A stretch of 64,000 nt of DNA from a virus: IMG/VR virus record IMGVR_UViG_3300021963_007958; one strand, given 5' to 3'. A program made the position numbers and the translations under genes. Positions within the stretch are counted from its first letter, which is position 1, and every line of letters begins with the position of its first letter. Below the pieces are notes generated by a model. The model did no database searches. It had not been told where the DNA came from and saw only the letters and a list, made by a program, of their open reading frames with translations. Positions 1-64,000 of the stretch are shown here, one piece after another.

Positions 1-2
1 TA

Positions 3-1151
3 AATCTTATCGATGTGGATCTCGAATGGCTCTTCAAATTGAAGACCAAAAGGATCGAAGTTTATCTTATTATCTGGAAACTGGTTCTGTGGAACCATCA
101 CCTTTATACACTTCTCATCGACAACATCGTAGAGGGTAAATTCTTTTAGTATAACATCTTTGGATCTGGACTGTGCCTGAACCGAATAGTAATTTACTTC
201 CCAACCGAACAACTTGTTAACAGAAAGACTTAGATCTTGATATAAATTCAGGGCAGAATTTACTGCATATGGATTAAAAGTTATCTGTGTGCAATCGTTA
301 TTAAACACCACTGGTCTATTACTTCTCTCCTCAGAGCAAGTTGGTACCGGAGGTTTAATGATTGAATTGGTCGGATCTACAGTGGGATTGCTCGGACCTT
401 CTGTTCCAGAATAGGTAACGTCAAGGTCAAAGTCAATAATGATAATCGAGGGAGAAATTGGGGAATCTCCGCTATACCCTAGTGTCCCATCATTGTTAAC
501 GTAGGTCGAGGTAAATCTAAACTCCGGGTAAAATGGAAGAGAAGGATCTAGCTCTATAATAAAAATTTCGGATTTTTCGTTGGATGTATAACTTGCAGAG
601 ATTCCGGTAAGAGCTGTTCCAACATTAGTCCACAGAGACCAACTTTCCCCATCAACACTATATCTAAAATCGATAGAAATGTCTTGTGAGTCCAAATCTA
701 CCTGATCAGTAGAAGTGTTAATAGAATCTATAATCCATCCATTCAGACTGGAGACATTTTTATATGGCTTATCCCAGCTAAGAACTCTATAGCTTCCGAT
801 GTAAGTAAAATTGAGGGCAGAATCAATTTGCTCCTTTCTTCTTGCAAGCCATTCTTCGCCAGTTAGATCGATAAATCCATCTCCGCAAGGTGCATAGAAG
901 TATGCAGTTCCACCTGCTGGATAAGGAACCCCCTGAATATGATATCCATTGCATCCGATCTGAACTGCTCTTGCCAGAGCTGCTTCTGGGGTAGAATAAA
1001 GATTGTCTGTGCTAGTTCCAGGAGGTTTATTGGTATTATCCCTCCCATCCTGATAAGCGTATCTAGGGTCGGAGATGTCGTACTGCTCCCCATTGCCGTT
1101 ATAGACCGGCTGTCCTTCTTTAGGAAATCTGTTATCAGGATAGAATGTCAT
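3..1151 (-). CDS. Neck/head-completion protein (T4 gp14-like C-terminal part) with long N-terminal extension; runs off window edge
   Basis: Absent from the ORF track (open to edge). Partly hand-translated from ATG 1151: MTFYPDNRFPKEG...YSTPEAALARAVQIGCNGYH...LFGWEVNYYSV...FDPFGLQFEEPFEIHIDKI. The FGxxVxY...FGLQ pattern resembles gp14-type neck proteins; GATATATA box 20 nt upstream. Confidence 0.55.
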   Translation of the reverse strand, partial: MTFYPDNRFPKEGQPVYNGNGEQYDISDPRYAYQDGRDNTNKPPGTSTDNLYSTPEAALARAVQIGCNGYHIQGVPYPAGGTAYFYAPCGDGFIDLTGEEWLARRKEQIDSALNFTYIGSYRVLSWDKPYKNVSSLNGWIIDSINTSTDQVDLDSQDISIDFRYSVDGESWSLWTNVGTALTGISASYTSNEKSEIFIIELDPSLPFYPEFRFTSTYVNNDGTLGYSGDSPISPSIIIIDFDLDVTYSGTEGPSNPTVDPTNSIIKPPVPTCSEERSNRPVVFNNDCTQITFNPYAVNSALNLYQDLSLSVNKLFGWEVNYYSVQAQSRSKDVILKEFTLYDVVDEKCIKVMVPQNQFPDNKINFDPFGLQFEEPFEIHIDKI

Positions 1152-1171
1152 TTTACTGAATATATTCCTTC

Positions 1172-1179
1172 TATATATC
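1172..1179 (-). promoter_or_regulatory. GATATATA late-promoter-like box
   Basis: Recurrent intergenic octamer, here 20 nt upstream of ATG 1151. Confidence 0.6.
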
Positions 1180-1192
1180 CAGTCAAAAAAGA

Positions 1193-1582
1193 CTACACCA
1201 CAGAGGTGTGGTTCCTTCCATCGTTCCAGTAACTCTCATCTCCGTACCAAATGAAGATTTCCTCCCCGGCAATAATGTCTCTATTTGCGATAAATTTGAA
1301 AGTTCTTCTGTCAAGATCAGAAACCCAATATGCATTTGCAGGGTCTGAATGATTATATAAAGAACCATATCCCCAAGAAATAACCTGCTCCTCCCACTCT
1401 GTTCCCTGTGGCCAATTAAATCTATAGTCGATTAAAAGAGAGGAAGATTCACCCTTCTGAATCGGGAGGGGAAGCACAGGACACTCCTCAAAGACTTCCC
1501 CTTCTTTTATGTTCTCTTTAGCAAAAACCCCCCAGCCATGGATTGGACTTCTATCAATAAATATTTTAAAGTTGTGGATCAT
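1193..1582 (-). CDS. SET-domain protein (lysine methyltransferase-like)
   Basis: SPIHGWGVFAKENI...YNHSDPAN...RDIIAGEEIFIWYG: canonical SET motifs. Confidence 0.9.
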   Translation of the reverse strand: MIHNFKIFIDRSPIHGWGVFAKENIKEGEVFEECPVLPLPIQKGESSSLLIDYRFNWPQGTEWEEQVISWGYGSLYNHSDPANAYWVSDLDRRTFKFIANRDIIAGEEIFIWYGDESYWNDGRNHTSVV

Positions 1583-2379
1583 AGATTAAAATAGTCTTTT
1601 AGTCCTTCTTCCAAAGACCATCGGGAAGTCCAACCGGACATCCATTTCTTTGGATTGCTACAGGTATAAAATTGGTATCCCTGAGGGATTACGGACTGGT
1701 CTAGATATCCATACGGAATCCCCATAATCTCCATTACGTCTTCAAAGGGTCTTGCCACCCCAGACCCAACTTCATAATATCTTCCCTCTAGAAGACTATA
1801 GTTCTCCATGGCATGAATATTGGAAGAGACTATATCTTTCACATAAACGAAGTCTCTTCTAGGGTTCTTCGGAAATAAATTTATATTCTTTCCTTCAGAG
1901 TGTAATACGGACATCTGATAAGCAACCGATGCCATCTTGCCTTTATTTTCTTCACCCGGGCCATAAACATTAAAATATCTAAGTGCAATTCCTCCATTGG
2001 AGATCACATAGTCTTCTGCTGCATATTTACTCCATCCATATAAATTAGAGGGATATTCATCATTTATTCCGTAATTAGCAGCTGACGAAGAGTATACCAG
2101 GGGGACTTTCTCAGAAGAACAGAGATTTGAGAGGTGCTTGGTGAACTCGTAGTTGACCAACATCATGTAGTTAACGTCGGTTTCTAGAGTATTGGAACAC
2201 GCACCGACGTGGAAGACTGCGGAAATATCTAGCCAAAAGTGCTTAGAGACTTCGTCCCTCCAATTAACAGTTTGGAAAATATCCTCGTTAATTTCTATGA
2301 TATCATACTTGGAATCTAGCTCTCTTTTAAGATTAGACCCAATGAATCCTTTAGTTCCGGTTATTATTATTTTTTTCAT
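1579..2379 (-). CDS. hldD: ADP-L-glycero-D-manno-heptose 6-epimerase-like SDR
   Basis: IITGTKGFIGSNL, FHVGACSNT, YSSSAANYG, YGWSK, LRYFNVYGPGEENKGKMASV, RRDFVYVKD, YQFYTC. Confidence 0.8.
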   Translation of the reverse strand: MKKIIITGTKGFIGSNLKRELDSKYDIIEINEDIFQTVNWRDEVSKHFWLDISAVFHVGACSNTLETDVNYMMLVNYEFTKHLSNLCSSEKVPLVYSSSAANYGINDEYPSNLYGWSKYAAEDYVISNGGIALRYFNVYGPGEENKGKMASVAYQMSVLHSEGKNINLFPKNPRRDFVYVKDIVSSNIHAMENYSLLEGRYYEVGSGVARPFEDVMEIMGIPYGYLDQSVIPQGYQFYTCSNPKKWMSGWTSRWSLEEGLKDYFNL

Positions 2380-2390
2380 TTCATTTCATT

Positions 2391-3221
2391 TTATTTATGT
2401 GCAATACAGATTCCATTTTCTCTAAAACTAATAAACCCTTTAGAGATTACAAAATTATTTATTTCTTCTCTTTTCTCCGTTGACAAATTATTATATTCAA
2501 AGACAATTAAATCCAAATGAGAATATTGATCATCAGAGAGACTATACAGAAGTTTATCGTCTATACCTTCAACGTCTAGATGGACCCACTTTGTATCCTG
2601 CGTGATTAGATCAGAGAATTTAATAGAGCTTCTTAGTGTGGAGGTTATCTCTTCAGTTTCCCACGACTCAATTACTGTTTTTTCTACGGAATTGGTATAA
2701 CCCTTTCCTCCTTCATAGAAAATAGTGTCTTCTCCATTATCCGTTACCAATTCATTAACAAAAGTTAAATTATCATAACTGGCATAGTTTTGGGAAAGCT
2801 CAGTAAATTGTTTTTCGCTAGCTTCTACTAGAGTAATATGGGCTAATTTATCTAGAGCTACAGGAACCCATTCACCAAATTCACCGCTATGTGTTCCTAC
2901 AACAACACCCTTTGAATTTGGGTTTATCTTACAATAATTCCACAGTTTTTGATACGGAAAGGTTCCGTTAGTAACAACATTCCATCGGTGGGTAAAAAGG
3001 TGGATCCCACAATTGTCTTTAACAATCACATCAATCATCTCAGTATCGGGAAATGTTGCCCAGCTATTGGAATTTAATCTCGTATCCCATATTTTCTTTC
3101 CATTAACTTGCCTCACAAAATCAAAGTGTAGGGGTAGTTGTTCACTGCTAAAAATCCCATTTAGATTATGGGTTTCTATTCTGATGCTGTCCGTACTATA
3201 ATTTATCTTAAACATTTTCAA
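2391..3221 (-). CDS. FkbM-like SAM methyltransferase with N-terminal extension
   Basis: VVVGTHSGE...LVEAS...HLDVEGID...IVFEY. Confidence 0.6.
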   Translation of the reverse strand: MKMFKINYSTDSIRIETHNLNGIFSSEQLPLHFDFVRQVNGKKIWDTRLNSNSWATFPDTEMIDVIVKDNCGIHLFTHRWNVVTNGTFPYQKLWNYCKINPNSKGVVVGTHSGEFGEWVPVALDKLAHITLVEASEKQFTELSQNYASYDNLTFVNELVTDNGEDTIFYEGGKGYTNSVEKTVIESWETEEITSTLRSSIKFSDLITQDTKWVHLDVEGIDDKLLYSLSDDQYSHLDLIVFEYNNLSTEKREEINNFVISKGFISFRENGICIAHK

Positions 3222-4179
3222 AGTAACTTATATTTCTAATAATTTCTTCGTGTTCACTAGAATAATCAATACCGTCTATTATTAATCGTTGAACACTTAG
3301 AGAGTCTTTTTCTATCTCTATAAATTTATTAGAGTTCAATAAAAAATTATAGCTTAACCCGTCACAAAAAACATCAACCCCTTTAGATACTTTTATGTCA
3401 TAGAAAAATAACCGTAACTTAGAGTCTAAGATTTCCATTACTGGAGGACTACCCTTCCAAGTTTCACAGGGTTCATTTTTATTGATAAACAATTTATAAT
3501 CGGGGCACTTAGAATAATCGAAAAAATCGAAATCTTCCCAATAATATATTTTGTCTTTAATGGGGTGAGGAGATATTTTGAGAGGTATTTCTTTGGCCCA
3601 TTTTAAGGCTTGTCCTTCAGCAACCCCATTACTATCCAAGTATGTTTTTCTGTCGATCATAGGTAAAATATCCTCCATCCTTTTTCTATCAAAAATCATA
3701 AGATGTAAAGTGGCTTCCCATAATTCATTAGGGTCGTTAGGATTAATTCTTGGGTGTATCAAATTACATTCATTAGAAAGAATTTCTCTTTCAATCTCAG
3801 AGTCAATTTCTAAATCATAAATTACGTGATAAAATAAATCATAGTCATAGTTTAAAGCTATTTGACTTAATCTCTTAACTTGGTTTAAGGCTGCCCATCC
3901 GTAATCTGCAATGTTTCTATGCATTTTTATAAATCCTTCCTCGTAAGAAATTGTCTTCCAAAAAGTGAAAGCTCTCTCTGGCCAAATTAGTAGAGGATTT
4001 TCTTTAGTGAAATAAAAATAGTCACACAATCTGATAACTTCCTGAGGGATTTCTATAAAATTAGGGCCGAGGCACATAACATCAAGTCCTAATTGTTTTA
4101 ACCGAATAATGTTTTCCCTTAAAATTTTTTGTTTTTCTGCTGTGTTACAAAAAGTGCTAATTAGGGCTAATTTTTTCAT
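3208..4179 (-). CDS. Putative glycosyltransferase (paralog family with 5666 and 7188 genes)
   Basis: Shares N-terminus and HxIxxD motif with two neighbours; lies in glycan island. Confidence 0.45.
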   Translation of the reverse strand: MKKLALISTFCNTAEKQKILRENIIRLKQLGLDVMCLGPNFIEIPQEVIRLCDYFYFTKENPLLIWPERAFTFWKTISYEEGFIKMHRNIADYGWAALNQVKRLSQIALNYDYDLFYHVIYDLEIDSEIEREILSNECNLIHPRINPNDPNELWEATLHLMIFDRKRMEDILPMIDRKTYLDSNGVAEGQALKWAKEIPLKISPHPIKDKIYYWEDFDFFDYSKCPDYKLFINKNEPCETWKGSPPVMEILDSKLRLFFYDIKVSKGVDVFCDGLSYNFLLNSNKFIEIEKDSLSVQRLIIDGIDYSSEHEEIIRNISYFENV

Positions 4180-5669
4180 AACATAAATTTAAATCTATAA
4201 TCTTTTTTAACTCCTAAGATTTCTTCAACACTTTTTTTAGTTACAATAATACAATTCTTGTAATGTGTGATCGATTCAATATTTTGGCGATTTTTAACAC
4301 TACTAAAATCGGAGTTTATTTTGTGTGGAACCGAAGAAAAATAATCAATAATATTGTAATTACCAATCTCATATCCATATATTGTTTCTTTGGGATTCCA
4401 GTAGTTACATTCAATGTCTTCAATAATATAAACCCCGCCTTCTTTTAGCATATTTTCAAATAGATAATTGAATGATTCTATTTGGTGTTGTGGCTGGTGA
4501 CTTCCATCATCAATAATAACATCGCACTGACCTATCAAATTAATCATTCTTTCCAAATCTTCAATCTTACTTTGGTCACCTTTATACATAATACCTCTTT
4601 CTTGATTTCTTTCTTCGGAGATATCCATAGCGTAAATCATACCATTTTTAAAATATTCAATCCACATTCTAAAAGAGGCCGCTTCACTACCAGAACCAAT
4701 CTCAAATAATTTTATTTTTTTATTCCTTAGTGGTTCTAAAAACTTTTCATAAATTCTATCATATCTATGTTCCAACACTTTATCTGTATTGTATTTTAAG
4801 CCAAGGCCATACATATCACTATTGTCTTGATTTCCAAGAATAATATTTACAACCTCATCAATAGCTTCTTTATAATCACTATATGGTCTAACACAGTTAA
4901 CATCAATATAAAACCCTTGTTTTAATTTTTCTATATCATATACTCCATATTTTTTTTGGTTCTCTATTTCACCATCCCATTTTAATTCCACAGGAAAGTT
5001 ATGCCTTTCTATTCTTCTTGGCGTTAAAAATTCTGTATAATGACCTCGTTTTAATTTAATAATCTCTACATCGTGTTGATTATTATTTACACAATCCGAA
5101 AAATAAAACTCGTCAATCAACCACATAATTTTATAGCCGTCTTTATGATTTGAGTGTCTATTCATAAATTCATCAAAAGAACAATCAGAATTTAATATTT
5201 TTGTGAAAGTTTTACCTTTGGCCACATTATACACATACCCGTACATCTCTTGTTTAAAAGGTAGTGGTTCTTTTACGAATAATTCGTTTGATTCGGGCCT
5301 GCTAAAATCATAAGCGTCACTCGACATTATAACGAAAGAGTCGTCCGGGTAGTGTTTTAATTGCTCAATAAAATAGTTTTTATTTATCATCAACATATCT
5401 AAATCCCCACATACACAAACATCCTCAGGAAAATATTTGGTACCGAACATTCTGACTGTGCAAGCTTGAATTGCAGTATGAATTCCTTGGACAGATTTGA
5501 TATTTTTTACTAATCCGTTTCCATCGTTATAGAACTCACTATCTTCATCAGAAATTTTAAAAAGAACCGGTTCCCAACCAAATAATTCTCGACACAATTT
5601 AGCTTGAATTGGCCAAAACTCTAAAAAGTAGGAGTTATCACTTGCGAATATTATTTTTTTTATCTTCAT
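4176..5669 (-). CDS. Fusion of GT-like domain and sugar O-methyltransferase-like domain
   Basis: N-terminal GDLDML (DxD); C-terminal TDK..HRY..IYEKF, FEIGSG, DVIIDDGSH, GGVYIIEDI. Confidence 0.65.
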   Translation of the reverse strand: MKIKKIIFASDNSYFLEFWPIQAKLCRELFGWEPVLFKISDEDSEFYNDGNGLVKNIKSVQGIHTAIQACTVRMFGTKYFPEDVCVCGDLDMLMINKNYFIEQLKHYPDDSFVIMSSDAYDFSRPESNELFVKEPLPFKQEMYGYVYNVAKGKTFTKILNSDCSFDEFMNRHSNHKDGYKIMWLIDEFYFSDCVNNNQHDVEIIKLKRGHYTEFLTPRRIERHNFPVELKWDGEIENQKKYGVYDIEKLKQGFYIDVNCVRPYSDYKEAIDEVVNIILGNQDNSDMYGLGLKYNTDKVLEHRYDRIYEKFLEPLRNKKIKLFEIGSGSEAASFRMWIEYFKNGMIYAMDISEERNQERGIMYKGDQSKIEDLERMINLIGQCDVIIDDGSHQPQHQIESFNYLFENMLKEGGVYIIEDIECNYWNPKETIYGYEIGNYNIIDYFSSVPHKINSDFSSVKNRQNIESITHYKNCIIVTKKSVEEILGVKKDYRFKFML

Positions 5670-6640
5670 TTGAAACTAAATTTTTTGAATTTTTCTTTAT
5701 CCTCTTTAAAGGAGAATTCACTTTTTATTTTATTATTTAAAATAACAGTTAAAGACTCAGCATTTTTGTAATCATCGATTGTAATTATTTTCCAATTATT
5801 TTTTGGGATGTCTCCAATATTGATTAATTGGTTATCATTATAAATTAATCTAACATTAATGACATCATTTGTGTGTTCCATATTCCACACAACAAATTCT
5901 AATTTATCTAAATCTCTGTTGTAAAAAGGTAAACACCAAGCTGTGTTGGTAGAGGCCAATTTGCCATGAGTTAAACCAAAATCATTATCTTGTAATAAAT
6001 CGGACTTAGATTTTACATAATAATTTTCAGAAAGTTTTAAAAGTTGTTGAAGCATGACCTCGGGAGTTTTATTAGTAGAATAGAGTATTTGACTCTTTAA
6101 ATAAGACTCATTTAATGTTAATAAATCTTTTGGGAGACTATCCAATTTATATGCTTGATAACTTCCAAATAAAACATCATTTAACACATCTTTATCGTTA
6201 ACATAAAAAATACTATCGTATGTGTCCAACAATTTAGAATTTTCAATTAGTTCCGAAAAATTATTAATAGATGAATCAAATTCAATATGATGGATTTTAT
6301 TATACCCCAATCCTTTGGCAAAAGAATTACCTAATATAATCATCCTCCAAATAGCCAACTGTTTGTTATACTCACCAGTAAATATGGATTGTATAGTGCC
6401 ACTATTGCCAGGATAAAAATATTGAAAGTCTCTAAATTCCCAGTCATAAATAAGTTCATTTTTATAATCGTATATACTATAATGACATTTTTCCTGAATA
6501 TCTTGGGGGATAGTAGTATGTGATACAATTAGTATATCAAAATATTCTTTTTGTAAATTAATTTGAATGACAAGATTTCTTAAAGTTTCTTGTTTATCTA
6601 AAGTATCGGAATAATTAGATATTAGAATTAAATCTTTCAT
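5666..6640 (-). CDS. Putative glycosyltransferase (paralog family)
   Basis: Start reassigned to ATG 6640 (ATGA overlap with upstream stop; MKDLILI matches paralog); [11 protein letters not shown]. Confidence 0.5.
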
Positions 6641-7185
6641 AAGAATTTTTCTATAAAATTGTCGATATTGTCGGACCACATATTCATCGCATTATCTCTA
6701 ATTTTTTGTTCCTCCCAGTTCCACCAAGCAATTGATAAAAGTTTTTCAATTTGTTCTTCAGTGAATCTATACTTAACAATTTTAGCAGGATTACCTGCAA
6801 CAATTGCATAAGGGGGAACGTCTTTGGTAACAACAGAGCCCGCAGCAACAACTGCACCATTTGAAATTTTAACCCCCGACATTATTGTGGCGGTCGCCCC
6901 AATCCAAACGTCGTTTTCGATAATTATATCACCTTTACAAGATGGGTGTCCCATATCCATGTGCATCTGAGCAATCTCATGATTTACTGGTCCCCAAAGC
7001 TGGGATGAAGTTGTGATCCAATCGGGTCTATGGTTTGCATGCAAAAAGAAATTACAATCTCTACCTATTGAGTTGTACTTACCTATTCTGACGTGATATT
7101 GGTCGCTCCATGATATTATATTAACGTTTCTATCGAAATATGTTCCTCTATCGGAGTGCCACAAATGTATGTTTTCTATACTCAT
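6637..7185 (-). CDS. CatB/Vat-like hexapeptide-repeat O-acetyltransferase
   Basis: [51 protein letters not shown]. Confidence 0.9.
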
Positions 7186-7187
7186 GA

Positions 7188-8183
7188 CTAAAAAGATTCT
7201 TTGTGTCTAAAACTGATTTTTTTAAAAATTTCTATTTCTTCTTCTGTATCCAAGCTAAATTTATCTTTAACTTCTTCGTCTTCAATAACTAATATACGTT
7301 TGATATCTTTAATATCACCTAAGTCTACTATCCTCCAGTGATCGAGCATAGTTAAGGGAACATTAACTACCTTCTCGTCATTGATGATGATATTGTACTT
7401 AACCCCTTTTTCTTTTTTGGTATTCCAAATTATGAAACCAACAGTGTCCTCCAATTGATCATAAAAAGGAACCCCCCAGGGAATGAATTTAACTCCAACC
7501 TGACCATCTACAATTCCAAATTTGTTACAATCTGTGTTTAAACTAATCCTGGATTTTTTGTACACCTTTCCCATTTGTTCTATGAGTCTCTGTAGCATCA
7601 ATTCCGGAGATTTCGATTCTGAATTACGAATCATATCCTTTATTTTTTCCTCATCTAGTATAATCAAAAAAGGATTAATATTAGGGACAAAATAAGACTG
7701 AAAACTGCCAAATAAGATGTCGTCAACTGTATCTTGACTGTCTATATAAATCACAGAGTTATGCTCACCAAGTAGCTGAGAGTTATGTACAAATTCATCA
7801 ACACTAGAGATTTCGCAATCATACTCGATGTGATGAACTTTGCTATAGCCCATATTTTTAGCCATCGAAAATCCCATAATCATCATTCTCCAGATGGCCA
7901 GGTGTGTGTTCTTTCTGCTTAAAAACGAAGACTGAATTCTTCTCTCGTCGTTGGGATTAAACCAGGGCTGATTTAATAGATCCCAGTCGGTTAAGATTTC
8001 GTTTTTGCTGTCATAAAAGCAATAATTAACTTTTTTCTGGATGTCCAGAGGAACGGGGGTATGGCTAACAATTAAAGTATCGAAAGTATCTTTAAACCTT
8101 GTTAGAGAATTTACTAAATTTCTTAAAATAATTTCTCGATGTTCATCGGGACAGTATGTAGTAATTAAAATTAAGTCCTTCAT
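7188..8183 (-). CDS. Putative glycosyltransferase (paralog family)
   Basis: [10 protein letters not shown]..., [19 protein letters not shown]; aligns by eye with the 5666 gene. Confidence 0.5.
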
Positions 8184-8761
8184 TTCTTAATTTTTTTACT
8201 CGGTACCCCCACATAGATACCAGGCCTAGTTATGTCCTTTACAACTGCTGAATTCATCCCTATCTTAACAAGGGACACAATTTTAATTTTTTCCCTAATA
8301 TTTGAACAACTTCCCATATAAACAACATCTCCAATTGATACATTCCCACCAACAACAGAACCCGGCATAGCACTAAAAAAATCACCAATCTGGCAATCGT
8401 GCCCTATGTGATTACCTCTGTTCAATAGTGCGTGTTTACCCAATTTAATATTTGAAGTTAGTATCGAGTATGCACCGATAAAACTACCTTCTCCGATTTC
8501 AATATCGTTACTCATAATTAAAGCCGTTGGATGGATCCAAGTAAAATACTTTGTTTCTTTTGGTAATCTTTGTATTATATCAAACCTATCCTTTGAATCA
8601 GCAACTGCAACCATTAAAACATATTTTTTCGGATTGAATTTTGATAATGGTTGTGTTCCTTCAACTACATACTCATCGTCCACAAAACAAGTAAGTTTTA
8701 CCCCCATCTGAGCCATAACCTCACGGGCGTGACCTCCATAGCCAACTAAAGCTTTTTTCAT
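8180..8761 (-). CDS. PglD/NeuD-family sugar acetyltransferase
   Basis: GYGGHAREV, IHPTA, IGHDCQIG, hexapeptide repeats, YVGVPSK. Confidence 0.88.
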   Translation of the reverse strand: MKKALVGYGGHAREVMAQMGVKLTCFVDDEYVVEGTQPLSKFNPKKYVLMVAVADSKDRFDIIQRLPKETKYFTWIHPTALIMSNDIEIGEGSFIGAYSILTSNIKLGKHALLNRGNHIGHDCQIGDFFSAMPGSVVGGNVSIGDVVYMGSCSNIREKIKIVSLVKIGMNSAVVKDITRPGIYVGVPSKKIKK

Positions 8762-9402
8762 TTTTTGTATACATCAAATTGAGATAGATCCGGGTATGGT
8801 AATTCTAAATCTTGGTTGTGTTTCTTAGTCCCATCAAGATTATAGAATTGATTCATTAGTAATAATCCTCTTGTTGCAAGTTCTGGCATCATATAAAAAT
8901 TCCAACCTAACATATCAAGGTTATCATCATGATATGAACATTCACGTCTTCCACTATATCTTGCTCTTTTAAACCAATGGTAAGCATCTAAACTATCAGT
9001 CAAAATCGCCCCGCCTTTACTTAATTTAAAATGTTTATATGGACCGGTAAAAGAAACACACATGTGACTACCTGGTCTATACATGTCCGCAGTAAACGAC
9101 AAAGCAGAATCCCAAACATTTGAACCGATTAGCTGGTACGCTCCTTTTATTGTTCTACCTTCAACGGGTATGAAATTTACTTTTAAACCAGCATGTATAA
9201 TTTCACACGGAACAGATGGATATGTTCTATTCGGGATTGAAATTTTATCTCCCTTGATTGACTTAACTATATTTTTTTCATAGTACAACGCCAAGAATAA
9301 AGCGTTACTCATGTTATCAAGGGTGACAACATAAGGTGCTCCTGTGTATCTTCCAAGTTCTTTTTCAAAATCGTCTGTTATCTGATAAACTCCGTTAGCC
9401 AT
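8758..9402 (-). CDS. Short DegT/DnrJ/EryC1-family PLP aminotransferase
   Basis: FEKELGRYTG, VWDSA, SFTGPYKH (PLP lysine), GGAILTD, GWNFYM. Confidence 0.75.
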   Translation of the reverse strand: MANGVYQITDDFEKELGRYTGAPYVVTLDNMSNALFLALYYEKNIVKSIKGDKISIPNRTYPSVPCEIIHAGLKVNFIPVEGRTIKGAYQLIGSNVWDSALSFTADMYRPGSHMCVSFTGPYKHFKLSKGGAILTDSLDAYHWFKRARYSGRRECSYHDDNLDMLGWNFYMMPELATRGLLLMNQFYNLDGTKKHNQDLELPYPDLSQFDVYKK

Positions 9403-9414
9403 ATATCTTTAATA

Positions 9415-10143
9415 TTAATTTCTATTATCTATGTGGATTATAACCTGTCGGTAATACTCCAAAAAATGATCATTCCACAAATCCCACTTTATGTCAATAT
9501 TATCTACTGAATAAATTTCGTAATTCTGAAATTTGGATAAAAAACCGTCCCTGAACTGTCTAAATTTTTCAATGTAGTTGTGTCCCTGTAGTTGTAGATG
9601 CCACTCCCCTGTAATTTTTTTAACATTTGATTTAATCCAATCTAGATTTTCTAAAGTAAATATATCAAATTCTCCCCCTTCACAATCCGTTTTTAGAAAA
9701 TCAATTTTTTCAATCCCGTATAGATTGATAAACTTTTGAAAAGTAATTGACTCCATTTGGGCTTCACCCCCAAATAAGTGGTCATTCCCAACTATAGAAT
9801 TTACACTAGAAATTCCCTTTGGGATTGGTACTACCGGGTAACCTTTGGTGTTATTAACCAGAGTTTTAAACTCCCGTTCGCTTGGTTCGAAACAAAATAT
9901 CTGTTTAGGGTTTTTATGCAATACTGAATATGCAAAAGGTCCTACGCTTGCTCCTATATCGAGAACAACATCTCCTTCCTCTACTTCGAAGAATTTTTCG
10001 TAGCACTTATCTACAAATATTTCCTGTATGATCGAGTCTTTATGATATTGTCCCATCCCTTTATGTGAACCATCGGACATTATATGGTAGGTGTCAGAGG
10101 GCTCGTCCATCCAACCCCAATTGAAATTTGTTAAGTCTATCAT
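9415..10143 (-). CDS. FkbM-family methyltransferase
   Basis: VVLDIGASVG, CFEPS, IDFLKTDCEGGE. Confidence 0.85.
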   Translation of the reverse strand: MIDLTNFNWGWMDEPSDTYHIMSDGSHKGMGQYHKDSIIQEIFVDKCYEKFFEVEEGDVVLDIGASVGPFAYSVLHKNPKQIFCFEPSEREFKTLVNNTKGYPVVPIPKGISSVNSIVGNDHLFGGEAQMESITFQKFINLYGIEKIDFLKTDCEGGEFDIFTLENLDWIKSNVKKITGEWHLQLQGHNYIEKFRQFRDGFLSKFQNYEIYSVDNIDIKWDLWNDHFLEYYRQVIIHIDNRN

Positions 10144-12449
10144 TTTGGTAAAGCATTAAATACTGTTAGTGGGGATATAGATTTTGAACAGATGTGTTGT
10201 TTATCTGTTCCTTTCCAAATTGGACACCAGTCCCAATCTCCTGCATCAAATATAAAGTTAATGTTTGCCCAGCAAGAATTGCATGCGTGTTCATTTTGAA
10301 TTCTTGTGATGTTTGTTCCAAACTCATGATCTTTTGCGGTGAATCCACTGATCATAACCGTATGCTTTCCTAGGGACCAATTGATCCAAGCTAAACCGGA
10401 ACTTAATCCTATGAGATATTCTGCATGGAATAGAATATTGAAAGAGTCTTCCAGGGATTTACCATGGACACATTTTGCATTTTTAAGGGTATATGGTTTA
10501 TGGGTTAGACATACTACTTCATATCCCTCTTCCACCAACATGTTTGTTAATATTTGCCATCCTTCGTAAGTCCACTCTTTACATCCTGCCGTTGATTCGG
10601 GGGCAATCACAATGTATTTGTTTTGATATGGTTTATCCTTTGGATTGAATTTAATTCCGTAATTTCTTTCTACAAAATCCAATCCTAAAATATCACTTGC
10701 TGTTTTTTGTAATGGTTGAGAGTTCAAAGGATAGGGGTAAGAATCAAACTTATCCCATCTATTTTTATCCGAACGAAACCATCCAACCCTGTAAATTGAA
10801 TCACAATGAGTCTTTTGTCCTGGGCTGATAAATTCAATATCCGAGTAATCTTTGACTCCTTCAAACCAGTTGTTATGAAATGTCGATAAGATTACCTTAC
10901 ATCCATTCTTCTTCGAGAAATCAACAACATAAGGTGCCCATGCTAAGGTGTCCCCAATCGATTTAGACTCAAAAGAGATCAAAACCCTTTTGTTTTTAAG
11001 GGTGAACGTGTCAATAACTTTCCCGTTAACTTTTATAATCCAATCAATGTAATACTTCTTTGAACAAGAACACCACATATTATTAGTTATAGTTTGAGAA
11101 TGAAGAACTTTATCTGTTTTTGAATCGACAAATTCAATTAAATATGCGGCGTCATAATCCCCAAGAATCTCAACTTTTGGACCCTCGAAATAACTCACGT
11201 TGATTGAATTTGTATCTGAGTTTTTATTGTATTCATCGGAGCTGATTTTTTCCATAAAGGCATTAACTTTTTCCTGTCCTATTTTTGCAACAACCTCCCA
11301 TGAAAATTTGTCCCTTAAATCAGAACTTTCAATGACCGCCTTTTCTTTATAGGAATCATAATTCTCGTATACATCTCTCATGACTTCAGATAGATGTCCA
11401 AAATCAGGCTCGTAATAATTTCCTGGAAGTTCACTCATAGTGTACCTTCCATAGTTATTTTTATTTGCAGGTTTTTCTCCCAGAATTTTTACAGGTATTC
11501 CCTTTCCTTCCGCAAACTCCATCTGAGCGCAGCACTCGGAATAAATAGAAGGGGTTCCGCAAGCCATAGCTTCGATAAGTGGTAAATTCCACCCTTCAGA
11601 TCTTGCACAGGAAACAAATACGTGGCCGGTCTTAAGATACTTGATATAATCCTCCCTCGATGGAAAATGTATAATTTTAATCCGGGGGTCGATTAATCCA
11701 TAATTTTGTAAACGTTCTTCGGTCGTCTTAAATCCATCCATTTCTTCACCCCACATGTTATCAATAGACACAATCAAGTCAATAGGTTCTTCAGGGGAGA
11801 AAGTACTAAGAAAGGTTTCAATAATTTCTTTAGTCGATTTTCTATAGTCCCAACGACCCATAAGGAGAAATTTAAATCTATCGTCTCTATATTCTTCAAG
11901 CGGTTCAACCTTTTCCGGGTAAAATGTATGCACATCCACACCTTCGGGGACAACTTTAACTTTATCTGGGTCGGCACCTTGTTCAATAGTACATTCTCTT
12001 TGCCATTTACTCGGAACCCAAATCTCATCAAATTTCAATAGCTGGTTAAAAAAATCATCAGGCTGCCTTGTTGACTCCCATACGTTATATGCAATCTTTG
12101 GACCAATATACTTATCATAATAGAGATGATGATTAGTCTCATTTAACACAATATTAAAGTCTGGTCTAAATTCTTTTTCGGGGGATTCATAAATCTTAAA
12201 ATCCTCCATTTTGCCATCTGCAACCCACAGTCTTTGTTGGTACAACAAAGATTTATCAACCTCGTTTAAATAAGGTTCTCCATCGTGGGGAGTGCTATTC
12301 AGTCCATTCCATGAATTGCCTACGGTAAAATTTCTAACTTTAATTTCCGAATACTTTGAAAGTTCTCTGAAGAAATCCCGGGTGTGATTATTGTACCCGG
12401 TAGTTCCAATATAAGAACCATGTGCATAAATTTTAATCCTATTCTTCAT
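10140..12449 (-). CDS. GT4 glycosyltransferase fused to TibC/Aah-like autotransporter heptosyltransferase domain
   Basis: N-terminal VWES, VPSKWQ, GRWDYRK, EGWNLPLIEAMACGTP; C-terminal SKSIGDTLAW, IGLSSGLAW, ISGFT, CNSCW...WDWCP...CSKSI. Confidence 0.8.
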   Translation of the reverse strand: MKNRIKIYAHGSYIGTTGYNNHTRDFFRELSKYSEIKVRNFTVGNSWNGLNSTPHDGEPYLNEVDKSLLYQQRLWVADGKMEDFKIYESPEKEFRPDFNIVLNETNHHLYYDKYIGPKIAYNVWESTRQPDDFFNQLLKFDEIWVPSKWQRECTIEQGADPDKVKVVPEGVDVHTFYPEKVEPLEEYRDDRFKFLLMGRWDYRKSTKEIIETFLSTFSPEEPIDLIVSIDNMWGEEMDGFKTTEERLQNYGLIDPRIKIIHFPSREDYIKYLKTGHVFVSCARSEGWNLPLIEAMACGTPSIYSECCAQMEFAEGKGIPVKILGEKPANKNNYGRYTMSELPGNYYEPDFGHLSEVMRDVYENYDSYKEKAVIESSDLRDKFSWEVVAKIGQEKVNAFMEKISSDEYNKNSDTNSINVSYFEGPKVEILGDYDAAYLIEFVDSKTDKVLHSQTITNNMWCSCSKKYYIDWIIKVNGKVIDTFTLKNKRVLISFESKSIGDTLAWAPYVVDFSKKNGCKVILSTFHNNWFEGVKDYSDIEFISPGQKTHCDSIYRVGWFRSDKNRWDKFDSYPYPLNSQPLQKTASDILGLDFVERNYGIKFNPKDKPYQNKYIVIAPESTAGCKEWTYEGWQILTNMLVEEGYEVVCLTHKPYTLKNAKCVHGKSLEDSFNILFHAEYLIGLSSGLAWINWSLGKHTVMISGFTAKDHEFGTNITRIQNEHACNSCWANINFIFDAGDWDWCPIWKGTDKQHICSKSISPLTVFNALPK

Positions 12450-12457
12450 AGGGAAAA

Positions 12458-12736
12458 TTACTTCTGTTTAGGAGTGTATATTCCGGTACCAAAGTCCAAA
12501 TCTCCCTCACCATATTTGGATGTAATCTCCTGGACTACTCTAGTTTCTTCCATGCTTAGATCTTCGGAAACCGAGTAAGCTTGATCTAGATCCCCGAGAA
12601 TCTGATCTAAATCTAACTGAGTAAAATGTCTTTTGATGTTAAGTCTTCCTATAGACTCGACGTTGGTCCTAATTCTTTCTCTAAGATCTAGTAGAGAGTT
12701 TAATTCTTCCTGTGAAATTTTTATCTGATCTGACAT
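12458..12736 (-). CDS. Small coiled-coil hypothetical phage protein
   Basis: 92 aa, ends KYGEGDLDFGTGIY. Confidence 0.6.
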   Translation of the reverse strand: MSDQIKISQEELNSLLDLRERIRTNVESIGRLNIKRHFTQLDLDQILGDLDQAYSVSEDLSMEETRVVQEITSKYGEGDLDFGTGIYTPKQK

Positions 12737-12790
12737 ATGAATACTTTTTTATCTTTATTCATATAGAAAAATCGGTAGATAGTTTCAACA

Positions 12791-12816
12791 AAAAAGCTCA
12801 GATTTCTGAGCTTTTT
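12791..12816. terminator. Intrinsic terminator hairpin
   Basis: AAAAAGCTCAGA-TT-TCTGAGCTTTTT just after the stop at 12840. Confidence 0.75.
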
Positions 12817-12839
12817 AAAATATTTTTTGACGATTCATT

Positions 12840-13169
12840 TTACCATCCGGTGAGAATAGTTCTCTTCCAAGTGTCTGTTCCAACACAAACATAAAGCCAG
12901 TCTGAGTCGAGAGCCAATTGCCCAGTTGCTCCAGTGGCTCCTGAAGATCCTGGCGGGATGTCAGTAACTAAATAAGTTCCGGTTGGACCTACCGGTCCAG
13001 TGGGTCCAGTTCCCCCAAAATATTCTAAGTTAATCCAAGGAGTCTGTCCGTCTCCGATCTTTGCATATCCCGTATTTAGCTCGTAACCAAATTCTCCTTG
13101 CAGAAGGATAGGATTATTTGAAGTCCAGTTGGACGATGTGTCTCTTCTAATTTGTATTCTATATGCCAT
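12840..13169 (-). CDS. Mtd_N/hyaluronidase-N-like short fibre protein with collagen-like GPT/GAT repeats
   Basis: RIQIRRDTSSNWTSNNPILLQGEFGYELNTGYAKIGDGQTPW, then GGTGPTGPVGPTG and GATGATG. Confidence 0.8.
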   Translation of the reverse strand: MAYRIQIRRDTSSNWTSNNPILLQGEFGYELNTGYAKIGDGQTPWINLEYFGGTGPTGPVGPTGTYLVTDIPPGSSGATGATGQLALDSDWLYVCVGTDTWKRTILTGW

Positions 13170-13171
13170 TT

Positions 13172-13486
13172 TTACAATTGATTTAGTAATCTTGTCTGAG
13201 TTGGAAATTCTCCCCCGATGATAGGGCCATAGAACTGAGCAGTTCCGTCTTCCGATGTTCCTCCATCCAAGATGTCTCTAAAATTATTTTCCACTGAGAT
13301 CTGCTTAGTCCAAAAATTTCCAAAAGTCGAATAATTTCTAGTCTCAGTTCTTGCGGACTTCTTGACATAGTTATTTTCGGTTCCAATAAAATAGAGGGTG
13401 TCAGAAGTCTGGCTGCTGGATCCATCAATGATCCTAACAGAGAGTCCCGGTTCTAATATTGGGTTATTTGGAAAATTATTAGCCAT
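13172..13486 (-). CDS. Hypothetical, probably virion protein
   Basis: ORF behind AATATATA box (13507-13514), adjacent to fibre gene. Confidence 0.5.
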   Translation of the reverse strand: MANNFPNNPILEPGLSVRIIDGSSSQTSDTLYFIGTENNYVKKSARTETRNYSTFGNFWTKQISVENNFRDILDGGTSEDGTAQFYGPIIGGEFPTQTRLLNQL

Positions 13487-13538
13487 AATACAATTCAGTA
13501 TTTTTCTATATATTCAATCTTTCAAGAAAAATCCAGGA

Positions 13539-14288
13539 CTAAAATAAACTAGAATTACCCGGCAAATTTGTCTGTTCGTCTGTCGATATCTTTAATCTAA
13601 TTCCAGCCTGCATTAAATTTCCTCTAAATCTTTCCGTCTCGAGATCTTTTTGAGGATAGTAAGTTTCAACTGCAACACTAAATGTGGTTTCTATCCATTT
13701 TTGGGTGTTTTGGTAGCTAAACTCTAATTGCTTATCATTTTGATATTGCTCGGGAAATCCAACTTGAACTGGAACTCTCATCCCTCCAAATTCGACACTG
13801 AAGCTGAAAACCTTATAGAAAACTTGGATTACTGCCTGAAATATTTTAAAAGTATCTAAAAGTGTATCTGCCCTTAGCTTAACATCGAAAGTCATCGAGA
13901 GCGGAATAGAAGTTGTGTATGCAGAATATGCTTTCATCTGGCCCTGGACATCCTCCACGTTATATGTTGCTCTAACAAATCCGCTAGTTAGAGATGCAGT
14001 CTCAATATTAACTCCAGTTAGTGTAACAATTCCTCGGGGAATAATATCATAGTTCCCCTCTGCAAATGGGGACTGTCCATCGCAGTCTAAATAGTCAAGG
14101 TAAAAGTCCTGAAGGAAAGTCTCGTCCCCTGACATCGAGTAAAAGAATGGGATGTAGACCTGGAGAATTTGCTGTTGTTGATTGATCTGAGTATATGTAA
14201 CCCTCTCGTTTAAATTCCTCAGCAGACCAACGATTATTCCTCTTAAGAATACCTCATCAACGTTATATTTTTCTAAAAATCCTGACAT
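13539..14288 (-). CDS. Tail sheath stabiliser/terminator (T4 gp15-like)
   Basis: VYIPFFY...IIPRG...SIPLSMTFDV...IFQAVIQVFY; start reassigned to ATG 14288 just after the upstream stop. Confidence 0.6.
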   Translation of the reverse strand: MSGFLEKYNVDEVFLRGIIVGLLRNLNERVTYTQINQQQQILQVYIPFFYSMSGDETFLQDFYLDYLDCDGQSPFAEGNYDIIPRGIVTLTGVNIETASLTSGFVRATYNVEDVQGQMKAYSAYTTSIPLSMTFDVKLRADTLLDTFKIFQAVIQVFYKVFSFSVEFGGMRVPVQVGFPEQYQNDKQLEFSYQNTQKWIETTFSVAVETYYPQKDLETERFRGNLMQAGIRLKISTDEQTNLPGNSSLF

Positions 14289-14289
14289 A

Positions 14290-15162
14290 TTATGATACAA
14301 TTACAAAGTTTGTTTTAGTGATGCTAGATGACCCGTTTGCATTAGTTGCAGTTAGTGTAACGGTATAAGAACCAGTTGCTCCAAAAGAGACTAGGGGATT
14401 TTGAGCTGTTGCTCCAGTTGCACCTGCACATGCTCCAGTTCCTCCAAAGTTCCAAGACCAAGATGTTGGTTGTACTGTGGTTGGGGTTCGAACGGAAAGA
14501 TCCAAAAATCCGACAGTTCCTCCCAATGAAATTGCAGTCCCCCCAGTCTGTCCAAAATAAGTGGAGAAATTTGGATAAGGAGGCATAGGAAGCATTCCTT
14601 TTTGAGTTTGAACTCCGGAGGGGGTAAGTGGAAAATTCGGAGCCCCTATTGGAACATTATCGAGCCTTCCTGGAATAGTTTGAACTATAACAGGAACTTC
14701 TGCATATCTAAAATACAATGGAGTGTTCTCCATTGTTGTATAAACTGGGTGCTGGAAAGAGTTATTCTCGTATTCGGTTTGGGTAAGACCGTAAACACTA
14801 TTCTGTTTCATTCCAAGTTGAGTTGCACAATCAGAAGAAGTAATTGGTCCTAAAGTTCTAACTACAACAAAAGAATAGAGTTTTTCATCTCCTGCTGGAA
14901 TATAAGTGTTCTCGTACTGGGCAAAGAAAATTGAGTAGGTCTGAACTGAAGTCTGAGCGTAGACCGGGTTTCCTTTAGAGTTGGTTTCCGGGACATATTC
15001 AGTAGCAACTACAGGAAGTGGTTTCAAATAACCAATTCCGAGAAGACCTTTACCTTGGGTGTTGGGTTCAACCATTGTAGCTTGAACAGCAGTAAGTCCT
15101 TTCTTCTTCAGATCGGACTTAGTTACTTGTAAATTTTGATTTCTGCTATATAGTGGCTTCAA
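14290..15162 (-). CDS. Virion protein with C-terminal PKD domain
   Basis: PTSWSWNFG...QNPLVSFGATGSYTVTLTATNANGS; GATATATA box at 15183-15190; TTG start uncertain. Confidence 0.7.
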   Translation of the reverse strand: MKPLYSRNQNLQVTKSDLKKKGLTAVQATMVEPNTQGKGLLGIGYLKPLPVVATEYVPETNSKGNPVYAQTSVQTYSIFFAQYENTYIPAGDEKLYSFVVVRTLGPITSSDCATQLGMKQNSVYGLTQTEYENNSFQHPVYTTMENTPLYFRYAEVPVIVQTIPGRLDNVPIGAPNFPLTPSGVQTQKGMLPMPPYPNFSTYFGQTGGTAISLGGTVGFLDLSVRTPTTVQPTSWSWNFGGTGACAGATGATAQNPLVSFGATGSYTVTLTATNANGSSSITKTNFVIVS

Positions 15163-15204
15163 TGTTCCAGACTTATTTCCACTATATATCTGGATGGAAA
15201 GAAG

Positions 15205-16869
15205 TTAGAATTTGTCTATCGAAATAGAAGAGAAATTGTTTGCTTTAGCAACCTCTAACTTCCAGTCGAAGATCTCGTGTGGCATTGGAGCGTGGTTTAT
15301 AACAAAGATGTTCAACCCTAGTTCTTTACACACAGATCTTAAAATTCTTAGAATGGAGTGAACCCCATCGGGATCCACTGAGCTAAATAGCTCGTCTAAG
15401 AAGAGGAGGTTGATGCTACTGAACTTCATCTTCATTAGCTTCATGATAGCTATCAGAACCACAAAGTCGACTTTTTTCATTTCCCCTGTACTTAAAGTTT
15501 GAGTTGGAATTTCTACCCCCATGTGGTAGATTGTAGCATTAAATTCCTCGTCAAAGATTACTTGATAGTCCAAGTGCATCTTCCCAAGAAGTTCCAGGAT
15601 CTCAGAATTGAGAGATGGAAGGATAGTTTTAATTGCCATTTGTTTAACCCCTTTCTCCCCTAAAATTTCGTCTAGAGTTCTAAGCCAGTTATTCTTCTCT
15701 TGATTCTTGAAAGATTCCATTTCCATTTTTTCTCTTTCTCCTTGAAGATTGTCTACAATTCTCTGTAAAGACTGAAGCTGCTTATCATTAGAAGACTCGT
15801 TTAGAGACTTGAGGTCCCTTCTAATTTCACCTATCTTCATTTCAATTTTCTTACCCTTATCCATGATGTCTCTCTTGGTTGCAGACAAGTCCCTCTCCTT
15901 CTGTTTTAGATCTGACATTAGGGTGTTTGACTCCTCCAGCTGTCGAGAGACAGAAGATTGATCTGCAATTAGACCGTCTTTAATACAGTGGTGAAATTCA
16001 GAATCTAGAGAGGTCTGACAAGTTGGGCATTGGTCCAGTTCATAGAGTTTAATCTTCTTTTGAACTTCCTGAAGTTTAGTTCTAGATTCAATAACAAGTC
16101 TTTGGGTGTTAGTGATTTCCGAATTGAGTTCATTTTCAATCTCTCTAAACTCATCCGTCTTCTGATTATGAAGAACTTGTAGTCCCTCAAAAGTTTCTAG
16201 AGACTTCTGAAGTTCTTCCTTCTTAGATGAGGATTCCTCCTCAATCTGGTTGGCAAGGTTCTCCATCTCATTTAAGGAACTTTGGATCGTAGACTCAACA
16301 GAAGAAAGTCTTCCCCCTAAATTTTCCATAGACTCTCTGATCTTTCTATTTTCTTCCTTAAGAAGATCCCTCATTTGGTTAAGAACGTGGAATCCAAAGA
16401 TCTTGTCTATGATGCTTCTTTTGTCCTGTGAGGACATTTTGATAAAAGACTTAAAATCATTAATTGAAAGGGAGATCGTGTTGTTAAACACATAGTATGG
16501 AATTCCTAGAATGTCTTCTGATAGATAATCTTGAACTGATCTAACTCCAGCCTGATCATATTCAACCCCATTGATGTAGAGTCGAAATAAATTTGGTTCT
16601 AGTCCTCTCTCAACTACAATTTCTGAACCATTGGAATCTAGAGTTATTTTCACCCAAGCATTGCCGTTAATTCTATTTGGGATATCTTTAAGTTTTTTAC
16701 CTTCCAATTTCCCATAAAGTCCAAACGTAATAACTTGAGAGATGGAAGATTTTCCTGCACCGTTTTCTCCAACAACTTGATAAAGACAAGCTTCGTCTTC
16801 AAATTCTATTTCTTGTTTTCTGTTACCGTAAGAGGAGAAGTTTCTCCATTCAATCTTCTTAATTCTCAT
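15205..16869 (-). CDS. Recombination ATPase gp46/SbcC/Rad50-like
   Basis: Walker A GENGAGKS, coiled coil with CPTC zinc hook, LSTGE signature, LFLDE. Confidence 0.93.
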   Translation of the reverse strand: MRIKKIEWRNFSSYGNRKQEIEFEDEACLYQVVGENGAGKSSISQVITFGLYGKLEGKKLKDIPNRINGNAWVKITLDSNGSEIVVERGLEPNLFRLYINGVEYDQAGVRSVQDYLSEDILGIPYYVFNNTISLSINDFKSFIKMSSQDKRSIIDKIFGFHVLNQMRDLLKEENRKIRESMENLGGRLSSVESTIQSSLNEMENLANQIEEESSSKKEELQKSLETFEGLQVLHNQKTDEFREIENELNSEITNTQRLVIESRTKLQEVQKKIKLYELDQCPTCQTSLDSEFHHCIKDGLIADQSSVSRQLEESNTLMSDLKQKERDLSATKRDIMDKGKKIEMKIGEIRRDLKSLNESSNDKQLQSLQRIVDNLQGEREKMEMESFKNQEKNNWLRTLDEILGEKGVKQMAIKTILPSLNSEILELLGKMHLDYQVIFDEEFNATIYHMGVEIPTQTLSTGEMKKVDFVVLIAIMKLMKMKFSSINLLFLDELFSSVDPDGVHSILRILRSVCKELGLNIFVINHAPMPHEIFDWKLEVAKANNFSSISIDKF

Positions 16870-17987
16870 AATCTATTTTCTTGATCCTTTTCTACTATCA
16901 TTTTATAGAGTTTTTCTAGGCTTCCGACCAATTTATCTTTTGTTGGGTCATCATACTCCATTCCCTTTACGTATTCCTTTACAAAGTCCATTACGCTGAA
17001 TTGCCTTCCGTCTGTATCATAGATCTGAGATGAAAGAGAGTTCGCTTGATTTGGGTCGTATGGATGGAATCCTAATTTTCTCTGGGTGGAAATACTATCA
17101 GTTAGGATATTCAGAGGAGCTTTTAGAGCCATCTTTGGGTCGATCATAATGTCGACGAAGTTGTTTCTAAACTCGGGTTCTAGCTGTTCGATTGTCATTT
17201 CTAGAATTTGATCAAACAAGAACTTCTTAAATTTTGGAGAGAAGTTGTTGATGAATTTAGTCTCTTCTCCAGACTGGAGATCCAACATCGTAACTGACTT
17301 TGGGTTTCCCATATCAGATCTGGTCAGCTCATAAGGACTTCCAAGCATGTGAATATTATTTACAACTTGAGCATAGTGGATGTGACCAGAATAAACGGTC
17401 TTAAACTTCTTAAACTTCTTAGAATCCGCTCCTTCTTCGACAGTTACATATCTGTTAAATTTTAGGCCTCTGATGTCTGCATGACAGCATAGGTAGTCAT
17501 GAGGTCCAGCAGAATCTAGGAATTCTTCTTCTGTTGCATGATCTTTTCTCCAAGGCATCATTAAGAATTTTTTATCTCCAAGAACTAGAGTTTCCGGATC
17601 TTGAAAGATCTCAACTCCAGGAACCCATTTTAAAGATTTAAGTGAATTTACATCGTTGGTCGTTTTCCCCCAGATATCGTGGTTTCCCACAATAACATAA
17701 ACTCCGTCTTTAAATACATTAGATAGTTCTTCAGCAACGTCAACCCCAAGATTTAGAACTTTAAGGTTAACGCTCTGCCTAGAATCATACCAGTCTCCCA
17801 AATGAACTAGAACATCACCAGGTCTATAATTCTCTTTGACCAAAGGGATGAACCAGTCAAAGAAGTAATCTCTCATGATTTCAATCCACTCGTTAGACGA
17901 ATTTCTAACCCCAAAGTGAGTGTCGGTAATAAACCAAACTCTCTTTGCTTCGGGATTTAAATTTCTTTTACTTCCCAATCCTGCCAT
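16866..17987 (-). CDS. Recombination nuclease gp47/SbcD/Mre11-like
   Basis: TDTHFG, HLGDWYD, VGNHD, SGHIH metallophosphoesterase motifs; next to gp46. Confidence 0.92.
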   Translation of the reverse strand: MAGLGSKRNLNPEAKRVWFITDTHFGVRNSSNEWIEIMRDYFFDWFIPLVKENYRPGDVLVHLGDWYDSRQSVNLKVLNLGVDVAEELSNVFKDGVYVIVGNHDIWGKTTNDVNSLKSLKWVPGVEIFQDPETLVLGDKKFLMMPWRKDHATEEEFLDSAGPHDYLCCHADIRGLKFNRYVTVEEGADSKKFKKFKTVYSGHIHYAQVVNNIHMLGSPYELTRSDMGNPKSVTMLDLQSGEETKFINNFSPKFKKFLFDQILEMTIEQLEPEFRNNFVDIMIDPKMALKAPLNILTDSISTQRKLGFHPYDPNQANSLSSQIYDTDGRQFSVMDFVKEYVKGMEYDDPTKDKLVGSLEKLYKMIVEKDQENRL

Positions 17988-17990
17988 AAT

Positions 17991-18485
17991 TTAAAATAAT
18001 CTTTTAATTCTTCTTTTAGATAAAACGCTAAACTTTGTCTCTAACTCGTTGATGATTACCTCTTTGTATTTTACAGGTATCAACTCATATGCCTTTAAAT
18101 AAGGAATGGAAACAAAGTCACAAATAACTACGAATTTTTCAGAAAATGAAAATTCTGTTCCTTCTAGCTTTTCCAGAACATCTTGGAAAAGATGAGGGAC
18201 CAGATCCTTTGGAATTTTTTTCTTATACGAAAGAGGATACCATCTAGAAGATTGAAATGCTTCATAAACAGTTTCTTCTAGCTTCTTTCTGTGTAGATAC
18301 TCTTCTTCGTCGTAGCTGTCTTCTAAAAGTCTGTGTCCAGAATCCATGTCGAAGCTTTCCCTAAAGTCGTTAGAGGTAGCTGAGTTATTGTGGGCGCCAA
18401 AGATCTTATCTCCGAGCTGCACCTTCTTTGGATCTGCCGAGTTTTCCTCAACTTCCTCCGGTTCTTCTTTCTTATTATTCCACAT
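17991..18485 (-). CDS. Hypothetical protein
   Basis: 164-aa ORF tiling the replication operon. Confidence 0.6.
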   Translation of the reverse strand: MWNNKKEEPEEVEENSADPKKVQLGDKIFGAHNNSATSNDFRESFDMDSGHRLLEDSYDEEEYLHRKKLEETVYEAFQSSRWYPLSYKKKIPKDLVPHLFQDVLEKLEGTEFSFSEKFVVICDFVSIPYLKAYELIPVKYKEVIINELETKFSVLSKRRIKRLF

Positions 18486-19773
18486 GAATCGGATCGCTGT
18501 TTTCTACTATTCTCATGTAATTGTAATCGACGTTGAACATCTTGTGAGAGTTCTTATATCCGTCATCACGGTTAGCTATCAATTTCAGTTTATATTCTCT
18601 GTTTGCATACATGATAGGATCTTGGATAATTCCAAAGAGTCCGTCTACAGTTGCAACTAGTCCAGAGGATTCTGCTGCTGAAGTTATTGTTAAGTCTGTT
18701 GAATCGAAATCCCCTTGTTTGGTCTGAGTAGCAGTTAAAATTGCCCACTCGTTCGCCATTGCAATACCTCTTAAATCCTCAGCAATCTGCTTGATCTTCA
18801 TGTAGGTGTTTTCGGAGTTTGGATTTCTCCAGTTTTTTAAAATGTTAATATAGTCGATCACCACAACCTTGAATTTGATTCCATGATGTTCTTCGACCTT
18901 CTTTAAATATCTCTCAATATCCAAAACTGAAGCCTGTGAGGTTGGAAATTCCTTAATCCAAATCTTTCCAGGAACCTGAAGATTATCAAACTGAACGTTT
19001 GCAATTTTCTTCTTTAGAAGCTGGGTGTCGTTTGCAGCATTGTTATAATCTCCAATTGGAATGCTCAACATATTAGAACCAATTCTCTTGGCATATTTCC
19101 TGTCGTTCATCTCGAGGGTGATAATTGCCACATTGTTTCCCATCTTAGATGCTTGGATAGCCAAATTACCCAGCCACAGTGACTTTCCGACTTTGGGCAT
19201 TCCCATGAAGACGTACAGAGACTTTGCTGAAAATCCTCCACCCAGTACAGTGTCAATGAACGGGAAACCCGATTTGAACGTGTTGTGACTTAACTGTTTA
19301 TGGCTTTCTGGATTGAAGAAATCTAGTCCTTCGTCAAAGGAGAAATCTAAATTATTTCTCTCTACGACAATATTCTTAAAGGTGTTAATCACCTCTTTAA
19401 TATTCTCGGCTGTGACTGGGGTTTTTTGGATATACTGAACTGCATCAACTGCAGATTTAGTTAGGTTTTTATACTCGATGAAACACTCGGTAGTTTCTGT
19501 TAGCCAGTCTTCTTGATAGGATGTAAGTTCGATATTGTAGATTGCATCGATCTCTGACAATTCCACTTTATCTGTTACTCCTTCTAGCTTTGCAGATTCT
19601 TTCATCTGCTCTCTCGAGGGGATCTCATTGTACTTGTCCCAGAACTTCTTAGCTAGTTTATGAATCTCTCCAAAAGAATTATTTTTGAAGAATTCGGGTC
19701 TAGCATTCTCCAAATATATTGGATTGCTTAGAATGTTTCTGAGAATGATATTTTCTGAATAGGATAATTCCAT
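18475..19773 (-). CDS. Replicative DnaB-like helicase (T4 gp41-like)
   Basis: GMPKVGKS, ITLEM, IKEFPT, VIDYINIL, KQIAEDLRGIA, TATQ, AESSGL. Confidence 0.92.
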   Translation of the reverse strand: MELSYSENIILRNILSNPIYLENARPEFFKNNSFGEIHKLAKKFWDKYNEIPSREQMKESAKLEGVTDKVELSEIDAIYNIELTSYQEDWLTETTECFIEYKNLTKSAVDAVQYIQKTPVTAENIKEVINTFKNIVVERNNLDFSFDEGLDFFNPESHKQLSHNTFKSGFPFIDTVLGGGFSAKSLYVFMGMPKVGKSLWLGNLAIQASKMGNNVAIITLEMNDRKYAKRIGSNMLSIPIGDYNNAANDTQLLKKKIANVQFDNLQVPGKIWIKEFPTSQASVLDIERYLKKVEEHHGIKFKVVVIDYINILKNWRNPNSENTYMKIKQIAEDLRGIAMANEWAILTATQTKQGDFDSTDLTITSAAESSGLVATVDGLFGIIQDPIMYANREYKLKLIANRDDGYKNSHKMFNVDYNYMRIVENSDPIHVE

Positions 19774-20072
19774 TAATTATAATAGGGGTTATTTTTGATT
19801 TTGTACCACACCTTTGGAGAAACTTTTTTAGTGTCAACTTCAAATTCTCCGGTTTCGATCATTTCGTCAACAATCTGTTTAAATTTAGTCTCCTCCCAAT
19901 TTGGTCCAAAAGGTGCTTTTAAGGTCTGAAGTGAAAAACTTCCATTGGGTCTACCGTCCTTCATTAGATAGACGTTCAGTTCATAGATAACGTCTTCTTT
20001 TGTGGGGTAGTCTGGCATAGTTCGCCAGAGATTCATTAAATATTTAAACTTGATCTTATTCTTGTTCATCAC
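19773..20072 (-). CDS. Hypothetical protein (possibly winged-helix-like)
   Basis: 99 aa between uvsX and helicase. Confidence 0.55.
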   Translation of the reverse strand: MMNKNKIKFKYLMNLWRTMPDYPTKEDVIYELNVYLMKDGRPNGSFSLQTLKAPFGPNWEETKFKQIVDEMIETGEFEVDTKKVSPKVWYKIKNNPYYN

Positions 20073-21240
20073 CGTCTTCTAAGTCTCCACCCATTTCTGC
20101 TTCTAAAGCTCTTGTAATGTCTTCATTAGTTCCCATTGCAGGAAGGATGAAGTGAGGTTTGATGACTCTTTCATCTAGCTGTTGTAGTACGTCCTGAGTG
20201 AAAATTTCAGGCGTAAATAGCTGAGATGATGTTACGGTTTTACCCAAGTGTTTGATTGCCCATCTGGTTGATGAGGCATTCGGAGTGAAGACTAACTCTT
20301 TAACCCCGTCTTTATTTTTAACTTCTTCCAGTTTTCCTCTTTCGATTCCACAAGCTTCCCAAGTAACAAAGTCCTGAAGACCAACGTATGGGTTCATACC
20401 GTTTGCAAAAGAGATGTGAAATTTAACAGGCTCTGGAATTGTAAATCTGCTCTTCTTAAGATTTGAGGTAACTATAATACCAGTTTTAGTTGTGCTATTT
20501 CCTTCTTTTAGCTGTGCTTTAGACAGGAAAGAAATAACTGACATAGCGAAGATTGGACCATCTCCACCAGAAGATTCTTTGGTCGGGAAGAATCCGCCAC
20601 CAGCATAAACGTGGTTTGTGCAAATAAGAGGAATTCTAGCTGCAGTTAGATCAAGAGTGATAACACGAAATAACTTTCTAAGTTCTTTTGCCTTTGCTCC
20701 CATATCTGCTGCATTCTTACCAGTCATTGCATCGTTCAATTCTTTATCAGTGCTTAACATACCTAAAGAATCCACGATTAAAAGAATCTTTGGACTTGCT
20801 CCAGCATCTTTTGCCTTCTTAACAAGAGAGATAAGATTACTCACGAAAGTTTGAAACTCTGTAACAGTCTTGATCGGCTGATATCTAACTTTGTTAGGAT
20901 CGATGCCAAACTTAATAGCAGAAGATTTATCGATAGCGCCCTCTGTATCGCAGTAGACTACATCATAACCCTTCTTCTGGGCTTCTCTCGCTACGTTCAA
21001 ACAAACGAAAGACTTACCTGTTCCAGGATCCCCCATCAGACCCAAGGATCTGGTGTTTGGGATACCTCCAAATAGTGAACCTGATAACTGAGCATTGAGT
21101 AGGTAGTTTCCGGTTGGGATCCATTCATCCACTTCGCTGAATGTATTTTCGGCTAGAATTGATCCGGTCTCGAATCCGGCGATCTTGGAAAGCTCTTTAT
21201 CCAAGTCTAAAAATGAAAATTCTGATTTTTGTTTAGCCAT
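20056..21240 (-). CDS. uvsX: RecA-like recombinase (UvsX)
   Basis: WIPTGNYLLNAQLSG, GDPGTGKS, DTEGA, IVDSLG, TNHVY, SGGDG. Confidence 0.92.
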   Translation of the reverse strand: MAKQKSEFSFLDLDKELSKIAGFETGSILAENTFSEVDEWIPTGNYLLNAQLSGSLFGGIPNTRSLGLMGDPGTGKSFVCLNVAREAQKKGYDVVYCDTEGAIDKSSAIKFGIDPNKVRYQPIKTVTEFQTFVSNLISLVKKAKDAGASPKILLIVDSLGMLSTDKELNDAMTGKNAADMGAKAKELRKLFRVITLDLTAARIPLICTNHVYAGGGFFPTKESSGGDGPIFAMSVISFLSKAQLKEGNSTTKTGIIVTSNLKKSRFTIPEPVKFHISFANGMNPYVGLQDFVTWEACGIERGKLEEVKNKDGVKELVFTPNASSTRWAIKHLGKTVTSSQLFTPEIFTQDVLQQLDERVIKPHFILPAMGTNEDITRALEAEMGGDLEDGDEQE

Positions 21241-21265
21241 AAACGTTTTTATTATTTTTGTAATG

Positions 21266-21294
21266 ATTATACACTAGATTCTTTGTTTTGTTTC
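21266..21294 (-). promoter_or_regulatory. GAAAC-N18-TATAAT promoter for uvsX operon
   Basis: Same bipartite motif recurs upstream of the tRNA and several operons. Confidence 0.55.
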
Positions 21295-21301
21295 TTTGCA
21301 G

Positions 21302-21309
21302 GATATATA
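21302..21309 (+). promoter_or_regulatory. GATATATA late-promoter-like box
   Basis: 21 nt upstream of ATG 21331. Confidence 0.6.
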
Positions 21310-21330
21310 GGACAAACTAACAAAAATCAA

Positions 21331-22692
21331 ATGAACAATAAATTTGTACTGGAATCTTTTCGAGCTTATCTTGAATTTACAGGGGAAAAAATCACAGAGG
21401 GTAAAAGCGATTTTGCTCTAGATCTAAATTTTGTTAAAGGATATGTCGATAAGATACTCGAAAAACAAAAGGAGTTGACCTCGAAATCCTCAATATTCTC
21501 CAAATACGCAGATTCACCAAATCCATACGAATCCTGGATTAAAGAATGGAAAGGAAGAAAATCGAATGCAGGTAAAGATTGGCCAGATAAAAAATCTCCT
21601 ACTGCATTACACGTCTATGGATCATTTGCAGCTCCATATCTATGGGATAAATTAACTCCTGAGCAGAAAGACGAAACTTATAAAGACCTAATGGGTCTTA
21701 TGAAGGGAAGCGGATACTCAACAGAAAAAGAATTTAATAAACTTCTAAAGGATAAAGATCAGGTTGGAGCAAAACCTTATGTTGCTGTTATCCCATCTTT
21801 TGTAGAAATACCACCAACAGAAATTTCTGTTCCTGGTAAAATTACAATAAATGGTATTGATGAAGGCATAGAGAATAAAGTTTTCAAAGATAATAGATGG
21901 GGTTCGGGTGACGATTCAGCAGGTGGAAAAGTAAATCCAGATGCCTTTCAAGATCCAGCAGTTCTAGCAGATATTAAATCCGAGATTGACAATTTTATGA
22001 AAAGTTTTTCCTCAGGAGAAATAAGTAAAATTATCTCTCTTAGAATAGAATCGTCTGCTTCGAGATACAGAAATACCAGTGATAACGGAGGAAAAGCAGA
22101 GAAATTATCTTGGGGCGAACTTGCTTATAACAGAGCAATAACTATTTTAAACTTATTTAGTGAGGCAGCAGACACCTATAATCTTTCAGAGGAGAAAAGA
22201 AAAGAACTAAAAGAAAAAGTTTTAATAGATTCCAAGGGGTCTAATGGGGACGGAACTAGTGGTCCTAATCCTCCAACTCCTTTAAAATTTGGTTACTACG
22301 ACGAAAAATCAACATTTGTTTTGGATAACGGAACATTTGGAAAGGGAAAATCACCAGAAGAAAATAGAAAAACAGTAGTAAAGGCAGTATTGGGAGAAGG
22401 AGGAAAACCTACTGGAAAGTATACAACTGCATCTATTGATCCAGAAGCTACAGCAGAAAGCTATGGTAAATTTAGATATGTTAACTTTGTCATTGAAGCA
22501 GAAACAATGTCCAAAGAACCAGATTTAATAGTTAAAGTACCGGGAGCAAAAGAAGCAAAATACACTCCGAAGGTTGGATTTCCTAAAACTACTTCAGGAC
22601 CACCAATAAAGAGGAAGAAAAGAATAAGGAGAATTATAGGAATTCCCGGAACAGGGACAAGTCCATTCTCGTGTCCAGGAGATCAATTCTAA
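21331..22692 (+). CDS. Hypothetical protein with degenerate OmpA-C-like domain
   Basis: Start reassigned to ATG 21331; SLRIESSAS...LSWGELAYNRAITI...KFRYVNFVI echoes OmpA-like motifs; N-terminal VLESFRAYLE...ITEG. Confidence 0.5.
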   Translation: MNNKFVLESFRAYLEFTGEKITEGKSDFALDLNFVKGYVDKILEKQKELTSKSSIFSKYADSPNPYESWIKEWKGRKSNAGKDWPDKKSPTALHVYGSFAAPYLWDKLTPEQKDETYKDLMGLMKGSGYSTEKEFNKLLKDKDQVGAKPYVAVIPSFVEIPPTEISVPGKITINGIDEGIENKVFKDNRWGSGDDSAGGKVNPDAFQDPAVLADIKSEIDNFMKSFSSGEISKIISLRIESSASRYRNTSDNGGKAEKLSWGELAYNRAITILNLFSEAADTYNLSEEKRKELKEKVLIDSKGSNGDGTSGPNPPTPLKFGYYDEKSTFVLDNGTFGKGKSPEENRKTVVKAVLGEGGKPTGKYTTASIDPEATAESYGKFRYVNFVIEAETMSKEPDLIVKVPGAKEAKYTPKVGFPKTTSGPPIKRKKRIRRIIGIPGTGTSPFSCPGDQF

Positions 22693-22708
22693 TCCAAGGA
22701 ATCATATA

Positions 22709-22740
22709 CAAAAAAACCCGACTAAAAATCGGGTTTTTTG
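22709..22740. terminator. Bidirectional intrinsic terminator
   Basis: CAAAAAAACCCGA-loop-TCGGGTTTTTTG between convergent genes. Confidence 0.85.
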
Positions 22741-22754
22741 TTTGGAAATAAATT

Positions 22755-23273
22755 TTAGATTCCGAAAGTAATAACGCAGAAGTACCTTATTCCTGGTTCT
22801 CCTTCGAAGATGTAGTTTTGATCCTTTACAATTTTAATCCCAACTTTATGAGCATCTTTATGAATCATTGCTTCGTTGTGTCCGGGGCTAAGTTTAAAAG
22901 ACTCTATTATTTTTTTGGCAAGGTCTTTATTGAAATAGTTAAATCCTTTTAAAGATCCCTTTCCGCCTAAAGTAATTTCTTGTCTACCAAATGGGCAATC
23001 CAAACCAGAGAAGTGTTTAATTCTTTCATCTGGATCTGAGATTTCATCAAATCCAGGGAAGTCTTGAAATTCAAAGTGAGTTACACTATCAGATAAAAGT
23101 TCATATTTTACTTGATGTTCAGCAGCTTTACAAAGACCTTTGTCGATCACTAATGGGCTTAGACCTTTAGAAACTCTATATTCGTTCAAATATTTAATAG
23201 TCTTTAATTCAGAAGAGTCTTGAGCTAAAGCTAAGATTGGAATTAAGAAGGAGATTAGAGCTAATTTTTTCAT
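22755..23273 (-). CDS. CAP/SCP-domain protein with signal peptide
   Basis: MKKLALISFLIPILALAQ; LNEYRVSKGLSPL, AAEHQ, SPGHNEAM. Confidence 0.8.
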   Translation of the reverse strand: MKKLALISFLIPILALAQDSSELKTIKYLNEYRVSKGLSPLVIDKGLCKAAEHQVKYELLSDSVTHFEFQDFPGFDEISDPDERIKHFSGLDCPFGRQEITLGGKGSLKGFNYFNKDLAKKIIESFKLSPGHNEAMIHKDAHKVGIKIVKDQNYIFEGEPGIRYFCVITFGI

Positions 23274-23322
23274 GATCTTTGATGTTTGGTTCATATAAAT
23301 ATACGAACCTCGGGACAAATAA

Positions 23323-24603
23323 TCAGGAATAAATTGGAAATCTTTGCATTAAATTTCTAGCTCTTTCTTTTGTTGTTATCAGAACTTGTGGGTTGTTGTG
23401 ATTCCGAAGTGCTGTGTCAATTAAATCTGCAATTATCGCCATCTCCTTCTCTTTCAATCCCCGCGTAGTAACGGCAGCAGTTCCGATTCTAATCCCGGAG
23501 GTGACAAAAGGGCTTCTAGTCTCGAACGGAACCGTGTTTTTATTCACCGTGATGTCACACTTAACGAGAGTGTCCTCAGCCATCTTGCCGGTTAAACTAT
23601 TAAACTTGGACCTCAGATCTATCAGCATCAGATGATTATCGGTTCCTCCTGAGATAATAGAATATCCCATCTCGGCTAAATGTCCTGCAAGCGTCCTAGA
23701 GTTCTTTATTACCTGTTCACAGTATTCTCTAAAGTCATCACTAAGTGCTTCTTTAAACGCTGCTGCTTTAGCTCCTATAATGTGTTCTAAAGGTCCTCCC
23801 TGAGTTCCAGGAAAAACTGCTCCATCTAAAATTGAACTCATCATCTTGATATCTCCCTTTAGAGTCTTTTCACCAAATGGATTTGCGAAGTCTTTTCCCA
23901 TCATAATAACTCCTCCTCTTGGACCTCTTAGAGTCTTATGAGTTGTCGTGGTTAAAATATGACAGTGAGGGACCGGATCGTTTAATAGTCCACTTGCAAT
24001 CAAACCTGCAGGATGAGAAATATCTCCCATCAAAATTGCTCCAACCGAGTCTGCAATAGATCTAAATCTTTCATAATCCCAGTCTCTAGAATATGAGCTA
24101 GCCCCGCAAATGATTAATTTGGGTCTTTCCCTCTTTGCTATCTCCTCTATCTTGTCGTAGTTTAGTAGACCAGTCTCCTCATCAACTCCATAAAAAGATG
24201 GGGTGTAGTTCTTGCCCGAAAAATTAACAGGGGATCCGTGAGTCAAGTGCCCTCCGTGACTGAGATCAAATCCTAAGATTTTATCGCCCGGTCTCAGAAC
24301 TGCTAGCATCACAGCTGCATTTGCTTGGGATCCTGAATGTGGCTGAACATTAGCCCATTCCACACCAAATAGCTTCTTTAATCTGTCGATAGCTAGCTGT
24401 TCAACCTTATCAACAATCTGACATCCTCCGTAATATCTACGGCTGGGAAGTCCTTCGGCATATTTATTGGTTAGAATACTACCTGCAATGTCCATTATTT
24501 GCTGGCTGACAAAATTCTCCGAAGCGATCAGTTCAATCCCTTCTTGTTGTCTCTTGAGTTCCTGATCGATCAGATCAAAAATCTCTTCATCTTTAGAGTG
24601 CAT
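23323..24603 (-). CDS. glyA: Serine hydroxymethyltransferase
   Basis: [50 protein letters not shown]. Confidence 0.98.
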
Positions 24604-24634
24604 TAATTTATAGAGTTCGTTACCCTATATATTA

Positions 24635-24865
24635 TCAGCTAAAAAGAGGTCCAGGATTAATGTCTGTTAGATTTGGGTTCTTTCCCTTAGACTTTAGATA
24701 TTCAATAGCTGCCTGTCCTGCCCAATCCATAGGGTCCGACATTTTAGGTTCCCCATAAACTCCCCCTTGTTGAACTTGTCTGTTGGTTGGGTCTACACCT
24801 GCTACTTTATTCATTGAATCTAGCTTTCTTTTAATAGAATCTAGATATTCCTGGTTTGGCATCAT
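24635..24865 (-). CDS. Hypothetical protein
   Basis: 76-aa ORF upstream of glyA. Confidence 0.5.
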   Translation of the reverse strand: MMPNQEYLDSIKRKLDSMNKVAGVDPTNRQVQQGGVYGEPKMSDPMDWAGQAAIEYLKSKGKNPNLTDINPGPLFS

Positions 24866-24910
24866 ATCTTATTTATCCTTTGAATTTGGCATTTTAGTTC
24901 GGGGGCTGGT

Positions 24911-24988
24911 TTAGATCTCCCCTAAGATACTGAGTTTGGGTTCGTGTCTTAGATGCTCTAAGATAATATTCTTCCCCTGGGAATCTAA
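24911..24988 (-). ncRNA. Candidate structured RNA / 5' leader
   Basis: Closing stem TTAGATTCCC/GGGAGATCTAA with mutually exclusive inner hairpins; weak GAAAC promoter just upstream. Confidence 0.3.
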
Positions 24989-25046
24989 GTAATTCTTTTA
25001 CTAGTGTTCCTGAGAAAAAGTTTCCCGGACTTAAAAAATTTTTGAA

Positions 25047-26201
25047 TTATTTTCTAAGAGTGTATTTCTTAGCTAGAAAATCGGAAAGATCGTCGATGTT
25101 TTTCTTCTTCTGAGCTACCTTTTTAGCAGCTTCCTCTTCAGCAGATTTAACTTGAGCATCCCCGGAATACCTCAGATCGTTTATATCCGTTGTTCCTGCA
25201 ATCACGTCAGTGGATTTCTTTCTTCTGACATTTGTTTCTGCCTGTTTAAGTATTCCTTCCCTAACCTTGTCGATTATATCTTGTGCGGAATTTTCAAACT
25301 CTGAAGCTGCTGAAATTGGCTGATATGTGGAAACTAATTTTTGTCTTAGCGCATCAGCTTTTGGGTTCAATGCAGTTATCTCAGCATCGAACTTTTGAAG
25401 CTTTTTATAGTAGCCCTCTGCTGCTCTTTCTCCGATATTAGGGATATCATTCTGCATGATATTCTTAACCTTGTTGACATTGGGAACTATGTAAGTATCC
25501 TGAAAAGAAATAACTTCATTTTTTGAGTCCGGATAAGCAACTGCCAGATTATCTAGCATGTCATACATATTTAGAAGTTTTGCCCCTGTTGAGTCTGCTA
25601 ATCTTAGAAGATCCTGAGGTGTAGGGGGTACAAATTCTTGACCTTCAGAGACGAAAGAGAGATTCTCTTGGAGAGCAAGAGGTTTCATTGCCTTAAGGAT
25701 CTCATCCATGATAGACATTGACTTTGTTTTCTCTTCCGGGGTAAAGTTTTTAAGGGCTGCATTTGAAGCGGACCTTAAAAACTCAGTAGCTTGAGGAAGA
25801 TTCTCAGTTTCCTGCCCATAGTCATATTGCCCTCTTGCTCCAAATTCCCCTGGCTTAACCGGAAGATCCGAAAGAGAAGCAACTTTTCCTTGTAGAAATT
25901 TGGACATTTTAACAATCATGTCCCATCTTGCTGTTGGATCTTTTACTTTGATAATCTGGTCCATCAACTTTGGCCAGTTGTTAGGATCAAAAAATCCAGG
26001 TTTTTGGGCAAAGAAGAATCCGTAAAGACCAAAGATCTCGGAAAGCTTATAAGCGATGCTTCTGTAAGAGTCCTCTTTCCCTTTTTTGTCCGGACCTAAA
26101 GTTGAATCCTCATTAACAGAAAAAGTCCCACTTAAGGGACTTGTTTCTGTTTCCGATAGGCGGAAAGATTTAAAATTTTGTATGTTTGAAAGTCTTCTCA
26201 T
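25047..26201 (-). CDS. Helical protein with capsid-targeting-like N-terminus
   Basis: MRRLSNIQNFKSFRLSE; downstream of two paralogs in the same orientation. Confidence 0.6.
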   Translation of the reverse strand: MRRLSNIQNFKSFRLSETETSPLSGTFSVNEDSTLGPDKKGKEDSYRSIAYKLSEIFGLYGFFFAQKPGFFDPNNWPKLMDQIIKVKDPTARWDMIVKMSKFLQGKVASLSDLPVKPGEFGARGQYDYGQETENLPQATEFLRSASNAALKNFTPEEKTKSMSIMDEILKAMKPLALQENLSFVSEGQEFVPPTPQDLLRLADSTGAKLLNMYDMLDNLAVAYPDSKNEVISFQDTYIVPNVNKVKNIMQNDIPNIGERAAEGYYKKLQKFDAEITALNPKADALRQKLVSTYQPISAASEFENSAQDIIDKVREGILKQAETNVRRKKSTDVIAGTTDINDLRYSGDAQVKSAEEEAAKKVAQKKKNIDDLSDFLAKKYTLRK

Positions 26202-26219
26202 TAAAGAGAATTTCTTACT

Positions 26220-28337
26220 TTATTTTAGAAGTTTAAGAATTTCTTCTTTCATGGTATCTCCTTTAACGGACATAGTCTTGGTTCCTACACTTTTAACCTC
26301 TCCCGCTAGGGTTTCAGCTCCACCAATCCAAGGTTTTTCGTCCAGTTCATAAAGTTCCTGGAATCTTTTGATTGCTGGTTTTCCGTCTTTCATCTTTTTA
26401 CCGCTTAGAGCTTTAAGAATAGTCAAAACGTAAGCAAGATCCGATTCTTTTACATATCCATCGAGAGCATCTACTACTCCTTTAACTCCGTTTCTTCTGT
26501 CCTTAAGAAGATCAATAGCAGTTGCTGCTACTGCACCACCAAGAGGAAATCCAAGGAATGCTGCATACTTAGCTGCTGGAAGAATGGTATTGATAAAAGA
26601 AGATAGACCTGAAGTTTCTCCTAGAATGTCATCATCAGTAAGAGTTCCTTCTGTTTCATTCGCTTTTGCAGTATATTTTTCTTTCAGAAGATCAGCTAGA
26701 ATTTTATAAGCCCACTGTCCTCTAGGAGCTTTTGGATCGTTTAATTTATTTGGAGTTTCAGCTCCATTTCTTGTATCGTAAAGACCTCTTAGAGTATCTT
26801 CTCCTGCAAGACCATCTACGTGTTTACCGTTAAGCTTTTGGAATGATTTAACTCTTTCTACCGTATCGTCTGTGTAATTCTTCTCATCTGCAGTTTGTCC
26901 TACGATTCTATTGATTGCAACCACTACGTTTCCGGTGTCCCCCTTCTTATAAAGGAGTTTTACCTTTGCTGGTCCTGCTTCTTTAGAAGGATCGTATTTG
27001 GATTTTTTAGCAGCCTGATTTGATGAAGAAGCCTTAGAAGCCTTAACTGCTGCTTGGACATCAAAAGCTTCAGAAATCCCCGAATAAGCATCAAAGCTAA
27101 GAATTCTAGATTCTTTAATAGCTTCATCTTTCTTCAATTCTGCATAAAGTTCATTTGTGATATCAGGAGACGATGGATTTTCAAGACCGTATCCAGACTT
27201 CATAACTTTTACGATTTCTGCCGTACTACGACCAAATTTACCGTCTGTTCCCATTGATTTAAACTCAGGAAGATTTGCGACCGACTTTACGTTTTTGAAT
27301 TTATTCATTACCAACTCCTGGAATTCTTTAACTTTTCCGTTCTCTTCGTTAGATTTTTCTGGGTTGTATTCTACAACTGTTGCCTTTAAACCTGCTTTTT
27401 TAGTTGCTTCTTCCCCTTCTTTATTTTGAAGGTAGGTGATCTCTTTATCTTTTGCATCCTGAACTAGAGCTAAAGCCTGAACTAGAATTGCTGCTGCTTC
27501 TTTGTTAGTAGCATCTTGCTTAAGCATTTTTTCTGCAATTTTATCAGCTTCGGTTGGGATTTCCGCAAGTCTTGTAGCTGCTTTTTTAATCTCGTCTTTG
27601 CTGATCTCGTTATTCTTCTTGTCTAAAAGATCTCCCATCTTTGCAGCAATCTGGTTTACTTCAGTTTGGAGTTTTTGTACGTCTGCTGCCATTCCTGGAG
27701 TCTGAGCTAGAGAAGCAAGTTTTGCAGTGACAAGAGTTACCTGTTTGGATACATCTTCGATCATTCCCTTTTTACCTTGAAGAATTCCTTCGAAAATTTC
27801 CTCATCATCTCCGTGGTAAAAAGAATCATTCACCACTTTTGCTAGATCTGTCTTAAGATCATTGGACTTGGCAGAGTCTTGAATTCCTTTTAGATAAGAA
27901 TCTATCTTAGCGTTGATAAAGTCGTTAATGTGCTTAAGTTCTTCTGGTTGATCTTTGTATTGGTTGATCAAAGCTCCAAGAGCGTCTGCTGCTTTAGTTC
28001 CGGCAGCAACCCAAGCATCGATAGCCTCTGGTGCTCCCTTTGTTGTGTTTTCTGCGGAAGCCTGCTTAACTTTGCCCATAATTTTAATAAGGGCTGCTGG
28101 CTTATCTGCTACGGGAGCAGATTTTATAGAAGCCATGTCAGCATCTATGTTCGCATCGTAGGATTTAGCAGGGAAAGTCAATTCTGAGCTGTATGAATTT
28201 AAAGCAGTAGTCAAAATAAGACCTAAAGTTTGATCATAAAGCTTGCTAGCTTCTGTCGGCTTAGCAAGAAGCCCTGGCCCTGCTGCGTCTGCTTCATAAA
28301 GAGCGCTAAAGCTGGAGAAGTCGTGTATTTTTCTCAT
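26220..28337 (-). CDS. Modular helical protein with two PG-binding-like domains and a hydrophobic C-terminal segment
   Basis: MRKIHDFSSFSALYEA; DGKFGRSTAEIV; YKKGDTG...VKSFQKLNGKHVDGLAGEDT; AAFLGFPLGGAVAATAI. Confidence 0.65.
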   Translation of the reverse strand: MRKIHDFSSFSALYEADAAGPGLLAKPTEASKLYDQTLGLILTTALNSYSSELTFPAKSYDANIDADMASIKSAPVADKPAALIKIMGKVKQASAENTTKGAPEAIDAWVAAGTKAADALGALINQYKDQPEELKHINDFINAKIDSYLKGIQDSAKSNDLKTDLAKVVNDSFYHGDDEEIFEGILQGKKGMIEDVSKQVTLVTAKLASLAQTPGMAADVQKLQTEVNQIAAKMGDLLDKKNNEISKDEIKKAATRLAEIPTEADKIAEKMLKQDATNKEAAAILVQALALVQDAKDKEITYLQNKEGEEATKKAGLKATVVEYNPEKSNEENGKVKEFQELVMNKFKNVKSVANLPEFKSMGTDGKFGRSTAEIVKVMKSGYGLENPSSPDITNELYAELKKDEAIKESRILSFDAYSGISEAFDVQAAVKASKASSSNQAAKKSKYDPSKEAGPAKVKLLYKKGDTGNVVVAINRIVGQTADEKNYTDDTVERVKSFQKLNGKHVDGLAGEDTLRGLYDTRNGAETPNKLNDPKAPRGQWAYKILADLLKEKYTAKANETEGTLTDDDILGETSGLSSFINTILPAAKYAAFLGFPLGGAVAATAIDLLKDRRNGVKGVVDALDGYVKESDLAYVLTILKALSGKKMKDGKPAIKRFQELYELDEKPWIGGAETLAGEVKSVGTKTMSVKGDTMKEEILKLLK

Positions 28338-28386
28338 ATTGAATTTATTTTTAATTTTCTTATATATCTTTTTTTTTGAAGATTTT

Positions 28387-30027
28387 TTATTTCTTTTCCC
28401 CTTCTTTTTTGAGATAGATGTCCAATAAGTCTTTATCTATCCCCTTCTTAACTCCAGTTGTTGGAATGATGGTAGATTTAAGTCCCATTGCAACGGTATT
28501 TTTCTTCTGAGTCTCGTTGTACTTTGAAAAATTATCCCAGCTAGTTCTAAAGATAGTTCTAAATAGCTTCTTACCTTCTTCGCTCGGTTCAAAGTCTTTA
28601 CCTAGGATATAGTCAATCCCCTCTTTGTTGTCTGAATAAACCTCGTCTACTGTCTTCTTGAGTTCATCTAGAAGTTCTCCCGGGGTTGGAAGATCTTTCT
28701 TCTTCTCTTCCGCTTTCTTTTCTCCTGTTGCTTCTAAGAACTTATTAACGTCAAATTTAACTTTTGCTTCATTAATCTCTTCAAAATCAGTGAAGGATTT
28801 AAATCTTCCAAAAGAAAAGGATTCATTTTGCTTAGTAGATCCTGAATAGGAAAATACCTTATTCAGGAATTCATCGGTGATATCGGAAGTCTTGTCGTCC
28901 ATGCCAAATCCAGCCTTAAGTCCTTTAATGATCTTTGCTGTATTGTCTCCAAAATAACCATCCCCTGCAAATTTTCCTTCTGCAAACTTTTTAAAGTCTT
29001 CAGACCCTTTAATTATGTCTTTGAACTTTCTGATTACTTCTTCTTGGAAAGATTTTACCACTTGATTTTTCTTTCCTTTTACATCATCTTGTTTGACAGT
29101 TCCTTTGAACCCTATTGCATCTTTTGCAGATTTGTTCCAGTTATCTTCGGTCTCTTTTTCTTCTTTTGCCTTCTCTACGAATTTTTTATCATTCTCAGTA
29201 GCAGCTTCTAGAGACTTGAGTGCATCAACAAAAAGAGCTGCTGCCTCTTTATTTGTTTCGTCCTCTTTTGCTAAAGATTCGGACTTCTTAGATAGAAGAG
29301 TAGGGATTTCTGAAATTTTAGCTGCAATTTCTTCTAGTCTATCCCCGTCGATATCTTTCCTTTTCATATCCACCATCTTACCAACCTCTGCGCTTAGTTG
29401 GGTGACTTCATCCTGATATTTCTTAACATCTGCCTGCATTCCTGGGATGGCAGACATATCTTTAAGGATTGACATCACTACAGTTATTTCTTTTGAAATG
29501 TCTTTAATCTTTCCTTTCTTACCACTGAAAACACCTTCATTGAGATATTCAAAGCTTTCGTTCTTTTTAGATAAAGCTTGTTCTACTTCCTTTTTGAGAT
29601 CATTTTCTTTAGAAGAAGATTGGAGATTTTGTTTTTGGGTATTGATAAAATCTGTGATGGATTTTTCGATCTCCTCTTTATTATCAGGGAGTTTTTCGAT
29701 AATTTTACCAAGAGCAGCAATAAATTTTTCTCCTGCTGCTGTCCAGGATTCTCCTGCTGCTTTTGCTTCTGCACTGTCTTTATCGACTGCAGCTTTAACG
29801 TTTGCTAGGATTTTCTTATATGAATCAACTCCTGGAGCTTTTGCAACTGAATCCAAGTCTGCAATAATCTTAGCATCATAGGGATCTTCAGTTAGCTTCA
29901 ACTGAGACATATATGAAGTATTAATATAGGACAGGATTTGTTTTAGAAGACCCAGATAGGGTTTTTCTTTGTTTTCCTCTGCTTCGTAAATTTTTGAGAA
30001 GGAGGAGAAATCATAAATTCTTTTCAT
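28387..30027 (-). CDS. Paralog of the 26220 gene with PG-binding-like domain
   Basis: MKRIYDFSSFSKIYEA; DGYFGDNTAKII; colinear similarity over about 400 aa. Confidence 0.65.
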   Translation of the reverse strand: MKRIYDFSSFSKIYEAEENKEKPYLGLLKQILSYINTSYMSQLKLTEDPYDAKIIADLDSVAKAPGVDSYKKILANVKAAVDKDSAEAKAAGESWTAAGEKFIAALGKIIEKLPDNKEEIEKSITDFINTQKQNLQSSSKENDLKKEVEQALSKKNESFEYLNEGVFSGKKGKIKDISKEITVVMSILKDMSAIPGMQADVKKYQDEVTQLSAEVGKMVDMKRKDIDGDRLEEIAAKISEIPTLLSKKSESLAKEDETNKEAAALFVDALKSLEAATENDKKFVEKAKEEKETEDNWNKSAKDAIGFKGTVKQDDVKGKKNQVVKSFQEEVIRKFKDIIKGSEDFKKFAEGKFAGDGYFGDNTAKIIKGLKAGFGMDDKTSDITDEFLNKVFSYSGSTKQNESFSFGRFKSFTDFEEINEAKVKFDVNKFLEATGEKKAEEKKKDLPTPGELLDELKKTVDEVYSDNKEGIDYILGKDFEPSEEGKKLFRTIFRTSWDNFSKYNETQKKNTVAMGLKSTIIPTTGVKKGIDKDLLDIYLKKEGEKK

Positions 30028-30073
30028 TGGACATCTTTTATTTATGTCCTATATATCTCGGAGTAAGATGCTT

Positions 30074-30451
30074 TTAATAAGCCTGATACGACTTTTCTTC
30101 CACTAGGGAAGATCCAGAGGCAAGATTTATCTCTTTCTTTACCCTGGCTCTTTCGTCGTTAGTAAAGTAGACCTCTCTAGCTAGAGAAATAAATTCTTGA
30201 CCAAAGTCCTTTCTTCTCTCGCACTCTCTGATGTCATCTTCAACATTCCATAGTTTTTGATTGATGGACTTTAATTCCGAATAAAGCGAGCTAATAGAAG
30301 AATTCCTAAGAAGATCTGTGCAGTCATTAGTTAACTCTCTGTATTCATTTTCGATATTAACTAGCTTAGATGGGTCTGTGATGTTTCCCATTTTAATTTC
30401 TAGAATTGAAAATTTATCTAAAAGTTCTCCGTTGGAAATTTCTACTTTCAT
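30074..30451 (-). CDS. DUF6165-like protein
   Basis: VEISNGELLDKFSILEIK...LWNVEDDIRECE...FISLAREVYFTNDERA...EEKSY. Confidence 0.75.
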   Translation of the reverse strand: MKVEISNGELLDKFSILEIKMGNITDPSKLVNIENEYRELTNDCTDLLRNSSISSLYSELKSINQKLWNVEDDIRECERRKDFGQEFISLAREVYFTNDERARVKKEINLASGSSLVEEKSYQAY

Positions 30452-30462
30452 AATTAAATTAG

Positions 30463-30552
30463 TGGCGGAGGCTTAGGGATTCGAACCCCAGGATGCCTTT
30501 CAACATCTTCAGTTTTCAAGACTGACGCAATCGACCGCTCTGCCAAACCTCC
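30463..30552 (-). tRNA. tRNA-Ser (anticodon UGA), CCA encoded
   Basis: GGAGGTTTGGCAGAGCGG...TCAGT-CTTGAAA-ACTGA, long variable arm, GTTCGAATC, CCTCCGCCA. Confidence 0.95.
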
Positions 30553-30563
30553 GTATTTAATAT

Positions 30564-30592
30564 ATTATATCTGTCTAAAATAGATTTGTTTC
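30564..30592 (-). promoter_or_regulatory. GAAAC-N18-TATAAT promoter of tRNA-Ser
   Basis: -10 element 11 nt before the tRNA 5' end. Confidence 0.6.
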
Positions 30593-30593
30593 G

Positions 30594-31301
30594 TCAGTTT
30601 CTAAAGAAGTCGTGTCCTCCTCTGACAGACTTATCCAAAAAAAGAACTTTAGATCCATCTTTAATTGGGGTCATGTTTTCTGCAACCGCAAAGGGATGAT
30701 CCAAAACTAAAGCAGGGGGATTGTCGTAGAAATATCTGTTTAGATGAGACTCGTCGTGCCAAACTGCAATAATCCCCCTAGATAGATCGTCTTGAATATT
30801 CTCAAAGATCAACTCTGACATTTTAACAAACTCTTTAGAAGATCCCCCGAAAAATCCTCCGCAAAAGTATCTACTATCCGACCCGGTTGGAATACATGCC
30901 TTGCTCTCTGAATTTCTTTCTGGAGACCCTGGACCAACGAAAAGACACGGATGAATAGTTCCAAACATCCCCGGCTTGAGGATATCTGTCGATATTTCTT
31001 TGATGAACAAAGAGTCAACATCAACATAAAAACAGTAATCCGATTTCAATAGCTCATTACTTGCGGAAAGAAAATAATCAAATCTTTTTAGAGTTGTAAA
31101 AGGCCAAGGCTCATGCTGTATTTCATTCTTAATAAATTTAATTCTCTTATATGAATTAAGGCTGATAGGAAGATCTAGATTAGTGTGAACTATCACAGTA
31201 ATCTCTGCCTCGGGGAAGAAAAATTCATCTATTGATGGGCAGACGATATCCAAAAAAGAGATATACTTGTTTGTTGCAATTAAATTTAAAGCTATTTTCA
31301 T
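30594..31301 (-). CDS. GT6 (ABO-type alpha-1,3-Gal/GalNAc) glycosyltransferase
   Basis: IATNKY, WPFTTLKRF, YVDVD, YFCGGFFGG, AVWHDESHLNRYF. Confidence 0.9.
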   Translation of the reverse strand: MKIALNLIATNKYISFLDIVCPSIDEFFFPEAEITVIVHTNLDLPISLNSYKRIKFIKNEIQHEPWPFTTLKRFDYFLSASNELLKSDYCFYVDVDSLFIKEISTDILKPGMFGTIHPCLFVGPGSPERNSESKACIPTGSDSRYFCGGFFGGSSKEFVKMSELIFENIQDDLSRGIIAVWHDESHLNRYFYDNPPALVLDHPFAVAENMTPIKDGSKVLFLDKSVRGGHDFFRN

Positions 31302-32023
31302 TTTAAAGATGTTGGACTTACTTGTGGTTTTGGTACAACCTCAGTCTTTCTGAGGGTAGCAGCTCCATTTGAGTTGTCCCCTGTAATCTGAGAAGAGTGA
31401 AGTCTATAATTTAAAAGATAATCATCAACGATGAACATTTTAAATCCACCCTCAGAAGCTCTCTTCCAAAGAAGAAAATCCTCCTGAGGGATTTCGGATG
31501 GGATGTATCTATTATGCTCCCAAAAATTCTTAGAAAAAGCAACAGAAGGATGTGCTATTACATTGTGTCCCCCTGAAAGATTTTTTTCTATCTGTCCCAT
31601 GTCAGCTAAGTTAATGTATTTAAGTGTGGTATCGGTTCCGTTTCTCTCCTCGAAATAACACATGTTGCTGGAAACTAAATCCATTCCGTTCTTCAGCTCC
31701 ACCATCTGCTTTTCGATTCTATTTGGATTGTAAAAATCGTCCAGATTTGTATTAAACACAAAATCGCAACCGTCAGAAAATGCACGATCTATAATAAAGT
31801 TCATTGCTTCCGCGTGATTTGAGAATTTTTTACTGTGGAATTCTCTTTCTTGGTCATGTGAAATTCCTTCAAAGATAGAATAGTCATCTCCTCCATAATT
31901 AATCTCGTAGATCTTGAAGTCATTATCTCTTTGAAATATCATAGAATTGATACATCTATCCACCCACCTTTTCGGGTAGATCATTTGGATTTCCTTATGG
32001 AAAAAAATAACTCCTTTTTTCAT
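31298..32023 (-). CDS. GT2-like glycosyltransferase
   Basis: NLDDFYNPNRIEKQ, IAHPSV, EDFLLW, YRLHSSQ. Confidence 0.8.
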   Translation of the reverse strand: MKKGVIFFHKEIQMIYPKRWVDRCINSMIFQRDNDFKIYEINYGGDDYSIFEGISHDQEREFHSKKFSNHAEAMNFIIDRAFSDGCDFVFNTNLDDFYNPNRIEKQMVELKNGMDLVSSNMCYFEERNGTDTTLKYINLADMGQIEKNLSGGHNVIAHPSVAFSKNFWEHNRYIPSEIPQEDFLLWKRASEGGFKMFIVDDYLLNYRLHSSQITGDNSNGAATLRKTEVVPKPQVSPTSLK

Positions 32024-32547
32024 GATCGGATGTATGCAACGAGAATATCTTGATCTTGATGACCGTTCAGAAATTCAAATTTATACTCTGGATTTATCTC
32101 TTCTAGCTTTTTATAGATGTCGTCTTTAAAAAATCCATGAACCGGATTTGGCTCCTCCCAGCATCTCATATCGTCTATCATGATGGTATGATCTTTGATT
32201 GGATGATCTTTAATTGCATCTAACTCTTGCATAAGAGGGGTCCAATAATCTCCAAGAGCTGTGTCCCCACAAGAGTGATGGCCATCTAGCCAGAATGTGA
32301 TTTTTTTGTCTATCCCTCTAATAACATCCGGAAGAACTTTATATGAGTCCCCGTGGACAATTTTCACTCTAGGATTTGATTCGAATCTTTTTCTGGTCTC
32401 CTCAAAATATTTATCGGATAGCTCGATGGAGATAACTTCAGGGAATCCTGCTTCTAGAGCCTGTTGAACCCCGTCTCCGATTAGAGATCCGGTTTCGATG
32501 AAGATCTCATTTTTATGTCTTCTAAAATTTTCTGTATTTGATGGCAT
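32020..32547 (-). CDS. Class I SAM methyltransferase
   Basis: FIETGS, SIEL, HGDS, FWLDGH, IMIDD. Confidence 0.7.
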   Translation of the reverse strand: MPSNTENFRRHKNEIFIETGSLIGDGVQQALEAGFPEVISIELSDKYFEETRKRFESNPRVKIVHGDSYKVLPDVIRGIDKKITFWLDGHHSCGDTALGDYWTPLMQELDAIKDHPIKDHTIMIDDMRCWEEPNPVHGFFKDDIYKKLEEINPEYKFEFLNGHQDQDILVAYIRS

Positions 32548-32555
32548 GATATATC

Positions 32556-33218
32556 TTAAATTTCCATTCCCATACTTTTGATTGTTTCAAAAAGAAATTG
32601 GTTTTTTTCTTCTAGTGTGTTTTGTGAGGTTGGCATCCAGCAAGATCCATTGAGATAGTGTACTGCAAGATCCGAAATCTTAATAATAACTTTGGAATTT
32701 TGAAGAAACCCCGTGGTTGGATTCCCTAGATATTCTTCTTGGACCCACTTTACTCTATTTCCTGCATCAACCAGAATGTGAGTTCCTCCCCCAGTGTCAA
32801 ATCCTGAATGTGGAGAAAAATCTACATGGGAAACAGAAATTCCCCTTCTGCCAACTATAAATCCTGGCCAGAGATAGGATTTTCCGTTATTGATCTGTTG
32901 AATAGAAATAAGATCGAAATCACTTAGATCTATATTTTTACATATGAAGATGTCGTGGTCTGTTATACACCAGTCTTCAGATTGATCTATGATACCTCTT
33001 AAAAAATTTAAAGCAGATCCGTGGGACATTGAAGAACTCATCCCTACTGGGTGTGTGTGATTGTGACATTCAACCCCTAGCTCTCTGCACTTGGATTCGA
33101 TTGCTGGACTTGCCTGATTGTTAATAACAACTAGCTTATATCCTTCTAATTTATCTAGACACTTCTTTTGTATTTCAACAAAGTCTGGTCTATTAAAGTG
33201 AACTGAATAAACTTTCAT
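32556..33218 (-). CDS. Putative GT-A glycosyltransferase
   Basis: NRPDF, SHGSALN, TDHDIF, DTGG. Confidence 0.55.
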   Translation of the reverse strand: MKVYSVHFNRPDFVEIQKKCLDKLEGYKLVVINNQASPAIESKCRELGVECHNHTHPVGMSSSMSHGSALNFLRGIIDQSEDWCITDHDIFICKNIDLSDFDLISIQQINNGKSYLWPGFIVGRRGISVSHVDFSPHSGFDTGGGTHILVDAGNRVKWVQEEYLGNPTTGFLQNSKVIIKISDLAVHYLNGSCWMPTSQNTLEEKNQFLFETIKSMGMEI

Positions 33219-33225
33219 GATTTAA

Positions 33226-33254
33226 GTTATAGTTTTATTTACAGGGCAAGTTTC
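33226..33254 (-). promoter_or_regulatory. GAAAC-N18-TATAAC promoter
   Basis: Fills the intergenic gap upstream of 33218. Confidence 0.5.
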
Positions 33255-33257
33255 TTT

Positions 33258-34358
33258 TTATCCCAATTCTTTCTTTGATTTTGAGAGGGCGGATGCAATT
33301 ACCTGATGCATATCATAGTACTTATACTCGGCAAGTCTACCTCCAAAAATGAAATTACTTAATTTCTCAGACTCTTTTTTGTAGAGGGAATATATTTTAT
33401 TATTCTTCCCGTCATTAATTGGATAATAAGGAATATCTCCTCTTGAATATTCTTTTGGGTATTCTCGGGTTATCCAGGTAACATCAGACTTTGACCCTTC
33501 AAAGTGCTTGTGTTCTGTTATTCTGGTATGAGAAATTTCTTTCTCTGTATAATTAACTATTGAGCATCCCTGATAGTCCTCAGTCTCCACTCTCTCATTT
33601 TGAAAATCCAGAGATCTATATTCAAGCTCTCCGAATTTGTAATTAAAAAATCTATCTATTTTTCCGGTAAAGATGATCTTATCTGATATTGAATTATAGT
33701 ATTTAGAATCCGAAAAATAGTCCACCCCAGTTTTAACCTCAATCCCATCTAGAATATTTTGGATCATTTGAGTATATCCTCCCACAGGAATTCCTTGATA
33801 TTGATCAAAGAAATAATTATCATCGAAAGTAAAACGAATAGGAATTCTTTTTATTATGGAAACAGGAAGATTTTTTGGATCTCTTCCCCACTGCTTAAAA
33901 GTGTATCCTTTAATAAAAATTTCATAGATCTCCTCTCCAACCTGGCTCAAAGCCCATTCTTCTAGATTCTTTGGATTTTTAATAGGAACTGCTTTTTCTT
34001 TAATTTTATCTATGGCTTCTTGGGGAGTTTTAGTTCCCCAGACCTGATGGAGAGTTAGAAGATTAATCGGGAAAGAGTAAATTTTATCTCGGTAACTTAC
34101 TCTAGGGGAGTGTTTATACGCACGAAATTCAGAAAACCTATTGACATAATCCCAGATCCTTTTATCGTCCGTATGGAAGATGTGAGGACCATATACGTGG
34201 ATGTTTATCCCATCTTTTTGTTCAGTATAACAGTTTCCAGCAATGTGGTTTCTTTCTTCTATAAGAAGGCACTTTTTCCCCTTGTCGGTAGCTTCTCTAG
34301 CAAAAACGGATCCAAATAATCCAGATCCTACTATTAGATAATCATACTTTTTTGTCAT
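33258..34358 (-). CDS. glf: UDP-galactopyranose mutase
   Basis: IVGSGLFG, HIAGNCY, YGPHIFHT, YQGIP, LEYRSL, PYYP, GRLAEYKYYDM. Confidence 0.97.
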   Translation of the reverse strand: MTKKYDYLIVGSGLFGSVFAREATDKGKKCLLIEERNHIAGNCYTEQKDGINIHVYGPHIFHTDDKRIWDYVNRFSEFRAYKHSPRVSYRDKIYSFPINLLTLHQVWGTKTPQEAIDKIKEKAVPIKNPKNLEEWALSQVGEEIYEIFIKGYTFKQWGRDPKNLPVSIIKRIPIRFTFDDNYFFDQYQGIPVGGYTQMIQNILDGIEVKTGVDYFSDSKYYNSISDKIIFTGKIDRFFNYKFGELEYRSLDFQNERVETEDYQGCSIVNYTEKEISHTRITEHKHFEGSKSDVTWITREYPKEYSRGDIPYYPINDGKNNKIYSLYKKESEKLSNFIFGGRLAEYKYYDMHQVIASALSKSKKELG

Positions 34359-34999
34359 TAATTAAATATCAAATACCAAGACCTTTCAAATGCATGTCCT
34401 TCTGACGGATTAGTGACATCAGAACTTTTATCTAATATTTCGAGACATCGGGTGTAAAATTCTTTTGAATTTTTGTTTATTAAATCTTTAGACACACCAA
34501 AAATTGCTCCAGTTCCAAATATCCATTTCTTAGATCTGATATCTGGAATAATTTCAAGAGGGACAGTTAAACAACAAGAATTAAGAGAGTGCTTATTTCT
34601 CCAAAAAGATCCGTTTAGATTTCCACTTTCCTCTACTCCATCATCCACAATTTTCATTTCTAACACGTTTTTGGAGAAATATTTAAATCCGATTTCCGAA
34701 TCCAAGAATTTATGAATCTCGGATTTAAAATTCTCCGATACATGGTCATCTGGGTGAGCTTGGGTAAAAATAATTCTTTCGGGGAGACTATCAAAAAATT
34801 TTACAATGTGATAGAGATATGTTTGAGATTCCCTCCCAATATTCTCCATATTAATTATGGACACTCCCGGTCCAAAATCAATTTCGATTTTTTGACCTTT
34901 ATTATAGATGAAAACTTGAGTGTCTTCTCCGGAGATGTCTTTTACCCAAGACAAGTCTTCATTATATCTAGCAACTACTATGTGATTTTTTTGACTCAT
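34358..34999 (-). CDS. DUF3431-like protein
   Basis: IVVARYNEDLSW, NIGRESQTYLYHI, FTQAHP, GHAFERSW. Confidence 0.75.
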   Translation of the reverse strand: MSQKNHIVVARYNEDLSWVKDISGEDTQVFIYNKGQKIEIDFGPGVSIINMENIGRESQTYLYHIVKFFDSLPERIIFTQAHPDDHVSENFKSEIHKFLDSEIGFKYFSKNVLEMKIVDDGVEESGNLNGSFWRNKHSLNSCCLTVPLEIIPDIRSKKWIFGTGAIFGVSKDLINKNSKEFYTRCLEILDKSSDVTNPSEGHAFERSWYLIFN

Positions 35000-35586
35000 T
35001 ATTCCTTAATTGCCCACCAAACGTGACCATCTGCTTCAACTATGCTAAGACCATTTTGTTCCGCAAATCTATTTACTGCATCAGAAACCCCAGGAAAATT
35101 AGAATGATTATAGTCGTGACCCGAAATCATCCCACCTTTCCTTATTTTTGGGAACCAGTGATTAAGATCCTCTGTTACCCCTTCGTCAGTATGAAGAGCA
35201 TCGATAAAAACAAAATCTAATTCCTCTTGAACGTCCGAAGAAGCATCCGTAGTTGACTTTCTAATTAAAGTAAATCTATCTCCAAACTGGGACATTCTAT
35301 TTAGAGTAAACTCATATAGATCATCATAATTTTTCTGTTGATAAGAAATCCCATCCCAGAAAAAAGCATCCGTTGTATTTCCATAGTTTTGATATAAGTC
35401 AACACCATACAATTTTTCGATCTGGGTATTTTCTAAAATTTGTTCAGAGTGACCTCCAAAAGCAACACCAAGTTCAGCTCCCTTTTTATACCCTCTATCG
35501 TTAATGATTGCCGGAATTACATGATAATATAAATCCCCCCAGCTTTTGTCTGCTTGGTCTGCGTGTAAATGTGAAATATTTTCCAT
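34999..35586 (-). CDS. Methyltransf_24-like SAM methyltransferase
   Basis: AELGVAFG, LDFVFIDALH, GGMISGHDY. Confidence 0.85.
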   Translation of the reverse strand: MENISHLHADQADKSWGDLYYHVIPAIINDRGYKKGAELGVAFGGHSEQILENTQIEKLYGVDLYQNYGNTTDAFFWDGISYQQKNYDDLYEFTLNRMSQFGDRFTLIRKSTTDASSDVQEELDFVFIDALHTDEGVTEDLNHWFPKIRKGGMISGHDYNHSNFPGVSDAVNRFAEQNGLSIVEADGHVWWAIKE

Positions 35587-36350
35587 TAGATTGTTTCAGA
35601 TTTAAATTTTTGTAAAATTCTGGAATTATAAATCCCGGAGAGGTTCGAGGTGTTTGTCCAGTGGCTTCCCGGGTGCATTCTATGATAGTATTCTGCTTTA
35701 TTCAGAACCTTAATTTTTCCTCCTGATTTCATCCAGTAGTAATTAAATGCAATTGCATCGCATCCGTATGGTTCCCTCATAGAATGATCTTCCTCTTCAA
35801 AAATCAGAGGAGCTCTTTCTAGATAAAATTTTCTATAAGAAAAGAAATTTCCCGCATTCAAAAGTCCATCAAATCCATAGTCTTTATCGTGAATCGGTTT
35901 GACCTCATTGAATCCAATAGGGTCATTTCCAAATCTTCCGTGGTCCCAGCATCCCTCACATCTTCCCCAAGGTTCTACATTTCCATTTGCTAGCATCATA
36001 TCTGCATAATATGAAACGTTGGAGTCCCATGGAAATTCCGAATATAGACTATCCAGATAACTTTTGTAAAGATAGTTATCAGAATCTAAAAGGATTACCC
36101 AATCTAGTGTGCAATTTTTAATTGTCTCCAGTTTATTCTTATAAGCTCCAAGGTTAGATGAATTTCTAAAAACCTTAATTTTCTCACTCCTATCTTTCAA
36201 TTTTAAAACATTCTGAAAATCTGATTCTGGAGAGAAATCATCATTGATTACAATTTCTCCTATTCGGTCATCGTGGAGAATATTATTAAGACACTCTTCA
36301 AGAAGAGCTGATCGATTATAATGAGGGATTCCTACTGCTATTTTTTCCAT
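35586..36350 (-). CDS. GT2 glycosyltransferase
   Basis: IPHYNR, INDDFS, NLGAYKN, LLDSDN. Confidence 0.85.
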   Translation of the reverse strand: MEKIAVGIPHYNRSALLEECLNNILHDDRIGEIVINDDFSPESDFQNVLKLKDRSEKIKVFRNSSNLGAYKNKLETIKNCTLDWVILLDSDNYLYKSYLDSLYSEFPWDSNVSYYADMMLANGNVEPWGRCEGCWDHGRFGNDPIGFNEVKPIHDKDYGFDGLLNAGNFFSYRKFYLERAPLIFEEEDHSMREPYGCDAIAFNYYWMKSGGKIKVLNKAEYYHRMHPGSHWTNTSNLSGIYNSRILQKFKSETI

Positions 36351-36351
36351 T

Positions 36352-37203
36352 TTATTTAAATTCCTTTACTGTTTGTGTTATAGAAGAAGAACATCCTTCC
36401 ATAGTGAAAAACTTGGGATAAATTTCGTTGATGTATTTTCTTCTTTCCTCAATTTCTTCCTTGGATATAGAGTCAATAATTTCCGGGATCTTTTCTATAT
36501 CTTTCTCCTTTAAAAGAACAGCTAGTTTATTCCAATCCACTTTATCCGAGAAAGGAAGCCAGTGGTCCACATCATCCTCAACAATATAAATCGGAATTGC
36601 TCCAACTTCTAAAGTTTCATATAGTCTAAATGAACTTACTCCATATCCTCTTGGACAAAGGGAGAAAGTAGACTGTTGAAGATGATCTAAGAATAAAGTA
36701 ACATCATCCCCAGAATCTTTCAAATAAAATCCGGGAAGTCCAGTAAGGACCTCGAACATTTTGGGTCTAACCCTGCTCCCTATCCTTCCAATAAAAGAAG
36801 CCTTATAGGTGTCATTCTCCCATTTTGCTCCGTGGGGATCGCATAGAAGGGGAATTGGAAAATCCTTCATGACCGTAGAGCTATTTCCACAGCAGGAAAA
36901 AGTGATTAGATTCGGCATAGACACCCTTACTCCATCGTCATATTGAACAACGGTAAAATAAGTTTTATCTTTAGGAAGAGAATCACAGAATGCTTGAAGT
37001 TCTTGATATGAATTTCCCCAGTTATGACTGACATGATATGAAGTCCAAAAAATAGGAAGATAACAAAGATCTGTTTCAATGTGATCTTTATTTCTTAGAG
37101 CATACTGATAGAAGTATTCCTCTATTAAAAGTCCAGATTGATGGACCGGATAATTGAAGGGCATCCTTTCCCTAAATCTATCAGGGGTTTGTACTATTTC
37201 CAT
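36352..37203 (-). CDS. Exostosin-family (GT47) protein
   Basis: STFSLCPRGYGVSSFRLYETLEVGAIPIYI...LPFSDKVDW. Confidence 0.85.
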   Translation of the reverse strand: MEIVQTPDRFRERMPFNYPVHQSGLLIEEYFYQYALRNKDHIETDLCYLPIFWTSYHVSHNWGNSYQELQAFCDSLPKDKTYFTVVQYDDGVRVSMPNLITFSCCGNSSTVMKDFPIPLLCDPHGAKWENDTYKASFIGRIGSRVRPKMFEVLTGLPGFYLKDSGDDVTLFLDHLQQSTFSLCPRGYGVSSFRLYETLEVGAIPIYIVEDDVDHWLPFSDKVDWNKLAVLLKEKDIEKIPEIIDSISKEEIEERRKYINEIYPKFFTMEGCSSSITQTVKEFK

Positions 37204-37745
37204 TATATGATAGAGAATTTTTTCTTCACACCATCTGGAGTTGCATGAACACTCTCTAGAGTTAAAATAGGTCTTCCAGTTCTTTCTGAAATAACCTCTG
37301 CTTTTCTATAGTGAAACTTATCATGAGTATCATCAACCAATACGGTTTTACTGAGATCAAAAAGATCTAAATAACTAAGCAATCCTCCTCTATATCCCTT
37401 AGGACCATCTACCAATATTAAGTCGTAATTCCCAACATTTTTCATCTCTTCTTTTAGAACTTCAGGGTCGTACCAGTGAGAGTCCTCTTGGAAAAAATCC
37501 CACATGAAAGGAAATTTCTCTTTAGAATATGGAATCAATGGAACCGAAAGATATTGAGAGTCATATTTCCCGATAAAGTTGGGATCATCTTCAATAGAGA
37601 TCATTTTATATTCTCTAGAAAGAACCTCAGTTCCTGATCCGCTTCCAAGTTCTAGAATAGTGCTTCCTTTGGGAAGTATTTTCTGGATTTCCAAGAAAGT
37701 CTCGGGACAAAGTCCCCATCCGTCGTAATTGTAATTTTCTATCAT
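37203..37745 (-). CDS. Class I SAM methyltransferase
   Basis: ILELGSGSGT, YDLILVDGP, VLVDD. Confidence 0.75.
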   Translation of the reverse strand: MIENYNYDGWGLCPETFLEIQKILPKGSTILELGSGSGTEVLSREYKMISIEDDPNFIGKYDSQYLSVPLIPYSKEKFPFMWDFFQEDSHWYDPEVLKEEMKNVGNYDLILVDGPKGYRGGLLSYLDLFDLSKTVLVDDTHDKFHYRKAEVISERTGRPILTLESVHATPDGVKKKFSII

Positions 37746-37747
37746 TA

Positions 37748-38614
37748 TTATTTTAAAATTATTTCATTTCTTCCTGCTGTGTCTAGATAATCGATTCTAT
37801 CTATTCCTGAATAGTCATATCCATCTAGAATAAAATTAGTCCATTCACCAAAGTAAGGTCTTTCTAGGGAGGTTGTTCCTGCTAGTGCAGAAATCCCACA
37901 TCCAACATCGATAAAAACAGAATTTTTATAGTTTTTAAACTTATGGGCAACTGCTAACTTTGCTATTCCAATTCCGAAAATAAAAACATCTGCTTTAGAT
38001 TTAGAAAGGCCCTCACCAATTATTCTCTCAAGATTTTCCGGGTCATCACAAGAAAATCTCTCCGGAACTTCGATGTAATCTACAAATTCTTCAACTCCTA
38101 GATATTTTCTATATTCCTCCCTCTTCATCATCTCTTTGATGAGATGGATTTTTTCAGACCCTCCTATTATCCCAATGCTAGATGGGAATTGTTTAAATAT
38201 CCATCTGCTTGAAATTACAGAATAGGCAAATTCCATAGGAAAATCTATTTTTCTAAAATCTATTACCCTATTAAAATCTTCCGTCCATTCTGTATATAGT
38301 TGGGTCATTAAATAATCTGACTCTTTAATTCCATCCCAAAAAACAGATAAGTCGATAGAGTTTATATTTTTACTGAGATGTCTTCTAGGAATATTAGTTC
38401 CATCTACTCTCTTTTCCAAAAATCTAAATTCCCCATCTGCAACCCTCAGAAAAAGATTTGGTGTTTTATTTTTGACGGAATCTAAAATTATCTCCTTGAA
38501 TCTCGAAAAGTCCTCCTTAAAAGAAGGCCAAGTAGACTCCATATTATAGCAAGGATGATCTATATCATAAGAACAGATATTCCCAGTCCCCTCTATCTTA
38601 TACAGATCAATCAT
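37748..38614 (-). CDS. Putative glycosyltransferase (GT-D/DUF1792-like)
   Basis: RVADGE and FIDVG motifs reminiscent of the GT-D fold. Confidence 0.45.
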   Translation of the reverse strand: MIDLYKIEGTGNICSYDIDHPCYNMESTWPSFKEDFSRFKEIILDSVKNKTPNLFLRVADGEFRFLEKRVDGTNIPRRHLSKNINSIDLSVFWDGIKESDYLMTQLYTEWTEDFNRVIDFRKIDFPMEFAYSVISSRWIFKQFPSSIGIIGGSEKIHLIKEMMKREEYRKYLGVEEFVDYIEVPERFSCDDPENLERIIGEGLSKSKADVFIFGIGIAKLAVAHKFKNYKNSVFIDVGCGISALAGTTSLERPYFGEWTNFILDGYDYSGIDRIDYLDTAGRNEIILK

Positions 38615-39291
38615 TATTTCTTAAAGATGTCAAAATACTCCCCGAGTTTAATCTTGGTCCCCATTGTAATAGTTTCCTTGATTTCCTCTTCACTATATTT
38701 AGAATATGGAAGAACCCTAAAATCTATACTGATTCTGGTTTTCCCCGTATCGTTGATTTGGTTACCGTGGCTTAGATTTGCACCGTTCCAGATATAATAT
38801 TCTCCGTAGTGTGCATCCATAGGGGAAAAATCCCCGAGGTCTTCTTTACTTTCGGCCCAGATCGTATTATTCCCAATTGCATCTGTCAGTGGAAGGAAGA
38901 CGTTAATTTCGTCCGTTCCGTGACTGTAGTCCTTGTCTTTATGGAATGCAGCAACGCCTAGATTATTGGGAACCTGAATTCTAAAAGTTGGTATTTTCTG
39001 ATATAAAACATCTTCATCAAATCTGGGAAAGATCTCTTCCTTTAAAAATTCCAGATATAGGTCAAAAAAGTTAGTCTCCCAAATCTTTTCATAGAATCTC
39101 TTATGAAGGTGAGTTCCTTGATCTGTTTCGATGGTTAAAATTCCAAAATTGCAGTCTTGGGATAAATGTATTTGTGAAAGGTCCTCTTCCGAAAAAACCT
39201 CAGTTAAGCATTCCCTTAACTTAATTTTAGTTAAATCAAAATTAAATTTTATTCTTCCTGCCTCTTTTATTTGCTCTGATAGATTATTCAT
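38614..39291 (-). CDS. StrG-like 2OG-Fe(II) dioxygenase
   Basis: YQKIPTFRIQVP, FHKD (HxD), INVFLPLTD, LSHGN, TRISIDFR. Confidence 0.75.
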   Translation of the reverse strand: MNNLSEQIKEAGRIKFNFDLTKIKLRECLTEVFSEEDLSQIHLSQDCNFGILTIETDQGTHLHKRFYEKIWETNFFDLYLEFLKEEIFPRFDEDVLYQKIPTFRIQVPNNLGVAAFHKDKDYSHGTDEINVFLPLTDAIGNNTIWAESKEDLGDFSPMDAHYGEYYIWNGANLSHGNQINDTGKTRISIDFRVLPYSKYSEEEIKETITMGTKIKLGEYFDIFKK

Positions 39292-39294
39292 TTC

Positions 39295-40491
39295 TTACCA
39301 TCCTTTCTTGATACATTCAACAATATATTCTCTCTGTTCTGGAGTTACCCACCATCCACACGGGATGCAAATCATCTCATCTACCAATTTTTCCAAATCG
39401 GGTAATAGAGTTTTATATTCTGAAACACAAGAATGTTTATCGTTTCTTTCATGAACCCGGCTTACCATAATGTTGCAATCCCTCATATGATCCATGAATC
39501 TGTCTCTATTCTTAACTTTGATAGTATAAATCCAATATGTAGACTGTCTATCTTCTTTACATTCCATCAGTTCCACCCCTTCTACTCCCCGTAGATTTTC
39601 ATTATAGAAATTGGCATTTTCTATGTTTTTTTCTAATAATTTTTCCGTCACTGTATGGAAGTTATTGATCCCAATCGTTGCATTAATGTCGTTCATGTGG
39701 AATTTAAATCCCCATTCTTTTATGTCATCTTCACATCTAAAATCTTTACTATTGGTCTCCCTATCAATACCATACCATCTCATTAGTTTCCCCCTGTCAT
39801 ATAGATCTTTATGAGGAACAACTAAAGCTCCCCCGTCCCCGGTAGTTAAATGTTTAATAGCCTGGAAACTAAATGTACATATGTTTCCGTGATTTCCAAT
39901 TTTTTTTCCTTTATAAGTACTGCCGAATGCGTGAGCACAGTCTTCTATTATAGCAGGTTTAAATCCTATGATTTTGGAAGCTTGATATTGAATGTTTGAT
40001 AATCTATCCAAGTCTACTGGATATCCTCCCCAATGAACTACCATAATAGCCTTCGTTTTTGGAGTTATTTTTCTAGCCAAATCATCCAGATCCATATTAC
40101 AAGTGTTTGGATCTACATCTACCCATTTTATTTTAAATCCATTAGCAAGAATTGGCCAGTTGGTAGCAGTACAAGTTAGAGGAGTCGTTAAAATTTCATC
40201 CCCGGGGTTTATCCCAGGCCAGTAGGAAGAATATGAAGCAACCCCATCTATAACAGAATTACTAGACAGAGGATTTTTTAGTAAATGTAGAGCTAAATGT
40301 TCTGCTGAAGTTGCGGCATTCGTCGTTAAAACTAAATAATTTCTAAAATAATTCTTCAGGAGAGTTTCAAACTCTTCTACTTTAGCTCCTTGGCCGATAA
40401 ATCCAGAATATAAAATTTTATTAACTTCTTCTCCTACTTTATCATCAACAAAGACTTTGAATAAAGGTATAATTTCTTTTGGCTTTTTCAT
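39295..40491 (-). CDS. DegT/DnrJ/EryC1 sugar aminotransferase
   Basis: VVHWGG, IEDCAHA, FSFQAIKHLTTGDGG, GFKFHM. Confidence 0.92.
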   Translation of the reverse strand: MKKPKEIIPLFKVFVDDKVGEEVNKILYSGFIGQGAKVEEFETLLKNYFRNYLVLTTNAATSAEHLALHLLKNPLSSNSVIDGVASYSSYWPGINPGDEILTTPLTCTATNWPILANGFKIKWVDVDPNTCNMDLDDLARKITPKTKAIMVVHWGGYPVDLDRLSNIQYQASKIIGFKPAIIEDCAHAFGSTYKGKKIGNHGNICTFSFQAIKHLTTGDGGALVVPHKDLYDRGKLMRWYGIDRETNSKDFRCEDDIKEWGFKFHMNDINATIGINNFHTVTEKLLEKNIENANFYNENLRGVEGVELMECKEDRQSTYWIYTIKVKNRDRFMDHMRDCNIMVSRVHERNDKHSCVSEYKTLLPDLEKLVDEMICIPCGWWVTPEQREYIVECIKKGW

Positions 40492-40492
40492 A

Positions 40493-41086
40493 TTATTTAT
40501 TTTTAATGAGAGTCATCGAAGGGAATTCAGAGAAAACTTTTATGTTTAAACCGGATTCATATTTAAAAAGAACCTCCCTAATCTTGGGTTTACTATACTT
40601 GATCATCCATTCACAATTATCTCTTTCCTCGCTTCCTCCTTCCATGATTAAAATTCCATCTTTGCTTAGTAGAGGAAGAAGATTATTTATGCAGAATTCA
40701 TATACCTTTCCGTCGTTTGCAACATCGACGTGAATGATATCAATTTCATTCCCAATAAAATCTGGAGAATTAAAAATATCTCCTTTATTAATTTTTAATC
40801 TGTTCGTAGGGACATTTGAATATTTATTGGAGATGTTTCCAAAATTTGCTGCATTGTAAGGAAAGTCCTCGAATAAGTCATAAGCTTCTATTAGACAATC
40901 TTCTGAGGTTGAATCCAGAAAACAATCTAATGAGTATCCGTCCAATATACCAAATTCTACTATCCTTTTGGGATCTTGGGCAAAACAAAGTGCTTTAAAA
41001 ACTTTGGAGAATTTTTCTTGGTGGTAGGAACTCCTTCCTGAGAATTCTTTATCAGAATTCAATAAATCTATCTTGGTGAGCATCAT
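40493..41086 (-). CDS. Class I SAM methyltransferase
   Basis: IVEFGILDGYS, IDIIHVD, GILIMEG. Confidence 0.65.
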   Translation of the reverse strand: MMLTKIDLLNSDKEFSGRSSYHQEKFSKVFKALCFAQDPKRIVEFGILDGYSLDCFLDSTSEDCLIEAYDLFEDFPYNAANFGNISNKYSNVPTNRLKINKGDIFNSPDFIGNEIDIIHVDVANDGKVYEFCINNLLPLLSKDGILIMEGGSEERDNCEWMIKYSKPKIREVLFKYESGLNIKVFSEFPSMTLIKNK

Positions 41087-41726
41087 GCCATAAAATGTTT
41101 AACTTGTGAGGGTAGTCTTGATATGTATCGAAATAATTTAAGTCCATAAATTTTTTAAACTCATATTCGATAGATTCTTTTTCTTTGACCATCCGATCAA
41201 GATCTACAGATTCTATGTATTTTTTTAGTTCTGTAGTTCCGATCATAAAAATTCCGGTGTAAAAATGATTATTTGGTTGATCTGGATAAAAAACCTTAAA
41301 AAGATTCCTAGGTGATTCTAGACAATTTTCTAAGAAGTCCGAGGATTGAAGTAGAGTTCTAGGTTCAAAGTGAAAAAACCATTTAAATTTTTTTATTGTA
41401 TCAAAGTGCTCCCTCCAGAGATCTATATCTCCTGCTCCTTTATTTTTTGATCCGTAGTAGTTCTTGTTATTAATCAAAATCTCCACATCGTTAGATAATA
41501 AAATTTCTAAAATGTGAGGGGGTAAATCCTCTTTCTTCTCGACTGTATTGTCTACAAAGAAAACCGAAGCTCTATTTTTAAAAGAAGACGAATCTAAATG
41601 TTCAAAAAATTTAATAAGACCCTTTGATATTTGATCTATCCTACCTTGACCTCTGTTCACAGCAATAGATACATCCCCTGGAGGATAAATAGCCGATCTT
41701 AGTTCGATAAAGATTTCTTTATTCAC
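41052..41726 (-). CDS. Hypothetical, possibly glycosyltransferase
   Basis: FVDNT, YGSKNKGAG; glycan island context. Confidence 0.45.
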   Translation of the reverse strand: MNKEIFIELRSAIYPPGDVSIAVNRGQGRIDQISKGLIKFFEHLDSSSFKNRASVFFVDNTVEKKEDLPPHILEILLSNDVEILINNKNYYGSKNKGAGDIDLWREHFDTIKKFKWFFHFEPRTLLQSSDFLENCLESPRNLFKVFYPDQPNNHFYTGIFMIGTTELKKYIESVDLDRMVKEKESIEYEFKKFMDLNYFDTYQDYPHKLNILWHDAHQDRFIEF

Positions 41727-42543
41727 CTAGTGTTCTTATCCATCTCTTTATACAAGCCTGAGGAGATAGAGTTTCGAGAATAAATTCTCGGGGTGAATAT
41801 AAATTTAAGTTATTCAGAAAATTCAAAAAATCTGATGAATATACATCGGGTGAAGAAATCATCCCACACCTTTCATCGAAATAGGAAGCTGAAGTACATG
41901 GGAGTTCTTTACCGGGAAAAAGGCTATCCCAAGGACCTCCTTGTTCGTCCCTCAGGTCTTTAGCTTCTATAACAAAAACGGGAGTATTACAACTTAGGGT
42001 TTCTTGTAGTGCAAATCCTTGACTTTCGTGAGTTCCGATCCAGATACAATAAGGAGCTCTAGAAATTGAGTGAAGGAAATTCTCCTCCTTATACTTCTGG
42101 GTATAGTCGAAAAAATCAAAATCGATTGCAGAAAAAGAAGATCTAAATCCATCTAAAATTCCTCGATCTCTCCTCTTGAAGTAAATAACAGGTTTTCCTA
42201 TCTTCTCTTGTGGACAGAATTTTCCTATGTCTACGGGGAAAGGCAGGGAGACAAATTTTTTATCTCCAAATAGCTGCTTAGTTAAATCTACTAACCAGGG
42301 ACTAAGAGAATTAAAGTAGTAATTTTCTCCGGTCGGAAAAGAGGAAAGTCTTTCTAAACTAACGTGGGGACCGTAAATAATTTTCCTTTTTCCGCCCAAT
42401 GGAGGACTAAAGGAGTCAGTGAACATGATCCAATCGTTTTCTGGGTCTTCAACACTCCACGAAAAATCTATTCCGTTCCCATTCATCAGATCTACCCCTA
42501 TTTGATTTTTATGGTGGAGTCCCCCTCTAATTCCTATCCTCAT
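41719..42543 (-). CDS. Putative GT-B glycosyltransferase
   Basis: IYGP, FPVD, YFKRR, HESQGFALQETLSCNTP. Confidence 0.65.
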   Translation of the reverse strand: MRIGIRGGLHHKNQIGVDLMNGNGIDFSWSVEDPENDWIMFTDSFSPPLGGKRKIIYGPHVSLERLSSFPTGENYYFNSLSPWLVDLTKQLFGDKKFVSLPFPVDIGKFCPQEKIGKPVIYFKRRDRGILDGFRSSFSAIDFDFFDYTQKYKEENFLHSISRAPYCIWIGTHESQGFALQETLSCNTPVFVIEAKDLRDEQGGPWDSLFPGKELPCTSASYFDERCGMISSPDVYSSDFLNFLNNLNLYSPREFILETLSPQACIKRWIRTLGE

Positions 42544-42544
42544 A

Positions 42545-43165
42545 TTATCTTATATAGAAAGCATCCCCCCATTCGAAAGGAGTCATTTCGGTTTCAACTC
42601 TTTTAAATCCCAATTCTCCAAGAAAAGAATCTAAATCCTCTATAGAATCGTTGTTTTTATAGACCTCTCCCGAATTAATCTCCGTATAGATGTATTTGAT
42701 ATTTTCTAGGTATTTTCCAAATCCCTTGAGAGCTTGAAGTTCTACTCCTTGAATATCCAGATTTACGAAATCAAAATCTTCTGGATTTATTTCATTTTTT
42801 TCTAGAAGAGAATCTACTCTTGTGGTTTTCATTTTTCTAGATTCAACAAAGTCCACATGTGGGTGATATTCCCGATGTTTACCAAATTCTAGAATAGACG
42901 AGGACTGGAGATTATTTGTGATGTTGAAATCAACCTCCTTTCCATCTTCAGAGTAAACAAGTCCAAAGAAGAGCTTTTGAGATTCCCCATCTACTCTATG
43001 GAGATTTCTGGAGACTAAATCCGGATTTCCTTCAACCCAAACTATTTTTGAAACCCCTCGGGAAAGATATTGTCCCATTTCTTCCAGTTCGTGGGCTCCT
43101 ATGTGAATTATACCTTTTGGGATAAATTGATATTTTTGACAGAGGTGAGAAAATTCTATTAACAT
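42545..43165 (-). CDS. FkbM-family methyltransferase
   Basis: IIHIGAH, WVEGNP, QSSSIL, NLDIQGVELQALKG, WGDAFY. Confidence 0.9.
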   Translation of the reverse strand: MLIEFSHLCQKYQFIPKGIIHIGAHELEEMGQYLSRGVSKIVWVEGNPDLVSRNLHRVDGESQKLFFGLVYSEDGKEVDFNITNNLQSSSILEFGKHREYHPHVDFVESRKMKTTRVDSLLEKNEINPEDFDFVNLDIQGVELQALKGFGKYLENIKYIYTEINSGEVYKNNDSIEDLDSFLGELGFKRVETEMTPFEWGDAFYIR

Positions 43166-43857
43166 TGTGCTTGTTTATTTCTAATTAAAATGTCCATGGG
43201 GGTAAGAGGTAATCTTTTTGCATTGAAGTTACTGGACGAATGAATTCTATGGTAAGTTAGACCCTCTTGTATATTATAAAAAGTCTTTCCTTTGTGAACC
43301 ATCTTAACCCAAACGTCATAATCTTCTAGTCCTTCTACAGCTGGATCCCATCCTCCAACTTCTCTAAAACAATCCGTTTTGACAAAGCATGAAGAATTTA
43401 TGATCTGATTGTGTCCTTCTAACATCAGATGGGAGATAACTTCATTAGTTTCATATAAACTTATTCTATGACCCGGACGATTGTCTTCATCTATGTAAGT
43501 TGTTAGAGTTCCAATCACATCCGCTTCTTCTAATCTTTTTACCTGTCTTCTAAGTTTATCCGAGTGCCACATATCATCTCCATCGATTAAACAGGTTATT
43601 TCAGTCTGAACTTCGCTTAACATCTTATTTAAAGTGATGGATTTACCAGATTCCATCCCATAGTCAAGATCAGAAAATCTAGAATCATTACCAACAAGAT
43701 CTTTGAATATGTCTTTGCTTCTATCCTTTGTCCCGTTAAATCCAACCAGACATTTAAATTTTGAATATGATTGGTTCTTTAAGCTTTCTAAACAGTGGCT
43801 CAAATATCTCTCGTCATTATGAACCGGTAATAATATAGTTATTAGATCTTTTCCCAT
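43159..43857 (-). CDS. GT2 glycosyltransferase
   Basis: LLPVHN, IDGDDMW, VGGWD, EDYDVW, HRIH. Confidence 0.88.
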   Translation of the reverse strand: MGKDLITILLPVHNDERYLSHCLESLKNQSYSKFKCLVGFNGTKDRSKDIFKDLVGNDSRFSDLDYGMESGKSITLNKMLSEVQTEITCLIDGDDMWHSDKLRRQVKRLEEADVIGTLTTYIDEDNRPGHRISLYETNEVISHLMLEGHNQIINSSCFVKTDCFREVGGWDPAVEGLEDYDVWVKMVHKGKTFYNIQEGLTYHRIHSSSNFNAKRLPLTPMDILIRNKQAQC

Positions 43858-44678
43858 CCCTCACAGTAAATTTCGCTTGCGTCTTTATTAATTGCTGGAC
43901 CAAACCATCTAGATGGAGCAATTACTTTTTTATCGATTTTAGTATTTAACCAAGCTCCCCACCAGCTATAAGAAGAATTTGCAATAATGTGATGGTCACA
44001 CAAAGTCATAATTCTTAGATCTGAATAAGGGCTTCCACTATTCACAAAGATAAATTGATCCCCTTTGAATTCCTCCCTGCACCAGTCAACATCATCAGAA
44101 AAAACCAAAAATCTAATTTTATCGGATCCAAATTTTCCCATAGAAGACTGGTAATAGTCTTTTGAACATACCGGGTGGTGGTCTGGATATAGTGTATAAT
44201 CACCTCTTCGGATATGAAGAGAGACTTTTTGATATTTGGGATCTATTTTAGAAATAAATTCCTGAGCAATACTTTCATATTCCTCCTTGAATTTTAGGAT
44301 GGAAAGAAGAAGATCCCTGTCCTCTTTGAAATATCTTTCGTCCTGGAAATACCCATAAAGATCCGTGTTTGGAGGAAGAGCTAAAACTTCAGGATTAAAT
44401 TTAAAATCTCTTTCTTGATAAATCGCCGAAGGTTTAATTTCTTCCATCGATTTAAAATACCCCGATGGGATATCAAAGCAGTCCAATAAGTCACACTTCA
44501 CGTTCATCATCTGACCAGTCTTTGGATCTATTGGCCCATTTGACATAAATCTAGAGCAGTTTTCTATTGGAAAAGATACTTCATATCCTCTTTTCTTAGA
44601 TATACCAACTGCTGAAGAAAATTGAAATAACTGATTTCCTAGTCTTCCAAGATAACCTATGCTTCTGAAATAAATCAT
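43842..44678 (-). CDS. GT11 alpha-1,2-fucosyltransferase
   Basis: GRLGNQLFQ, GYFQDERYF, LHIRRGDY, FSDD, IIANSSYSWWGAWL, APSRWF. Confidence 0.95.
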   Translation of the reverse strand: MIYFRSIGYLGRLGNQLFQFSSAVGISKKRGYEVSFPIENCSRFMSNGPIDPKTGQMMNVKCDLLDCFDIPSGYFKSMEEIKPSAIYQERDFKFNPEVLALPPNTDLYGYFQDERYFKEDRDLLLSILKFKEEYESIAQEFISKIDPKYQKVSLHIRRGDYTLYPDHHPVCSKDYYQSSMGKFGSDKIRFLVFSDDVDWCREEFKGDQFIFVNSGSPYSDLRIMTLCDHHIIANSSYSWWGAWLNTKIDKKVIAPSRWFGPAINKDASEIYCEGWEKI

Positions 44679-44684
44679 CTTAGT

Positions 44685-44741
44685 CCTATAGAAGAAATAT
44701 AGACCATTGTTTCGAAACTATGACGAGTAATTATCTATAAT
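44685..44741. promoter_or_regulatory. Back-to-back GAAAC-type promoters sharing the GTTTCGAAAC palindrome
   Basis: + strand GAAAC(44714)-N17-TATAAT(44736); - strand GAAAC(44713)-N18-TATAGG. Confidence 0.5.
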
Positions 44742-44748
44742 ATTAGAA

Positions 44749-45420
44749 ATGAGTGAAAAATTAGCTATCGTAGTTCCGTATAGAGACAGAGAAGAACATC
44801 TAAAAAAGTTTCTACCTGCCATGAAGAGGTGCGATTTTCTTGACGGAATAGATTACGAGATTCTAATAGTAGAACAAGAAGAGGGTAAACCATTTAATAG
44901 AGGTAAGCTTTTAAATATCGGAGCAATACAGTCACACACGGCAAGCTACTATTGCTTTCACGATGTCGATATGCTTCCTATGGTTTCGGACTATTCATAC
45001 GTTTCTACCCCAACACATCTGGCTGCAGAAGCAGAGCAGTTTGGATTTAAACTTCCGTATCAAGGATATTTTGGTGGTGTTACTTTGTTCGATAAACACT
45101 CTTTTATTAAAGTGAACGGATACTCTAACGACTATTGGGGATGGGGAGCAGAAGATGATGATGTAATGTTTAGATGCCTAGTGAATGACGTTAAACCATC
45201 TCGGAAGAACGGAAAATACAGATCTTTAGATCACAAAAGAATTATTCTACAGGATCTCTACGAAGAGAATCTTAAAAAATATTTCGAGTTTAAAAATGCC
45301 CCAAACAGGGAGAAAATTATAGAGGACATTAAGTCGGATGGATTGACAACTCTTGAATATGAAGTTTTAGAGGAAAGAGATTTAGAAGATAAAGTGAAAC
45401 TCATAAAAGTAAGAATTTAA
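44749..45420 (+). CDS. GT7 beta-1,4-galactosyltransferase-like
   Basis: IVVPYRDR, FNRGKLLNIG, FHDVD, YFGGV, NGYSNDYWGWGAEDDD. Confidence 0.95.
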   Translation: MSEKLAIVVPYRDREEHLKKFLPAMKRCDFLDGIDYEILIVEQEEGKPFNRGKLLNIGAIQSHTASYYCFHDVDMLPMVSDYSYVSTPTHLAAEAEQFGFKLPYQGYFGGVTLFDKHSFIKVNGYSNDYWGWGAEDDDVMFRCLVNDVKPSRKNGKYRSLDHKRIILQDLYEENLKKYFEFKNAPNREKIIEDIKSDGLTTLEYEVLEERDLEDKVKLIKVRI

Positions 45421-45453
45421 GATATATAGGACTTTAAAAGAAGTCCAAAGAAA

Positions 45454-46011
45454 GTGCTATCAATTAAAGGAGTAGATACCGGAAACAGGCTAGTTATTTT
45501 TGATCTAGATGATACATTGGTTACCACTGATGCAAAGATTAAAATAGTAGACAGAAAAACTGGAAAAATCATCAAAGAGATGACTCCCCAAGAGTTTAAC
45601 ACATTCGAGTCTAAGTCCAGGAGACACATTCTAAACTTTGAAGATTTCTTAAGTCCCGAGATTTTAAGACAGGGAAAATTCATTCATGAAATTTTTAACA
45701 AGCTCAAGAGTTACTACAAAAGAGGAATTCCAGTTTCGATTGTTACTGCTAGAAGCTCTTCTGACTTGGTCAGAGACTTCTTTCTGGACCAGGGAATAGA
45801 TATACATCCTCAGCTAGTAATAGCAATCAACGATCCCCAGTATGAATACAAGGGAAGTGTTGCTGAAAGAAAACAAGAAGCAATTAGGGACTTGATAGAC
45901 CTTGGATTTAAACATCTAACTTTCTTCGACGATAGCGAAGATAATCTTAGACTAGCCAAAGAAATTGAAGGATATAAAGGGTCAACTATTAAATTAATTA
46001 AAGTAGACTAG
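45454..46011 (+). CDS. HAD-superfamily phosphatase-like protein
   Basis: FDLDDTL, IVTAR, K, FFDD; GATATATA at 45421; GTG start. Confidence 0.8.
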   Translation: MLSIKGVDTGNRLVIFDLDDTLVTTDAKIKIVDRKTGKIIKEMTPQEFNTFESKSRRHILNFEDFLSPEILRQGKFIHEIFNKLKSYYKRGIPVSIVTARSSSDLVRDFFLDQGIDIHPQLVIAINDPQYEYKGSVAERKQEAIRDLIDLGFKHLTFFDDSEDNLRLAKEIEGYKGSTIKLIKVD

Positions 46012-46229
46012 AGTCCACTTCTTAGATCATCTAGAGATCTAGGAATTGTAAGTCTTAGGTGTTCTAAATTTTTATCTAGAATTTCAGGGCTCACCTGCCT
46101 GGTTAATATCTGAACAGTTTCTAGAACTCCAAGAGCAAATCCCAATTTACCTTTTAAAAGAGCATTCTCCTCTAAAAGTTTAATTTCTCTATCGGAGAGA
46201 TTTTCTCCTGTGGATTTATTTTTTGTCAT
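46008..46229 (-). CDS. Hypothetical protein
   Basis: 73-aa ORF. Confidence 0.45.
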   Translation of the reverse strand: MTKNKSTGENLSDREIKLLEENALLKGKLGFALGVLETVQILTRQVSPEILDKNLEHLRLTIPRSLDDLRSGL

Positions 46230-46278
46230 AGTGAATATAAATTATCTATTCAAGAGACAAAAAATTCAAAAATTTTAA

Positions 46279-46602
46279 TCAGAATAGGGACTTAACGTGT
46301 CTTGCAGCAACATCAAAAACAGAATTCTTTGCATCTGTCTTCGGCCAATTACCGGCAAAAGCTAACATTTGTGCAGCTTTAGCCTGAATATCCTTCTTTG
46401 GAACTACATTCTTTCTTTCAAGAGCATGAACTAGATCTTCGGCTAGTTTTCTTCCACTCTTATAAACGTCTGAAATTTTCTTATCTTCTGGTATATCTAG
46501 AAGTTCGTGCATCAGATTCTTTCTGATACCGGACGTGTCGATGTCTTTTTTTGACTCGTTCAAATCTTGAACAAAGTCCCCATAAGATGATAAGTTTTTC
46601 AT
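46279..46602 (-). CDS. Hypothetical protein with capsid-targeting-like N-terminus
   Basis: MKNLSSYGDFVQDLNES. Confidence 0.6.
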   Translation of the reverse strand: MKNLSSYGDFVQDLNESKKDIDTSGIRKNLMHELLDIPEDKKISDVYKSGRKLAEDLVHALERKNVVPKKDIQAKAAQMLAFAGNWPKTDAKNSVFDVAARHVKSLF

Positions 46603-46605
46603 TGA

Positions 46606-46806
46606 TTAGTTATTTTTTTCTTCCTGGTCCCTGCGGAACTGCTGGTATTTTGCCTTTCTAATCTCCTCTCTTCTAACTACAGATTTTTTTACAAATTCTT
46701 GTTTTTCAAAGAGTTGCTCTCTAGTTTTATTCTTGGTGAATTTATACTTCAATTTCTTGAGAGCAGAGTCTAGTGACTTTTCTTTCTTTAGGTCAATTAT
46801 AATCAT
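46606..46806 (-). CDS. rpsU: Ribosomal protein bS21
   Basis: MIIIDLKKEKSLDSALKKLKYKF...EFVKKSVVRREEIRKAKY. Confidence 0.9.
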   Translation of the reverse strand: MIIIDLKKEKSLDSALKKLKYKFTKNKTREQLFEKQEFVKKSVVRREEIRKAKYQQFRRDQEEKNN

Positions 46807-46823
46807 GGTTTTATATATCCAAT

Positions 46824-48932
46824 TTATTCTTCTGATTTAGGATTAACTATTTTTACCTTTACCGGGGGTTCAGATTCTTCGTCTTTCTTCGGGTCGAATG
46901 ATAGTGTGATCTTAGATCCAATTTCTACTTTTTTAGATACAACCAGTTCTGCAATAGTGTCTTCCACATATTTCTGGAGAAGCCTACGGAGAGGTCTAGC
47001 CCCAAATTTGGGATCATATCCCTTTTCTGCAATCTTCTCTTTTAAATCCTTAGTAATTGTTAATTTGTATCCAATCTCCTCGAATCTAGGGGTCATCTTC
47101 TTAATTTCTACGTCGATGATTTTAATTAGATCTTCCTGCGTTAGAGAATTGAAGTAGATAATCTCATCCAATCTGTTAATAAATTCCGGCGGGAACATCT
47201 TTTCGAGTTCTTTTCTAATTGTGTTCTTAGTTTCCTTTTCCCTCACATCCTCTCTCTGTGCACCAAATCCAACTCCTCCTCCAAATTCTGCAGCCTTCCT
47301 TTGACCTACGTTTGAAGTGAGAATAATTAGACAATTCTTAAAGTTAATTTTTCTTCCTAGACCATCTGTTATGGTTCCTTCGTCTAGAATTTGAAGGAGT
47401 GTATTAAAAATATCAGGATGTGCTTTTTCAATCTCGTCAAATAAAACAACCGAATATGGTTTTCTTCTGACTTTTTCTGTTAACTGTCCTCCTTCTTCGT
47501 GTCCAACATACCCCGGAGGAGCTCCGATCAATTTAGTTGAGTTAAATTTTTCCATGTATTCTGACATGTCAACTCTAATCATTGCATCAGCATCTCCAAA
47601 AATTAATTTAGCAAGTTCTTTAGCAAGCTGAGTTTTACCAACCCCAGTAGGACCCAAGAAAACAAAAGAACCGATTGGTCGGTTTGGGTCCTTAAGACCG
47701 ATCCTATTTCTAAGAATTGCTTTAGTTATTTTTTCAACTGCTTCGTTTTGACCAATGACTCTAGATTTTAGAGTGTCAGCCATTACTGCAAGTTTATCGT
47801 TTTCATTCTGACTGATCTTCTGCAAAGGAATTCCGGTCATCATAGAAACTACCTCTGCAACTTTTTCTCCGTCTACAATCTTTCTTTTCTCCTTGATCTT
47901 CTTCTCCCAGACTTCCGTTTCCATTTCAATTGAGACTTTAATTTTTCTCTCAAGGTCTCTAAATTTAGCAGCTCCTTCATAGTCCTGTCTAGCAACACAG
48001 TCTTTCTTATCTGCAGTTGTTTTTTCTAAACTCTTCTCTAGGGCAATTAGAGCATCTGGAACTTTAACCTGAGTAAGCTGAGATCTGCTGCCTGCTTCGT
48101 CTAGGGCATCCAAAGCCTTGTCCGGAAAGTTTCTGTCTGTGATATACCTTTCTGTTAGTTTAACACAGTTTATGATCGCATCCTCTGTGTATTCAACATT
48201 GTGGTGTTCCTCATATTTAGACTTGATATTGTTCAGGATTGTGATCGTCTCTTCCGTGGTAGGTGGTTCGATTAGAACTTTCTGAAATCTTCTTTCCAAA
48301 GCACCATCTTTCTCAATGTATTGTCTATATTCATTCAGAGTTGTTGCACCAACACATTGAAATTCCCCCCTTGCAAGAGCAGGTTTAACCATGTTTGAAG
48401 CATCCAATGATCCGGATGATCCTCCAGCTCCGACCAAGGTGTGGAGCTCGTCGATGAATACAATTACATCCGGGTTCTTTTTAAGTTCCTCTATAATTGC
48501 TTTCATTCTCTCCTCAAACTGACCTCTATATTTAGTTCCTGCCACGATCGAACCCATGTCTAAACTAACTACTCTTTTGTTGAGTAGGTTTCTAGAAACC
48601 TTTCTCTGAACGATCCTAAGGGCTAGCCCTTCTGCGATAGCAGATTTACCAACTCCAGGATCTCCGATTAGAACAGGATTGTTCTTCTTTCTCCTTGCTA
48701 AGATCTGAGAAACTCTTTCGATCTCAGAATCTCTTCCCACAATAGGATCTAATTTTCCTCCTGCTGCAAGAGTTGTTAAATCTCGGCTGAAGGAATCCAG
48801 TGCGGGTGTGTTAGATGAGGTTGGGTTTGATCTGTAGATTGGGGTGTCGTCTCTGTCATCGTCGTCATCGTCCATTCCCATTGCTCCGTTGAGGATTTTA
48901 GGAAAAATTTCTATTGGGTTCTCTCTCTTCAT
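46824..48932 (-). CDS. clpC: ClpC-type Hsp100 ATPase lacking the N-terminal Clp repeat domain
   Basis: [27 protein letters not shown]-like [33 protein letters not shown]. Confidence 0.92.
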
Positions 48933-48979
48933 AATATTCTTTTATTATAGATAAAATTCCCAAAAAGTATTCGTTCAGT

Positions 48980-49240
48980 CTAGGAACTAACCCATTTATT
49001 AATCTCGTCTGGGCTGGGATATCCAATCTCTAACTGACATTCGTCGCAAACTTTGCGCAGAGAGAAAGTGTTATCAGATCCAGATGGACAATTTTTAAGG
49101 GAATACTTTGGATGTGAGCAAGAACTTTGTATTCCTCCTAGTTCTTTTTCCAATGCCTTTATTTCACTGACTATCTTCTGAGTAGTACTAGAAATTTCCT
49201 GAGGCTGACTCTGTGACGAGTCGCTTTCATTTGCTTCCAT
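48980..49240 (-). CDS. Small Cys/His-rich hypothetical protein
   Basis: CSH...C...CDEC; AATATATA box at 49263-49270. Confidence 0.55.
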   Translation of the reverse strand: MEANESDSSQSQPQEISSTTQKIVSEIKALEKELGGIQSSCSHPKYSLKNCPSGSDNTFSLRKVCDECQLEIGYPSPDEINKWVSS

Positions 49241-49288
49241 AATTGGCCAATAAAATTTAGGCTATATATTACCTGTAAATCTAACTCG

Positions 49289-49909
49289 TTAGAATTTTCC
49301 GTACGGATTAACTTTATAATCCCAAGCCCACTGAAGGAGACCCTGACAGGTTTTTTGATATTTGTACTCTGCTTGATCTAGAGGGACATTTGCTTTTTCA
49401 CAGTATCCATTTAGCATCCCCCAGTGTCTTTTAACGAAAGCTCTAAATCTGTTAATCTGTCTAAAATCATCTTTATGTCTTCTTCCGTAGTAGAATCTAA
49501 TATACCAATTAAACCATCCATATGGATCGTCCGAGTGAATCCACTTATTTTCTAACCAAGCAGTGTGATCTAGCCCAGCCCTTATTCCATACCGATTCAG
49601 AGAAAATTTTTGTGGGTATAAAAGAATCTTCAACCTCATTTCCTCGTTCAATTGCTCAGAAAAAATTGGAACCAGATTTAAAATCTTTCTGAACTCGCTC
49701 TCGTCAACGTCTTTAATTCCAAAATATCCGTGACCAAATATCCCAAGTTCTATCATCCGTAGTGGTGAATAACAGGTAGAAAAATTCTTGTTATCTTTAA
49801 ATGAGATGACTCCGTTTTCGGCTACAACTAGACTCGGAACTCTCTCATTAGGATAAAAATTTCTATCGGGTTCAACCGGGTTACCGGGAAATAAAATAGA
49901 GCTCTTCAT
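49289..49909 (-). CDS. Conserved hypothetical protein
   Basis: MIELGIFG, DPYGWFNWYIRFYYGRR..DDFRQI, QGLLQWAWD. Confidence 0.65.
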   Translation of the reverse strand: MKSSILFPGNPVEPDRNFYPNERVPSLVVAENGVISFKDNKNFSTCYSPLRMIELGIFGHGYFGIKDVDESEFRKILNLVPIFSEQLNEEMRLKILLYPQKFSLNRYGIRAGLDHTAWLENKWIHSDDPYGWFNWYIRFYYGRRHKDDFRQINRFRAFVKRHWGMLNGYCEKANVPLDQAEYKYQKTCQGLLQWAWDYKVNPYGKF

Positions 49910-50373
49910 TATCTACAAATAGAGTCAGCAATTGAAATAGCCCAAGGAGACTTAGATTTCCATCTAGCTGAAATCCCCATGGACTCAACCATTCCGACTG
50001 CAGATGAAAGCAGTGTATTTGATTGGTACTTAGGATCTGGATTCAAATCAATATCAATAAAGTCTGGTTTACCAAATCCCCAACTCTCTAAAAGATGAGC
50101 TGCAGAAACACTCAGTTCAACTTCTTTCCAAAGTCTTTCAAATCTAGATCTAATCCTATCTTCCGACTGTCTACTGTAGATTACGTGTCCCCCTTTGCTC
50201 TCTTTATGAAGAACTATCACGGTGGCAAAAGTCGTCTTATCACCTAAGTTGCTAGAGTCGCAACCGATGTAAATTTTACAACCCGGATTACTGTCGATCC
50301 AGTCAGATAGATGAGATACCGGATTGATTATCCTCCGGTCACTTAGACTTCTCCATTCATTTAACATTTCCAT
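49909..50373 (-). CDS. RNase H-like YkuK (DUF458) family protein
   Basis: IYIGCDS, FATVIVLH, GGHVIY, RLWKEVELS, IDLN, IADS. Confidence 0.85.
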   Translation of the reverse strand: MEMLNEWRSLSDRRIINPVSHLSDWIDSNPGCKIYIGCDSSNLGDKTTFATVIVLHKESKGGHVIYSRQSEDRIRSRFERLWKEVELSVSAAHLLESWGFGKPDFIDIDLNPDPKYQSNTLLSSAVGMVESMGISARWKSKSPWAISIADSICR

Positions 50374-50450
50374 GATATTATAATATACGTATTGGAACTA
50401 AAAATTTCCTATGCCTTATGATATATACTTAAAAATAATATTTACCAGTA

Positions 50451-51059
50451 ATGCCGCAAGACAACGTGCTTAGTTTAAACGCCTTTGGAGAACTGATTGA
50501 ACCAAGGGGTAAAAGAGAATATAAACAGGAAGAGCCGGTTGCTCCAGCTCCAGTCCCTAATCCGATGAACAAAGAGATCATCCCTTTGACCAGGGTAACC
50601 AAAGACGAAAAACCTGTTCTTCTTCCTGATTCACCAAAAGAAGGAGGTAGAAACTCAAGAGGAAGCAGTCAAGCAAATCAGGTTGCAGGGAAAGTTTTGA
50701 TGCACATGGCTCAAACTAAACTTCTACATTGGCAAACTAAGTCTAGAGCAGAGCACGAAGCTCTTGACGTTCTATTTGAGGATCTTGTAAAAATCGGAGA
50801 CCAGCTGGTTGAATCGGTAATGGGTAAATACGGAAGACCCGAATTAACCCCAGAAGAAGCCAACTTCACTTTATCAAACTACGAAAATCCAGAAAATCCA
50901 GATGGACTACCTATATTTATAAGCAGCATTGACAACTGTTTTAGAAATGAGTGTTCTTCTTTATTTTCTCCCGAAAAAGATCCGGAAATTCACAATATTA
51001 TCCAAGAAATTTTGGGAGTAATCGATAACGTTTCTTACCTTCTAACCCTACAAAAGTAA
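50451..51059 (+). CDS. Ferritin/Dps-like (DUF5856-like) protein with N-terminal extension
   Basis: KLLHWQT..AEHEALD...D.LVESVMGKYGR...YLLTL; GATATATA at 50420. Confidence 0.75.
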   Translation: MPQDNVLSLNAFGELIEPRGKREYKQEEPVAPAPVPNPMNKEIIPLTRVTKDEKPVLLPDSPKEGGRNSRGSSQANQVAGKVLMHMAQTKLLHWQTKSRAEHEALDVLFEDLVKIGDQLVESVMGKYGRPELTPEEANFTLSNYENPENPDGLPIFISSIDNCFRNECSSLFSPEKDPEIHNIIQEILGVIDNVSYLLTLQK

Positions 51060-51074
51060 TCAACTAAAAACAAT

Positions 51075-51872
51075 ATGAAAAGAATTTTATCTTTCGAAGA
51101 CTATTCAAATAGAGCCAACGAGGCAGACATGTTTGGAGTAACAACCTCTTCCATGGGAAACTTACCTGCTGGATATGACGACTCAGATTCAGAAGAAGTA
51201 GAAGACACTAGAGGAATAGATCCTTCTAAACACGCTATAAAACTAATTGCAACTGACTATAGTGATTTTGCAGTTCTAGAAGACAAGAACGGTAAGAAAT
51301 ACATTTTCTATATAGATACGGAATCTCCTAATTTTGATTCCGACTATAGAGTTTATGATGAATATAGGGACGAATATTTAGATTTAGATGATCTTGGTGT
51401 CGAAGCAGCAGCCAACGATGTTCCAGAAATGGAAATTGGATACGGAGCTGATGACTGGACAAAAGGGGAAAAAAAGCTAGTAGAACTAGACGAGGAACTA
51501 GCAGACGATCTAGTTGAAGATTTCAAGAGTATCGTCAATAAAGGATCAGATCCAAAATACAGAAGAGACACTCAGAATGTGATGGATGTTCTAAAAGAGA
51601 TCGCAGAAGAACTTAAGTCTTCTAACGAGAGTGTAGATTACGAAGAATCTGAAACCGATGGAAAACCAGGAGACGAAGAATCTGAAACCGACGAAACAAC
51701 TGAAGTTATGGAGTCCGAAGGAATTCACCCAGCAATCAGACAAAAACTAATGGATTATCTAAAAGATAATCCGGATGCAACATATGCAGAAGCTAAAAAA
51801 TTCATCGGTGAAAAAATTGCAGGGTGGAAACTAACTTCCGAAGACTTTGAAGAAGCTCAAAAATCAATGTAA
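51075..51872 (+). CDS. Acidic hypothetical protein with capsid-targeting-like N-terminus
   Basis: MKRILSFEDYSNRANEA; internal SNES, MESE. Confidence 0.65.
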   Translation: MKRILSFEDYSNRANEADMFGVTTSSMGNLPAGYDDSDSEEVEDTRGIDPSKHAIKLIATDYSDFAVLEDKNGKKYIFYIDTESPNFDSDYRVYDEYRDEYLDLDDLGVEAAANDVPEMEIGYGADDWTKGEKKLVELDEELADDLVEDFKSIVNKGSDPKYRRDTQNVMDVLKEIAEELKSSNESVDYEESETDGKPGDEESETDETTEVMESEGIHPAIRQKLMDYLKDNPDATYAEAKKFIGEKIAGWKLTSEDFEEAQKSM

Positions 51873-51874
51873 TT

Positions 51875-52255
51875 ATGACTACACACGTTCAAGAATATGA
51901 TTCATTTCTAAATGAATCAATGAATCCAAAATCTGCAACTGCAAACATTATCGAAGTTGTTACCAATGGAATGGGATGGATTGATCCAGACTATGCAATA
52001 GAGATGTTTATGGATCTAACTGGCCTTCCTGGTGATAACCAAGAAGTTGATTCTATGTTAGCTGCACTTTCGGATCTAGATCTTCTTTATTATGAGGATG
52101 ATTCTGTTTCAAATCATAAAGGAAAAAGAGTAGAGTTTGGACAGATTACAATGAAAGAAATGCCTCACAAAGCTCCGATGGACTCTCATAAAATGGGACC
52201 ATCAACTATGGAATCACAAAAATATAGGCTGAAGAGATTCGATGAGTTTAATTAA
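51875..52255 (+). CDS. Hypothetical protein with motif at both termini
   Basis: VQEYDSFLNES ... MESQKYRLKRFDEFN. Confidence 0.6.
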   Translation: MTTHVQEYDSFLNESMNPKSATANIIEVVTNGMGWIDPDYAIEMFMDLTGLPGDNQEVDSMLAALSDLDLLYYEDDSVSNHKGKRVEFGQITMKEMPHKAPMDSHKMGPSTMESQKYRLKRFDEFN

Positions 52256-52979
52256 GGGATTTGACGAATTTCTTTTAGAAGGATCCTACGATAAACTAAC
52301 GGGGGAGATTGCTTCTGCCGTAATGAGAAAAATTAAAGAGACTAACACCGGAGAAGAAGAATTCGACGGTATAAAAATCATTTATGGTCCAGGAGACGAT
52401 GTTCCAAGTTTTTATGAAATGATTGAAAACGAGGAATATCTAGACATTGATCACTTCATAGATACTGTTTCCGGGATAGACGTTAGAGTTTGTATTGCAA
52501 TAGTTAGAGACGAATCTCCAGAATACCAAGGGGAATTTATTTTAGATGGGGAGACTGACGATCAAAATTCTATCATTTACCTCTATCTGTATTTAACCCC
52601 AGGCACAGAACCTAGAGTTTACCCTGAAATTGCAATAGATCTAAGAAATCTTATTAGACACGAGGTTGAGCATCTAACTCAAAGAGGATGGGGAGAAAAA
52701 GAAGGAAAGAGAATGAGAAGAAATGAAGGAGTTAGAAAAAGAATTACAAGTAATCCTGAACTGTATTACAAATACTACACTCTGAAGGATGAAATTCCTG
52801 CAAATCTTCAAGGCCTTTATTCCGAAGCAAAAACTAGAAAACTACCATTTAAAGAGGTAGTTCATAATTATCTAGATAAAAAAGTTGAGCAAGGGGTTAT
52901 TCCACCTATAGAGAAGATGAGAATCTATCGTCTTTGGAAGGCTGCTGCTCAGAAGATTGGTGGACTTCCTCCACTTTAA
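52242..52979 (+). CDS. Zincin-like (HExxH) protein with capsid-targeting-like N-terminus
   Basis: MSLIKGFDEFLLEG; IRHEVEHLTQ...YYTLKDEIPA. Confidence 0.65.
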   Translation: MSLIKGFDEFLLEGSYDKLTGEIASAVMRKIKETNTGEEEFDGIKIIYGPGDDVPSFYEMIENEEYLDIDHFIDTVSGIDVRVCIAIVRDESPEYQGEFILDGETDDQNSIIYLYLYLTPGTEPRVYPEIAIDLRNLIRHEVEHLTQRGWGEKEGKRMRRNEGVRKRITSNPELYYKYYTLKDEIPANLQGLYSEAKTRKLPFKEVVHNYLDKKVEQGVIPPIEKMRIYRLWKAAAQKIGGLPPL

Positions 52980-53178
52980 GCTTAATTTTTACTGGGAGAA
53001 TATTTCCTATTTCTCCGCAGATATAATTAACATAAACCTTCTTTTCTAAGTTATAGATAGAAACCATCACATATCCAAGTTCTGTGATGTAAATGTCCTC
53101 TATTCTATTTGATCCTGTATCCCCCTCTACTTCTACGGGGAATTTACAAACGTTTTTTCTTATTGATTTGTGTTCCAT
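52906..53178 (-). CDS. Hypothetical protein
   Basis: 90 aa; overlaps the convergent gene by 74 nt. Confidence 0.4.
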   Translation of the reverse strand: MEHKSIRKNVCKFPVEVEGDTGSNRIEDIYITELGYVMVSIYNLEKKVYVNYICGEIGNILPVKIKLKVEEVHQSSEQQPSKDDRFSSSL

Positions 53179-54053
53179 TTTAATTTAGAAATGTAGTCGC
53201 TAAAACTTGAGACCTGCACACTTCTAAACTTCTGAACTGAAGACTCCTTAACTAGTCCTCCTTCTTCCTTTATAGTCTCTTCTTTATTAGGGATTTCTGC
53301 TCCCCAGGATTGTTCAAAGGCATTGGGAGCCTCTTGATACGATTTTTGTTCCTCATCTAGGGTATCTCTAGTAAACTGCCATCCCATAAATAACTCTTGG
53401 GGAGTTTCGAACCCAAAGAAATTCAAAACGTGATATTGTACTTCTAAAGATTCCTGAACTCTCCAGTTCTGACCGAGAAGAATCATTCCTGCTTTTTTCC
53501 CCTTAATGGTATTGGGTCCTTCGTAGGTTGTATGTGAACTTTCGATCCAATCTAATCTTTCAATTAACTTCTGATAGATTGCGTTAGGATTTCCCCATCT
53601 ATTAGAAGCAAAGAAAACAATGGCATCCGCTGTGTATATCTCATTCGCTATCTTCCAAAGCTCGTCGTCTTTGTAGTCTAAAGAAGCCCAGCACTTTAAA
53701 TGTCCATGAGGGTTTTTCTTTTCATCCTTAAGCTTAGCCTCTGGAGACCCACACATATTACCTTTTAATTCGCTGACGCACCCAAGACAGTTGTGGATCT
53801 TCAGTTTTGCTGCATCCATCAGAACAACCTCAACCCCTCTTTCTTCGAGAAGTTCTTTGAAGTGCTCTGCTAATCTGGTTGATTTTGGTTTTTCTCCTTT
53901 GTCGGAGATGTATTCGCCTCTGTTGCTGGTGGTAACAAAAAGAACCCTTTTCTCGGCAGATAATGTGCTAAGAAAAGGGTAAATATTTTCCATTTCTGGT
54001 CCATATTTAACCTGGATATTTATATCCGATAATAAATTATTAGGACCTGGCAT
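53160..54053 (-). CDS. Flavodoxin-like / iron-sulfur flavoprotein (FMN reductase family)
   Basis: TTSNR, IHNCLGC..C...CW, ADAIVFFAS, KLIERL, GKKAG. Confidence 0.75.
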   Translation of the reverse strand: MPGPNNLLSDINIQVKYGPEMENIYPFLSTLSAEKRVLFVTTSNRGEYISDKGEKPKSTRLAEHFKELLEERGVEVVLMDAAKLKIHNCLGCVSELKGNMCGSPEAKLKDEKKNPHGHLKCWASLDYKDDELWKIANEIYTADAIVFFASNRWGNPNAIYQKLIERLDWIESSHTTYEGPNTIKGKKAGMILLGQNWRVQESLEVQYHVLNFFGFETPQELFMGWQFTRDTLDEEQKSYQEAPNAFEQSWGAEIPNKEETIKEEGGLVKESSVQKFRSVQVSSFSDYISKLKWNTNQ

Positions 54054-54058
54054 GTTGA

Positions 54059-54508
54059 TTACTCGTCGTCTTCGTCTTCTTCGTCGTCTGACTTGCTCGA
54101 CGTGTCTAGCATTCCGGATTTAACCAATGCCTTCGCAACAGCATCTTTTCCGCCCATTAGGGCATTGAATCCTTCTGCATCATCAGAATCTTCCATTTCC
54201 CCACCTCCGTGTTGCTCCTCGTCTCCGTGATATCCCATTTCGATGCTATTAGCCATGAAATGATAAACCTCTTCTACATCATCAACGGAAGTTGCAATGT
54301 GATCCAAAGCCCACCCGTGACCATTAGTCAGGATTTCATCAACTTCGTGTGGATCTAGCTCTAGAAGTTCGTCAATTGCATTTTTAAGTGTGTGAAGATT
54401 CTGGAAGAACATATAGTTATTTAGTTCATGCCCCTCGTGATTTTCGTGGATTTCTCCTTGTGAAAAATCGTTAGATTCGAACTCTTCAAAAAATTTGATG
54501 TTTTTCAT
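54059..54508 (-). CDS. Acidic hypothetical protein with capsid-targeting-like N-terminus
   Basis: MKNIKFFEEFE; NYMFFQNL, GHGWALDHIAT. Confidence 0.65.
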   Translation of the reverse strand: MKNIKFFEEFESNDFSQGEIHENHEGHELNNYMFFQNLHTLKNAIDELLELDPHEVDEILTNGHGWALDHIATSVDDVEEVYHFMANSIEMGYHGDEEQHGGGEMEDSDDAEGFNALMGGKDAVAKALVKSGMLDTSSKSDDEEDEDDE

Positions 54509-54525
54509 ATTTAGATTTATTTGTA

Positions 54526-54537
54526 GGATATATATCC
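54526..54537. promoter_or_regulatory. Palindromic bidirectional GATATATA box
   Basis: GGATATATATCC between divergent genes 54508 (-) and 54570 (+). Confidence 0.65.
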
Positions 54538-54569
54538 GGAAGTAAAACTAAAAAATCAATAAAAAAATA

Positions 54570-56150
54570 ATGGGAAAAAGAGTATTAGATTTTGACGGAT
54601 ATGTCCAAAATCACACTAGAACAAACGAATCGAAATTTGGAGACTTCATCTCTAAGGTTGGTTCTGCTATATCTTCAGGTGTAGCTAGATTTGCAAAGTT
54701 TGTTAAAGAAGGAATTATCAAGATGATTCCAGCAGGTCCAAAAAAAGGAACCCCGGCAGCAAACTACTTTTCTGAAGAAAATGGAAGTATTCTAGATCAA
54801 GTAAATGCACTTTACGCAGGAACTGAATTTGCTAAGATGAACCCAGTAGGTGTAAATGAGTCAGAGTCTTACGATGACGTAGACGAAGCAAGAGTTCCTC
54901 TTGAATATACCGGAGAAGATCAAACAGTTAGAAACGTTGGTCCGGATGAACTTAAAGACATGTTAGGTAAACTCTACAGATCAAAAGAAAGAGGAGGAAG
55001 AGCAAAACCTATCTTTATCTACGGAGCACCCGGTATCGGTAAAACCCAAATCGTTGCTCAAGCAGCAGATGCAGCTGGAGTTGATATGATTAACTTAGAC
55101 CTTCAATTCATGGCGCCAGAAGACTTTATGGGAATTCCTAAAGTTGTTGATATCGAAGAGCCAGAGTATGAGGAAGGAAGACTAAAGTCTGTTGGTAAAG
55201 GGGTAACGAGATCTAACCCTCCTGCAGTTCTTCCCGTTGATAACGGGCCAGATAATAAAGGTGGATTTATCTTTATGGACGAAATGAACAGAGCAAACAA
55301 GAGAGTTCTAAACTCTATGATGCAGTTCGTTCAAATGGGTAGAATTGGTCAATATCAACTTCCTGATAAATGGGTAATCGTTGCAGCTGGTAACAGACCA
55401 GAAGACGTATCTGGAGCAGGGGAAGTTGCAGAATTCGACTTTGCGATGGCGGACAGATTTAACATTATCAACTTCGTTCCGGATCCTAAGAAATGGGCAG
55501 AGTGGGCTAAAGGTAAAGGATCTTTCGAACCAGAAATTGTTGGATTTGTTGAAAGAAACCCAGAACTTTTCCACTACTTGGATAACGAAAAGAATGCTCT
55601 TAAATTCCCAACCCCACGTTCTTGGACCGATGCAGCAATGGCACTTAAAGACGAGCTGATCGACACAGGAGCTAAAGATTGGAGAGATCTTCCAACAGAT
55701 AGAATCTTCGACATCTACTCAGATGCGATCGGACCATCAGCAGCAGGAAAATTAAAAGCTTACTTGGACATCATCAAGAGAATTCCAGAAAGAGATCTTG
55801 AGATGATCGTTACAAATCCAGATAAGGCTACTCCAATTTCTAAAGGACCTGAATTCTCTAGCGTTTGCTACGGTCTATATGAAATGGCACTCAGAAAGGC
55901 AGAAGAGATGAACAACGGTAAAGCTACTGTTGAGAACCTATACAACATCATGAAGTACTATCAGATGCTAGACAACCTTGAAATTCTTTCATGGGTTTAT
56001 GCTAGAATCAAAGAGAAGTACCCAGAATTTGCTCTTACCGAAGACACCCTAAAAGAAAAAGATACCCCAGAAGGCAAGATGAAAATCGAAGCTGCAATGA
56101 TGGTTAAGAAGGGAATGGAAGGTAAGGGTCTAGTTACTCCTAAAAAATAA
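54570..56150 (+). CDS. MoxR-like AAA+ ATPase with N-terminal extension
   Basis: GAPGIGKT, FIFMDEMNRA, VAAGNR, AMADRF, FPTPRSW. Confidence 0.88.
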   Translation: MGKRVLDFDGYVQNHTRTNESKFGDFISKVGSAISSGVARFAKFVKEGIIKMIPAGPKKGTPAANYFSEENGSILDQVNALYAGTEFAKMNPVGVNESESYDDVDEARVPLEYTGEDQTVRNVGPDELKDMLGKLYRSKERGGRAKPIFIYGAPGIGKTQIVAQAADAAGVDMINLDLQFMAPEDFMGIPKVVDIEEPEYEEGRLKSVGKGVTRSNPPAVLPVDNGPDNKGGFIFMDEMNRANKRVLNSMMQFVQMGRIGQYQLPDKWVIVAAGNRPEDVSGAGEVAEFDFAMADRFNIINFVPDPKKWAEWAKGKGSFEPEIVGFVERNPELFHYLDNEKNALKFPTPRSWTDAAMALKDELIDTGAKDWRDLPTDRIFDIYSDAIGPSAAGKLKAYLDIIKRIPERDLEMIVTNPDKATPISKGPEFSSVCYGLYEMALRKAEEMNNGKATVENLYNIMKYYQMLDNLEILSWVYARIKEKYPEFALTEDTLKEKDTPEGKMKIEAAMMVKKGMEGKGLVTPKK

Positions 56151-56168
56151 AACAAAGTCCAAGAGACA

Positions 56169-57104
56169 ATGAAGTTTAGTAAAATCCATGTCGATATAGT
56201 GGACACCTTTGAGAAATTTCAAGGGGAAAGGGTCAAGAGTTTTTCACAATTTGTTGTTGAAAATTTAGGCCCAACTCTTAATGAATCTGACTATCAGAAG
56301 GAAATTGATGCAAGGGTGAAAGTTCATAGAAATCTTCTGTGGATTAATGCAAGGAAGGGATTCTTTGCTCAGCTACTTTCTAAATTAAATATCTACGGAG
56401 TTTCTGATCCTAGATATCAGACAATGTGTACTAACGGATTTAATATCCAGTACCACCCAGATTTTGTTCTAGGCCAGTCTGATGCAGCAATTAGATTTGT
56501 TCTCTGCCACGAGATTCTTCACTGTGTGGGAGACCACATGTCCAGAAGGGGAAGCAGAGATCCTTTGCTTTGGAACTATGCCTGTGATTATGCGATCAAT
56601 CCTATTCTAAATGTTGAAGTTGTTGGGGGAGCATTTGAATGGCCATCCAATTTGGACGGAAGCAGAATGGGTCTCTATGAAGAGAAATACGAGGGAATGA
56701 AAGCGGAAGACATCTACGATCTTTTAGTAGAAGATAAACAGCAACAGGAAAAAGCAGACGAAGCGTTCAAGGACGATCCTCAAAAAGGAATGCACGTAAT
56801 CGATGCAGACGAAGATCTTGGGGAACCTAATGAAGAGTCCGTAGTTCAGGAAGTTGGCGACGAAGAAGGTGAAGAAGGTGAAGGACAAAAACCAGGAATG
56901 CCAAAACCAGGAGAAGAGCAGGGAGAAGGCGAGCCACAAAAAGGACAGGGTAAACCAGGAGAAGAAGAGGGAGATGGTAAAGAGGAAGGTGGATCCGGGC
57001 AGGATCTGGTTGGAAGAAGAGTTAGAATTACCGCAGGACCAAATGCGGGACAAATGGGAACAATTAAACAGGTTCTATCTAACGGAGATATTATAATCGA
57101 ATAA
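56169..57104 (+). CDS. DUF2201_N-like metallopeptidase with acidic linker and C-terminal KOW-like motif
   Basis: TMCTNG, CHEILH, WNYACDYAIN, AEDIYD; VGRRVRITAGPNAGQMGTI. Confidence 0.82.
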   Translation: MKFSKIHVDIVDTFEKFQGERVKSFSQFVVENLGPTLNESDYQKEIDARVKVHRNLLWINARKGFFAQLLSKLNIYGVSDPRYQTMCTNGFNIQYHPDFVLGQSDAAIRFVLCHEILHCVGDHMSRRGSRDPLLWNYACDYAINPILNVEVVGGAFEWPSNLDGSRMGLYEEKYEGMKAEDIYDLLVEDKQQQEKADEAFKDDPQKGMHVIDADEDLGEPNEESVVQEVGDEEGEEGEGQKPGMPKPGEEQGEGEPQKGQGKPGEEEGDGKEEGGSGQDLVGRRVRITAGPNAGQMGTIKQVLSNGDIIIE

Positions 57105-57105
57105 C

Positions 57106-58107
57106 ATGCAAGTTAAAAAAGGAGATTTCGTAATCGTAGACGTAGATACCGTAGAGCCAGGAGGAAAACCTGCCGGCCAGGATAAACCACAATCTAAAGA
57201 CCAATCAAGTTCCCCACAGGAACTAGAAAGAGCCCCAGATCAGGTAGAAAAGCCAGGACTGGATATAGGAGGAAAATCTGGTGCCGGATACGAGAGATCA
57301 GGAAACATCCAAAAAGGAGGTTCGTCTAAAAAGTATTCGTCCCAAAAAGCTCTAGGGCAAGGAGGGACTAAAGCTGAAGCATCTGCTAAATGGGAGAATG
57401 CTCTTAGAGATGCTATTTCTAGAGCTGGATCTACACTATCAGATAAAGCAAGAAGATTATTAGCAGAACTAAAATCATCTAAACCTAAAGTTGACTGGAA
57501 GAAGGAACTTAAAAAGTTCATGGACTCTGCAATGACTAAGTTTGAAGACGTTCTACCAAATAAGAGATTTTTAGGAAGTGGTGATGTTCTATATGGAACT
57601 GAACTAGCAGGAAAAGACACTTTGAAGACATTGGTTCTTCCTGTGGACACTTCTGGATCTATTTCGAAGGATCAGATTGGAGCATTTTTAACCGAGGTAT
57701 TTTCACTAGCTACTAAGTTTGATATTGATGTAACTTACATAGTTTACACTTCGGATTCTATCGACTCGATAGATGTAGTTCCCAAAGGTAAGAAACCAGA
57801 CCTTAGTATGATCAGATCTACTGGTGGTAACAGAGAAGGATTCTTCCCTCCATTTAGATTCATCAAAGAACCTAAGAAATATCAAGGGAAAGCAAACGCT
57901 CCACTACCAAAGTCTATTAACCCATCAACAGTAATTTACTTCACGGATACTTTTGCTGAATATCCAACCAAAAATGATTTTGGGATTGCTAAGTATGCAA
58001 ATAGAGTATTCTGGTTTATCTGCTTAAGCAAAGACCAGAACTTTAATAAACCACCATTTGGAAAGTACATTCACGTTCCAATCGATAGCAAAGGTAATTT
58101 TACCTAA
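57106..58107 (+). CDS. vWA-like (DUF2201 C-terminal) protein
   Basis: KVDWKKEL, PNKRF, MIDAS VDTSGS...STGG...YFTD. Confidence 0.82.
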   Translation: MQVKKGDFVIVDVDTVEPGGKPAGQDKPQSKDQSSSPQELERAPDQVEKPGLDIGGKSGAGYERSGNIQKGGSSKKYSSQKALGQGGTKAEASAKWENALRDAISRAGSTLSDKARRLLAELKSSKPKVDWKKELKKFMDSAMTKFEDVLPNKRFLGSGDVLYGTELAGKDTLKTLVLPVDTSGSISKDQIGAFLTEVFSLATKFDIDVTYIVYTSDSIDSIDVVPKGKKPDLSMIRSTGGNREGFFPPFRFIKEPKKYQGKANAPLPKSINPSTVIYFTDTFAEYPTKNDFGIAKYANRVFWFICLSKDQNFNKPPFGKYIHVPIDSKGNFT

Positions 58108-58462
58108 AAATTTTAACTTTCCCAGATTCTTTGAGAATTTGATCTTCATCAATCTCAACATACAAAGGACCTTCTAGGTCCTTTTCTTTGAGGATATAAT
58201 CTAGATCTAGATCTTCCTCTGTTGCAACCACTTTTCTGGGATTGACCAACTTACTTCCATCTTTTAAGTAATAGATGTATGCATCAAATGGGTCTTTTTC
58301 GTCAATGGATTCAACTCTAGTTAGTCCATATAATCCAATAACTGGGTCACCTACTTTTAACTTTCCTCCTCTGGGTAAGGCTAACACATATGTTTCCTCG
58401 TTCGACTTTAGATAAGCCGACCCCTCTTTCTTTATTTTAAGTAATTCAACTCTTGATTTCAT
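58100..58462 (-). CDS. Hypothetical protein
   Basis: 120-aa ORF. Confidence 0.55.
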   Translation of the reverse strand: MKSRVELLKIKKEGSAYLKSNEETYVLALPRGGKLKVGDPVIGLYGLTRVESIDEKDPFDAYIYYLKDGSKLVNPRKVVATEEDLDLDYILKEKDLEGPLYVEIDEDQILKESGKVKIFR

Positions 58463-58468
58463 GATACT

Positions 58469-58957
58469 CTATGAAATTTGTTTTCTGATCTCTTCTGCTA
58501 CTGTTTTACCGACGCCGTAAGACATATCATAGTCGTTATCAGTAAAGACTGAGAATTTAATCCCCATAAAGTTTGGAATTTTCTTTGGCGTAAGTCTAAT
58601 TAAAATGGAATATTCATCATCGTCGATGTGAGGATCTGCTTGAATTTCATATCCTATTTCTATCTTCTTGTCCTCAGCTAGTCCAACATCTGATAGATCT
58701 GAGATAAGGTCATCTAGATCGGACGGATTTGGCTTTTGTAAATAGATCTCTATAATTCCCTTTCCAGAGTCTCCCCCAACTGCAGTTGAATATTCGCTGC
58801 TAACTGGATTTACTACTTCAACCGACTTCAACTCATATCCATTTTTCAAAGATGATTTAGAGGCAAGTGCAATTGTAACCCATCTCTGGATTTGTTCTCC
58901 CCATTTTAAATGGTCAGAAGACTGGTGTTGATCATATTCAAGTAGATGCTTCATCAT
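58469..58957 (-). CDS. Hypothetical protein
   Basis: MMKHLLEYDQH; overlaps the stop of the upstream gene. Confidence 0.6.
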   Translation of the reverse strand: MMKHLLEYDQHQSSDHLKWGEQIQRWVTIALASKSSLKNGYELKSVEVVNPVSSEYSTAVGGDSGKGIIEIYLQKPNPSDLDDLISDLSDVGLAEDKKIEIGYEIQADPHIDDDEYSILIRLTPKKIPNFMGIKFSVFTDNDYDMSYGVGKTVAEEIRKQIS

Positions 58958-60144
58958 AGTCCAATGTCATCTAGAGCGGAAAGCATCTCTGCATCTGCTT
59001 TTGTATCTTCAGGAATTTCAATCTCTCTCAGAATTTTCTTAACCCTAAAGTCGTTCCAGATAGATTTGAGTCCAACTACGAATCTCTCCCCGTTTTGTTC
59101 TATTTCTTTCTTGATGTTATCAGGAGCTAATTTTTCCCTGATTGGATCTTTTGGTGCTTTTCCGGTCTTGATAAAATCAGGATCGGTGAACATGCTCAGG
59201 TAAGCAACTATCCAACTCTTAGTTTCCTTTGCTACATTCAGAGCTCTTCTTAGAACCACGGGCTTAAGACCATTTTTTTCCAGATTGACATAATAATCTT
59301 TATCTAGAGGAAGTCCTTCTAGACTGTATAGATTCTCACATAAGTTAAATGAATAGGTAGGGGTTCTAGGATTACCGGTAATCAAAATTGGAGCTCCTTC
59401 TAGAGAAGAAAGGGAATGACAGTAACTGGCAGAAAAAGAAGCATAAGGATTATTTATTTCTACCGGGGCTCCTTTTAAGCTCCTTATCCGAGTTGAATTA
59501 CATTCATAGTTTCCAGTTCTTTTTGGTCCACCTTCTAGAGACGTAAGATTGTAGCAATCTGTAATATTGAATGCCTCTCCTACTTCTTCCGGTGATCCTT
59601 CTAAGCTATTTAATTTTTGATTAGAACTCAAATTGCAAGATTTTCCGACTTTCTTTGGACCTCCAACTAAATTTTCGAATTTATTATTTGAAGCATTAAA
59701 ATTTCCTGTTACCTCTTCAGGGAATCCTTCCATCGAGGTTAGCATACAGGCATTAATCCAAAAATCTCCGTCCACCTTTCCAAATTTAAGCCCCAGGAGA
59801 CTTCCTTCTTTAAAATCTTGGACTGATGGTCCATTAAATCTTCCTACAACATCAATTAGTCCAGTCTCTGGATTTATACTCCAGGATGAATCTGGATCAC
59901 TGCCCCATCTCTTCTCGACTGCTTTGTCTAGAGCTTTAATCTGTCTAGGAGTTAATTTACCAGACCATCCTGGTTCTTCTATTTCCAGCTCCTTACAAAT
60001 CTTACCATAATCTTTACCGGAAGAGTCACAATACCTTCTAAGAGTTAGAAGGAAATCCTTCATCTCCTTTGGATCAAGTTGATCCATATTTTGTAGCTCT
60101 TCGTAAAGAGCAAATGGTAATAAAGTCTTAATTTTCTTGTTCAT
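58954..60144 (-). CDS. Leucine-rich-repeat-like protein (LxSLEGxP repeats)
   Basis: About 7 repeats of about 22 aa; GATATATA at 60171-60178. Confidence 0.75.
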   Translation of the reverse strand: MNKKIKTLLPFALYEELQNMDQLDPKEMKDFLLTLRRYCDSSGKDYGKICKELEIEEPGWSGKLTPRQIKALDKAVEKRWGSDPDSSWSINPETGLIDVVGRFNGPSVQDFKEGSLLGLKFGKVDGDFWINACMLTSMEGFPEEVTGNFNASNNKFENLVGGPKKVGKSCNLSSNQKLNSLEGSPEEVGEAFNITDCYNLTSLEGGPKRTGNYECNSTRIRSLKGAPVEINNPYASFSASYCHSLSSLEGAPILITGNPRTPTYSFNLCENLYSLEGLPLDKDYYVNLEKNGLKPVVLRRALNVAKETKSWIVAYLSMFTDPDFIKTGKAPKDPIREKLAPDNIKKEIEQNGERFVVGLKSIWNDFRVKKILREIEIPEDTKADAEMLSALDDIGL

Positions 60145-60182
60145 CCAGGACGATTCTTATTTCTGTCCTGTATATATCCAAA

Positions 60183-61142
60183 TTAGAATATTGCTTTGCA
60201 GATCTCTGCTGTAGCTTTAGATCTGGACATCGTGTAAAAGTGCAGAACGGGTGCCCCACCCTTAATTAAATCTTTACATTGTTCGATCGACCATCTGATA
60301 CCTACCTCGGAAACTTCTTGGTTATTTTCACACCCCTCTATCTCTTTAGCGAGATCTTTGGGAATATCTAGACCAAAGACTCTAGGAAGAGTCCAGAGCT
60401 GACCCTTAGTAGTAATTGGTTTCAGCCCAGGGATGATTGGAACATCGATTCCGTTTTTTCTGCACTTGTCAACAAAAGACCAGTATGCACCATTATCGAA
60501 GAACATCTGTGTAACGAAGAACTCTGCTCCCAGATTTCTTTTGAACTTCATCCACTCCATGTCCATGTCCATATTGGGGGATTCTAAATACTTTTCGGGA
60601 TAGCATGCTCCTCCATAACAGAAATCAGACGCTCCACCCTGAAGGTCCTCGTCTAGATAAATCCCATTGTTCATGTTTTGGATTTGAGACATTAGATCCG
60701 TCGAATTTCTATTTCCGGTGGGTTCTGGAACAAACGAGGATTCTCCTTTTCTTGGATCCCCTCTTAAAGCCAGAATATTGTCAATTCCTAAAAAATTAAG
60801 GTCAATCAAGGCGTTCTCTGTGTCCTCCTTGGTAAATCCCCCGCAGACTAAATGGGGAACTGCGTCAATTCCATATTTGTTCTGGATGGCGGAGCAGATT
60901 GCAACTGTTCCGGGTCTTTTTCGGGTGCTATATTTTTTAAGTGTTCCCTCCTGGGTCTCCTTAAACACATAGTCTTCTCTATGGTAAGTTACATCAATGA
61001 AAGAAGGATTGAATTCTAGAAGTTCGTCTATCGTCTGATAGATAGAGTTTATCTGTTGTCCTTTCATGGGAGGAAGAATTTCGAAAGAAAATAAAGTCTT
61101 TCCCTTCTCCTTTGCTTGAATAATATGATCTTTAATCTTCAC
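60183..61142 (-). CDS. metF: 5,10-methylenetetrahydrofolate reductase
   Basis: FSFEILPP, FIDVTY, PHLVC, LALRGDP, CYPEK, VTQMFFD, LHFYTM. Confidence 0.96.
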   Translation of the reverse strand: MKIKDHIIQAKEKGKTLFSFEILPPMKGQQINSIYQTIDELLEFNPSFIDVTYHREDYVFKETQEGTLKKYSTRKRPGTVAICSAIQNKYGIDAVPHLVCGGFTKEDTENALIDLNFLGIDNILALRGDPRKGESSFVPEPTGNRNSTDLMSQIQNMNNGIYLDEDLQGGASDFCYGGACYPEKYLESPNMDMDMEWMKFKRNLGAEFFVTQMFFDNGAYWSFVDKCRKNGIDVPIIPGLKPITTKGQLWTLPRVFGLDIPKDLAKEIEGCENNQEVSEVGIRWSIEQCKDLIKGGAPVLHFYTMSRSKATAEICKAIF

Positions 61143-61148
61143 TTATTT

Positions 61149-62051
61149 TTATACTGAGAGGAGTGGAGAACGTTTCATATTAATAAGACTTTGGTATTTG
61201 CCGGAATCGTCACAGAGAAAAGTAACTGCTCTTTGATCCGGTTCTGTGGATCTTTCCGCCGCCAGGATGTTTGCTGCTGCAGAAATTCCTGCAGAAATTC
61301 CAGCCTCTGCCAGATCTTTAACCTTCTGAATTGCTTCTTCTGTGCTGATTAAAACTATCTCGTCAACTAGATCCAATTCGACTAAATATTTACTTCCGTC
61401 ACCTATTCCCTGGATACCGTGAACTTTAGATGCGGGGAGATTGGTTCCGTAGAATGAGTTATACATAATTGGACACTCTTTAGGTTCAACAGCAATTATT
61501 CGAATGGAAGAGTTTAGTTTTTTAAGTTCTCCTCCGACCCCCATAATAGTTCCCCCCGTTCCCGTTCCGGCAACCAAGACGTCGACTTTCATATTCATCT
61601 GATACCAGATCTCGACAGCGGTCGTCTTAGCATGACATTCTATATTCTGAAGATTCTCAAACTGCATAGGGGACCAATATCCCTCCTCGACCATCTGATT
61701 TCTAAGTTTAATTGCCCCTTCAAAATCTCCAGGATCTGTTTCAATTAGAGTTGCTCCATAGGACTTAACGAGGTCTTTTCTCTCCTGAGACATATTACTC
61801 GGCATGATAACCGTCATATCATATCCTCTTTCGGAGCAGAGATAAGAAAATGAAATTGCAGTGTTTCCCGAGGATGCTTCTACTACCTTCTTTCCCTTGT
61901 GTAAAATCCCGTCTTCTTCGGCCCTGTCGAGAATCCAAACTGCTATTCTATCCTTGATGGATCCTGTCGGATTTAAATACTCTGCTTTTGCAAAAATTTG
62001 ATCTTTAATTTTAACTAGTGGTGTTGAACCAACGGAATTCTTTTCTTTCAT
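61149..62051 (-). CDS. cysK: Cysteine synthase (PLP)
   Basis: GSTPLV, NPTGSIKDR, ASSGNT, GTGTGGT, IQGIG. Confidence 0.92.
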   Translation of the reverse strand: MKEKNSVGSTPLVKIKDQIFAKAEYLNPTGSIKDRIAVWILDRAEEDGILHKGKKVVEASSGNTAISFSYLCSERGYDMTVIMPSNMSQERKDLVKSYGATLIETDPGDFEGAIKLRNQMVEEGYWSPMQFENLQNIECHAKTTAVEIWYQMNMKVDVLVAGTGTGGTIMGVGGELKKLNSSIRIIAVEPKECPIMYNSFYGTNLPASKVHGIQGIGDGSKYLVELDLVDEIVLISTEEAIQKVKDLAEAGISAGISAAANILAAERSTEPDQRAVTFLCDDSGKYQSLINMKRSPLLSV

Positions 62052-62080
62052 GTGAGGGGATTAGAATTTATATATCAAAG

Positions 62081-62110
62081 AAAAACCCAGACTGGTTAAG
62101 GTCTGGGTTT
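62081..62110 (-). terminator. Intrinsic terminator
   Basis: AAACCCAGAC/GTCTGGGTTT stem followed by a U-run on the - strand. Confidence 0.75.
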
Positions 62111-62115
62111 CTATA

Positions 62116-62415
62116 TTAAATCAGTTCGCAGATGGGTACTTTTACATACCCGGATTCAACGAACCGGTGGGGTTCTTTGACGATTTCGTTTTGAACCAGA
62201 AATTCTAATATTCCTTCATTTTCTGACCAGTCCTTAATAGCTACTTCTCCCTGTTCCAGTTTTTCTTCTATTCTTGTGGTAGCTGTTGCATAGGGGGTTC
62301 CGTCATTGGAATCATAAAGCTGGATTCTAATTCCTCCGTCCTTATAAGTTTCTGTTCTGACGAACAGAAGATATCTTTCGCCAAATGGGGAGTTATAAGA
62401 AAAGATGGTCGGCAT
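62116..62415 (-). CDS. DUF4313-like protein
   Basis: PYATATT...IKDWSEN.GILEFL...SGYV. Confidence 0.65.
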   Translation of the reverse strand: MPTIFSYNSPFGERYLLFVRTETYKDGGIRIQLYDSNDGTPYATATTRIEEKLEQGEVAIKDWSENEGILEFLVQNEIVKEPHRFVESGYVKVPICELI

Positions 62416-63359
62416 TATTTTTTTCTAAGAACGATTCCAGCCTGATAAGAAGGAACGGGAACACCCGGATACATCTTAGGGTAAGTTCTCATAAACATCG
62501 TTTCGGGAACGTGCCTGTGAAGATAAAGACCATGATATTCAACATCAGGATTATTTTCAAGAACTTCGTTTGCAATCATGCTGCTCAGAAGGTATGGCTT
62601 TTTATTCTGGATCATATCTTTAATTAGAATAACAAAGTATCCTCCCGGCTTTAAGAACTCAATTGCTTGGCTATACATGGAATTAACAAGATCCCAATAT
62701 TCAGTTCCTTTAGTTAGTCCAATATTGTTTGGATTTTGATAGTCAAACGTAAGGTCCTTTTCAACTTCCATCTTCTCTTCTCCATCTTCTACTTTTTTAG
62801 TTAGCTTCTTTCTTTCTGGGGCATCCGAAGATTTTCCACTTAATTTTGGATACGGAGTTCCGTTGATAACTAAGCTTAGTTGACCTCTTTTAATTCCCGC
62901 AGACTCTAAATTTTGAGCTGTGTTTCTAGCATCTCCTTGCATCAGGATAGCTTCTACCGAAGGATTTGGAGTCTGAGCATCAATGTTAGTTCTAGCAATT
63001 TTTGGAAATTCCAATTCAACCCCAACTGAATTTCTTCCGTTGTTGTAAGATTCAACTAAGGTAGTTCCTGTCCCACAGGTTGGATCAAATACCCAATCCC
63101 CAGGTTCTGTGAAATTTTGAATTGCCCATCTATATCCTTGCCAGTGTCCCGGACAAAGGTGCTTATCTTCCTGCTTAGGGTAGTATTTATATCTAGCAGT
63201 TTGACTGTAATATTTTCCCACACTTGTGTCAAAAATCTCTCCCAGAAAATTTTCGGTGAAGTCTTCTGTGTGATAATCTGCTGGGATCCCGGGTCTAGTA
63301 GATAGAGTTTCCGTCGGTGTAATTTCGTTCTGGTAAACAGTTTCTGGTTTCTTTGCCAT
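62415..63359 (-). CDS. N4/N6 DNA methyltransferase-like protein
   Basis: HLCPG, FTEPGDWVFDPTCGTGTT, GVEL, QGDAR, INGTPY, LKPGGYF. Confidence 0.75.
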   Translation of the reverse strand: MAKKPETVYQNEITPTETLSTRPGIPADYHTEDFTENFLGEIFDTSVGKYYSQTARYKYYPKQEDKHLCPGHWQGYRWAIQNFTEPGDWVFDPTCGTGTTLVESYNNGRNSVGVELEFPKIARTNIDAQTPNPSVEAILMQGDARNTAQNLESAGIKRGQLSLVINGTPYPKLSGKSSDAPERKKLTKKVEDGEEKMEVEKDLTFDYQNPNNIGLTKGTEYWDLVNSMYSQAIEFLKPGGYFVILIKDMIQNKKPYLLSSMIANEVLENNPDVEYHGLYLHRHVPETMFMRTYPKMYPGVPVPSYQAGIVLRKK

Positions 63360-63426
63360 TTCTAATTTTAAGTTTATATTGTAGTTTATTTAAAAAGTTC
63401 CTTTTTTTATATTAAAAATATTGGAT

Positions 63427-63999
63427 TTATCCTGCTACAGGTAAAGACTTAGATTCTTCTTTATTTTTTTCTGCTTCTCTGAACCATCTGATATTTCCGT
63501 CCCAAAGTGCATCTCCGTGGTTGATTTGACCCAGGTCCCTAGCTTCTTCCAGATGTTCTTCGTCGAGGTCTTCTGTATCACGAAGACCTTTATATCGAGA
63601 TCTTTCGTAGTATTCTTTCCACCACTTCCATTGGTTTTTCTTTCCCTTGAATTCTCCTATGTAGTCAGGGACAATTCTAATTTCTCCGGGGTGATAGTCA
63701 GATGAGATTATCGTTGCTGGAAGATTATAATACCAGATTCTTCTCCCGTTCTCTTTTTCTGGATCAAAAAAGTTATATGGGTGCTCGGAGATTAAAGTGA
63801 CATAGTACTGGGCTTTAGACATTGCAAATCCCAAATCCGAAGCACCGAAAGAATAAATCTCTCTACCGTTTGCTTTGATGATACACCTTCCGCTGCTTCT
63901 GATGTCAGTTGATCCCCACTTGTTCTTAGTGTAGTTTGACTGTTTAAAGTTTATCTCCCAGCAGATTCTATGAACTCCCCTACAGATAAAAGGATCTAA
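63427..63999 (-). CDS. Hypothetical protein, 5' end outside window
   Basis: Frame stays open from 63834 to the window edge on hand translation. Confidence 0.6.
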   Translation of the reverse strand, partial: LDPFICRGVHRICWEINFKQSNYTKNKWGSTDIRSSGRCIIKANGREIYSFGASDLGFAMSKAQYYVTLISEHPYNFFDPEKENGRRIWYYNLPATIISSDYHPGEIRIVPDYIGEFKGKKNQWKWWKEYYERSRYKGLRDTEDLDEEHLEEARDLGQINHGDALWDGNIRWFREAEKNKEESKSLPVAG

Positions 64000-64000
64000 T

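What the first reader, a model, noticed from the sequence alone, without database searches (positions are those of the whole stretch)
1579..15162. Phage-encoded protein heptosylation/glycosylation system beside its candidate fibre substrates
Seen: an HldD-like epimerase (1579-2379) and a 769-aa GT4 fused to a domain with SIGDTLAW, GLSSGLAW, ISGFT and a CxxCW...WCP...C cluster bracket the island. Just upstream are a Thr-rich collagen-like Mtd_N fibre gene (GPTGPVGPTG, GATGATG) and a PKD protein with GATGATA. Known: TibC/Aah heptosyltransferases use ADP-heptose, carry a four-Cys iron site and O-glycosylate proteins; Thr in GPT collagen-like repeats (e.g. BclA) can be O-glycosylated. Inference: the phage primes its own virion fibres with heptose, then extends, acetylates and methylates the glycan. 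That would be a phage counterpart of giant-virus fibril glycosylation.
Basis: partly seen in the sequence, partly recalled or inferred. Interest (0 to 1): 0.8.

Follow-up and report, generated by a model that had tools for sequence, protein, structure and literature searches.

The report
Phage TibC-type fibre glycosylation island
An uncultured giant T4-like phage carries an 11.5-kb block of sugar-handling genes led by a true relative of TibC, the E. coli enzyme that sugar-coats adhesins. Comparison with other phages and with bacteria suggests it sugar-coats collagen-like fibre proteins of the virus particle, but here the only visible target is a tiny 109-residue fibre and no sugar has been observed.

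Summary
The 769-aa ORF (10140-12449, minus strand) is a GT4 domain fused to a TibC/Aah-family (BAHT) domain. It scores 228.6 bits on TIGR04414 (cut-off 200) and E=3.5e-36 against the TibC structure, but only 26 bits on LPS heptosyltransferase I. The catalytic Asp, the phosphate and heptose contacts and the four iron-binding Cys are invariant in 61 phage homologues. The adenine-contact Arg-286 is never Arg, and the dodecamer "thumb" is deleted. ORF 1579-2379 is HldD-like.

The fusion is conserved (51-76% identity) in more than 80 viral contigs, next to tail genes. Collagen-like genes lie upstream in 23 of 32 loci with enough flank. In cellular genomes, 22 of the 35 closest homologues sit beside Gly-Ser/Thr-Ser repeat genes. 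Some relatives add a collagen lysyl-hydroxylase/galactosyltransferase.

- The window's only Gly-X-Y tracts are 9 triplets in a 109-aa Mtd_N mini-fibre, separated from the enzyme unit by a conserved terminator.
- No gmhA, hldE or gmhB lies in the 64 kb.
- The HldD-like gene is missing from the closest relatives.

This scan has noted the same TibC-plus-collagen-fibre pattern in many other genomes. No published description of it was found.

The parts
12458..12736 (-). p92: small acidic coiled-coil protein, first gene of the unit. It is the homologue of the 83-aa gene that lies next to the fusion in 70 of 81 related loci.
   Evidence: phmmer hits to the 83-aa cluster. Cluster statistics. No match in cultured phages. 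A virus-only, unannotated family in the Atlas.
10140..12449 (-). 769-aa bifunctional glycosyltransferase: GT4 domain (aa ~100-390, with an E-x7-E motif at EGWNLPLIE) fused to a TibC/Aah-type BAHT domain (aa 415-766). Key residues: Asp500, Thr620, Lys624, Trp688 and Cys723/726/742/754.
   Evidence: It is 76% identical without gaps to the L094 orthologue.
9415..10143 (-). FkbM-family methyltransferase
   Evidence: PF05050 5.3e-08; TIGR01444 46.8 bits against a cut-off of 37.7.
8758..9402 (-). Short (214 aa) DegT/PseC-like protein that matches only the N-terminal part of the aminotransferase profile. The short length is conserved in relatives, so it is not a decayed fragment.
   Evidence: Orthologues of 213-226 aa score E=1e-118 to 1e-132.
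8180..8761 (-). NeuD/PglB/VioB-family sugar N-acetyltransferase (left-handed beta-helix)
   Evidence: TIGR03570 146 bits, E=1.1e-42; Hexapep and PglD_N.
7188..8183 (-). GT-A-fold glycosyltransferase with a C-terminal beta-sandwich, paralogue 3. No Pfam match.
   Evidence: AlphaFold2 model with pLDDT 84.2. Foldseek hits to TarS, GnT-I, mannosylglycerate synthase and glycogenin at probability 1.00. Alignment A3 has invariant Asp35 and Asp122.
6637..7185 (-). Vat/CatB-type hexapeptide O-acetyltransferase
   Evidence: NF000311 132 bits, well below that model's curated cut-off of 300; Hexapep; phrog_16087 1.2e-47.
5666..6679 (-). GT-A-fold glycosyltransferase, paralogue 2
   Evidence: 39% identical to 7188-8183 in alignment A3. 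Fold inferred from the model of its paralogue.
4176..5669 (-). 497-aa protein: an unannotated N-terminal domain plus a C-terminal class I SAM methyltransferase
   Evidence: phrog_21658 6.5e-19 over aa 288-423; weak Methyltransf_31/24.
3208..4179 (-). GT-A-fold glycosyltransferase, paralogue 1. Members of this family abut the fusion gene in 13 related loci.
2391..3221 (-). FkbM-like methyltransferase (weak match). It is fused to paralogue 1 in L002-L004.
   Evidence: TIGR01444 E=0.0019; 599-aa fused form in L002.
1579..2379 (-). HldD-like (ADP-heptose 6-epimerase-like) SDR, 266 aa. It keeps the YGWSK and KGKMASV motifs. It is present here and in L002-L004 and G004, but absent from the closest relatives L091-L094.
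1193..1582 (-). SET-domain protein (putative protein-lysine methyltransferase), last gene of the unit. It is followed by a terminator-like hairpin at 1197-1212.
   Evidence: PF00856 1.1e-15. The closest solved structure is PBCV-1 vSET, 1.1e-12. Hairpin.
12840..13169 (-). 109-aa mini-fibre (P0002), the only visible candidate acceptor. It has an Mtd_N anchor domain, 5+4 Gly-X-Thr/Ser triplets and a conserved C-terminal motif.
   Evidence: Orthologues carry 13 triplets (L094) and 35 triplets (L095). The N-terminal domain is shared with hundreds of annotated phage fibre and structural proteins.
12791..12816 (.). Bidirectional terminator-like hairpin (11-bp stem) between the mini-fibre gene and p92. 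The hairpin is kept in L094 with a different stem sequence.
13172..13486 (-). p104: unannotated small protein co-transcribed with the mini-fibre. An ATATATAG motif lies upstream at 13506-13513.
13539..14300 (-). Weakly gp15-like (tail sheath stabiliser/completion) protein. This is context, not part of the enzyme unit.
   Evidence: PF16724 E=0.00069; phrog_22065 4.6e-4.
14290..15162 (-). PKD-domain protein. This is context. It has no repeat tract of the acceptor type.
   Evidence: PF18911 2e-08.

Best explanation
Genes 12736 down to 1193 (minus strand) form one 15-gene unit that builds and decorates an O-linked glycan on phage structural proteins.

**Proposed mechanism**
- The BAHT domain of the 769-aa fusion uses Asp500 as its base. 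It transfers a heptose-type sugar from a nucleotide sugar onto Ser/Thr hydroxyls of Gly-X-Ser/Thr (collagen-like) tracts in fibre proteins, in the host cytoplasm before or during virion assembly.
- The fused GT4 domain and the three GT-A paralogues add further sugars.
- The NeuD-type and Vat-type acetyltransferases and the FkbM/class I methyltransferases tailor the glycan.
- The HldD-like epimerase adjusts the heptose C6 configuration of the donor. This fits Ser683 at the TibC Pro-300 position, the AAH-type residue that tolerates L,D-heptose.
- In this phage the best visible acceptor is the 109-aa Mtd_N mini-fibre two genes upstream. Longer acceptors may lie in the unseen part of the genome.

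**Shown:** family membership by sequence, residue conservation, gene order, and the comparative association with collagen-like genes.

**Inferred:** the sugar, the acceptor, the order of steps, and the virion location.
For: **1. BAHT by sequence.** TIGR04414 scores 228.6 bits against a cut-off of 200, while LPS heptosyltransferase I scores 26.3. The match to TibC 4rap is E=3.5e-36 over nearly the whole enzyme.

**2. Functional residues kept.** The residues defined in PMC4358343 as Asp-110, Thr-226, Lys-230, Trp-305 and Cys-339/342/358/370 are invariant in 61 distinct phage homologues. The orthologue in L094 is 76% identical with no gaps.

**3. Conserved place in the virion module.**
- 76 of 81 related loci have the same GT4+BAHT fusion.
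- 77 loci have the tail sheath gene and other conserved module genes, one weakly T4-baseplate-like, just downstream.
- A collagen-like ORF of at least 10 triplets lies upstream in 23 of 32 loci that have at least 5 kb of upstream flank. None lies downstream in 46 comparable loci.

**4. Independent contexts.**
- Mel-JY01 and a 735-kb megaphage have Gly-Ser/Thr-Ser ORFs within 4 kb.
- The 348-kb phage G009 has a BAHT gene 4-5 kb from collagen-like genes of 388, 2603 and 789 aa.
- In cellular genomes, 22 of the 35 best-scoring homologues have a Gly-[ST]-S repeat ORF within 8 kb, against 1 of 45 more distant ones.

**5. Collagen-modifying neighbour.** In 23 related loci a 786-aa protein lies between the collagen-like gene and the fusion. 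It matches procollagen lysyl hydroxylase LH3 (1.1e-20), a procollagen lysyl hydroxylase/glycosyltransferase chain (6ax6, 1.5e-19; the mimivirus enzyme, from my own recollection) and procollagen galactosyltransferase 1 (1.6e-13).

**6. The mini-fibre family.** P0002 has a fibre-type Mtd_N anchor. Its family has a variable-length Gly-X-Thr tract of 9, 13 or 35 triplets.

**7. Heptose lead.**
- The window has an HldD-like gene.
- Relative G001 has PfkB, CTP_transf_like and HldD-like genes within 5 kb.
- In G004 a PfkB kinase abuts the HldD-like gene, and its best solved hit is heptose 7-phosphate kinase (2.9e-11).

**8. A protein-modification theme.** The unit ends with a SET-domain protein-methyltransferase homologue.
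Against: - The window has no long collagen-like or Ser/Thr-rich gene. P0002 offers at most about 8 Ser/Thr-bearing triplets.
- A conserved terminator separates P0002 from the enzyme unit. The unit lacks the ATATATAG motif found upstream of the neighbouring structural genes, so co-expression is not shown.
- Arg-286 contacts adenine N1 in TibC and is required for activity. It is Ser here and never Arg in the phage clade.
- The beta-hairpin thumb needed for the TibC dodecamer is deleted.
- No gmhA, hldE or gmhB lies in 64 kb. No GmhA or SIS-domain gene was found in any of the ten relatives' records searched, including three complete genomes.
- The HldD-like gene is missing from the closest relatives.
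- The phage loci are related to one another, so their shared gene order is partly inheritance rather than independent evidence.
- Known BAHT acceptors are beta-helical autotransporters, not collagen-like helices.
Confidence: 0.5

Rival explanations
1. Host-envelope remodelling. The island is an auxiliary 'LPS/O-antigen-type' cassette. It alters host surface glycans or host surface proteins during infection, for example to block superinfection. The BAHT domain would act on a host protein or lipid-linked acceptor.
For: Glycosyltransferase-rich hypervariable regions next to the fibre genes of T4-like pelagimyophages have been read this way (PMC7029224). The island has low G+C (0.29-0.34 against about 0.37) and variable content between relatives, as O-antigen-like cassettes do. 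The unit has its own terminators and lacks the motif seen before the neighbouring structural genes. The window holds a second 14-kb glycan island with GT2, GT6, GT11, GT47 and UDP-galactopyranose mutase.
Against: The BAHT domain scores as a protein O-heptosyltransferase, not as an LPS GT9 enzyme. Its recurring neighbours in phages and in bacteria are Gly-Ser/Thr-Ser repeat proteins. Relatives add collagen-specific modifying enzymes. No flippase, polymerase, ligase or undecaprenyl-phosphate priming transferase family appeared in the Pfam scans of the window.
Confidence: 0.2
2. Virion glycosylation, but on a different acceptor. The enzyme would modify the tail sheath or tube, capsid or decoration proteins (as in mycobacteriophages), or a long fibre encoded outside the window. 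On this reading the 109-aa mini-fibre is irrelevant.
For: The tail sheath gene is the most constant neighbour, just downstream of the fusion in 77 of 81 loci. P0002 is short and sits in a separate transcription unit. Mycobacteriophage glycans sit on capsid and tail-tube subunits (as cited in PMC12619734). The closest relatives' records are only about 35% complete, so most of this lineage's genome is unseen.
Against: Bacterial homologues have no sheath genes nearby yet still pair with Gly-[ST]-S repeat genes. The P0002 family expands exactly the Gly-X-Thr tract. In this window the sheath gene is not adjacent: no sheath family appears in 64 kb.
Confidence: 0.15
3. Same enzyme class, but the donor is not ADP-heptose. 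The phage clade would use another nucleotide (CDP- or UDP-heptose) or another sugar. The HldD-like protein would then act on a different NDP-sugar.
For: Arg-286, the residue that makes TibC ADP-specific, is replaced by Ser, Val, Ile or Thr throughout the clade. The HldD-like protein scores below its equivalog cut-off, and pairwise alignment to E. coli HldD shows gaps in its N-terminal nucleotide-binding part. Some heptose nucleotidyltransferases make CDP- and UDP-heptose, whose roles are unknown, and heptose biosynthetic enzymes occur in viruses (PMC11573728). Most relatives carry no heptose genes at all.
Against: Trp-305 (heptose O4 contact), Thr-226 and Lys-230 are invariant. Two relatives cluster HldA-, HldC- and HldD-like genes. 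Ser683 matches the AAH residue that accommodates L,D-heptose.
Confidence: 0.3
4. DNA hypermodification. The transferases would glycosylate modified bases in the phage DNA.
For: T4-like phages glucosylate their DNA, and virus-encoded glycosyltransferases can put diverse glycans on DNA (reference cited in PMC12619734). The window also encodes SHMT and MTHFR.
Against: No base-hydroxymethylase or DNA glucosyltransferase family was detected in the unit. BAHT enzymes act on proteins. The number and variety of transferases, acetyltransferases and methyltransferases fits a complex glycan, not a base adduct.
Confidence: 0.03

Closest known systems
TibC (ETEC) and AAH/Aah (AIDA-I system): bacterial autotransporter heptosyltransferases, BAHT family (TIGR04414; PDB 4RAP/4RB4; PMC4358343)
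   Same: The whole enzyme aligns except its first ~40 residues (TibC 41-379). It scores above the equivalog cut-off. It has the same catalytic Asp, beta-phosphate contacts (Thr, Lys), heptose O4 contact (Trp) and Cys4 iron finger. Ser at the stereoselectivity position matches AAH.
   Different: It is fused behind a GT4 domain. The adenine-contact Arg-286 is absent and the dodecamer-forming beta-hairpin thumb is deleted. It is encoded by a phage with no autotransporter. The likely acceptors are Gly-X-Ser/Thr collagen-like tracts rather than a beta-helix.
Mycobacteriophage virion glycosylation (Freeman et al. 2023, Cell Host Microbe; PMC10527164, known to me only as cited in PMC12619734)
   Same: Phage-encoded glycosyltransferases near structural genes O-glycosylate the phage's own virion proteins.
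   Different: The enzyme families differ (no BAHT there). The acceptors are capsid and tail-tube C-termini, not collagen-like tracts. That system was shown by experiment, whereas nothing has been measured here.
Giant-virus fibril and collagen modification: mimivirus L230 lysyl hydroxylase/glucosyltransferase and virus-encoded glycan pathways (review PMC4691112 was found but not read; the identification of 6ax6 as the mimivirus enzyme is my own recollection)
   Same: The virus encodes its own multi-enzyme glycan machinery for surface fibres. Relatives of this phage carry an LH3-type hydroxylase and a COLGALT1-type domain next to collagen-like genes. The window holds about 25 kb of sugar genes in two islands.
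   Different: This is a bacterial virus. The priming enzyme is BAHT-type. The window itself has no hydroxylase and no long collagen-like gene.
BclA of the Bacillus anthracis exosporium: a collagen-like Gly-Pro-Thr repeat protein O-glycosylated on Thr (my own knowledge, not checked here)
   Same: Thr sits in the Y position of the collagen-like triplets, as in the P0002 family (GPT, GST, GAT).
   Different: BclA carries a rhamnose/anthrose oligosaccharide made by unrelated enzymes. P0002 has only 9 triplets.
[quoted passage not shown]
   Same: It is the best family and the best structures for ORF 1579-2379. The Tyr-x3-Lys and KG-MASV motifs are kept.
   Different: It is 266 aa against about 310, with gaps in the N-terminal nucleotide-binding part. 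It scores 186 bits, below the 274.6 cut-off. There are no partner gmhA, hldE or gmhB genes in the window.

Membership tests
BAHT (TibC/Aah autotransporter O-heptosyltransferases, TIGR04414) | Scores above the curated equivalog cut-off, and better than on LPS GT9 heptosyltransferases | tested here: met
   228.6 bits against a cut-off of 200. TIGR02193 (WaaC type) scores 26.3 bits. TibC structure E=3.5e-36.
BAHT (TibC/Aah autotransporter O-heptosyltransferases, TIGR04414) | Catalytic base Asp-110 and the sugar/phosphate contacts Thr-226, Lys-230 and Trp-305 | tested here: met
   Asp500, Thr620, Lys624 and Trp688 here; invariant in 61 distinct phage homologues.
BAHT (TibC/Aah autotransporter O-heptosyltransferases, TIGR04414) | Arg-286 contacting adenine N1 (basis of ADP specificity; the R286A mutant is inactive) | tested here: not met
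   Ser669 here. The column is V, I, S, T, L or A and never Arg in 61 homologues.
BAHT (TibC/Aah autotransporter O-heptosyltransferases, TIGR04414) | Four-Cys iron finger (Cys-339/342/358/370) | tested here: met
   Cys723, 726, 742 and 754 are invariant. Iron binding itself cannot be tested here.
BAHT (TibC/Aah autotransporter O-heptosyltransferases, TIGR04414) | Beta-hairpin thumb (Phe-265/Val-266) and a ring-shaped dodecamer | tested here: not met
   A 9-residue gap at the thumb in the pairwise alignment. The loop is short in the relatives inspected. The oligomeric state itself cannot be tested here.
BAHT (TibC/Aah autotransporter O-heptosyltransferases, TIGR04414) | N-terminal flattened beta-barrel domain (TibC residues 1-97) | tested here: inconclusive
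   The alignment starts at TibC residue 41. TibC_1st matches weakly (E=0.0024, aa 434-474). The TIGR04414 match starts at profile position 11.
BAHT (TibC/Aah autotransporter O-heptosyltransferases, TIGR04414) | Acceptor is a self-associating autotransporter passenger (beta-helix repeats), usually encoded next door | tested here: not met
   No autotransporter family appears in the window. The neighbours across phages and the nearest cellular homologues are Gly-X-Ser/Thr repeat proteins.
BAHT (TibC/Aah autotransporter O-heptosyltransferases, TIGR04414) | Transfers heptose from ADP-heptose to Ser/Thr | not testable with these tools
   Needs an enzyme assay or glycoproteomics.
[quoted passage not shown] | Scores above the equivalog cut-off | tested here: not met
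   186 bits against a cut-off of 274.6, although it is the best family by 45 orders of magnitude.
[quoted passage not shown] | SDR catalytic Tyr-x3-Lys and the HldD-specific KG-MASV segment | tested here: met
   YGWSK and KGKMASV align with E. coli HldD (1eq2, E=6.7e-33).
[quoted passage not shown] | Works in a pathway with GmhA, HldE (or HldA+HldC) and GmhB | tested here: not met
   None of them is in the 64-kb window. HldA- and HldC-like genes accompany the orthologue in relatives G001 and G004. The rest of this genome could not be read.
Phage virion self-glycosylation systems | Phage-encoded transferases within or next to the structural module | tested here: met
   The unit lies between the gp15-like/mini-fibre genes and further structural genes. 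In 77 of 81 relatives it lies directly upstream of the tail sheath gene.
Phage virion self-glycosylation systems | Glycan demonstrated on virion proteins | not testable with these tools
   The phage is uncultured and no proteomic data are available.
Collagen-like (Gly-X-Y) fibre proteins as acceptors | A long uninterrupted Gly-X-Y tract with Ser/Thr in X or Y, next to the enzyme | tested here: inconclusive
   Only 5+4 triplets, in the 109-aa P0002. Orthologues have 13 and 35 triplets. Long tracts are common in relatives.

The most novel reading that the evidence does not exclude
A large, undescribed clade of TibC-type enzymes (584 clusters at E<=1e-30), in phages and in some bacteria, has been retargeted from autotransporter beta-helices to collagen-like Gly-X-Ser/Thr triple helices. 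It has lost the adenine-reading Arg and the dodecamer thumb, and it may use CDP- or UDP-heptose. That would give the first physiological role both for virus-encoded heptose enzymes and for these orphan nucleotide-heptoses. In this giant phage the enzyme would prime a complex acetylated and methylated glycan, built by about 25 kb of genes, that coats virion fibres: a bacterial-virus counterpart of giant-virus fibril glycosylation.
Probability: 0.2. Interest if true: 0.85.

Novelty: new variant of a known kind. Interest (0 to 1): 0.62.

Why it matters
Phage self-glycosylation has been shown by experiment only in mycobacteriophages. BAHT enzymes are known only as virulence-associated modifiers of E. 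coli-type autotransporters.

A conserved phage clade of BAHT enzymes, wired to collagen-like fibres, would do four things:
- Extend protein O-heptosylation to viruses and to a new acceptor fold.
- Explain why heptose-pathway genes occur in viruses. The literature states this question as open (PMC11573728).
- Reinterpret the 'LPS-type' glycosyltransferase islands next to the fibre genes of aquatic T4-like phages as virion-coating machinery rather than host-surface modifiers.
- Bear on host range, on adsorption and on how virions are shielded from recognition.

The system is directly testable by co-expression in E. coli.

Tried and rejected
**Reading the rest of this genome failed.**
- No assembly is held for the window.
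- An exact 37-mer from the window start was absent from IMG/VR and from the JGI metagenome contigs.
- So gmhA/hldE/gmhB and longer collagen-like genes could be sought only in the 64-kb window and in relatives.

**Searches that found little or nothing.**
- blastn of 10140-15162 against 50,697 phage records found only short fragments.
- Full-text searches for TibC, heptosyltransferase and phage, and for Mel-JY01, found no description of a phage BAHT.
- The first genome-contig scan, with the single sequence, found nothing. The profile-based scan worked.
- p92 has no Pfam, PHROG, cultured-phage or named Atlas relative.

**Ideas rejected.**
- The T4 late-promoter motif TATAAATA is not enriched: 4 matches against 6.3 expected. 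The generic sigma-70 scan was at background, 71 against 61.6. Expression timing could therefore not be inferred.
- The PKD protein as a substrate: it has no repeat tract.
- The 214-aa DegT-like ORF as a decayed fragment: its length and sequence are conserved in relatives.
- The 250-aa gene next to the HldD-like gene in G001 as a PfkB kinase: it has no similarity to the G004 kinase. The real PfkB gene of G001 lies about 3.5 kb away.

**Limit on the window-wide Pfam check.** It used pooled scans. For the second half of the window, 8 of 33 families were not listed. All of these were weaker than E=1.3e-6.

Full report
**Setting.** All genes of the finding lie on the minus strand. Earlier notes of this scan place the window in an uncultured giant T4-like phage. 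I could confirm only the phage character:
- a weakly gp15-like protein;
- SbcC/SbcD, DnaB and RecA-like genes;
- close synteny with IMG/VR viral contigs.

An exact 37-mer from the window was absent from IMG/VR and from the JGI metagenome contigs. Nothing outside the 64 kb could therefore be read directly.

ORF 10140-12449 encodes 769 aa.
- Residues ~100-390 are a GT4 domain (PF00534 6.8e-11; phrog_2170 2e-32). It contains an E-x7-E-type segment, EGWNLPLIE.
- Residues 415-766 match the NCBIfam equivalog for autotransporter O-heptosyltransferases, TIGR04414, at 228.6 bits (cut-off 200).
- The LPS heptosyltransferase I model scores 26.3 bits.
- Against solved structures the only strong hit is TibC (4rap/4rb4, E=3.5e-36, query 436-763 on TibC 41-379).

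ORF 1579-2379 is an SDR whose best family is the heptose 6-epimerase equivalog (186 bits; below the 274.6 cut-off; next family E=1e-9). Its four best solved relatives are all HldD (E=6.7e-33 to 7.3e-27), with the Tyr-x3-Lys and KG-MASV segments aligned.

ORF 12840-13169 (109 aa) has an Mtd_N domain (1.7e-14) and the only Gly-X-Y runs in any frame of the window: GGTGPTGPVGPTG and GSSGATGATG. The PKD protein (14290-15162) has no such tract.

**Residue-level test of the BAHT domain.** The TibC structure paper (PMC4358343) defines these residues:
- Asp-110, the catalytic base;
- Thr-226 and Lys-230, which bind the beta-phosphate;
- Trp-305, which contacts heptose O4;
- Arg-286, which contacts adenine N1 and makes the enzyme ADP-specific (R286A is inactive);
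- Pro-300, which determines D,D-heptose selectivity (AAH has Ser and accepts L,D-heptose);
- Cys-339/342/358/370, the iron finger;
- a beta-hairpin thumb (Phe-265/Val-266) needed for the dodecamer.

I aligned the window protein with 60 distinct homologues from viral contigs.
- Asp, Thr, Lys, Trp and all four Cys are invariant.
- The Arg-286 column is never Arg (Ser669 here).
- The Pro-300 column is Ser (here, Ser683) or Gly.
- The thumb is a 9-residue gap in the pairwise alignment and a short loop in the relatives inspected.

The enzyme is therefore very probably active and sugar-phosphate-binding like TibC. Its nucleotide specificity and quaternary structure probably differ.

**The unit.** From p92 (12458-12736) to the SET-domain gene (1193-1582), fifteen genes follow one another closely on the minus strand, many with overlapping ends. 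The unit lies between a terminator-like hairpin at 12791-12816 and another at 1197-1212. The upstream hairpin is kept in the relative L094 with a different stem sequence.

Besides the fusion, the unit encodes:
- an FkbM methyltransferase, and a second, weaker FkbM-like protein;
- a conserved short DegT-like protein;
- a NeuD/PglB-type N-acetyltransferase (TIGR03570, 146 bits);
- a Vat/CatB-type O-acetyltransferase;
- a 497-aa protein with a C-terminal methyltransferase domain;
- the HldD-like epimerase;
- three paralogous ORFs of 323-337 aa with no family match.

I modelled one of the three paralogues from a 12-sequence alignment (pLDDT 84.2). Foldseek places it among GT-A nucleotide-sugar transferases (TarS, GnT-I, mannosylglycerate synthase, glycogenin; probability 1.00).

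The unit thus holds five glycosyltransferase domains, two acetyltransferases and three or four methyltransferases. Its G+C content is 0.29-0.34, against about 0.37 for the window.

**Relatives and gene order.** Among 50,697 deposited phage genomes, only four contain a TibC-like domain: Microcystis phage Mel-JY01 and three megaphages of 636-735 kb. IMG/VR, by contrast, holds at least 103 close relatives, of which 80 were fetched (51-66% identity).
- In 76 of 81 loci the domain sits in the same ~760-aa GT4+BAHT fusion.
- In 77 loci the fusion is followed by the tail sheath gene (PF04984), a 162-aa gene, a gene with a weak T4-baseplate match and further conserved genes.
- An 83-aa gene between the fusion and the sheath gene in 70 loci is the homologue of the window's p92. 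Here it precedes the fusion.

A second search, with the mini-fibre as query, found the true nearest relatives, L091-L094. Their fusion is 76% identical without gaps. Their order is the same as in the window: PKD, gp15-like, p104, mini-fibre, p92, fusion, sugar genes, SET. These relatives lack the HldD-like and second FkbM genes. The epimerase is therefore an accessory part of the cassette.

**What the enzyme acts on: comparative evidence.** Collagen-like ORFs (at least 10 Gly-X-Y triplets) lie upstream of the fusion in 23 of the 32 loci with at least 5 kb of upstream flank. None lies downstream in the 46 loci with at least 5 kb of downstream flank. They come in two kinds:
- proline-free Gly-[ST]-S tracts ending 67 bp before the fusion;
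- Gly-Pro-X tracts about 4.5 kb upstream.

With the second kind, the intervening 786-aa protein matches human procollagen lysyl hydroxylase LH3 (1.1e-20), a procollagen lysyl hydroxylase/glycosyltransferase chain (6ax6, 1.5e-19; the mimivirus enzyme, from my own recollection) and procollagen galactosyltransferase 1 (1.6e-13). That is dedicated collagen-modifying machinery in the same block.

The phage loci are related to one another, so I looked for independent contexts.
- Mel-JY01 and one megaphage have Gly-Ser/Thr-Ser ORFs within 4 kb; a second megaphage does not.
- The complete 348-kb phage G009 has a stand-alone BAHT gene 4-5 kb from collagen-like genes of 388, 2603 and 789 aa.
- The complete 176-kb G002 has collagen-like genes of 797 and 3469 aa upstream of its fusion.

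Most telling are the bacterial and archaeal genomes (168 relatives, 80 fetched). Of the 35 best-scoring loci, 22 have a Gly-[ST]-S repeat ORF within 8 kb. These include Methylomicrobium isolate and MAG assemblies and an Arenicellales MAG assembled to chromosome level. Among the 45 more distant loci (Acetobacteraceae, Burkholderiaceae and others) only 1 does.

This reproduces, with my own data, what several earlier notes of this scan reported for other genomes. The family is large: 584 clusters at E<=1e-30, many of them long multi-domain proteins.

**What that means for this window.** Here the acceptor argument is weak. The only Gly-X-Y tracts are the nine triplets of the 109-aa protein, and no gene is Ser/Thr-rich.

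The protein does look like a minimal fibre.
- Its N-terminal domain is shared with hundreds of annotated phage fibre and structural proteins.
- Its C-terminal motif recurs on tail proteins.
- Its family varies precisely in the length of a Gly-X-Thr tract: 9 triplets here, 13 in L094 and 35 in the 278-aa version of G009.

Against it, the mini-fibre is transcribed in a separate unit (p104 plus mini-fibre). That unit is preceded by an ATATATAG motif that the enzyme unit lacks, and it is closed by the conserved hairpin. The closest relatives' records are only about 35% complete. Longer acceptors may therefore exist in the unseen part of the genome.

**Which sugar.** Points in favour of heptose:
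- the BAHT homology and the invariant Trp-305;
- the HldD-like gene;
- Ser683, the AAH-type residue compatible with L,D-heptose;
- the orthologous epimerase of relative G001, which lies within 5 kb of a PfkB kinase and a small cytidylyltransferase-like protein;
- the orthologous epimerase of G004, which abuts a PfkB kinase whose best solved relative is D-beta-D-heptose 7-phosphate kinase (2.9e-11).

Points against certainty:
- Arg-286 is missing.
- No SIS/GmhA gene was found in any of the ten relatives' records searched, three of them complete genomes.
- No PfkB, CTP_transf, SIS or HAD family was found in the window. All ORFs of at least 90 aa were scanned. For the second half of the window, families weaker than E=1.3e-6 were not listed.
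- The complete relatives G002 and G009 lack HldA-type genes.

The literature notes that heptose biosynthetic enzymes occur in viruses with unknown purpose. It also notes that some nucleotidyltransferases make CDP- and UDP-heptose of unknown role (PMC11573728). A non-ADP heptose donor is therefore a live possibility.

**Rivals.**
- *Host-envelope remodelling.* This is the published reading for glycosyltransferase-rich regions next to the fibre genes of pelagimyophages (PMC7029224). It fits the low G+C content, the variable content and the separate transcription of the island. It does not explain the BAHT-specific score, the recurrent repeat-protein neighbours in bacteria or the collagen-specific enzymes in relatives. 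No lipid-linked glycan export or priming families were seen in the window.
- *A different virion acceptor.* Sheath, tube, capsid or an unseen fibre cannot be excluded.
- *DNA glycosylation.* This is unlikely.

**Known or new.** Full-text searches found no paper that links TibC/BAHT enzymes to phages. Phage virion glycosylation as such is known from mycobacteriophages (cited in PMC12619734), and virus-encoded fibre glycosylation from giant viruses. I therefore class this as a new variant of a known kind.

For this particular window:
- The enzyme and the cassette are solid.
- The acceptor and the sugar are inferences.
- The "substrates beside it" part of the finding's title is the weakest element.

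Noticed in passing
window 30594-46011: A second glycan island, about 14-15 kb and mostly on the minus strand. It holds GT6 (30594-31301), GT2-like (31298-32023, 35586-36350, 43159-43857), UDP-galactopyranose mutase (33258-34358, 3.2e-78), DUF3431, two Methyltransf_24 genes, an exostosin GT47/RXYLT1-like gene (36352-37203), a full-length DegT aminotransferase (39295-40491), FkbM (42545-43165) and GT11 (43842-44678). Together with the first island, about 25 kb of the window is sugar chemistry, much of it from families better known in eukaryotes.
   Followed up: partly
window 44749-45420 (+): A 223-aa ORF that is a clear homologue of animal beta-1,4-galactosyltransferase 1 (GT7; E=7.3e-39 to human and bovine B4GalT1 structures). 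This is unusual for a phage.
   Followed up: partly
window 1193-1582 (-): A SET-domain protein closes the glycosylation unit. Its closest solved structure is the chlorovirus PBCV-1 vSET histone H3K27 methyltransferase (1.1e-12). It is conserved next to the island in L002-L004 and L094, so it may methylate a lysine of the same structural target.
   Followed up: partly
window 1171, 13506, 15182, 21303, 24625, 30049, 45422, 49262: The motif ATATATAG occurs 8 times (2.75 expected; no shuffle of 100 reached 8). Most copies lie about 20-30 nt upstream of a start codon (up383, p104, the PKD gene, the SHMT gene and others); the plus-strand copy at 21303 falls inside ORF 21229-22692. It is a candidate phage promoter element that differs from the T4 late TATAAATA, which is not enriched here. 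It is absent upstream of the p92-fusion unit.
   Followed up: partly
window 12458-12736 (-); 83-aa genes in 70 of 81 related loci: A small acidic coiled-coil protein stays glued to the GT4-BAHT fusion: downstream of it in most relatives, upstream here and in L091-L094. It has no match in cultured phages and belongs to a virus-only unannotated family. It could be a chaperone or adaptor for the enzyme or for the fibres.
   Followed up: partly
L044:252-2612 and 22 other related loci: A 786-aa phage protein combines GT4, a procollagen galactosyltransferase-like (GT25) domain and a procollagen lysyl-hydroxylase-like 2OG oxygenase domain (LH3 1.1e-20; 6ax6 chain 1.5e-19). It lies between a Gly-Pro-X collagen-like gene with Lys in the Y position and the BAHT fusion. 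This looks like animal- and mimivirus-type collagen modification in phages.
   Followed up: partly
L106 (JABMPP010000123.1, 3.9-kb contig of a 'Candidatus Woesearchaeota' MAG): It encodes a BAHT domain 78% identical to the window's, far closer than any other cellular hit (41% or less). It is probably a phage contig binned into an archaeal MAG.
   Followed up: no
window 23323-24603 and ORFs in 46-64 kb: Serine hydroxymethyltransferase (1.2e-160) is confirmed at 23323-24603 only by ORF size. Methylenetetrahydrofolate reductase (4.8e-65), a PALP enzyme (4.2e-66) and a ClpB-like AAA+ protein are present in the window. One-carbon supply may feed the many methyltransferases.
   Followed up: no
L193:1294-1953 (relative G007): A 219-aa protein starts with an acidic helix (…LMGDLEDVGLG) like the 'portable tag' noted earlier in this genome. 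It contains a 9-triplet Gly-Ser/Thr tract, so it is another possible acceptor type in this lineage.
   Followed up: no
L001 (Microcystis phage Mel-JY01, PP395634.1) 2-3052: An open frame with about 200 Gly-Ser/Thr-Ser triplets runs on the plus strand. The record annotates two minus-strand hypothetical genes there, so the collagen-like gene next to the 1226-aa FkbM…TibC fusion may be mis-called in the deposited annotation.
   Followed up: no

Follow-up and report, generated by a model that had tools for sequence, protein, structure and literature searches.

Leader genes and their proteins

The window, a 64,000-nucleotide stretch of viral DNA (IMG/VR record IMGVR_UViG_3300021963_007958), belongs to a phage lineage with T4-like replication genes, and no cultured relative of this phage was found. 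Eleven of its genes, spanning 21331-57104, start with the pattern hydrophobic-x-x-[F/Y]-x-x-[F/Y]. In these strong leaders, Glu-[Ser/Ala/Gly/Thr] comes 1-10 residues after the aromatic pair (19 in leader J), and in most of them the residue two before the Glu is Leu or Ile. An earlier sequence-only reading had quoted 14 such N-termini, and re-translation placed all 14 leaders at the coordinates and on the strands it gave. Its count of about 13 unrelated proteins is better given as 11 strong leaders in 10 families. Past residue 45, the sole related pair is the 546-aa (28387-30027) and 705-aa (26220-28337) proteins, at 35% identity, while the other 12 leader proteins gave no blastp match at E<0.01; the 11 strong leaders therefore represent 10 unrelated families.

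Leader A, 29983..30027, minus strand: residues 1-15 of the 546-aa protein 28387-30027; ends I-Y-E before Ala
Leader B, 28293..28337, minus strand: residues 1-15 of the 705-aa protein 26220-28337; ends L-Y-E before Ala
Leader C, 26151..26201, minus strand: residues 1-17 of the 384-aa protein 25047-26201; ends L-S-E before Thr
Leader D, 46555..46602, minus strand: residues 1-16 of the 107-aa protein 46279-46602; ends L-N-E before Ser
Leader E, 51075..51122, plus strand: residues 1-16 of the 265-aa protein 51075-51872; ends A-N-E before Ala
Leader F, 51875..51916, plus strand: residues 1-14 of the 126-aa protein 51875-52255; strict heptad [FY]xx[FY][LIVM]xE, then Ser
Leader G, 52242..52280, plus strand: residues 1-13 of the 245-aa protein 52242-52979; strict heptad, then Gly
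Leader H, 54476..54508, minus strand: residues 1-11 of the 149-aa protein 54059-54508; top score with the G005 matrix (below)
Leader I, 54570..54629, plus strand: residues 1-20 of the 526-aa MoxR-type AAA ATPase 54570-56150; ends T-N-E before Ser
Leader J, 56169..56285, plus strand: residues 1-39 of the 311-aa DUF2201_N + KOW protein 56169-57104; ends L-N-E before Ser
Leader K, 21331..21399, plus strand: residues 1-23 of the 453-aa protein 21331-22692; sites V-L-E/Ser and I-T-E/Gly

The body of protein A combines a helical module with a PG_binding_1-like segment (the PG_binding_1 assignment being an ESM Atlas lead only), and protein B carries a PG_binding_1 domain at aa 486-517. The gene of leader D lies directly downstream of a bS21 gene and its box, and leader J holds two copies of the aromatic pair. 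The ATPase named earlier as cargo is a MoxR-type AAA ATPase, and the peptidoglycan-binding proteins were recovered, but the 'proteases' of that list come down to a single Pfam name, DUF2201_N 'putative metallopeptidase'.

Three further leaders, which had already been called weaker, are present at their sites, but the Glu-small site is absent (50451, 60144) or the leader is degenerate (58957), and their status as leaders is doubtful.

Weak or variant leader L, 50451..50501, plus strand: on the DUF5856 (Dps/ferritin-like) protein 50451-51059; no Glu-small site
Weak leader M, 58922..58957, minus strand: on the 162-aa protein 58469-58957; degenerate in the window
Weak leader N, 60094..60144, minus strand: on the 396-aa protein 58954-60144; conserved aromatic core, no Glu-small site

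Leader L is conserved among orthologues, but in a different form, and is followed by a Pro-rich linker and a domain from aa 93; the L002 orthologue of the leader M protein has a clear leader. The genome is A+T-rich and its genes lack Shine-Dalgarno sequences, and many gene starts read Met-Lys-Asn/Lys-Ile/Leu-Lys, which is compatible with A-rich codons.

Frequency and conservation of the motif

The motif was counted in two forms, both defined post hoc, after inspection of the data. The strict pattern ([LIVMF]xx[FYW]xx[FYW] with its start in the first 12 residues, and E[ASG] following no more than 14 residues later) occurs in 9 of the 77 window ORFs; among internal 12-residue windows the rate is 0.7% (binomial p about 6e-9). 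The aromatic core alone occurs in 14 of 77, against a rate of 4.3%. Two shuffle controls of 500 rounds each, one permuting the residues inside every N-terminus and the other permuting columns between N-termini, averaged 3.5-4.5 matches to the core and 0.8-1.1 to the full pattern, with maxima of 10 and 5 against the observed 14 and 9; thus neither the internal windows nor any N-terminus-specific shuffle came as high as the observed leader count. A position matrix trained independently on the complete relative G005 alone, and scanned over every position of all window proteins, placed six of its seven top matches at annotated N-termini; its fifth-best match (the 45580 ORF) is internal if the likely GTG start of that ORF, 45454, is used. 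The leaders of the sequence-only reading make up 10 of the 14 best matches in the window. The common pattern is real.

Leu/Ile stands two residues before Glu in 70% of window leaders against 17% in the background; the search behind this tally itself required Ser, Ala or Gly after the Glu. In 3 of the 11 leaders, Ala, Thr or Glu stands two before the Glu instead. Only leaders F and G meet the strict heptad. Among orthologues at 23-77% identity, the aromatic pair and the Glu site are kept and the other leader residues vary; the aromatic pair of leader C is retained in the L022 and L027 homologues, at 23-27% identity.

Leaders as add-on segments

The leaders precede complete known domains: AAA_5 in the leader I ATPase begins near aa 146, DUF2201_N at aa 62 and DUF5856 at aa 93, and in a tagged adenylate kinase of G005 the ADK domain follows the leader from aa 27. 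Distant homologues of the MoxR ATPase and of its DUF2201 partner have no leader, the L037 homologue of the ATPase being without the first ~120 residues. Proteins A and B each contain an internal leader copy, located at the point where shorter homologues stop.

Internal copy in protein A, 28768..28812, minus strand: aa 406-420, ends I-N-E before Ala; candidate polyprotein joint
Internal copy in protein B, 27069..27113, minus strand: aa 409-423, ends I-S-E before Ala; upstream of the PG_binding_1 domain; candidate polyprotein joint

A late-promoter-like box

The leader genes are tied to a late-promoter-like box common to structural genes. The GATATATA box occurs in 12 copies in the window, where 2.9 are expected. 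The sequence-only reading had put nearly all leaders in box-headed units; each strong leader gene either immediately follows an ATATATA box or sits further along a same-strand run that begins with such a box.

GATATATA box, 21302..21309, plus strand: 22 nt before the start of K; late-promoter-like
GATATATA box, 30050..30057, minus strand: upstream of A
GATATATA box, 28361..28368, minus strand: upstream of B, with C next in the same run
GATATATA box, 46812..46819, minus strand: upstream of the bS21 gene and D
GATATATA box, 50420..50427, plus strand: heads the plus-strand run L, E, F, G
Palindromic GATATATATC, 54527..54536: between the divergent genes H and I; box on both strands

The proposed enrichment among box-driven genes was tested in G005: 27 of 58 leader genes have an ATATATA box in the 60 nt before them, compared with 52 of 460 other genes (odds ratio 6.8, p 1e-9). 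In G005 this box also precedes the protease-scaffold gene and fibre-like genes, and the genome encodes a gp55-like late sigma factor. The motif had been reported as missing from glycan, replication and metabolic genes, and no credible N-terminal match was found on them; the one weak match, at 3208-4179, is on a member of a glycosyltransferase-like paralogue family.

Protease, scaffold and capsid protein in relatives

The enrichment extends to relatives, in which the core pattern is found on roughly 8-20% of ORFs. In G005 (373 kb) the strict pattern occurs in 27 of 518 ORFs, compared with 0.5% of internal windows (p 6e-19); in the distant relative G009 (UvsX 36% identical) the core pattern occurs in 39 of 179 (p 1e-20); and a 150-kb sample of the public huge phage LR756500.1 gave 16 core and 7 strict matches, against 7.0 and 1.1 in shuffles.

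Seven relatives carry a PF03420 (gp21-family) domain within a 640-660-aa ORF; this gene is known from relatives whose UvsX is 36-77% identical to that of the window phage. The domain matches T4 gp21 aa 40-147 at 28% identity (E 2e-7), with the His and Ser motifs kept. In 7 of 7 protease-carrying relatives checked it is fused to a scaffold-like segment of about 11-14 tandem 14-residue repeats of the YSEYLAENLDK type, which contain the heptad of the leaders. The strict heptad occurs 32 times in G005: 12 times in the protease-scaffold protein, 11 times at residues 1-20 of other proteins and 9 times elsewhere. The propeptide of the G005 major capsid protein, which parallels that of T4 gp23, has a Tyr-x-x-Tyr pair shortly before L-N-E, then Ser. 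Tagged proteins of G005 and other relatives include CHAP and SLT wall hydrolases, an adenylate kinase and an ATP-grasp enzyme. Wall-binding or wall-cutting domains in the window and G005 together comprise PG_binding_1, OmpA, CHAP and SLT.

Comparison with known systems

In T4, a capsid-targeting sequence (CTS) is present on the internal proteins IPI, IPII, IPIII and Alt and is removed by the gp21 prohead protease (Mullaney and Black 1996, as reviewed in PMC9026906, PMC3012670, PMC5694885). One of these reviews reports that the determinants of targeting are the two aromatics at residues 4 and 7, that those of processing are Ile 8 and Glu 10, and that gp21 follows the cut rule L/I-x-E (PMC9026906). 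T4 IPII and IPIII (read from NC_000866) both start MKTYQEFIAE, then Ala, and fit the strict heptad, which is also present at the gp23 maturation site; leader G is their closest match in the window. The two systems have in common the N-terminal position, two aromatics three apart, Leu/Ile-x-Glu before a small residue, one tag on unrelated protein bodies, a gp21-family protease in the lineage and apparent late expression. They differ in that the T4 tag is found on a few proteins, small and for the most part basic, whereas 11 of 77 window ORFs are tagged, and the tagged proteins include 300-700-residue enzymes as well as two-module proteins that contain a second, internal copy. The first aromatic is mostly at residue 7 here and at 4 in T4; the spacing from aromatic pair to cut site is variable, whereas the T4 leader is fixed at 10 residues; and the relatives have their protease and repeat scaffold in one polypeptide, whereas T4 has two proteins, gp21 and gp22. 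In the window phage such a system is predicted from sequence.

The phages phiKZ, 201phi2-1 and SPN3US (Thomas et al.; PMC5694885, PMC7411985, PMC10052503) likewise have very large genomes and diverse head-internal proteins, including enzymes, that are cut after Glu by a gp21-related protease. Their propeptides, however, are mostly >100 residues, with no common leader and with Ser/Ala-x-Glu. The window phage, of a different lineage, has leaders of 11-39 residues with one motif, mostly with Leu/Ile two before Glu.

The relatives' 640-660-aa ORFs have the protease-then-scaffold order of P2 gpO and herpesvirus UL26, in which an N-terminal maturation protease and a C-terminal scaffolding segment form one polypeptide. 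Unlike those, the protease is of the S77/gp21 type, and we know of no description of a scaffold of 11-14 near-identical 14-residue repeats, each with a potential cut site. T7 gp16, an internal core protein with a transglycosylase domain, resembles the proposed PG_binding_1, OmpA, CHAP and SLT cargo as a head-internal wall-cutting or wall-binding protein acting at entry. The T7 core proteins have no cleavable common leader and no protease step, whereas the leader here is common to the cargo and predicted to be cleaved. No paper was found on such leader expansions in uncultured T4-like phages.

Interpretation and alternatives

We consider it probable (about 0.7) that the leaders are head-loading propeptides removed by a protease, that is, a greatly expanded T4 CTS system. 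The T4-type reading was proposed beforehand, and the determinants, orthologue conservation, add-on layout, relatives' protease-scaffold, capsid propeptide and late box agree with its predictions; docking, packaging, cutting and ejection are inferred. The leader proteins would be made late, alongside the head proteins. The two aromatics, three apart on a short helix, would dock each protein onto the prohead's scaffolding core during assembly, a core built by the gp21-type protease fused to the scaffold segment with the heptad repeated 11-14 times. Once the shell closes, the protease would cut after the Glu of [L/I/T]-x-Glu, before Ser/Ala/Gly, freeing the mature protein inside the head with loss of the short leader; proteins A and B, through their internal copies, would be cut into two modules. 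Several points weigh against this reading: some cargo is not obviously useful in a capsid, such as the MoxR ATPase (presumably oligomeric) and a relative's adenylate kinase; the aromatic-to-Glu spacing is variable, unlike that of the fixed T4 leader, with few strict heptads in the window; 3 of the 11 leaders have neither Leu nor Ile two before the Glu; the motif was defined post hoc; and the protease-scaffold gene is known from relatives.

The leader could instead be a docking tag for another late process, such as the phage's own ClpB-like or MoxR chaperones, a membrane or an assembly site, with the Glu-small site incidental or cut by another enzyme. A ClpB/ClpA-like AAA+ protein (46824-48932) and the MoxR-DUF2201 pair do lie near leader genes, the late-type box is compatible with any late process, and the head location of the leader proteins is itself a prediction. 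We regard this as unlikely, as it would leave unexplained the heptad repeated 11-14 times in a protease-fused protein, the same type of site at the end of the capsid-protein propeptide and the coincidence with the determinants mapped for T4 head targeting; moreover, the MoxR ATPase carries the tag and therefore resembles cargo rather than a tag reader. That the leaders are propeptides removed by a protease merely to keep proteins inactive, with head entry mediated by other parts or cutting outside the head, would suit the enriched Glu-small sites with Leu/Ile two before and the relatives' wall hydrolases, which might need holding inactive. But the most conserved feature is the aromatic pair, not the cut site, the aromatics map in T4 to targeting and not to processing, and a separate targeting surface on each of ten unrelated bodies is hard to credit, which makes this reading rather improbable.

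There is little probability that the similarity is a nucleotide or translation-start signal in an A+T-rich genome, or a 5' gene segment spread by recombination, the peptide having no function. The A-rich-codon starts and missing Shine-Dalgarno sequences would suit such a signal, but column-shuffled N-termini, which keep position-specific composition, never match the observed counts; Phe/Tyr interchange, together with orthologue variation elsewhere in the leader, indicates selection on the peptide; and the motif recurs 400 residues into proteins and as a protein repeat in the scaffold. Chance or compositional resemblance of a few N-termini, for which a short, degenerate, post hoc motif leaves some room, is scarcely credible when the counts in four genomes lie above every shuffle and internal-window control and a matrix from another genome puts the window's leaders first.

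Under the preferred reading of head-loading propeptides, the virion cargo would consist of peptidoglycan-binding proteins, the MoxR ATPase with its DUF2201 partner and many orphans, to which relatives would add CHAP and SLT wall hydrolases, adenylate kinase and an ATP-grasp enzyme. Virus particles would carry this cargo, at least some of which would exit with the DNA; the cargo's wall-binding and wall-cutting domains fit proteins that act during entry. In short, eleven late genes of ten unrelated families start, by sequence comparison, with a peptide closely matching the clipped-off tag of T4 head loading, and this uncultured giant T4-like phage therefore probably carries a large, varied protein cargo.

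Leader sequences in the window

The leaders are N-terminal sequences in which a core of the form hydrophobic-x-x-aromatic-x-x-aromatic is followed by a Glu site. All N-termini quoted in the sequence-only reading were found at the positions it had assigned to them. For counting, a strict pattern required the core to start no later than residue 12 and Glu-Ser/Ala/Gly to follow within 14 residues. This pattern is present in 9 of the 77 window ORFs, compared with 0.7% of internal windows, and the aromatic core alone in 14 of the 77, compared with 4.3%. Because the pattern was written after the data had been seen, two composition-keeping shuffle controls were added, one within each N-terminus and the other by columns across N-termini; in neither control did any of the 500 shuffles come up to the observed counts. 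A position matrix trained on the complete 373-kb relative G005 was also scanned over every position of the window proteins: ten of its best 14 matches are leaders recognized earlier by eye, and six of its seven best window matches lie at annotated N-termini. The fifth-best match, in the 45580 ORF, is internal if the ORF starts at the GTG at 45454. A HAD motif lies near this GTG, so that the leader-like motif falls about 58 residues inside a PNK/HAD-like enzyme, and the ORF (45454-46011) was not counted as a leader gene despite its good matrix score.

The eleven strong leaders are 11-39 residues long and occupy the extreme N-terminus of otherwise unrelated proteins. Five of these proteins are referred to by letter:

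28387-30027, protein A, 546 aa
26220-28337, protein B, 705 aa
46279-46602, protein D
51875-52255, protein F
52242-52979, protein G

Beyond residue 45 only A and B are related, and the other leader proteins share nothing detectable; the estimate of about 13 unrelated tagged proteins is therefore narrowed to 11 good leaders on 10 families, with the candidates at 50451, 58957 and 60144 remaining weak. The pair [F/Y]-x-x-[F/Y] is found in all eleven and is kept in orthologues. Two residues before the Glu there is Leu or Ile in eight leaders and Ala, Thr or Glu in the others; Leu/Ile is enriched at this position, at 70% against 17% in the background. The residue after the Glu is Ser, Ala, Gly or Thr.

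The leader behaves as an add-on to the protein that carries it. Recognizable domains start past it, both in the window (AAA_5 at aa 146, DUF2201_N at aa 62, DUF5856 at aa 93) and in G005, where an adenylate kinase domain starts at aa 27; distant homologues of the MoxR-type ATPase and of its DUF2201_N partner begin without it. The A/B family also holds an internal leader copy, flanked by Glu-small sites, at the point where shorter members stop and a variable C-terminal module takes over, which is the arrangement that would be expected of a protease-cut joint.

Two C-termini were recorded separately. In the FMN_red flavoprotein at 53160-54053 (minus strand), the last ~30 residues (53160-53261) contain a V-K-E/Ser site and, after it, a hydrophobic-x-x-Phe-x-x-Tyr core, which may be a C-terminal copy of the leader tag; T4 Alt is processed at both ends (PMC9026906). 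The protein at 58954-60144 (minus strand) ends in an acidic ...L-D-D-I-G-L tail.

Comparison with known targeting and processing systems

T4 loads three or four small proteins by means of its targeting leader. Two of the T4 internal proteins, IPII and IPIII (NC_000866), both begin with MKTYQEFIAE, then Ala. In IPIII the ten N-terminal residues are enough for entry into the head, targeting depends mainly on residues 4 and 7 and processing on residues 8 and 10, and gp21 cuts after the Glu of L/I-x-E (PMC9026906); in IPIII, residues 4/7 are Tyr/Phe and residues 8/10 are Ile/Glu. The window leaders share the architecture of this capsid targeting sequence (CTS), namely a short N-terminal leader with an aromatic pair and an L/I-x-Glu site followed by a small residue, but differ in that the first aromatic is usually at residue 7 and the spacer before the Glu site varies in length. 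Leaders F and G match the strict heptad [FY]xx[FY][LIVM]xE, after which the T4 capsid protein gp23 is also cut. A different type of head propeptide, that of phiKZ and SPN3US, is often >100 residues long, has no shared leader and is cut at Ser/Ala-x-Glu, whereas the window leaders are short, have one common motif and mostly carry Leu/Ile two before the Glu.

Relatives of the window phage and their leaders

The window has 37% G+C, and its genes lack Shine-Dalgarno sequences. In addition to T4-type recombination and replication genes, it contains large glycan-synthesis islands, a tRNA-Ser, a gene for ribosomal protein bS21, a ClpB-like ATPase and many orphan genes. The best GenBank matches to its UvsX-like gene (20056-21240), at 35-40% identity, are metagenomic huge phages of 460-735 kb and Lak phages. 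IMG/VR holds relatives with UvsX 74-88% identical, including complete genomes of 349-435 kb. Searches of GenBank phages with 12 kb of the window (megablast) and with protein A (tblastn) gave no match, and no cultured close relative was found. The full-length double AAA+ protein of ClpB/ClpA type at 46824-48932 (minus strand; AAA_2, AAA_lid_9, ClpB_D2-small) has an Asp-rich N-terminus without the leader and is 69% identical to its G005 counterpart.

In G005, the strict pattern occurs in 27 of 518 ORFs against 0.5% of internal windows (p 6e-19), and the core in 58 of 518 against 3.5%. A few G005 matches to the loose pattern, a thioredoxin among them, are clearly spurious. The distant relative G009 (UvsX 36% identical, 32% G+C) has the core in 39 of 179 ORFs, and a 150-kb sample of the public huge phage LR756500.1 (462 kb, 24% G+C) yields 16 core and 7 strict matches against 7.0 and 1.1 in shuffles. 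In orthologues of window proteins (23-77% identity) the aromatic pair and the Glu site are preserved, and the remaining leader residues drift. A G005 homologue was found for 3 of 14 leader proteins versus 28 of 63 other ORFs, which does not amount to significant cargo turnover (p 0.14) because the glycan islands are equally variable. Seven LR756500.1 ORFs of 537-647 aa (within 150001-300000) each contain one strict heptad ~100 residues from the C-terminus; these may be paralogues that share a conserved internal site. Full-text searches of the literature collection consulted found no published account of CTS-like leaders across the genome of an uncultured T4-like or huge phage.

A protease fused to a repeat scaffold

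Each of the seven relatives with a searchable head module has one match to PF03420, the gp21 family, in an ORF of 640-660 residues located outside the window. The two closest contigs gave no PF03420 match; both are fragments of ~35% completeness without the head module. The window itself does not include a gene of this kind. Within the ORF, PF03420 and phrog_207 match aa 20-310. The first ~170 residues, which also match the PHROG head maturation protease family, align with T4 gp21 at 28% identity (E 2e-7) and retain the His and Ser motifs. Behind the protease part, a 14-residue unit of the YSEYLAENLDK type is repeated 11-14 times in tandem, and the tail beyond it has several L-N-E/Ser-type sites. 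The protease is thus N-terminal and the scaffold C-terminal in one ORF, and the gene immediately downstream is that of the major capsid protein. GenBank metagenomic phages of 460-735 kb also have full-length homologues of this fusion. In G005, adjacent ORFs of 532 and 538 aa with similar N-termini lie upstream of the head module (35879-39098; L044:15879-19098).

Every scaffold repeat holds the heptad that is common to the leaders and the T4 CTS. Of the 32 strict heptads in G005, 12 lie in the protease-scaffold, 11 within 20 residues of the start of other proteins and 9 elsewhere. The capsid-protein propeptide of G005 likewise has a Tyr-x-x-Tyr pair shortly before L-N-E/Ser. The repeat is nearly identical across the clades reached and degenerate only in LR756500.1. 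To our knowledge, the binding partner of the targeting sequence has not been pinned down even in T4; the heptad repeats of the protease-fused scaffold suggest a concrete candidate. An AlphaFold2 model of the fusion from a seven-sequence alignment (mean pLDDT 43) draws the repeat region as one long helix at low confidence, so a helical scaffold is a low-confidence prediction. A complex prediction of the repeat region with a 40-residue leader scored 0.00, was run without controls and counts neither way.

Candidate cargo

A MoxR-type ATPase and two peptidoglycan-binding proteins are among the window leader proteins, in agreement with the ATPase and the proteins of the latter kind in the proposed cargo list. 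The rest of the candidate cargo in the window is the DUF2201_N/KOW partner of the MoxR-type ATPase and seven orphans. Leader proteins of G005 comprise an adenylate kinase, a RimK-type ATP-grasp enzyme, OmpA-family and PG_binding_1 proteins, a CHAP peptidase and an SLT transglycosylase. The wall-directed domains would fit proteins that act during entry. Two adjacent window ORFs within 56169-58107 (plus strand) match positions 8-183 and 161-391 of phrog_1314, so that what is usually a single gene looks split here; the first ORF is DUF2201_N plus KOW, the second a VWA-like DUF2201, and the leader is on the first half only.

Promoter-like boxes and timing of expression

The box GATATATA occurs 12 times in the window against 2.9 expected. 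The suggestion that leader genes sit in box-headed units held, as the box heads every transcription run with a strong leader gene. In G005, 47% of leader genes have an ATATATA box upstream versus 11% of other genes, and the protease-scaffold gene and fibre-like genes are headed by one as well. A gp55-like late sigma factor is also encoded in G005; together with the promoter-like boxes it fits late expression of the leader genes, as judged from sequence.

Several further observations concern the boxes. In G005 the box most often starts 11 nt before the ATG (13 genes), and distances of 24-33 nt form a second mode. Should the box work as T4 late promoters do, mRNAs of the 11-nt class would be almost leaderless. 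Three window metabolic genes were recognized by N-terminal sequence, all on the minus strand: SHMT-like (23323-24603), MetF-like (60183-61067) and CysK-like (61149-62051). The SHMT-like and CysK-like genes have ATATATA boxes upstream, yet lack the leader. A 66-aa ORF at 46606-46806 (minus strand) reads as ribosomal protein bS21; its GATATATA box starts 13 nt before the ATG, and leader gene D is directly downstream. Late-expressed bS21 has been described in freshwater Bacteroidota phages (PMC9723584).

Interpretation

We consider the interpretation put forward in the sequence-only reading, a virion cargo-sorting system of the T4 kind, to be the best available. On the sequence evidence, the leaders are probably head-loading propeptides that are removed by a protease (probability about 0.7). 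How a leader would act is a more tentative matter. It is possible, at somewhat under even odds, that it mimics the scaffold, being itself a single unit of the 14-residue repeat found there. Cargo proteins would then pass as scaffold units, be loaded by co-assembling with the protease-scaffold fusion, and be set free by the cleavage that also takes the scaffold apart. The idea that every tagged protein is ejected into the host receives still less weight than scaffold mimicry. The kind of mechanism is known from the T4 CTS; what is new is its scale, a cargo that takes in enzymes and two-module proteins, and the fusion of the protease to a scaffold of heptad repeats.

Significance

If this interpretation is true, virion-internal proteins could be predicted straight from metagenomes by a sequence rule, and the T4 protein-packaging platform would gain a natural leader library. 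A widespread uncultured giant-phage lineage would be applying the T4 code to dozens of proteins in each genome, among them enzymes; the lineage takes in the published 460-735-kb genomes with the protease-scaffold gene, among which leaders were sampled only in LR756500.1 (462 kb). On the more tentative scaffold-mimic reading, this simple, portable code would let Bacteroidota-type huge phages, up to the largest known genomes, ship a starter proteome equal to 8-20% of their genes, with chaperone ATPases, enzymes for nucleotides and the cell wall, and polyproteins whose two modules are separated inside the head. If the leaders do load the head, arrival with a ready-made toolkit would partly explain the very large genomes and capsids of the lineage.
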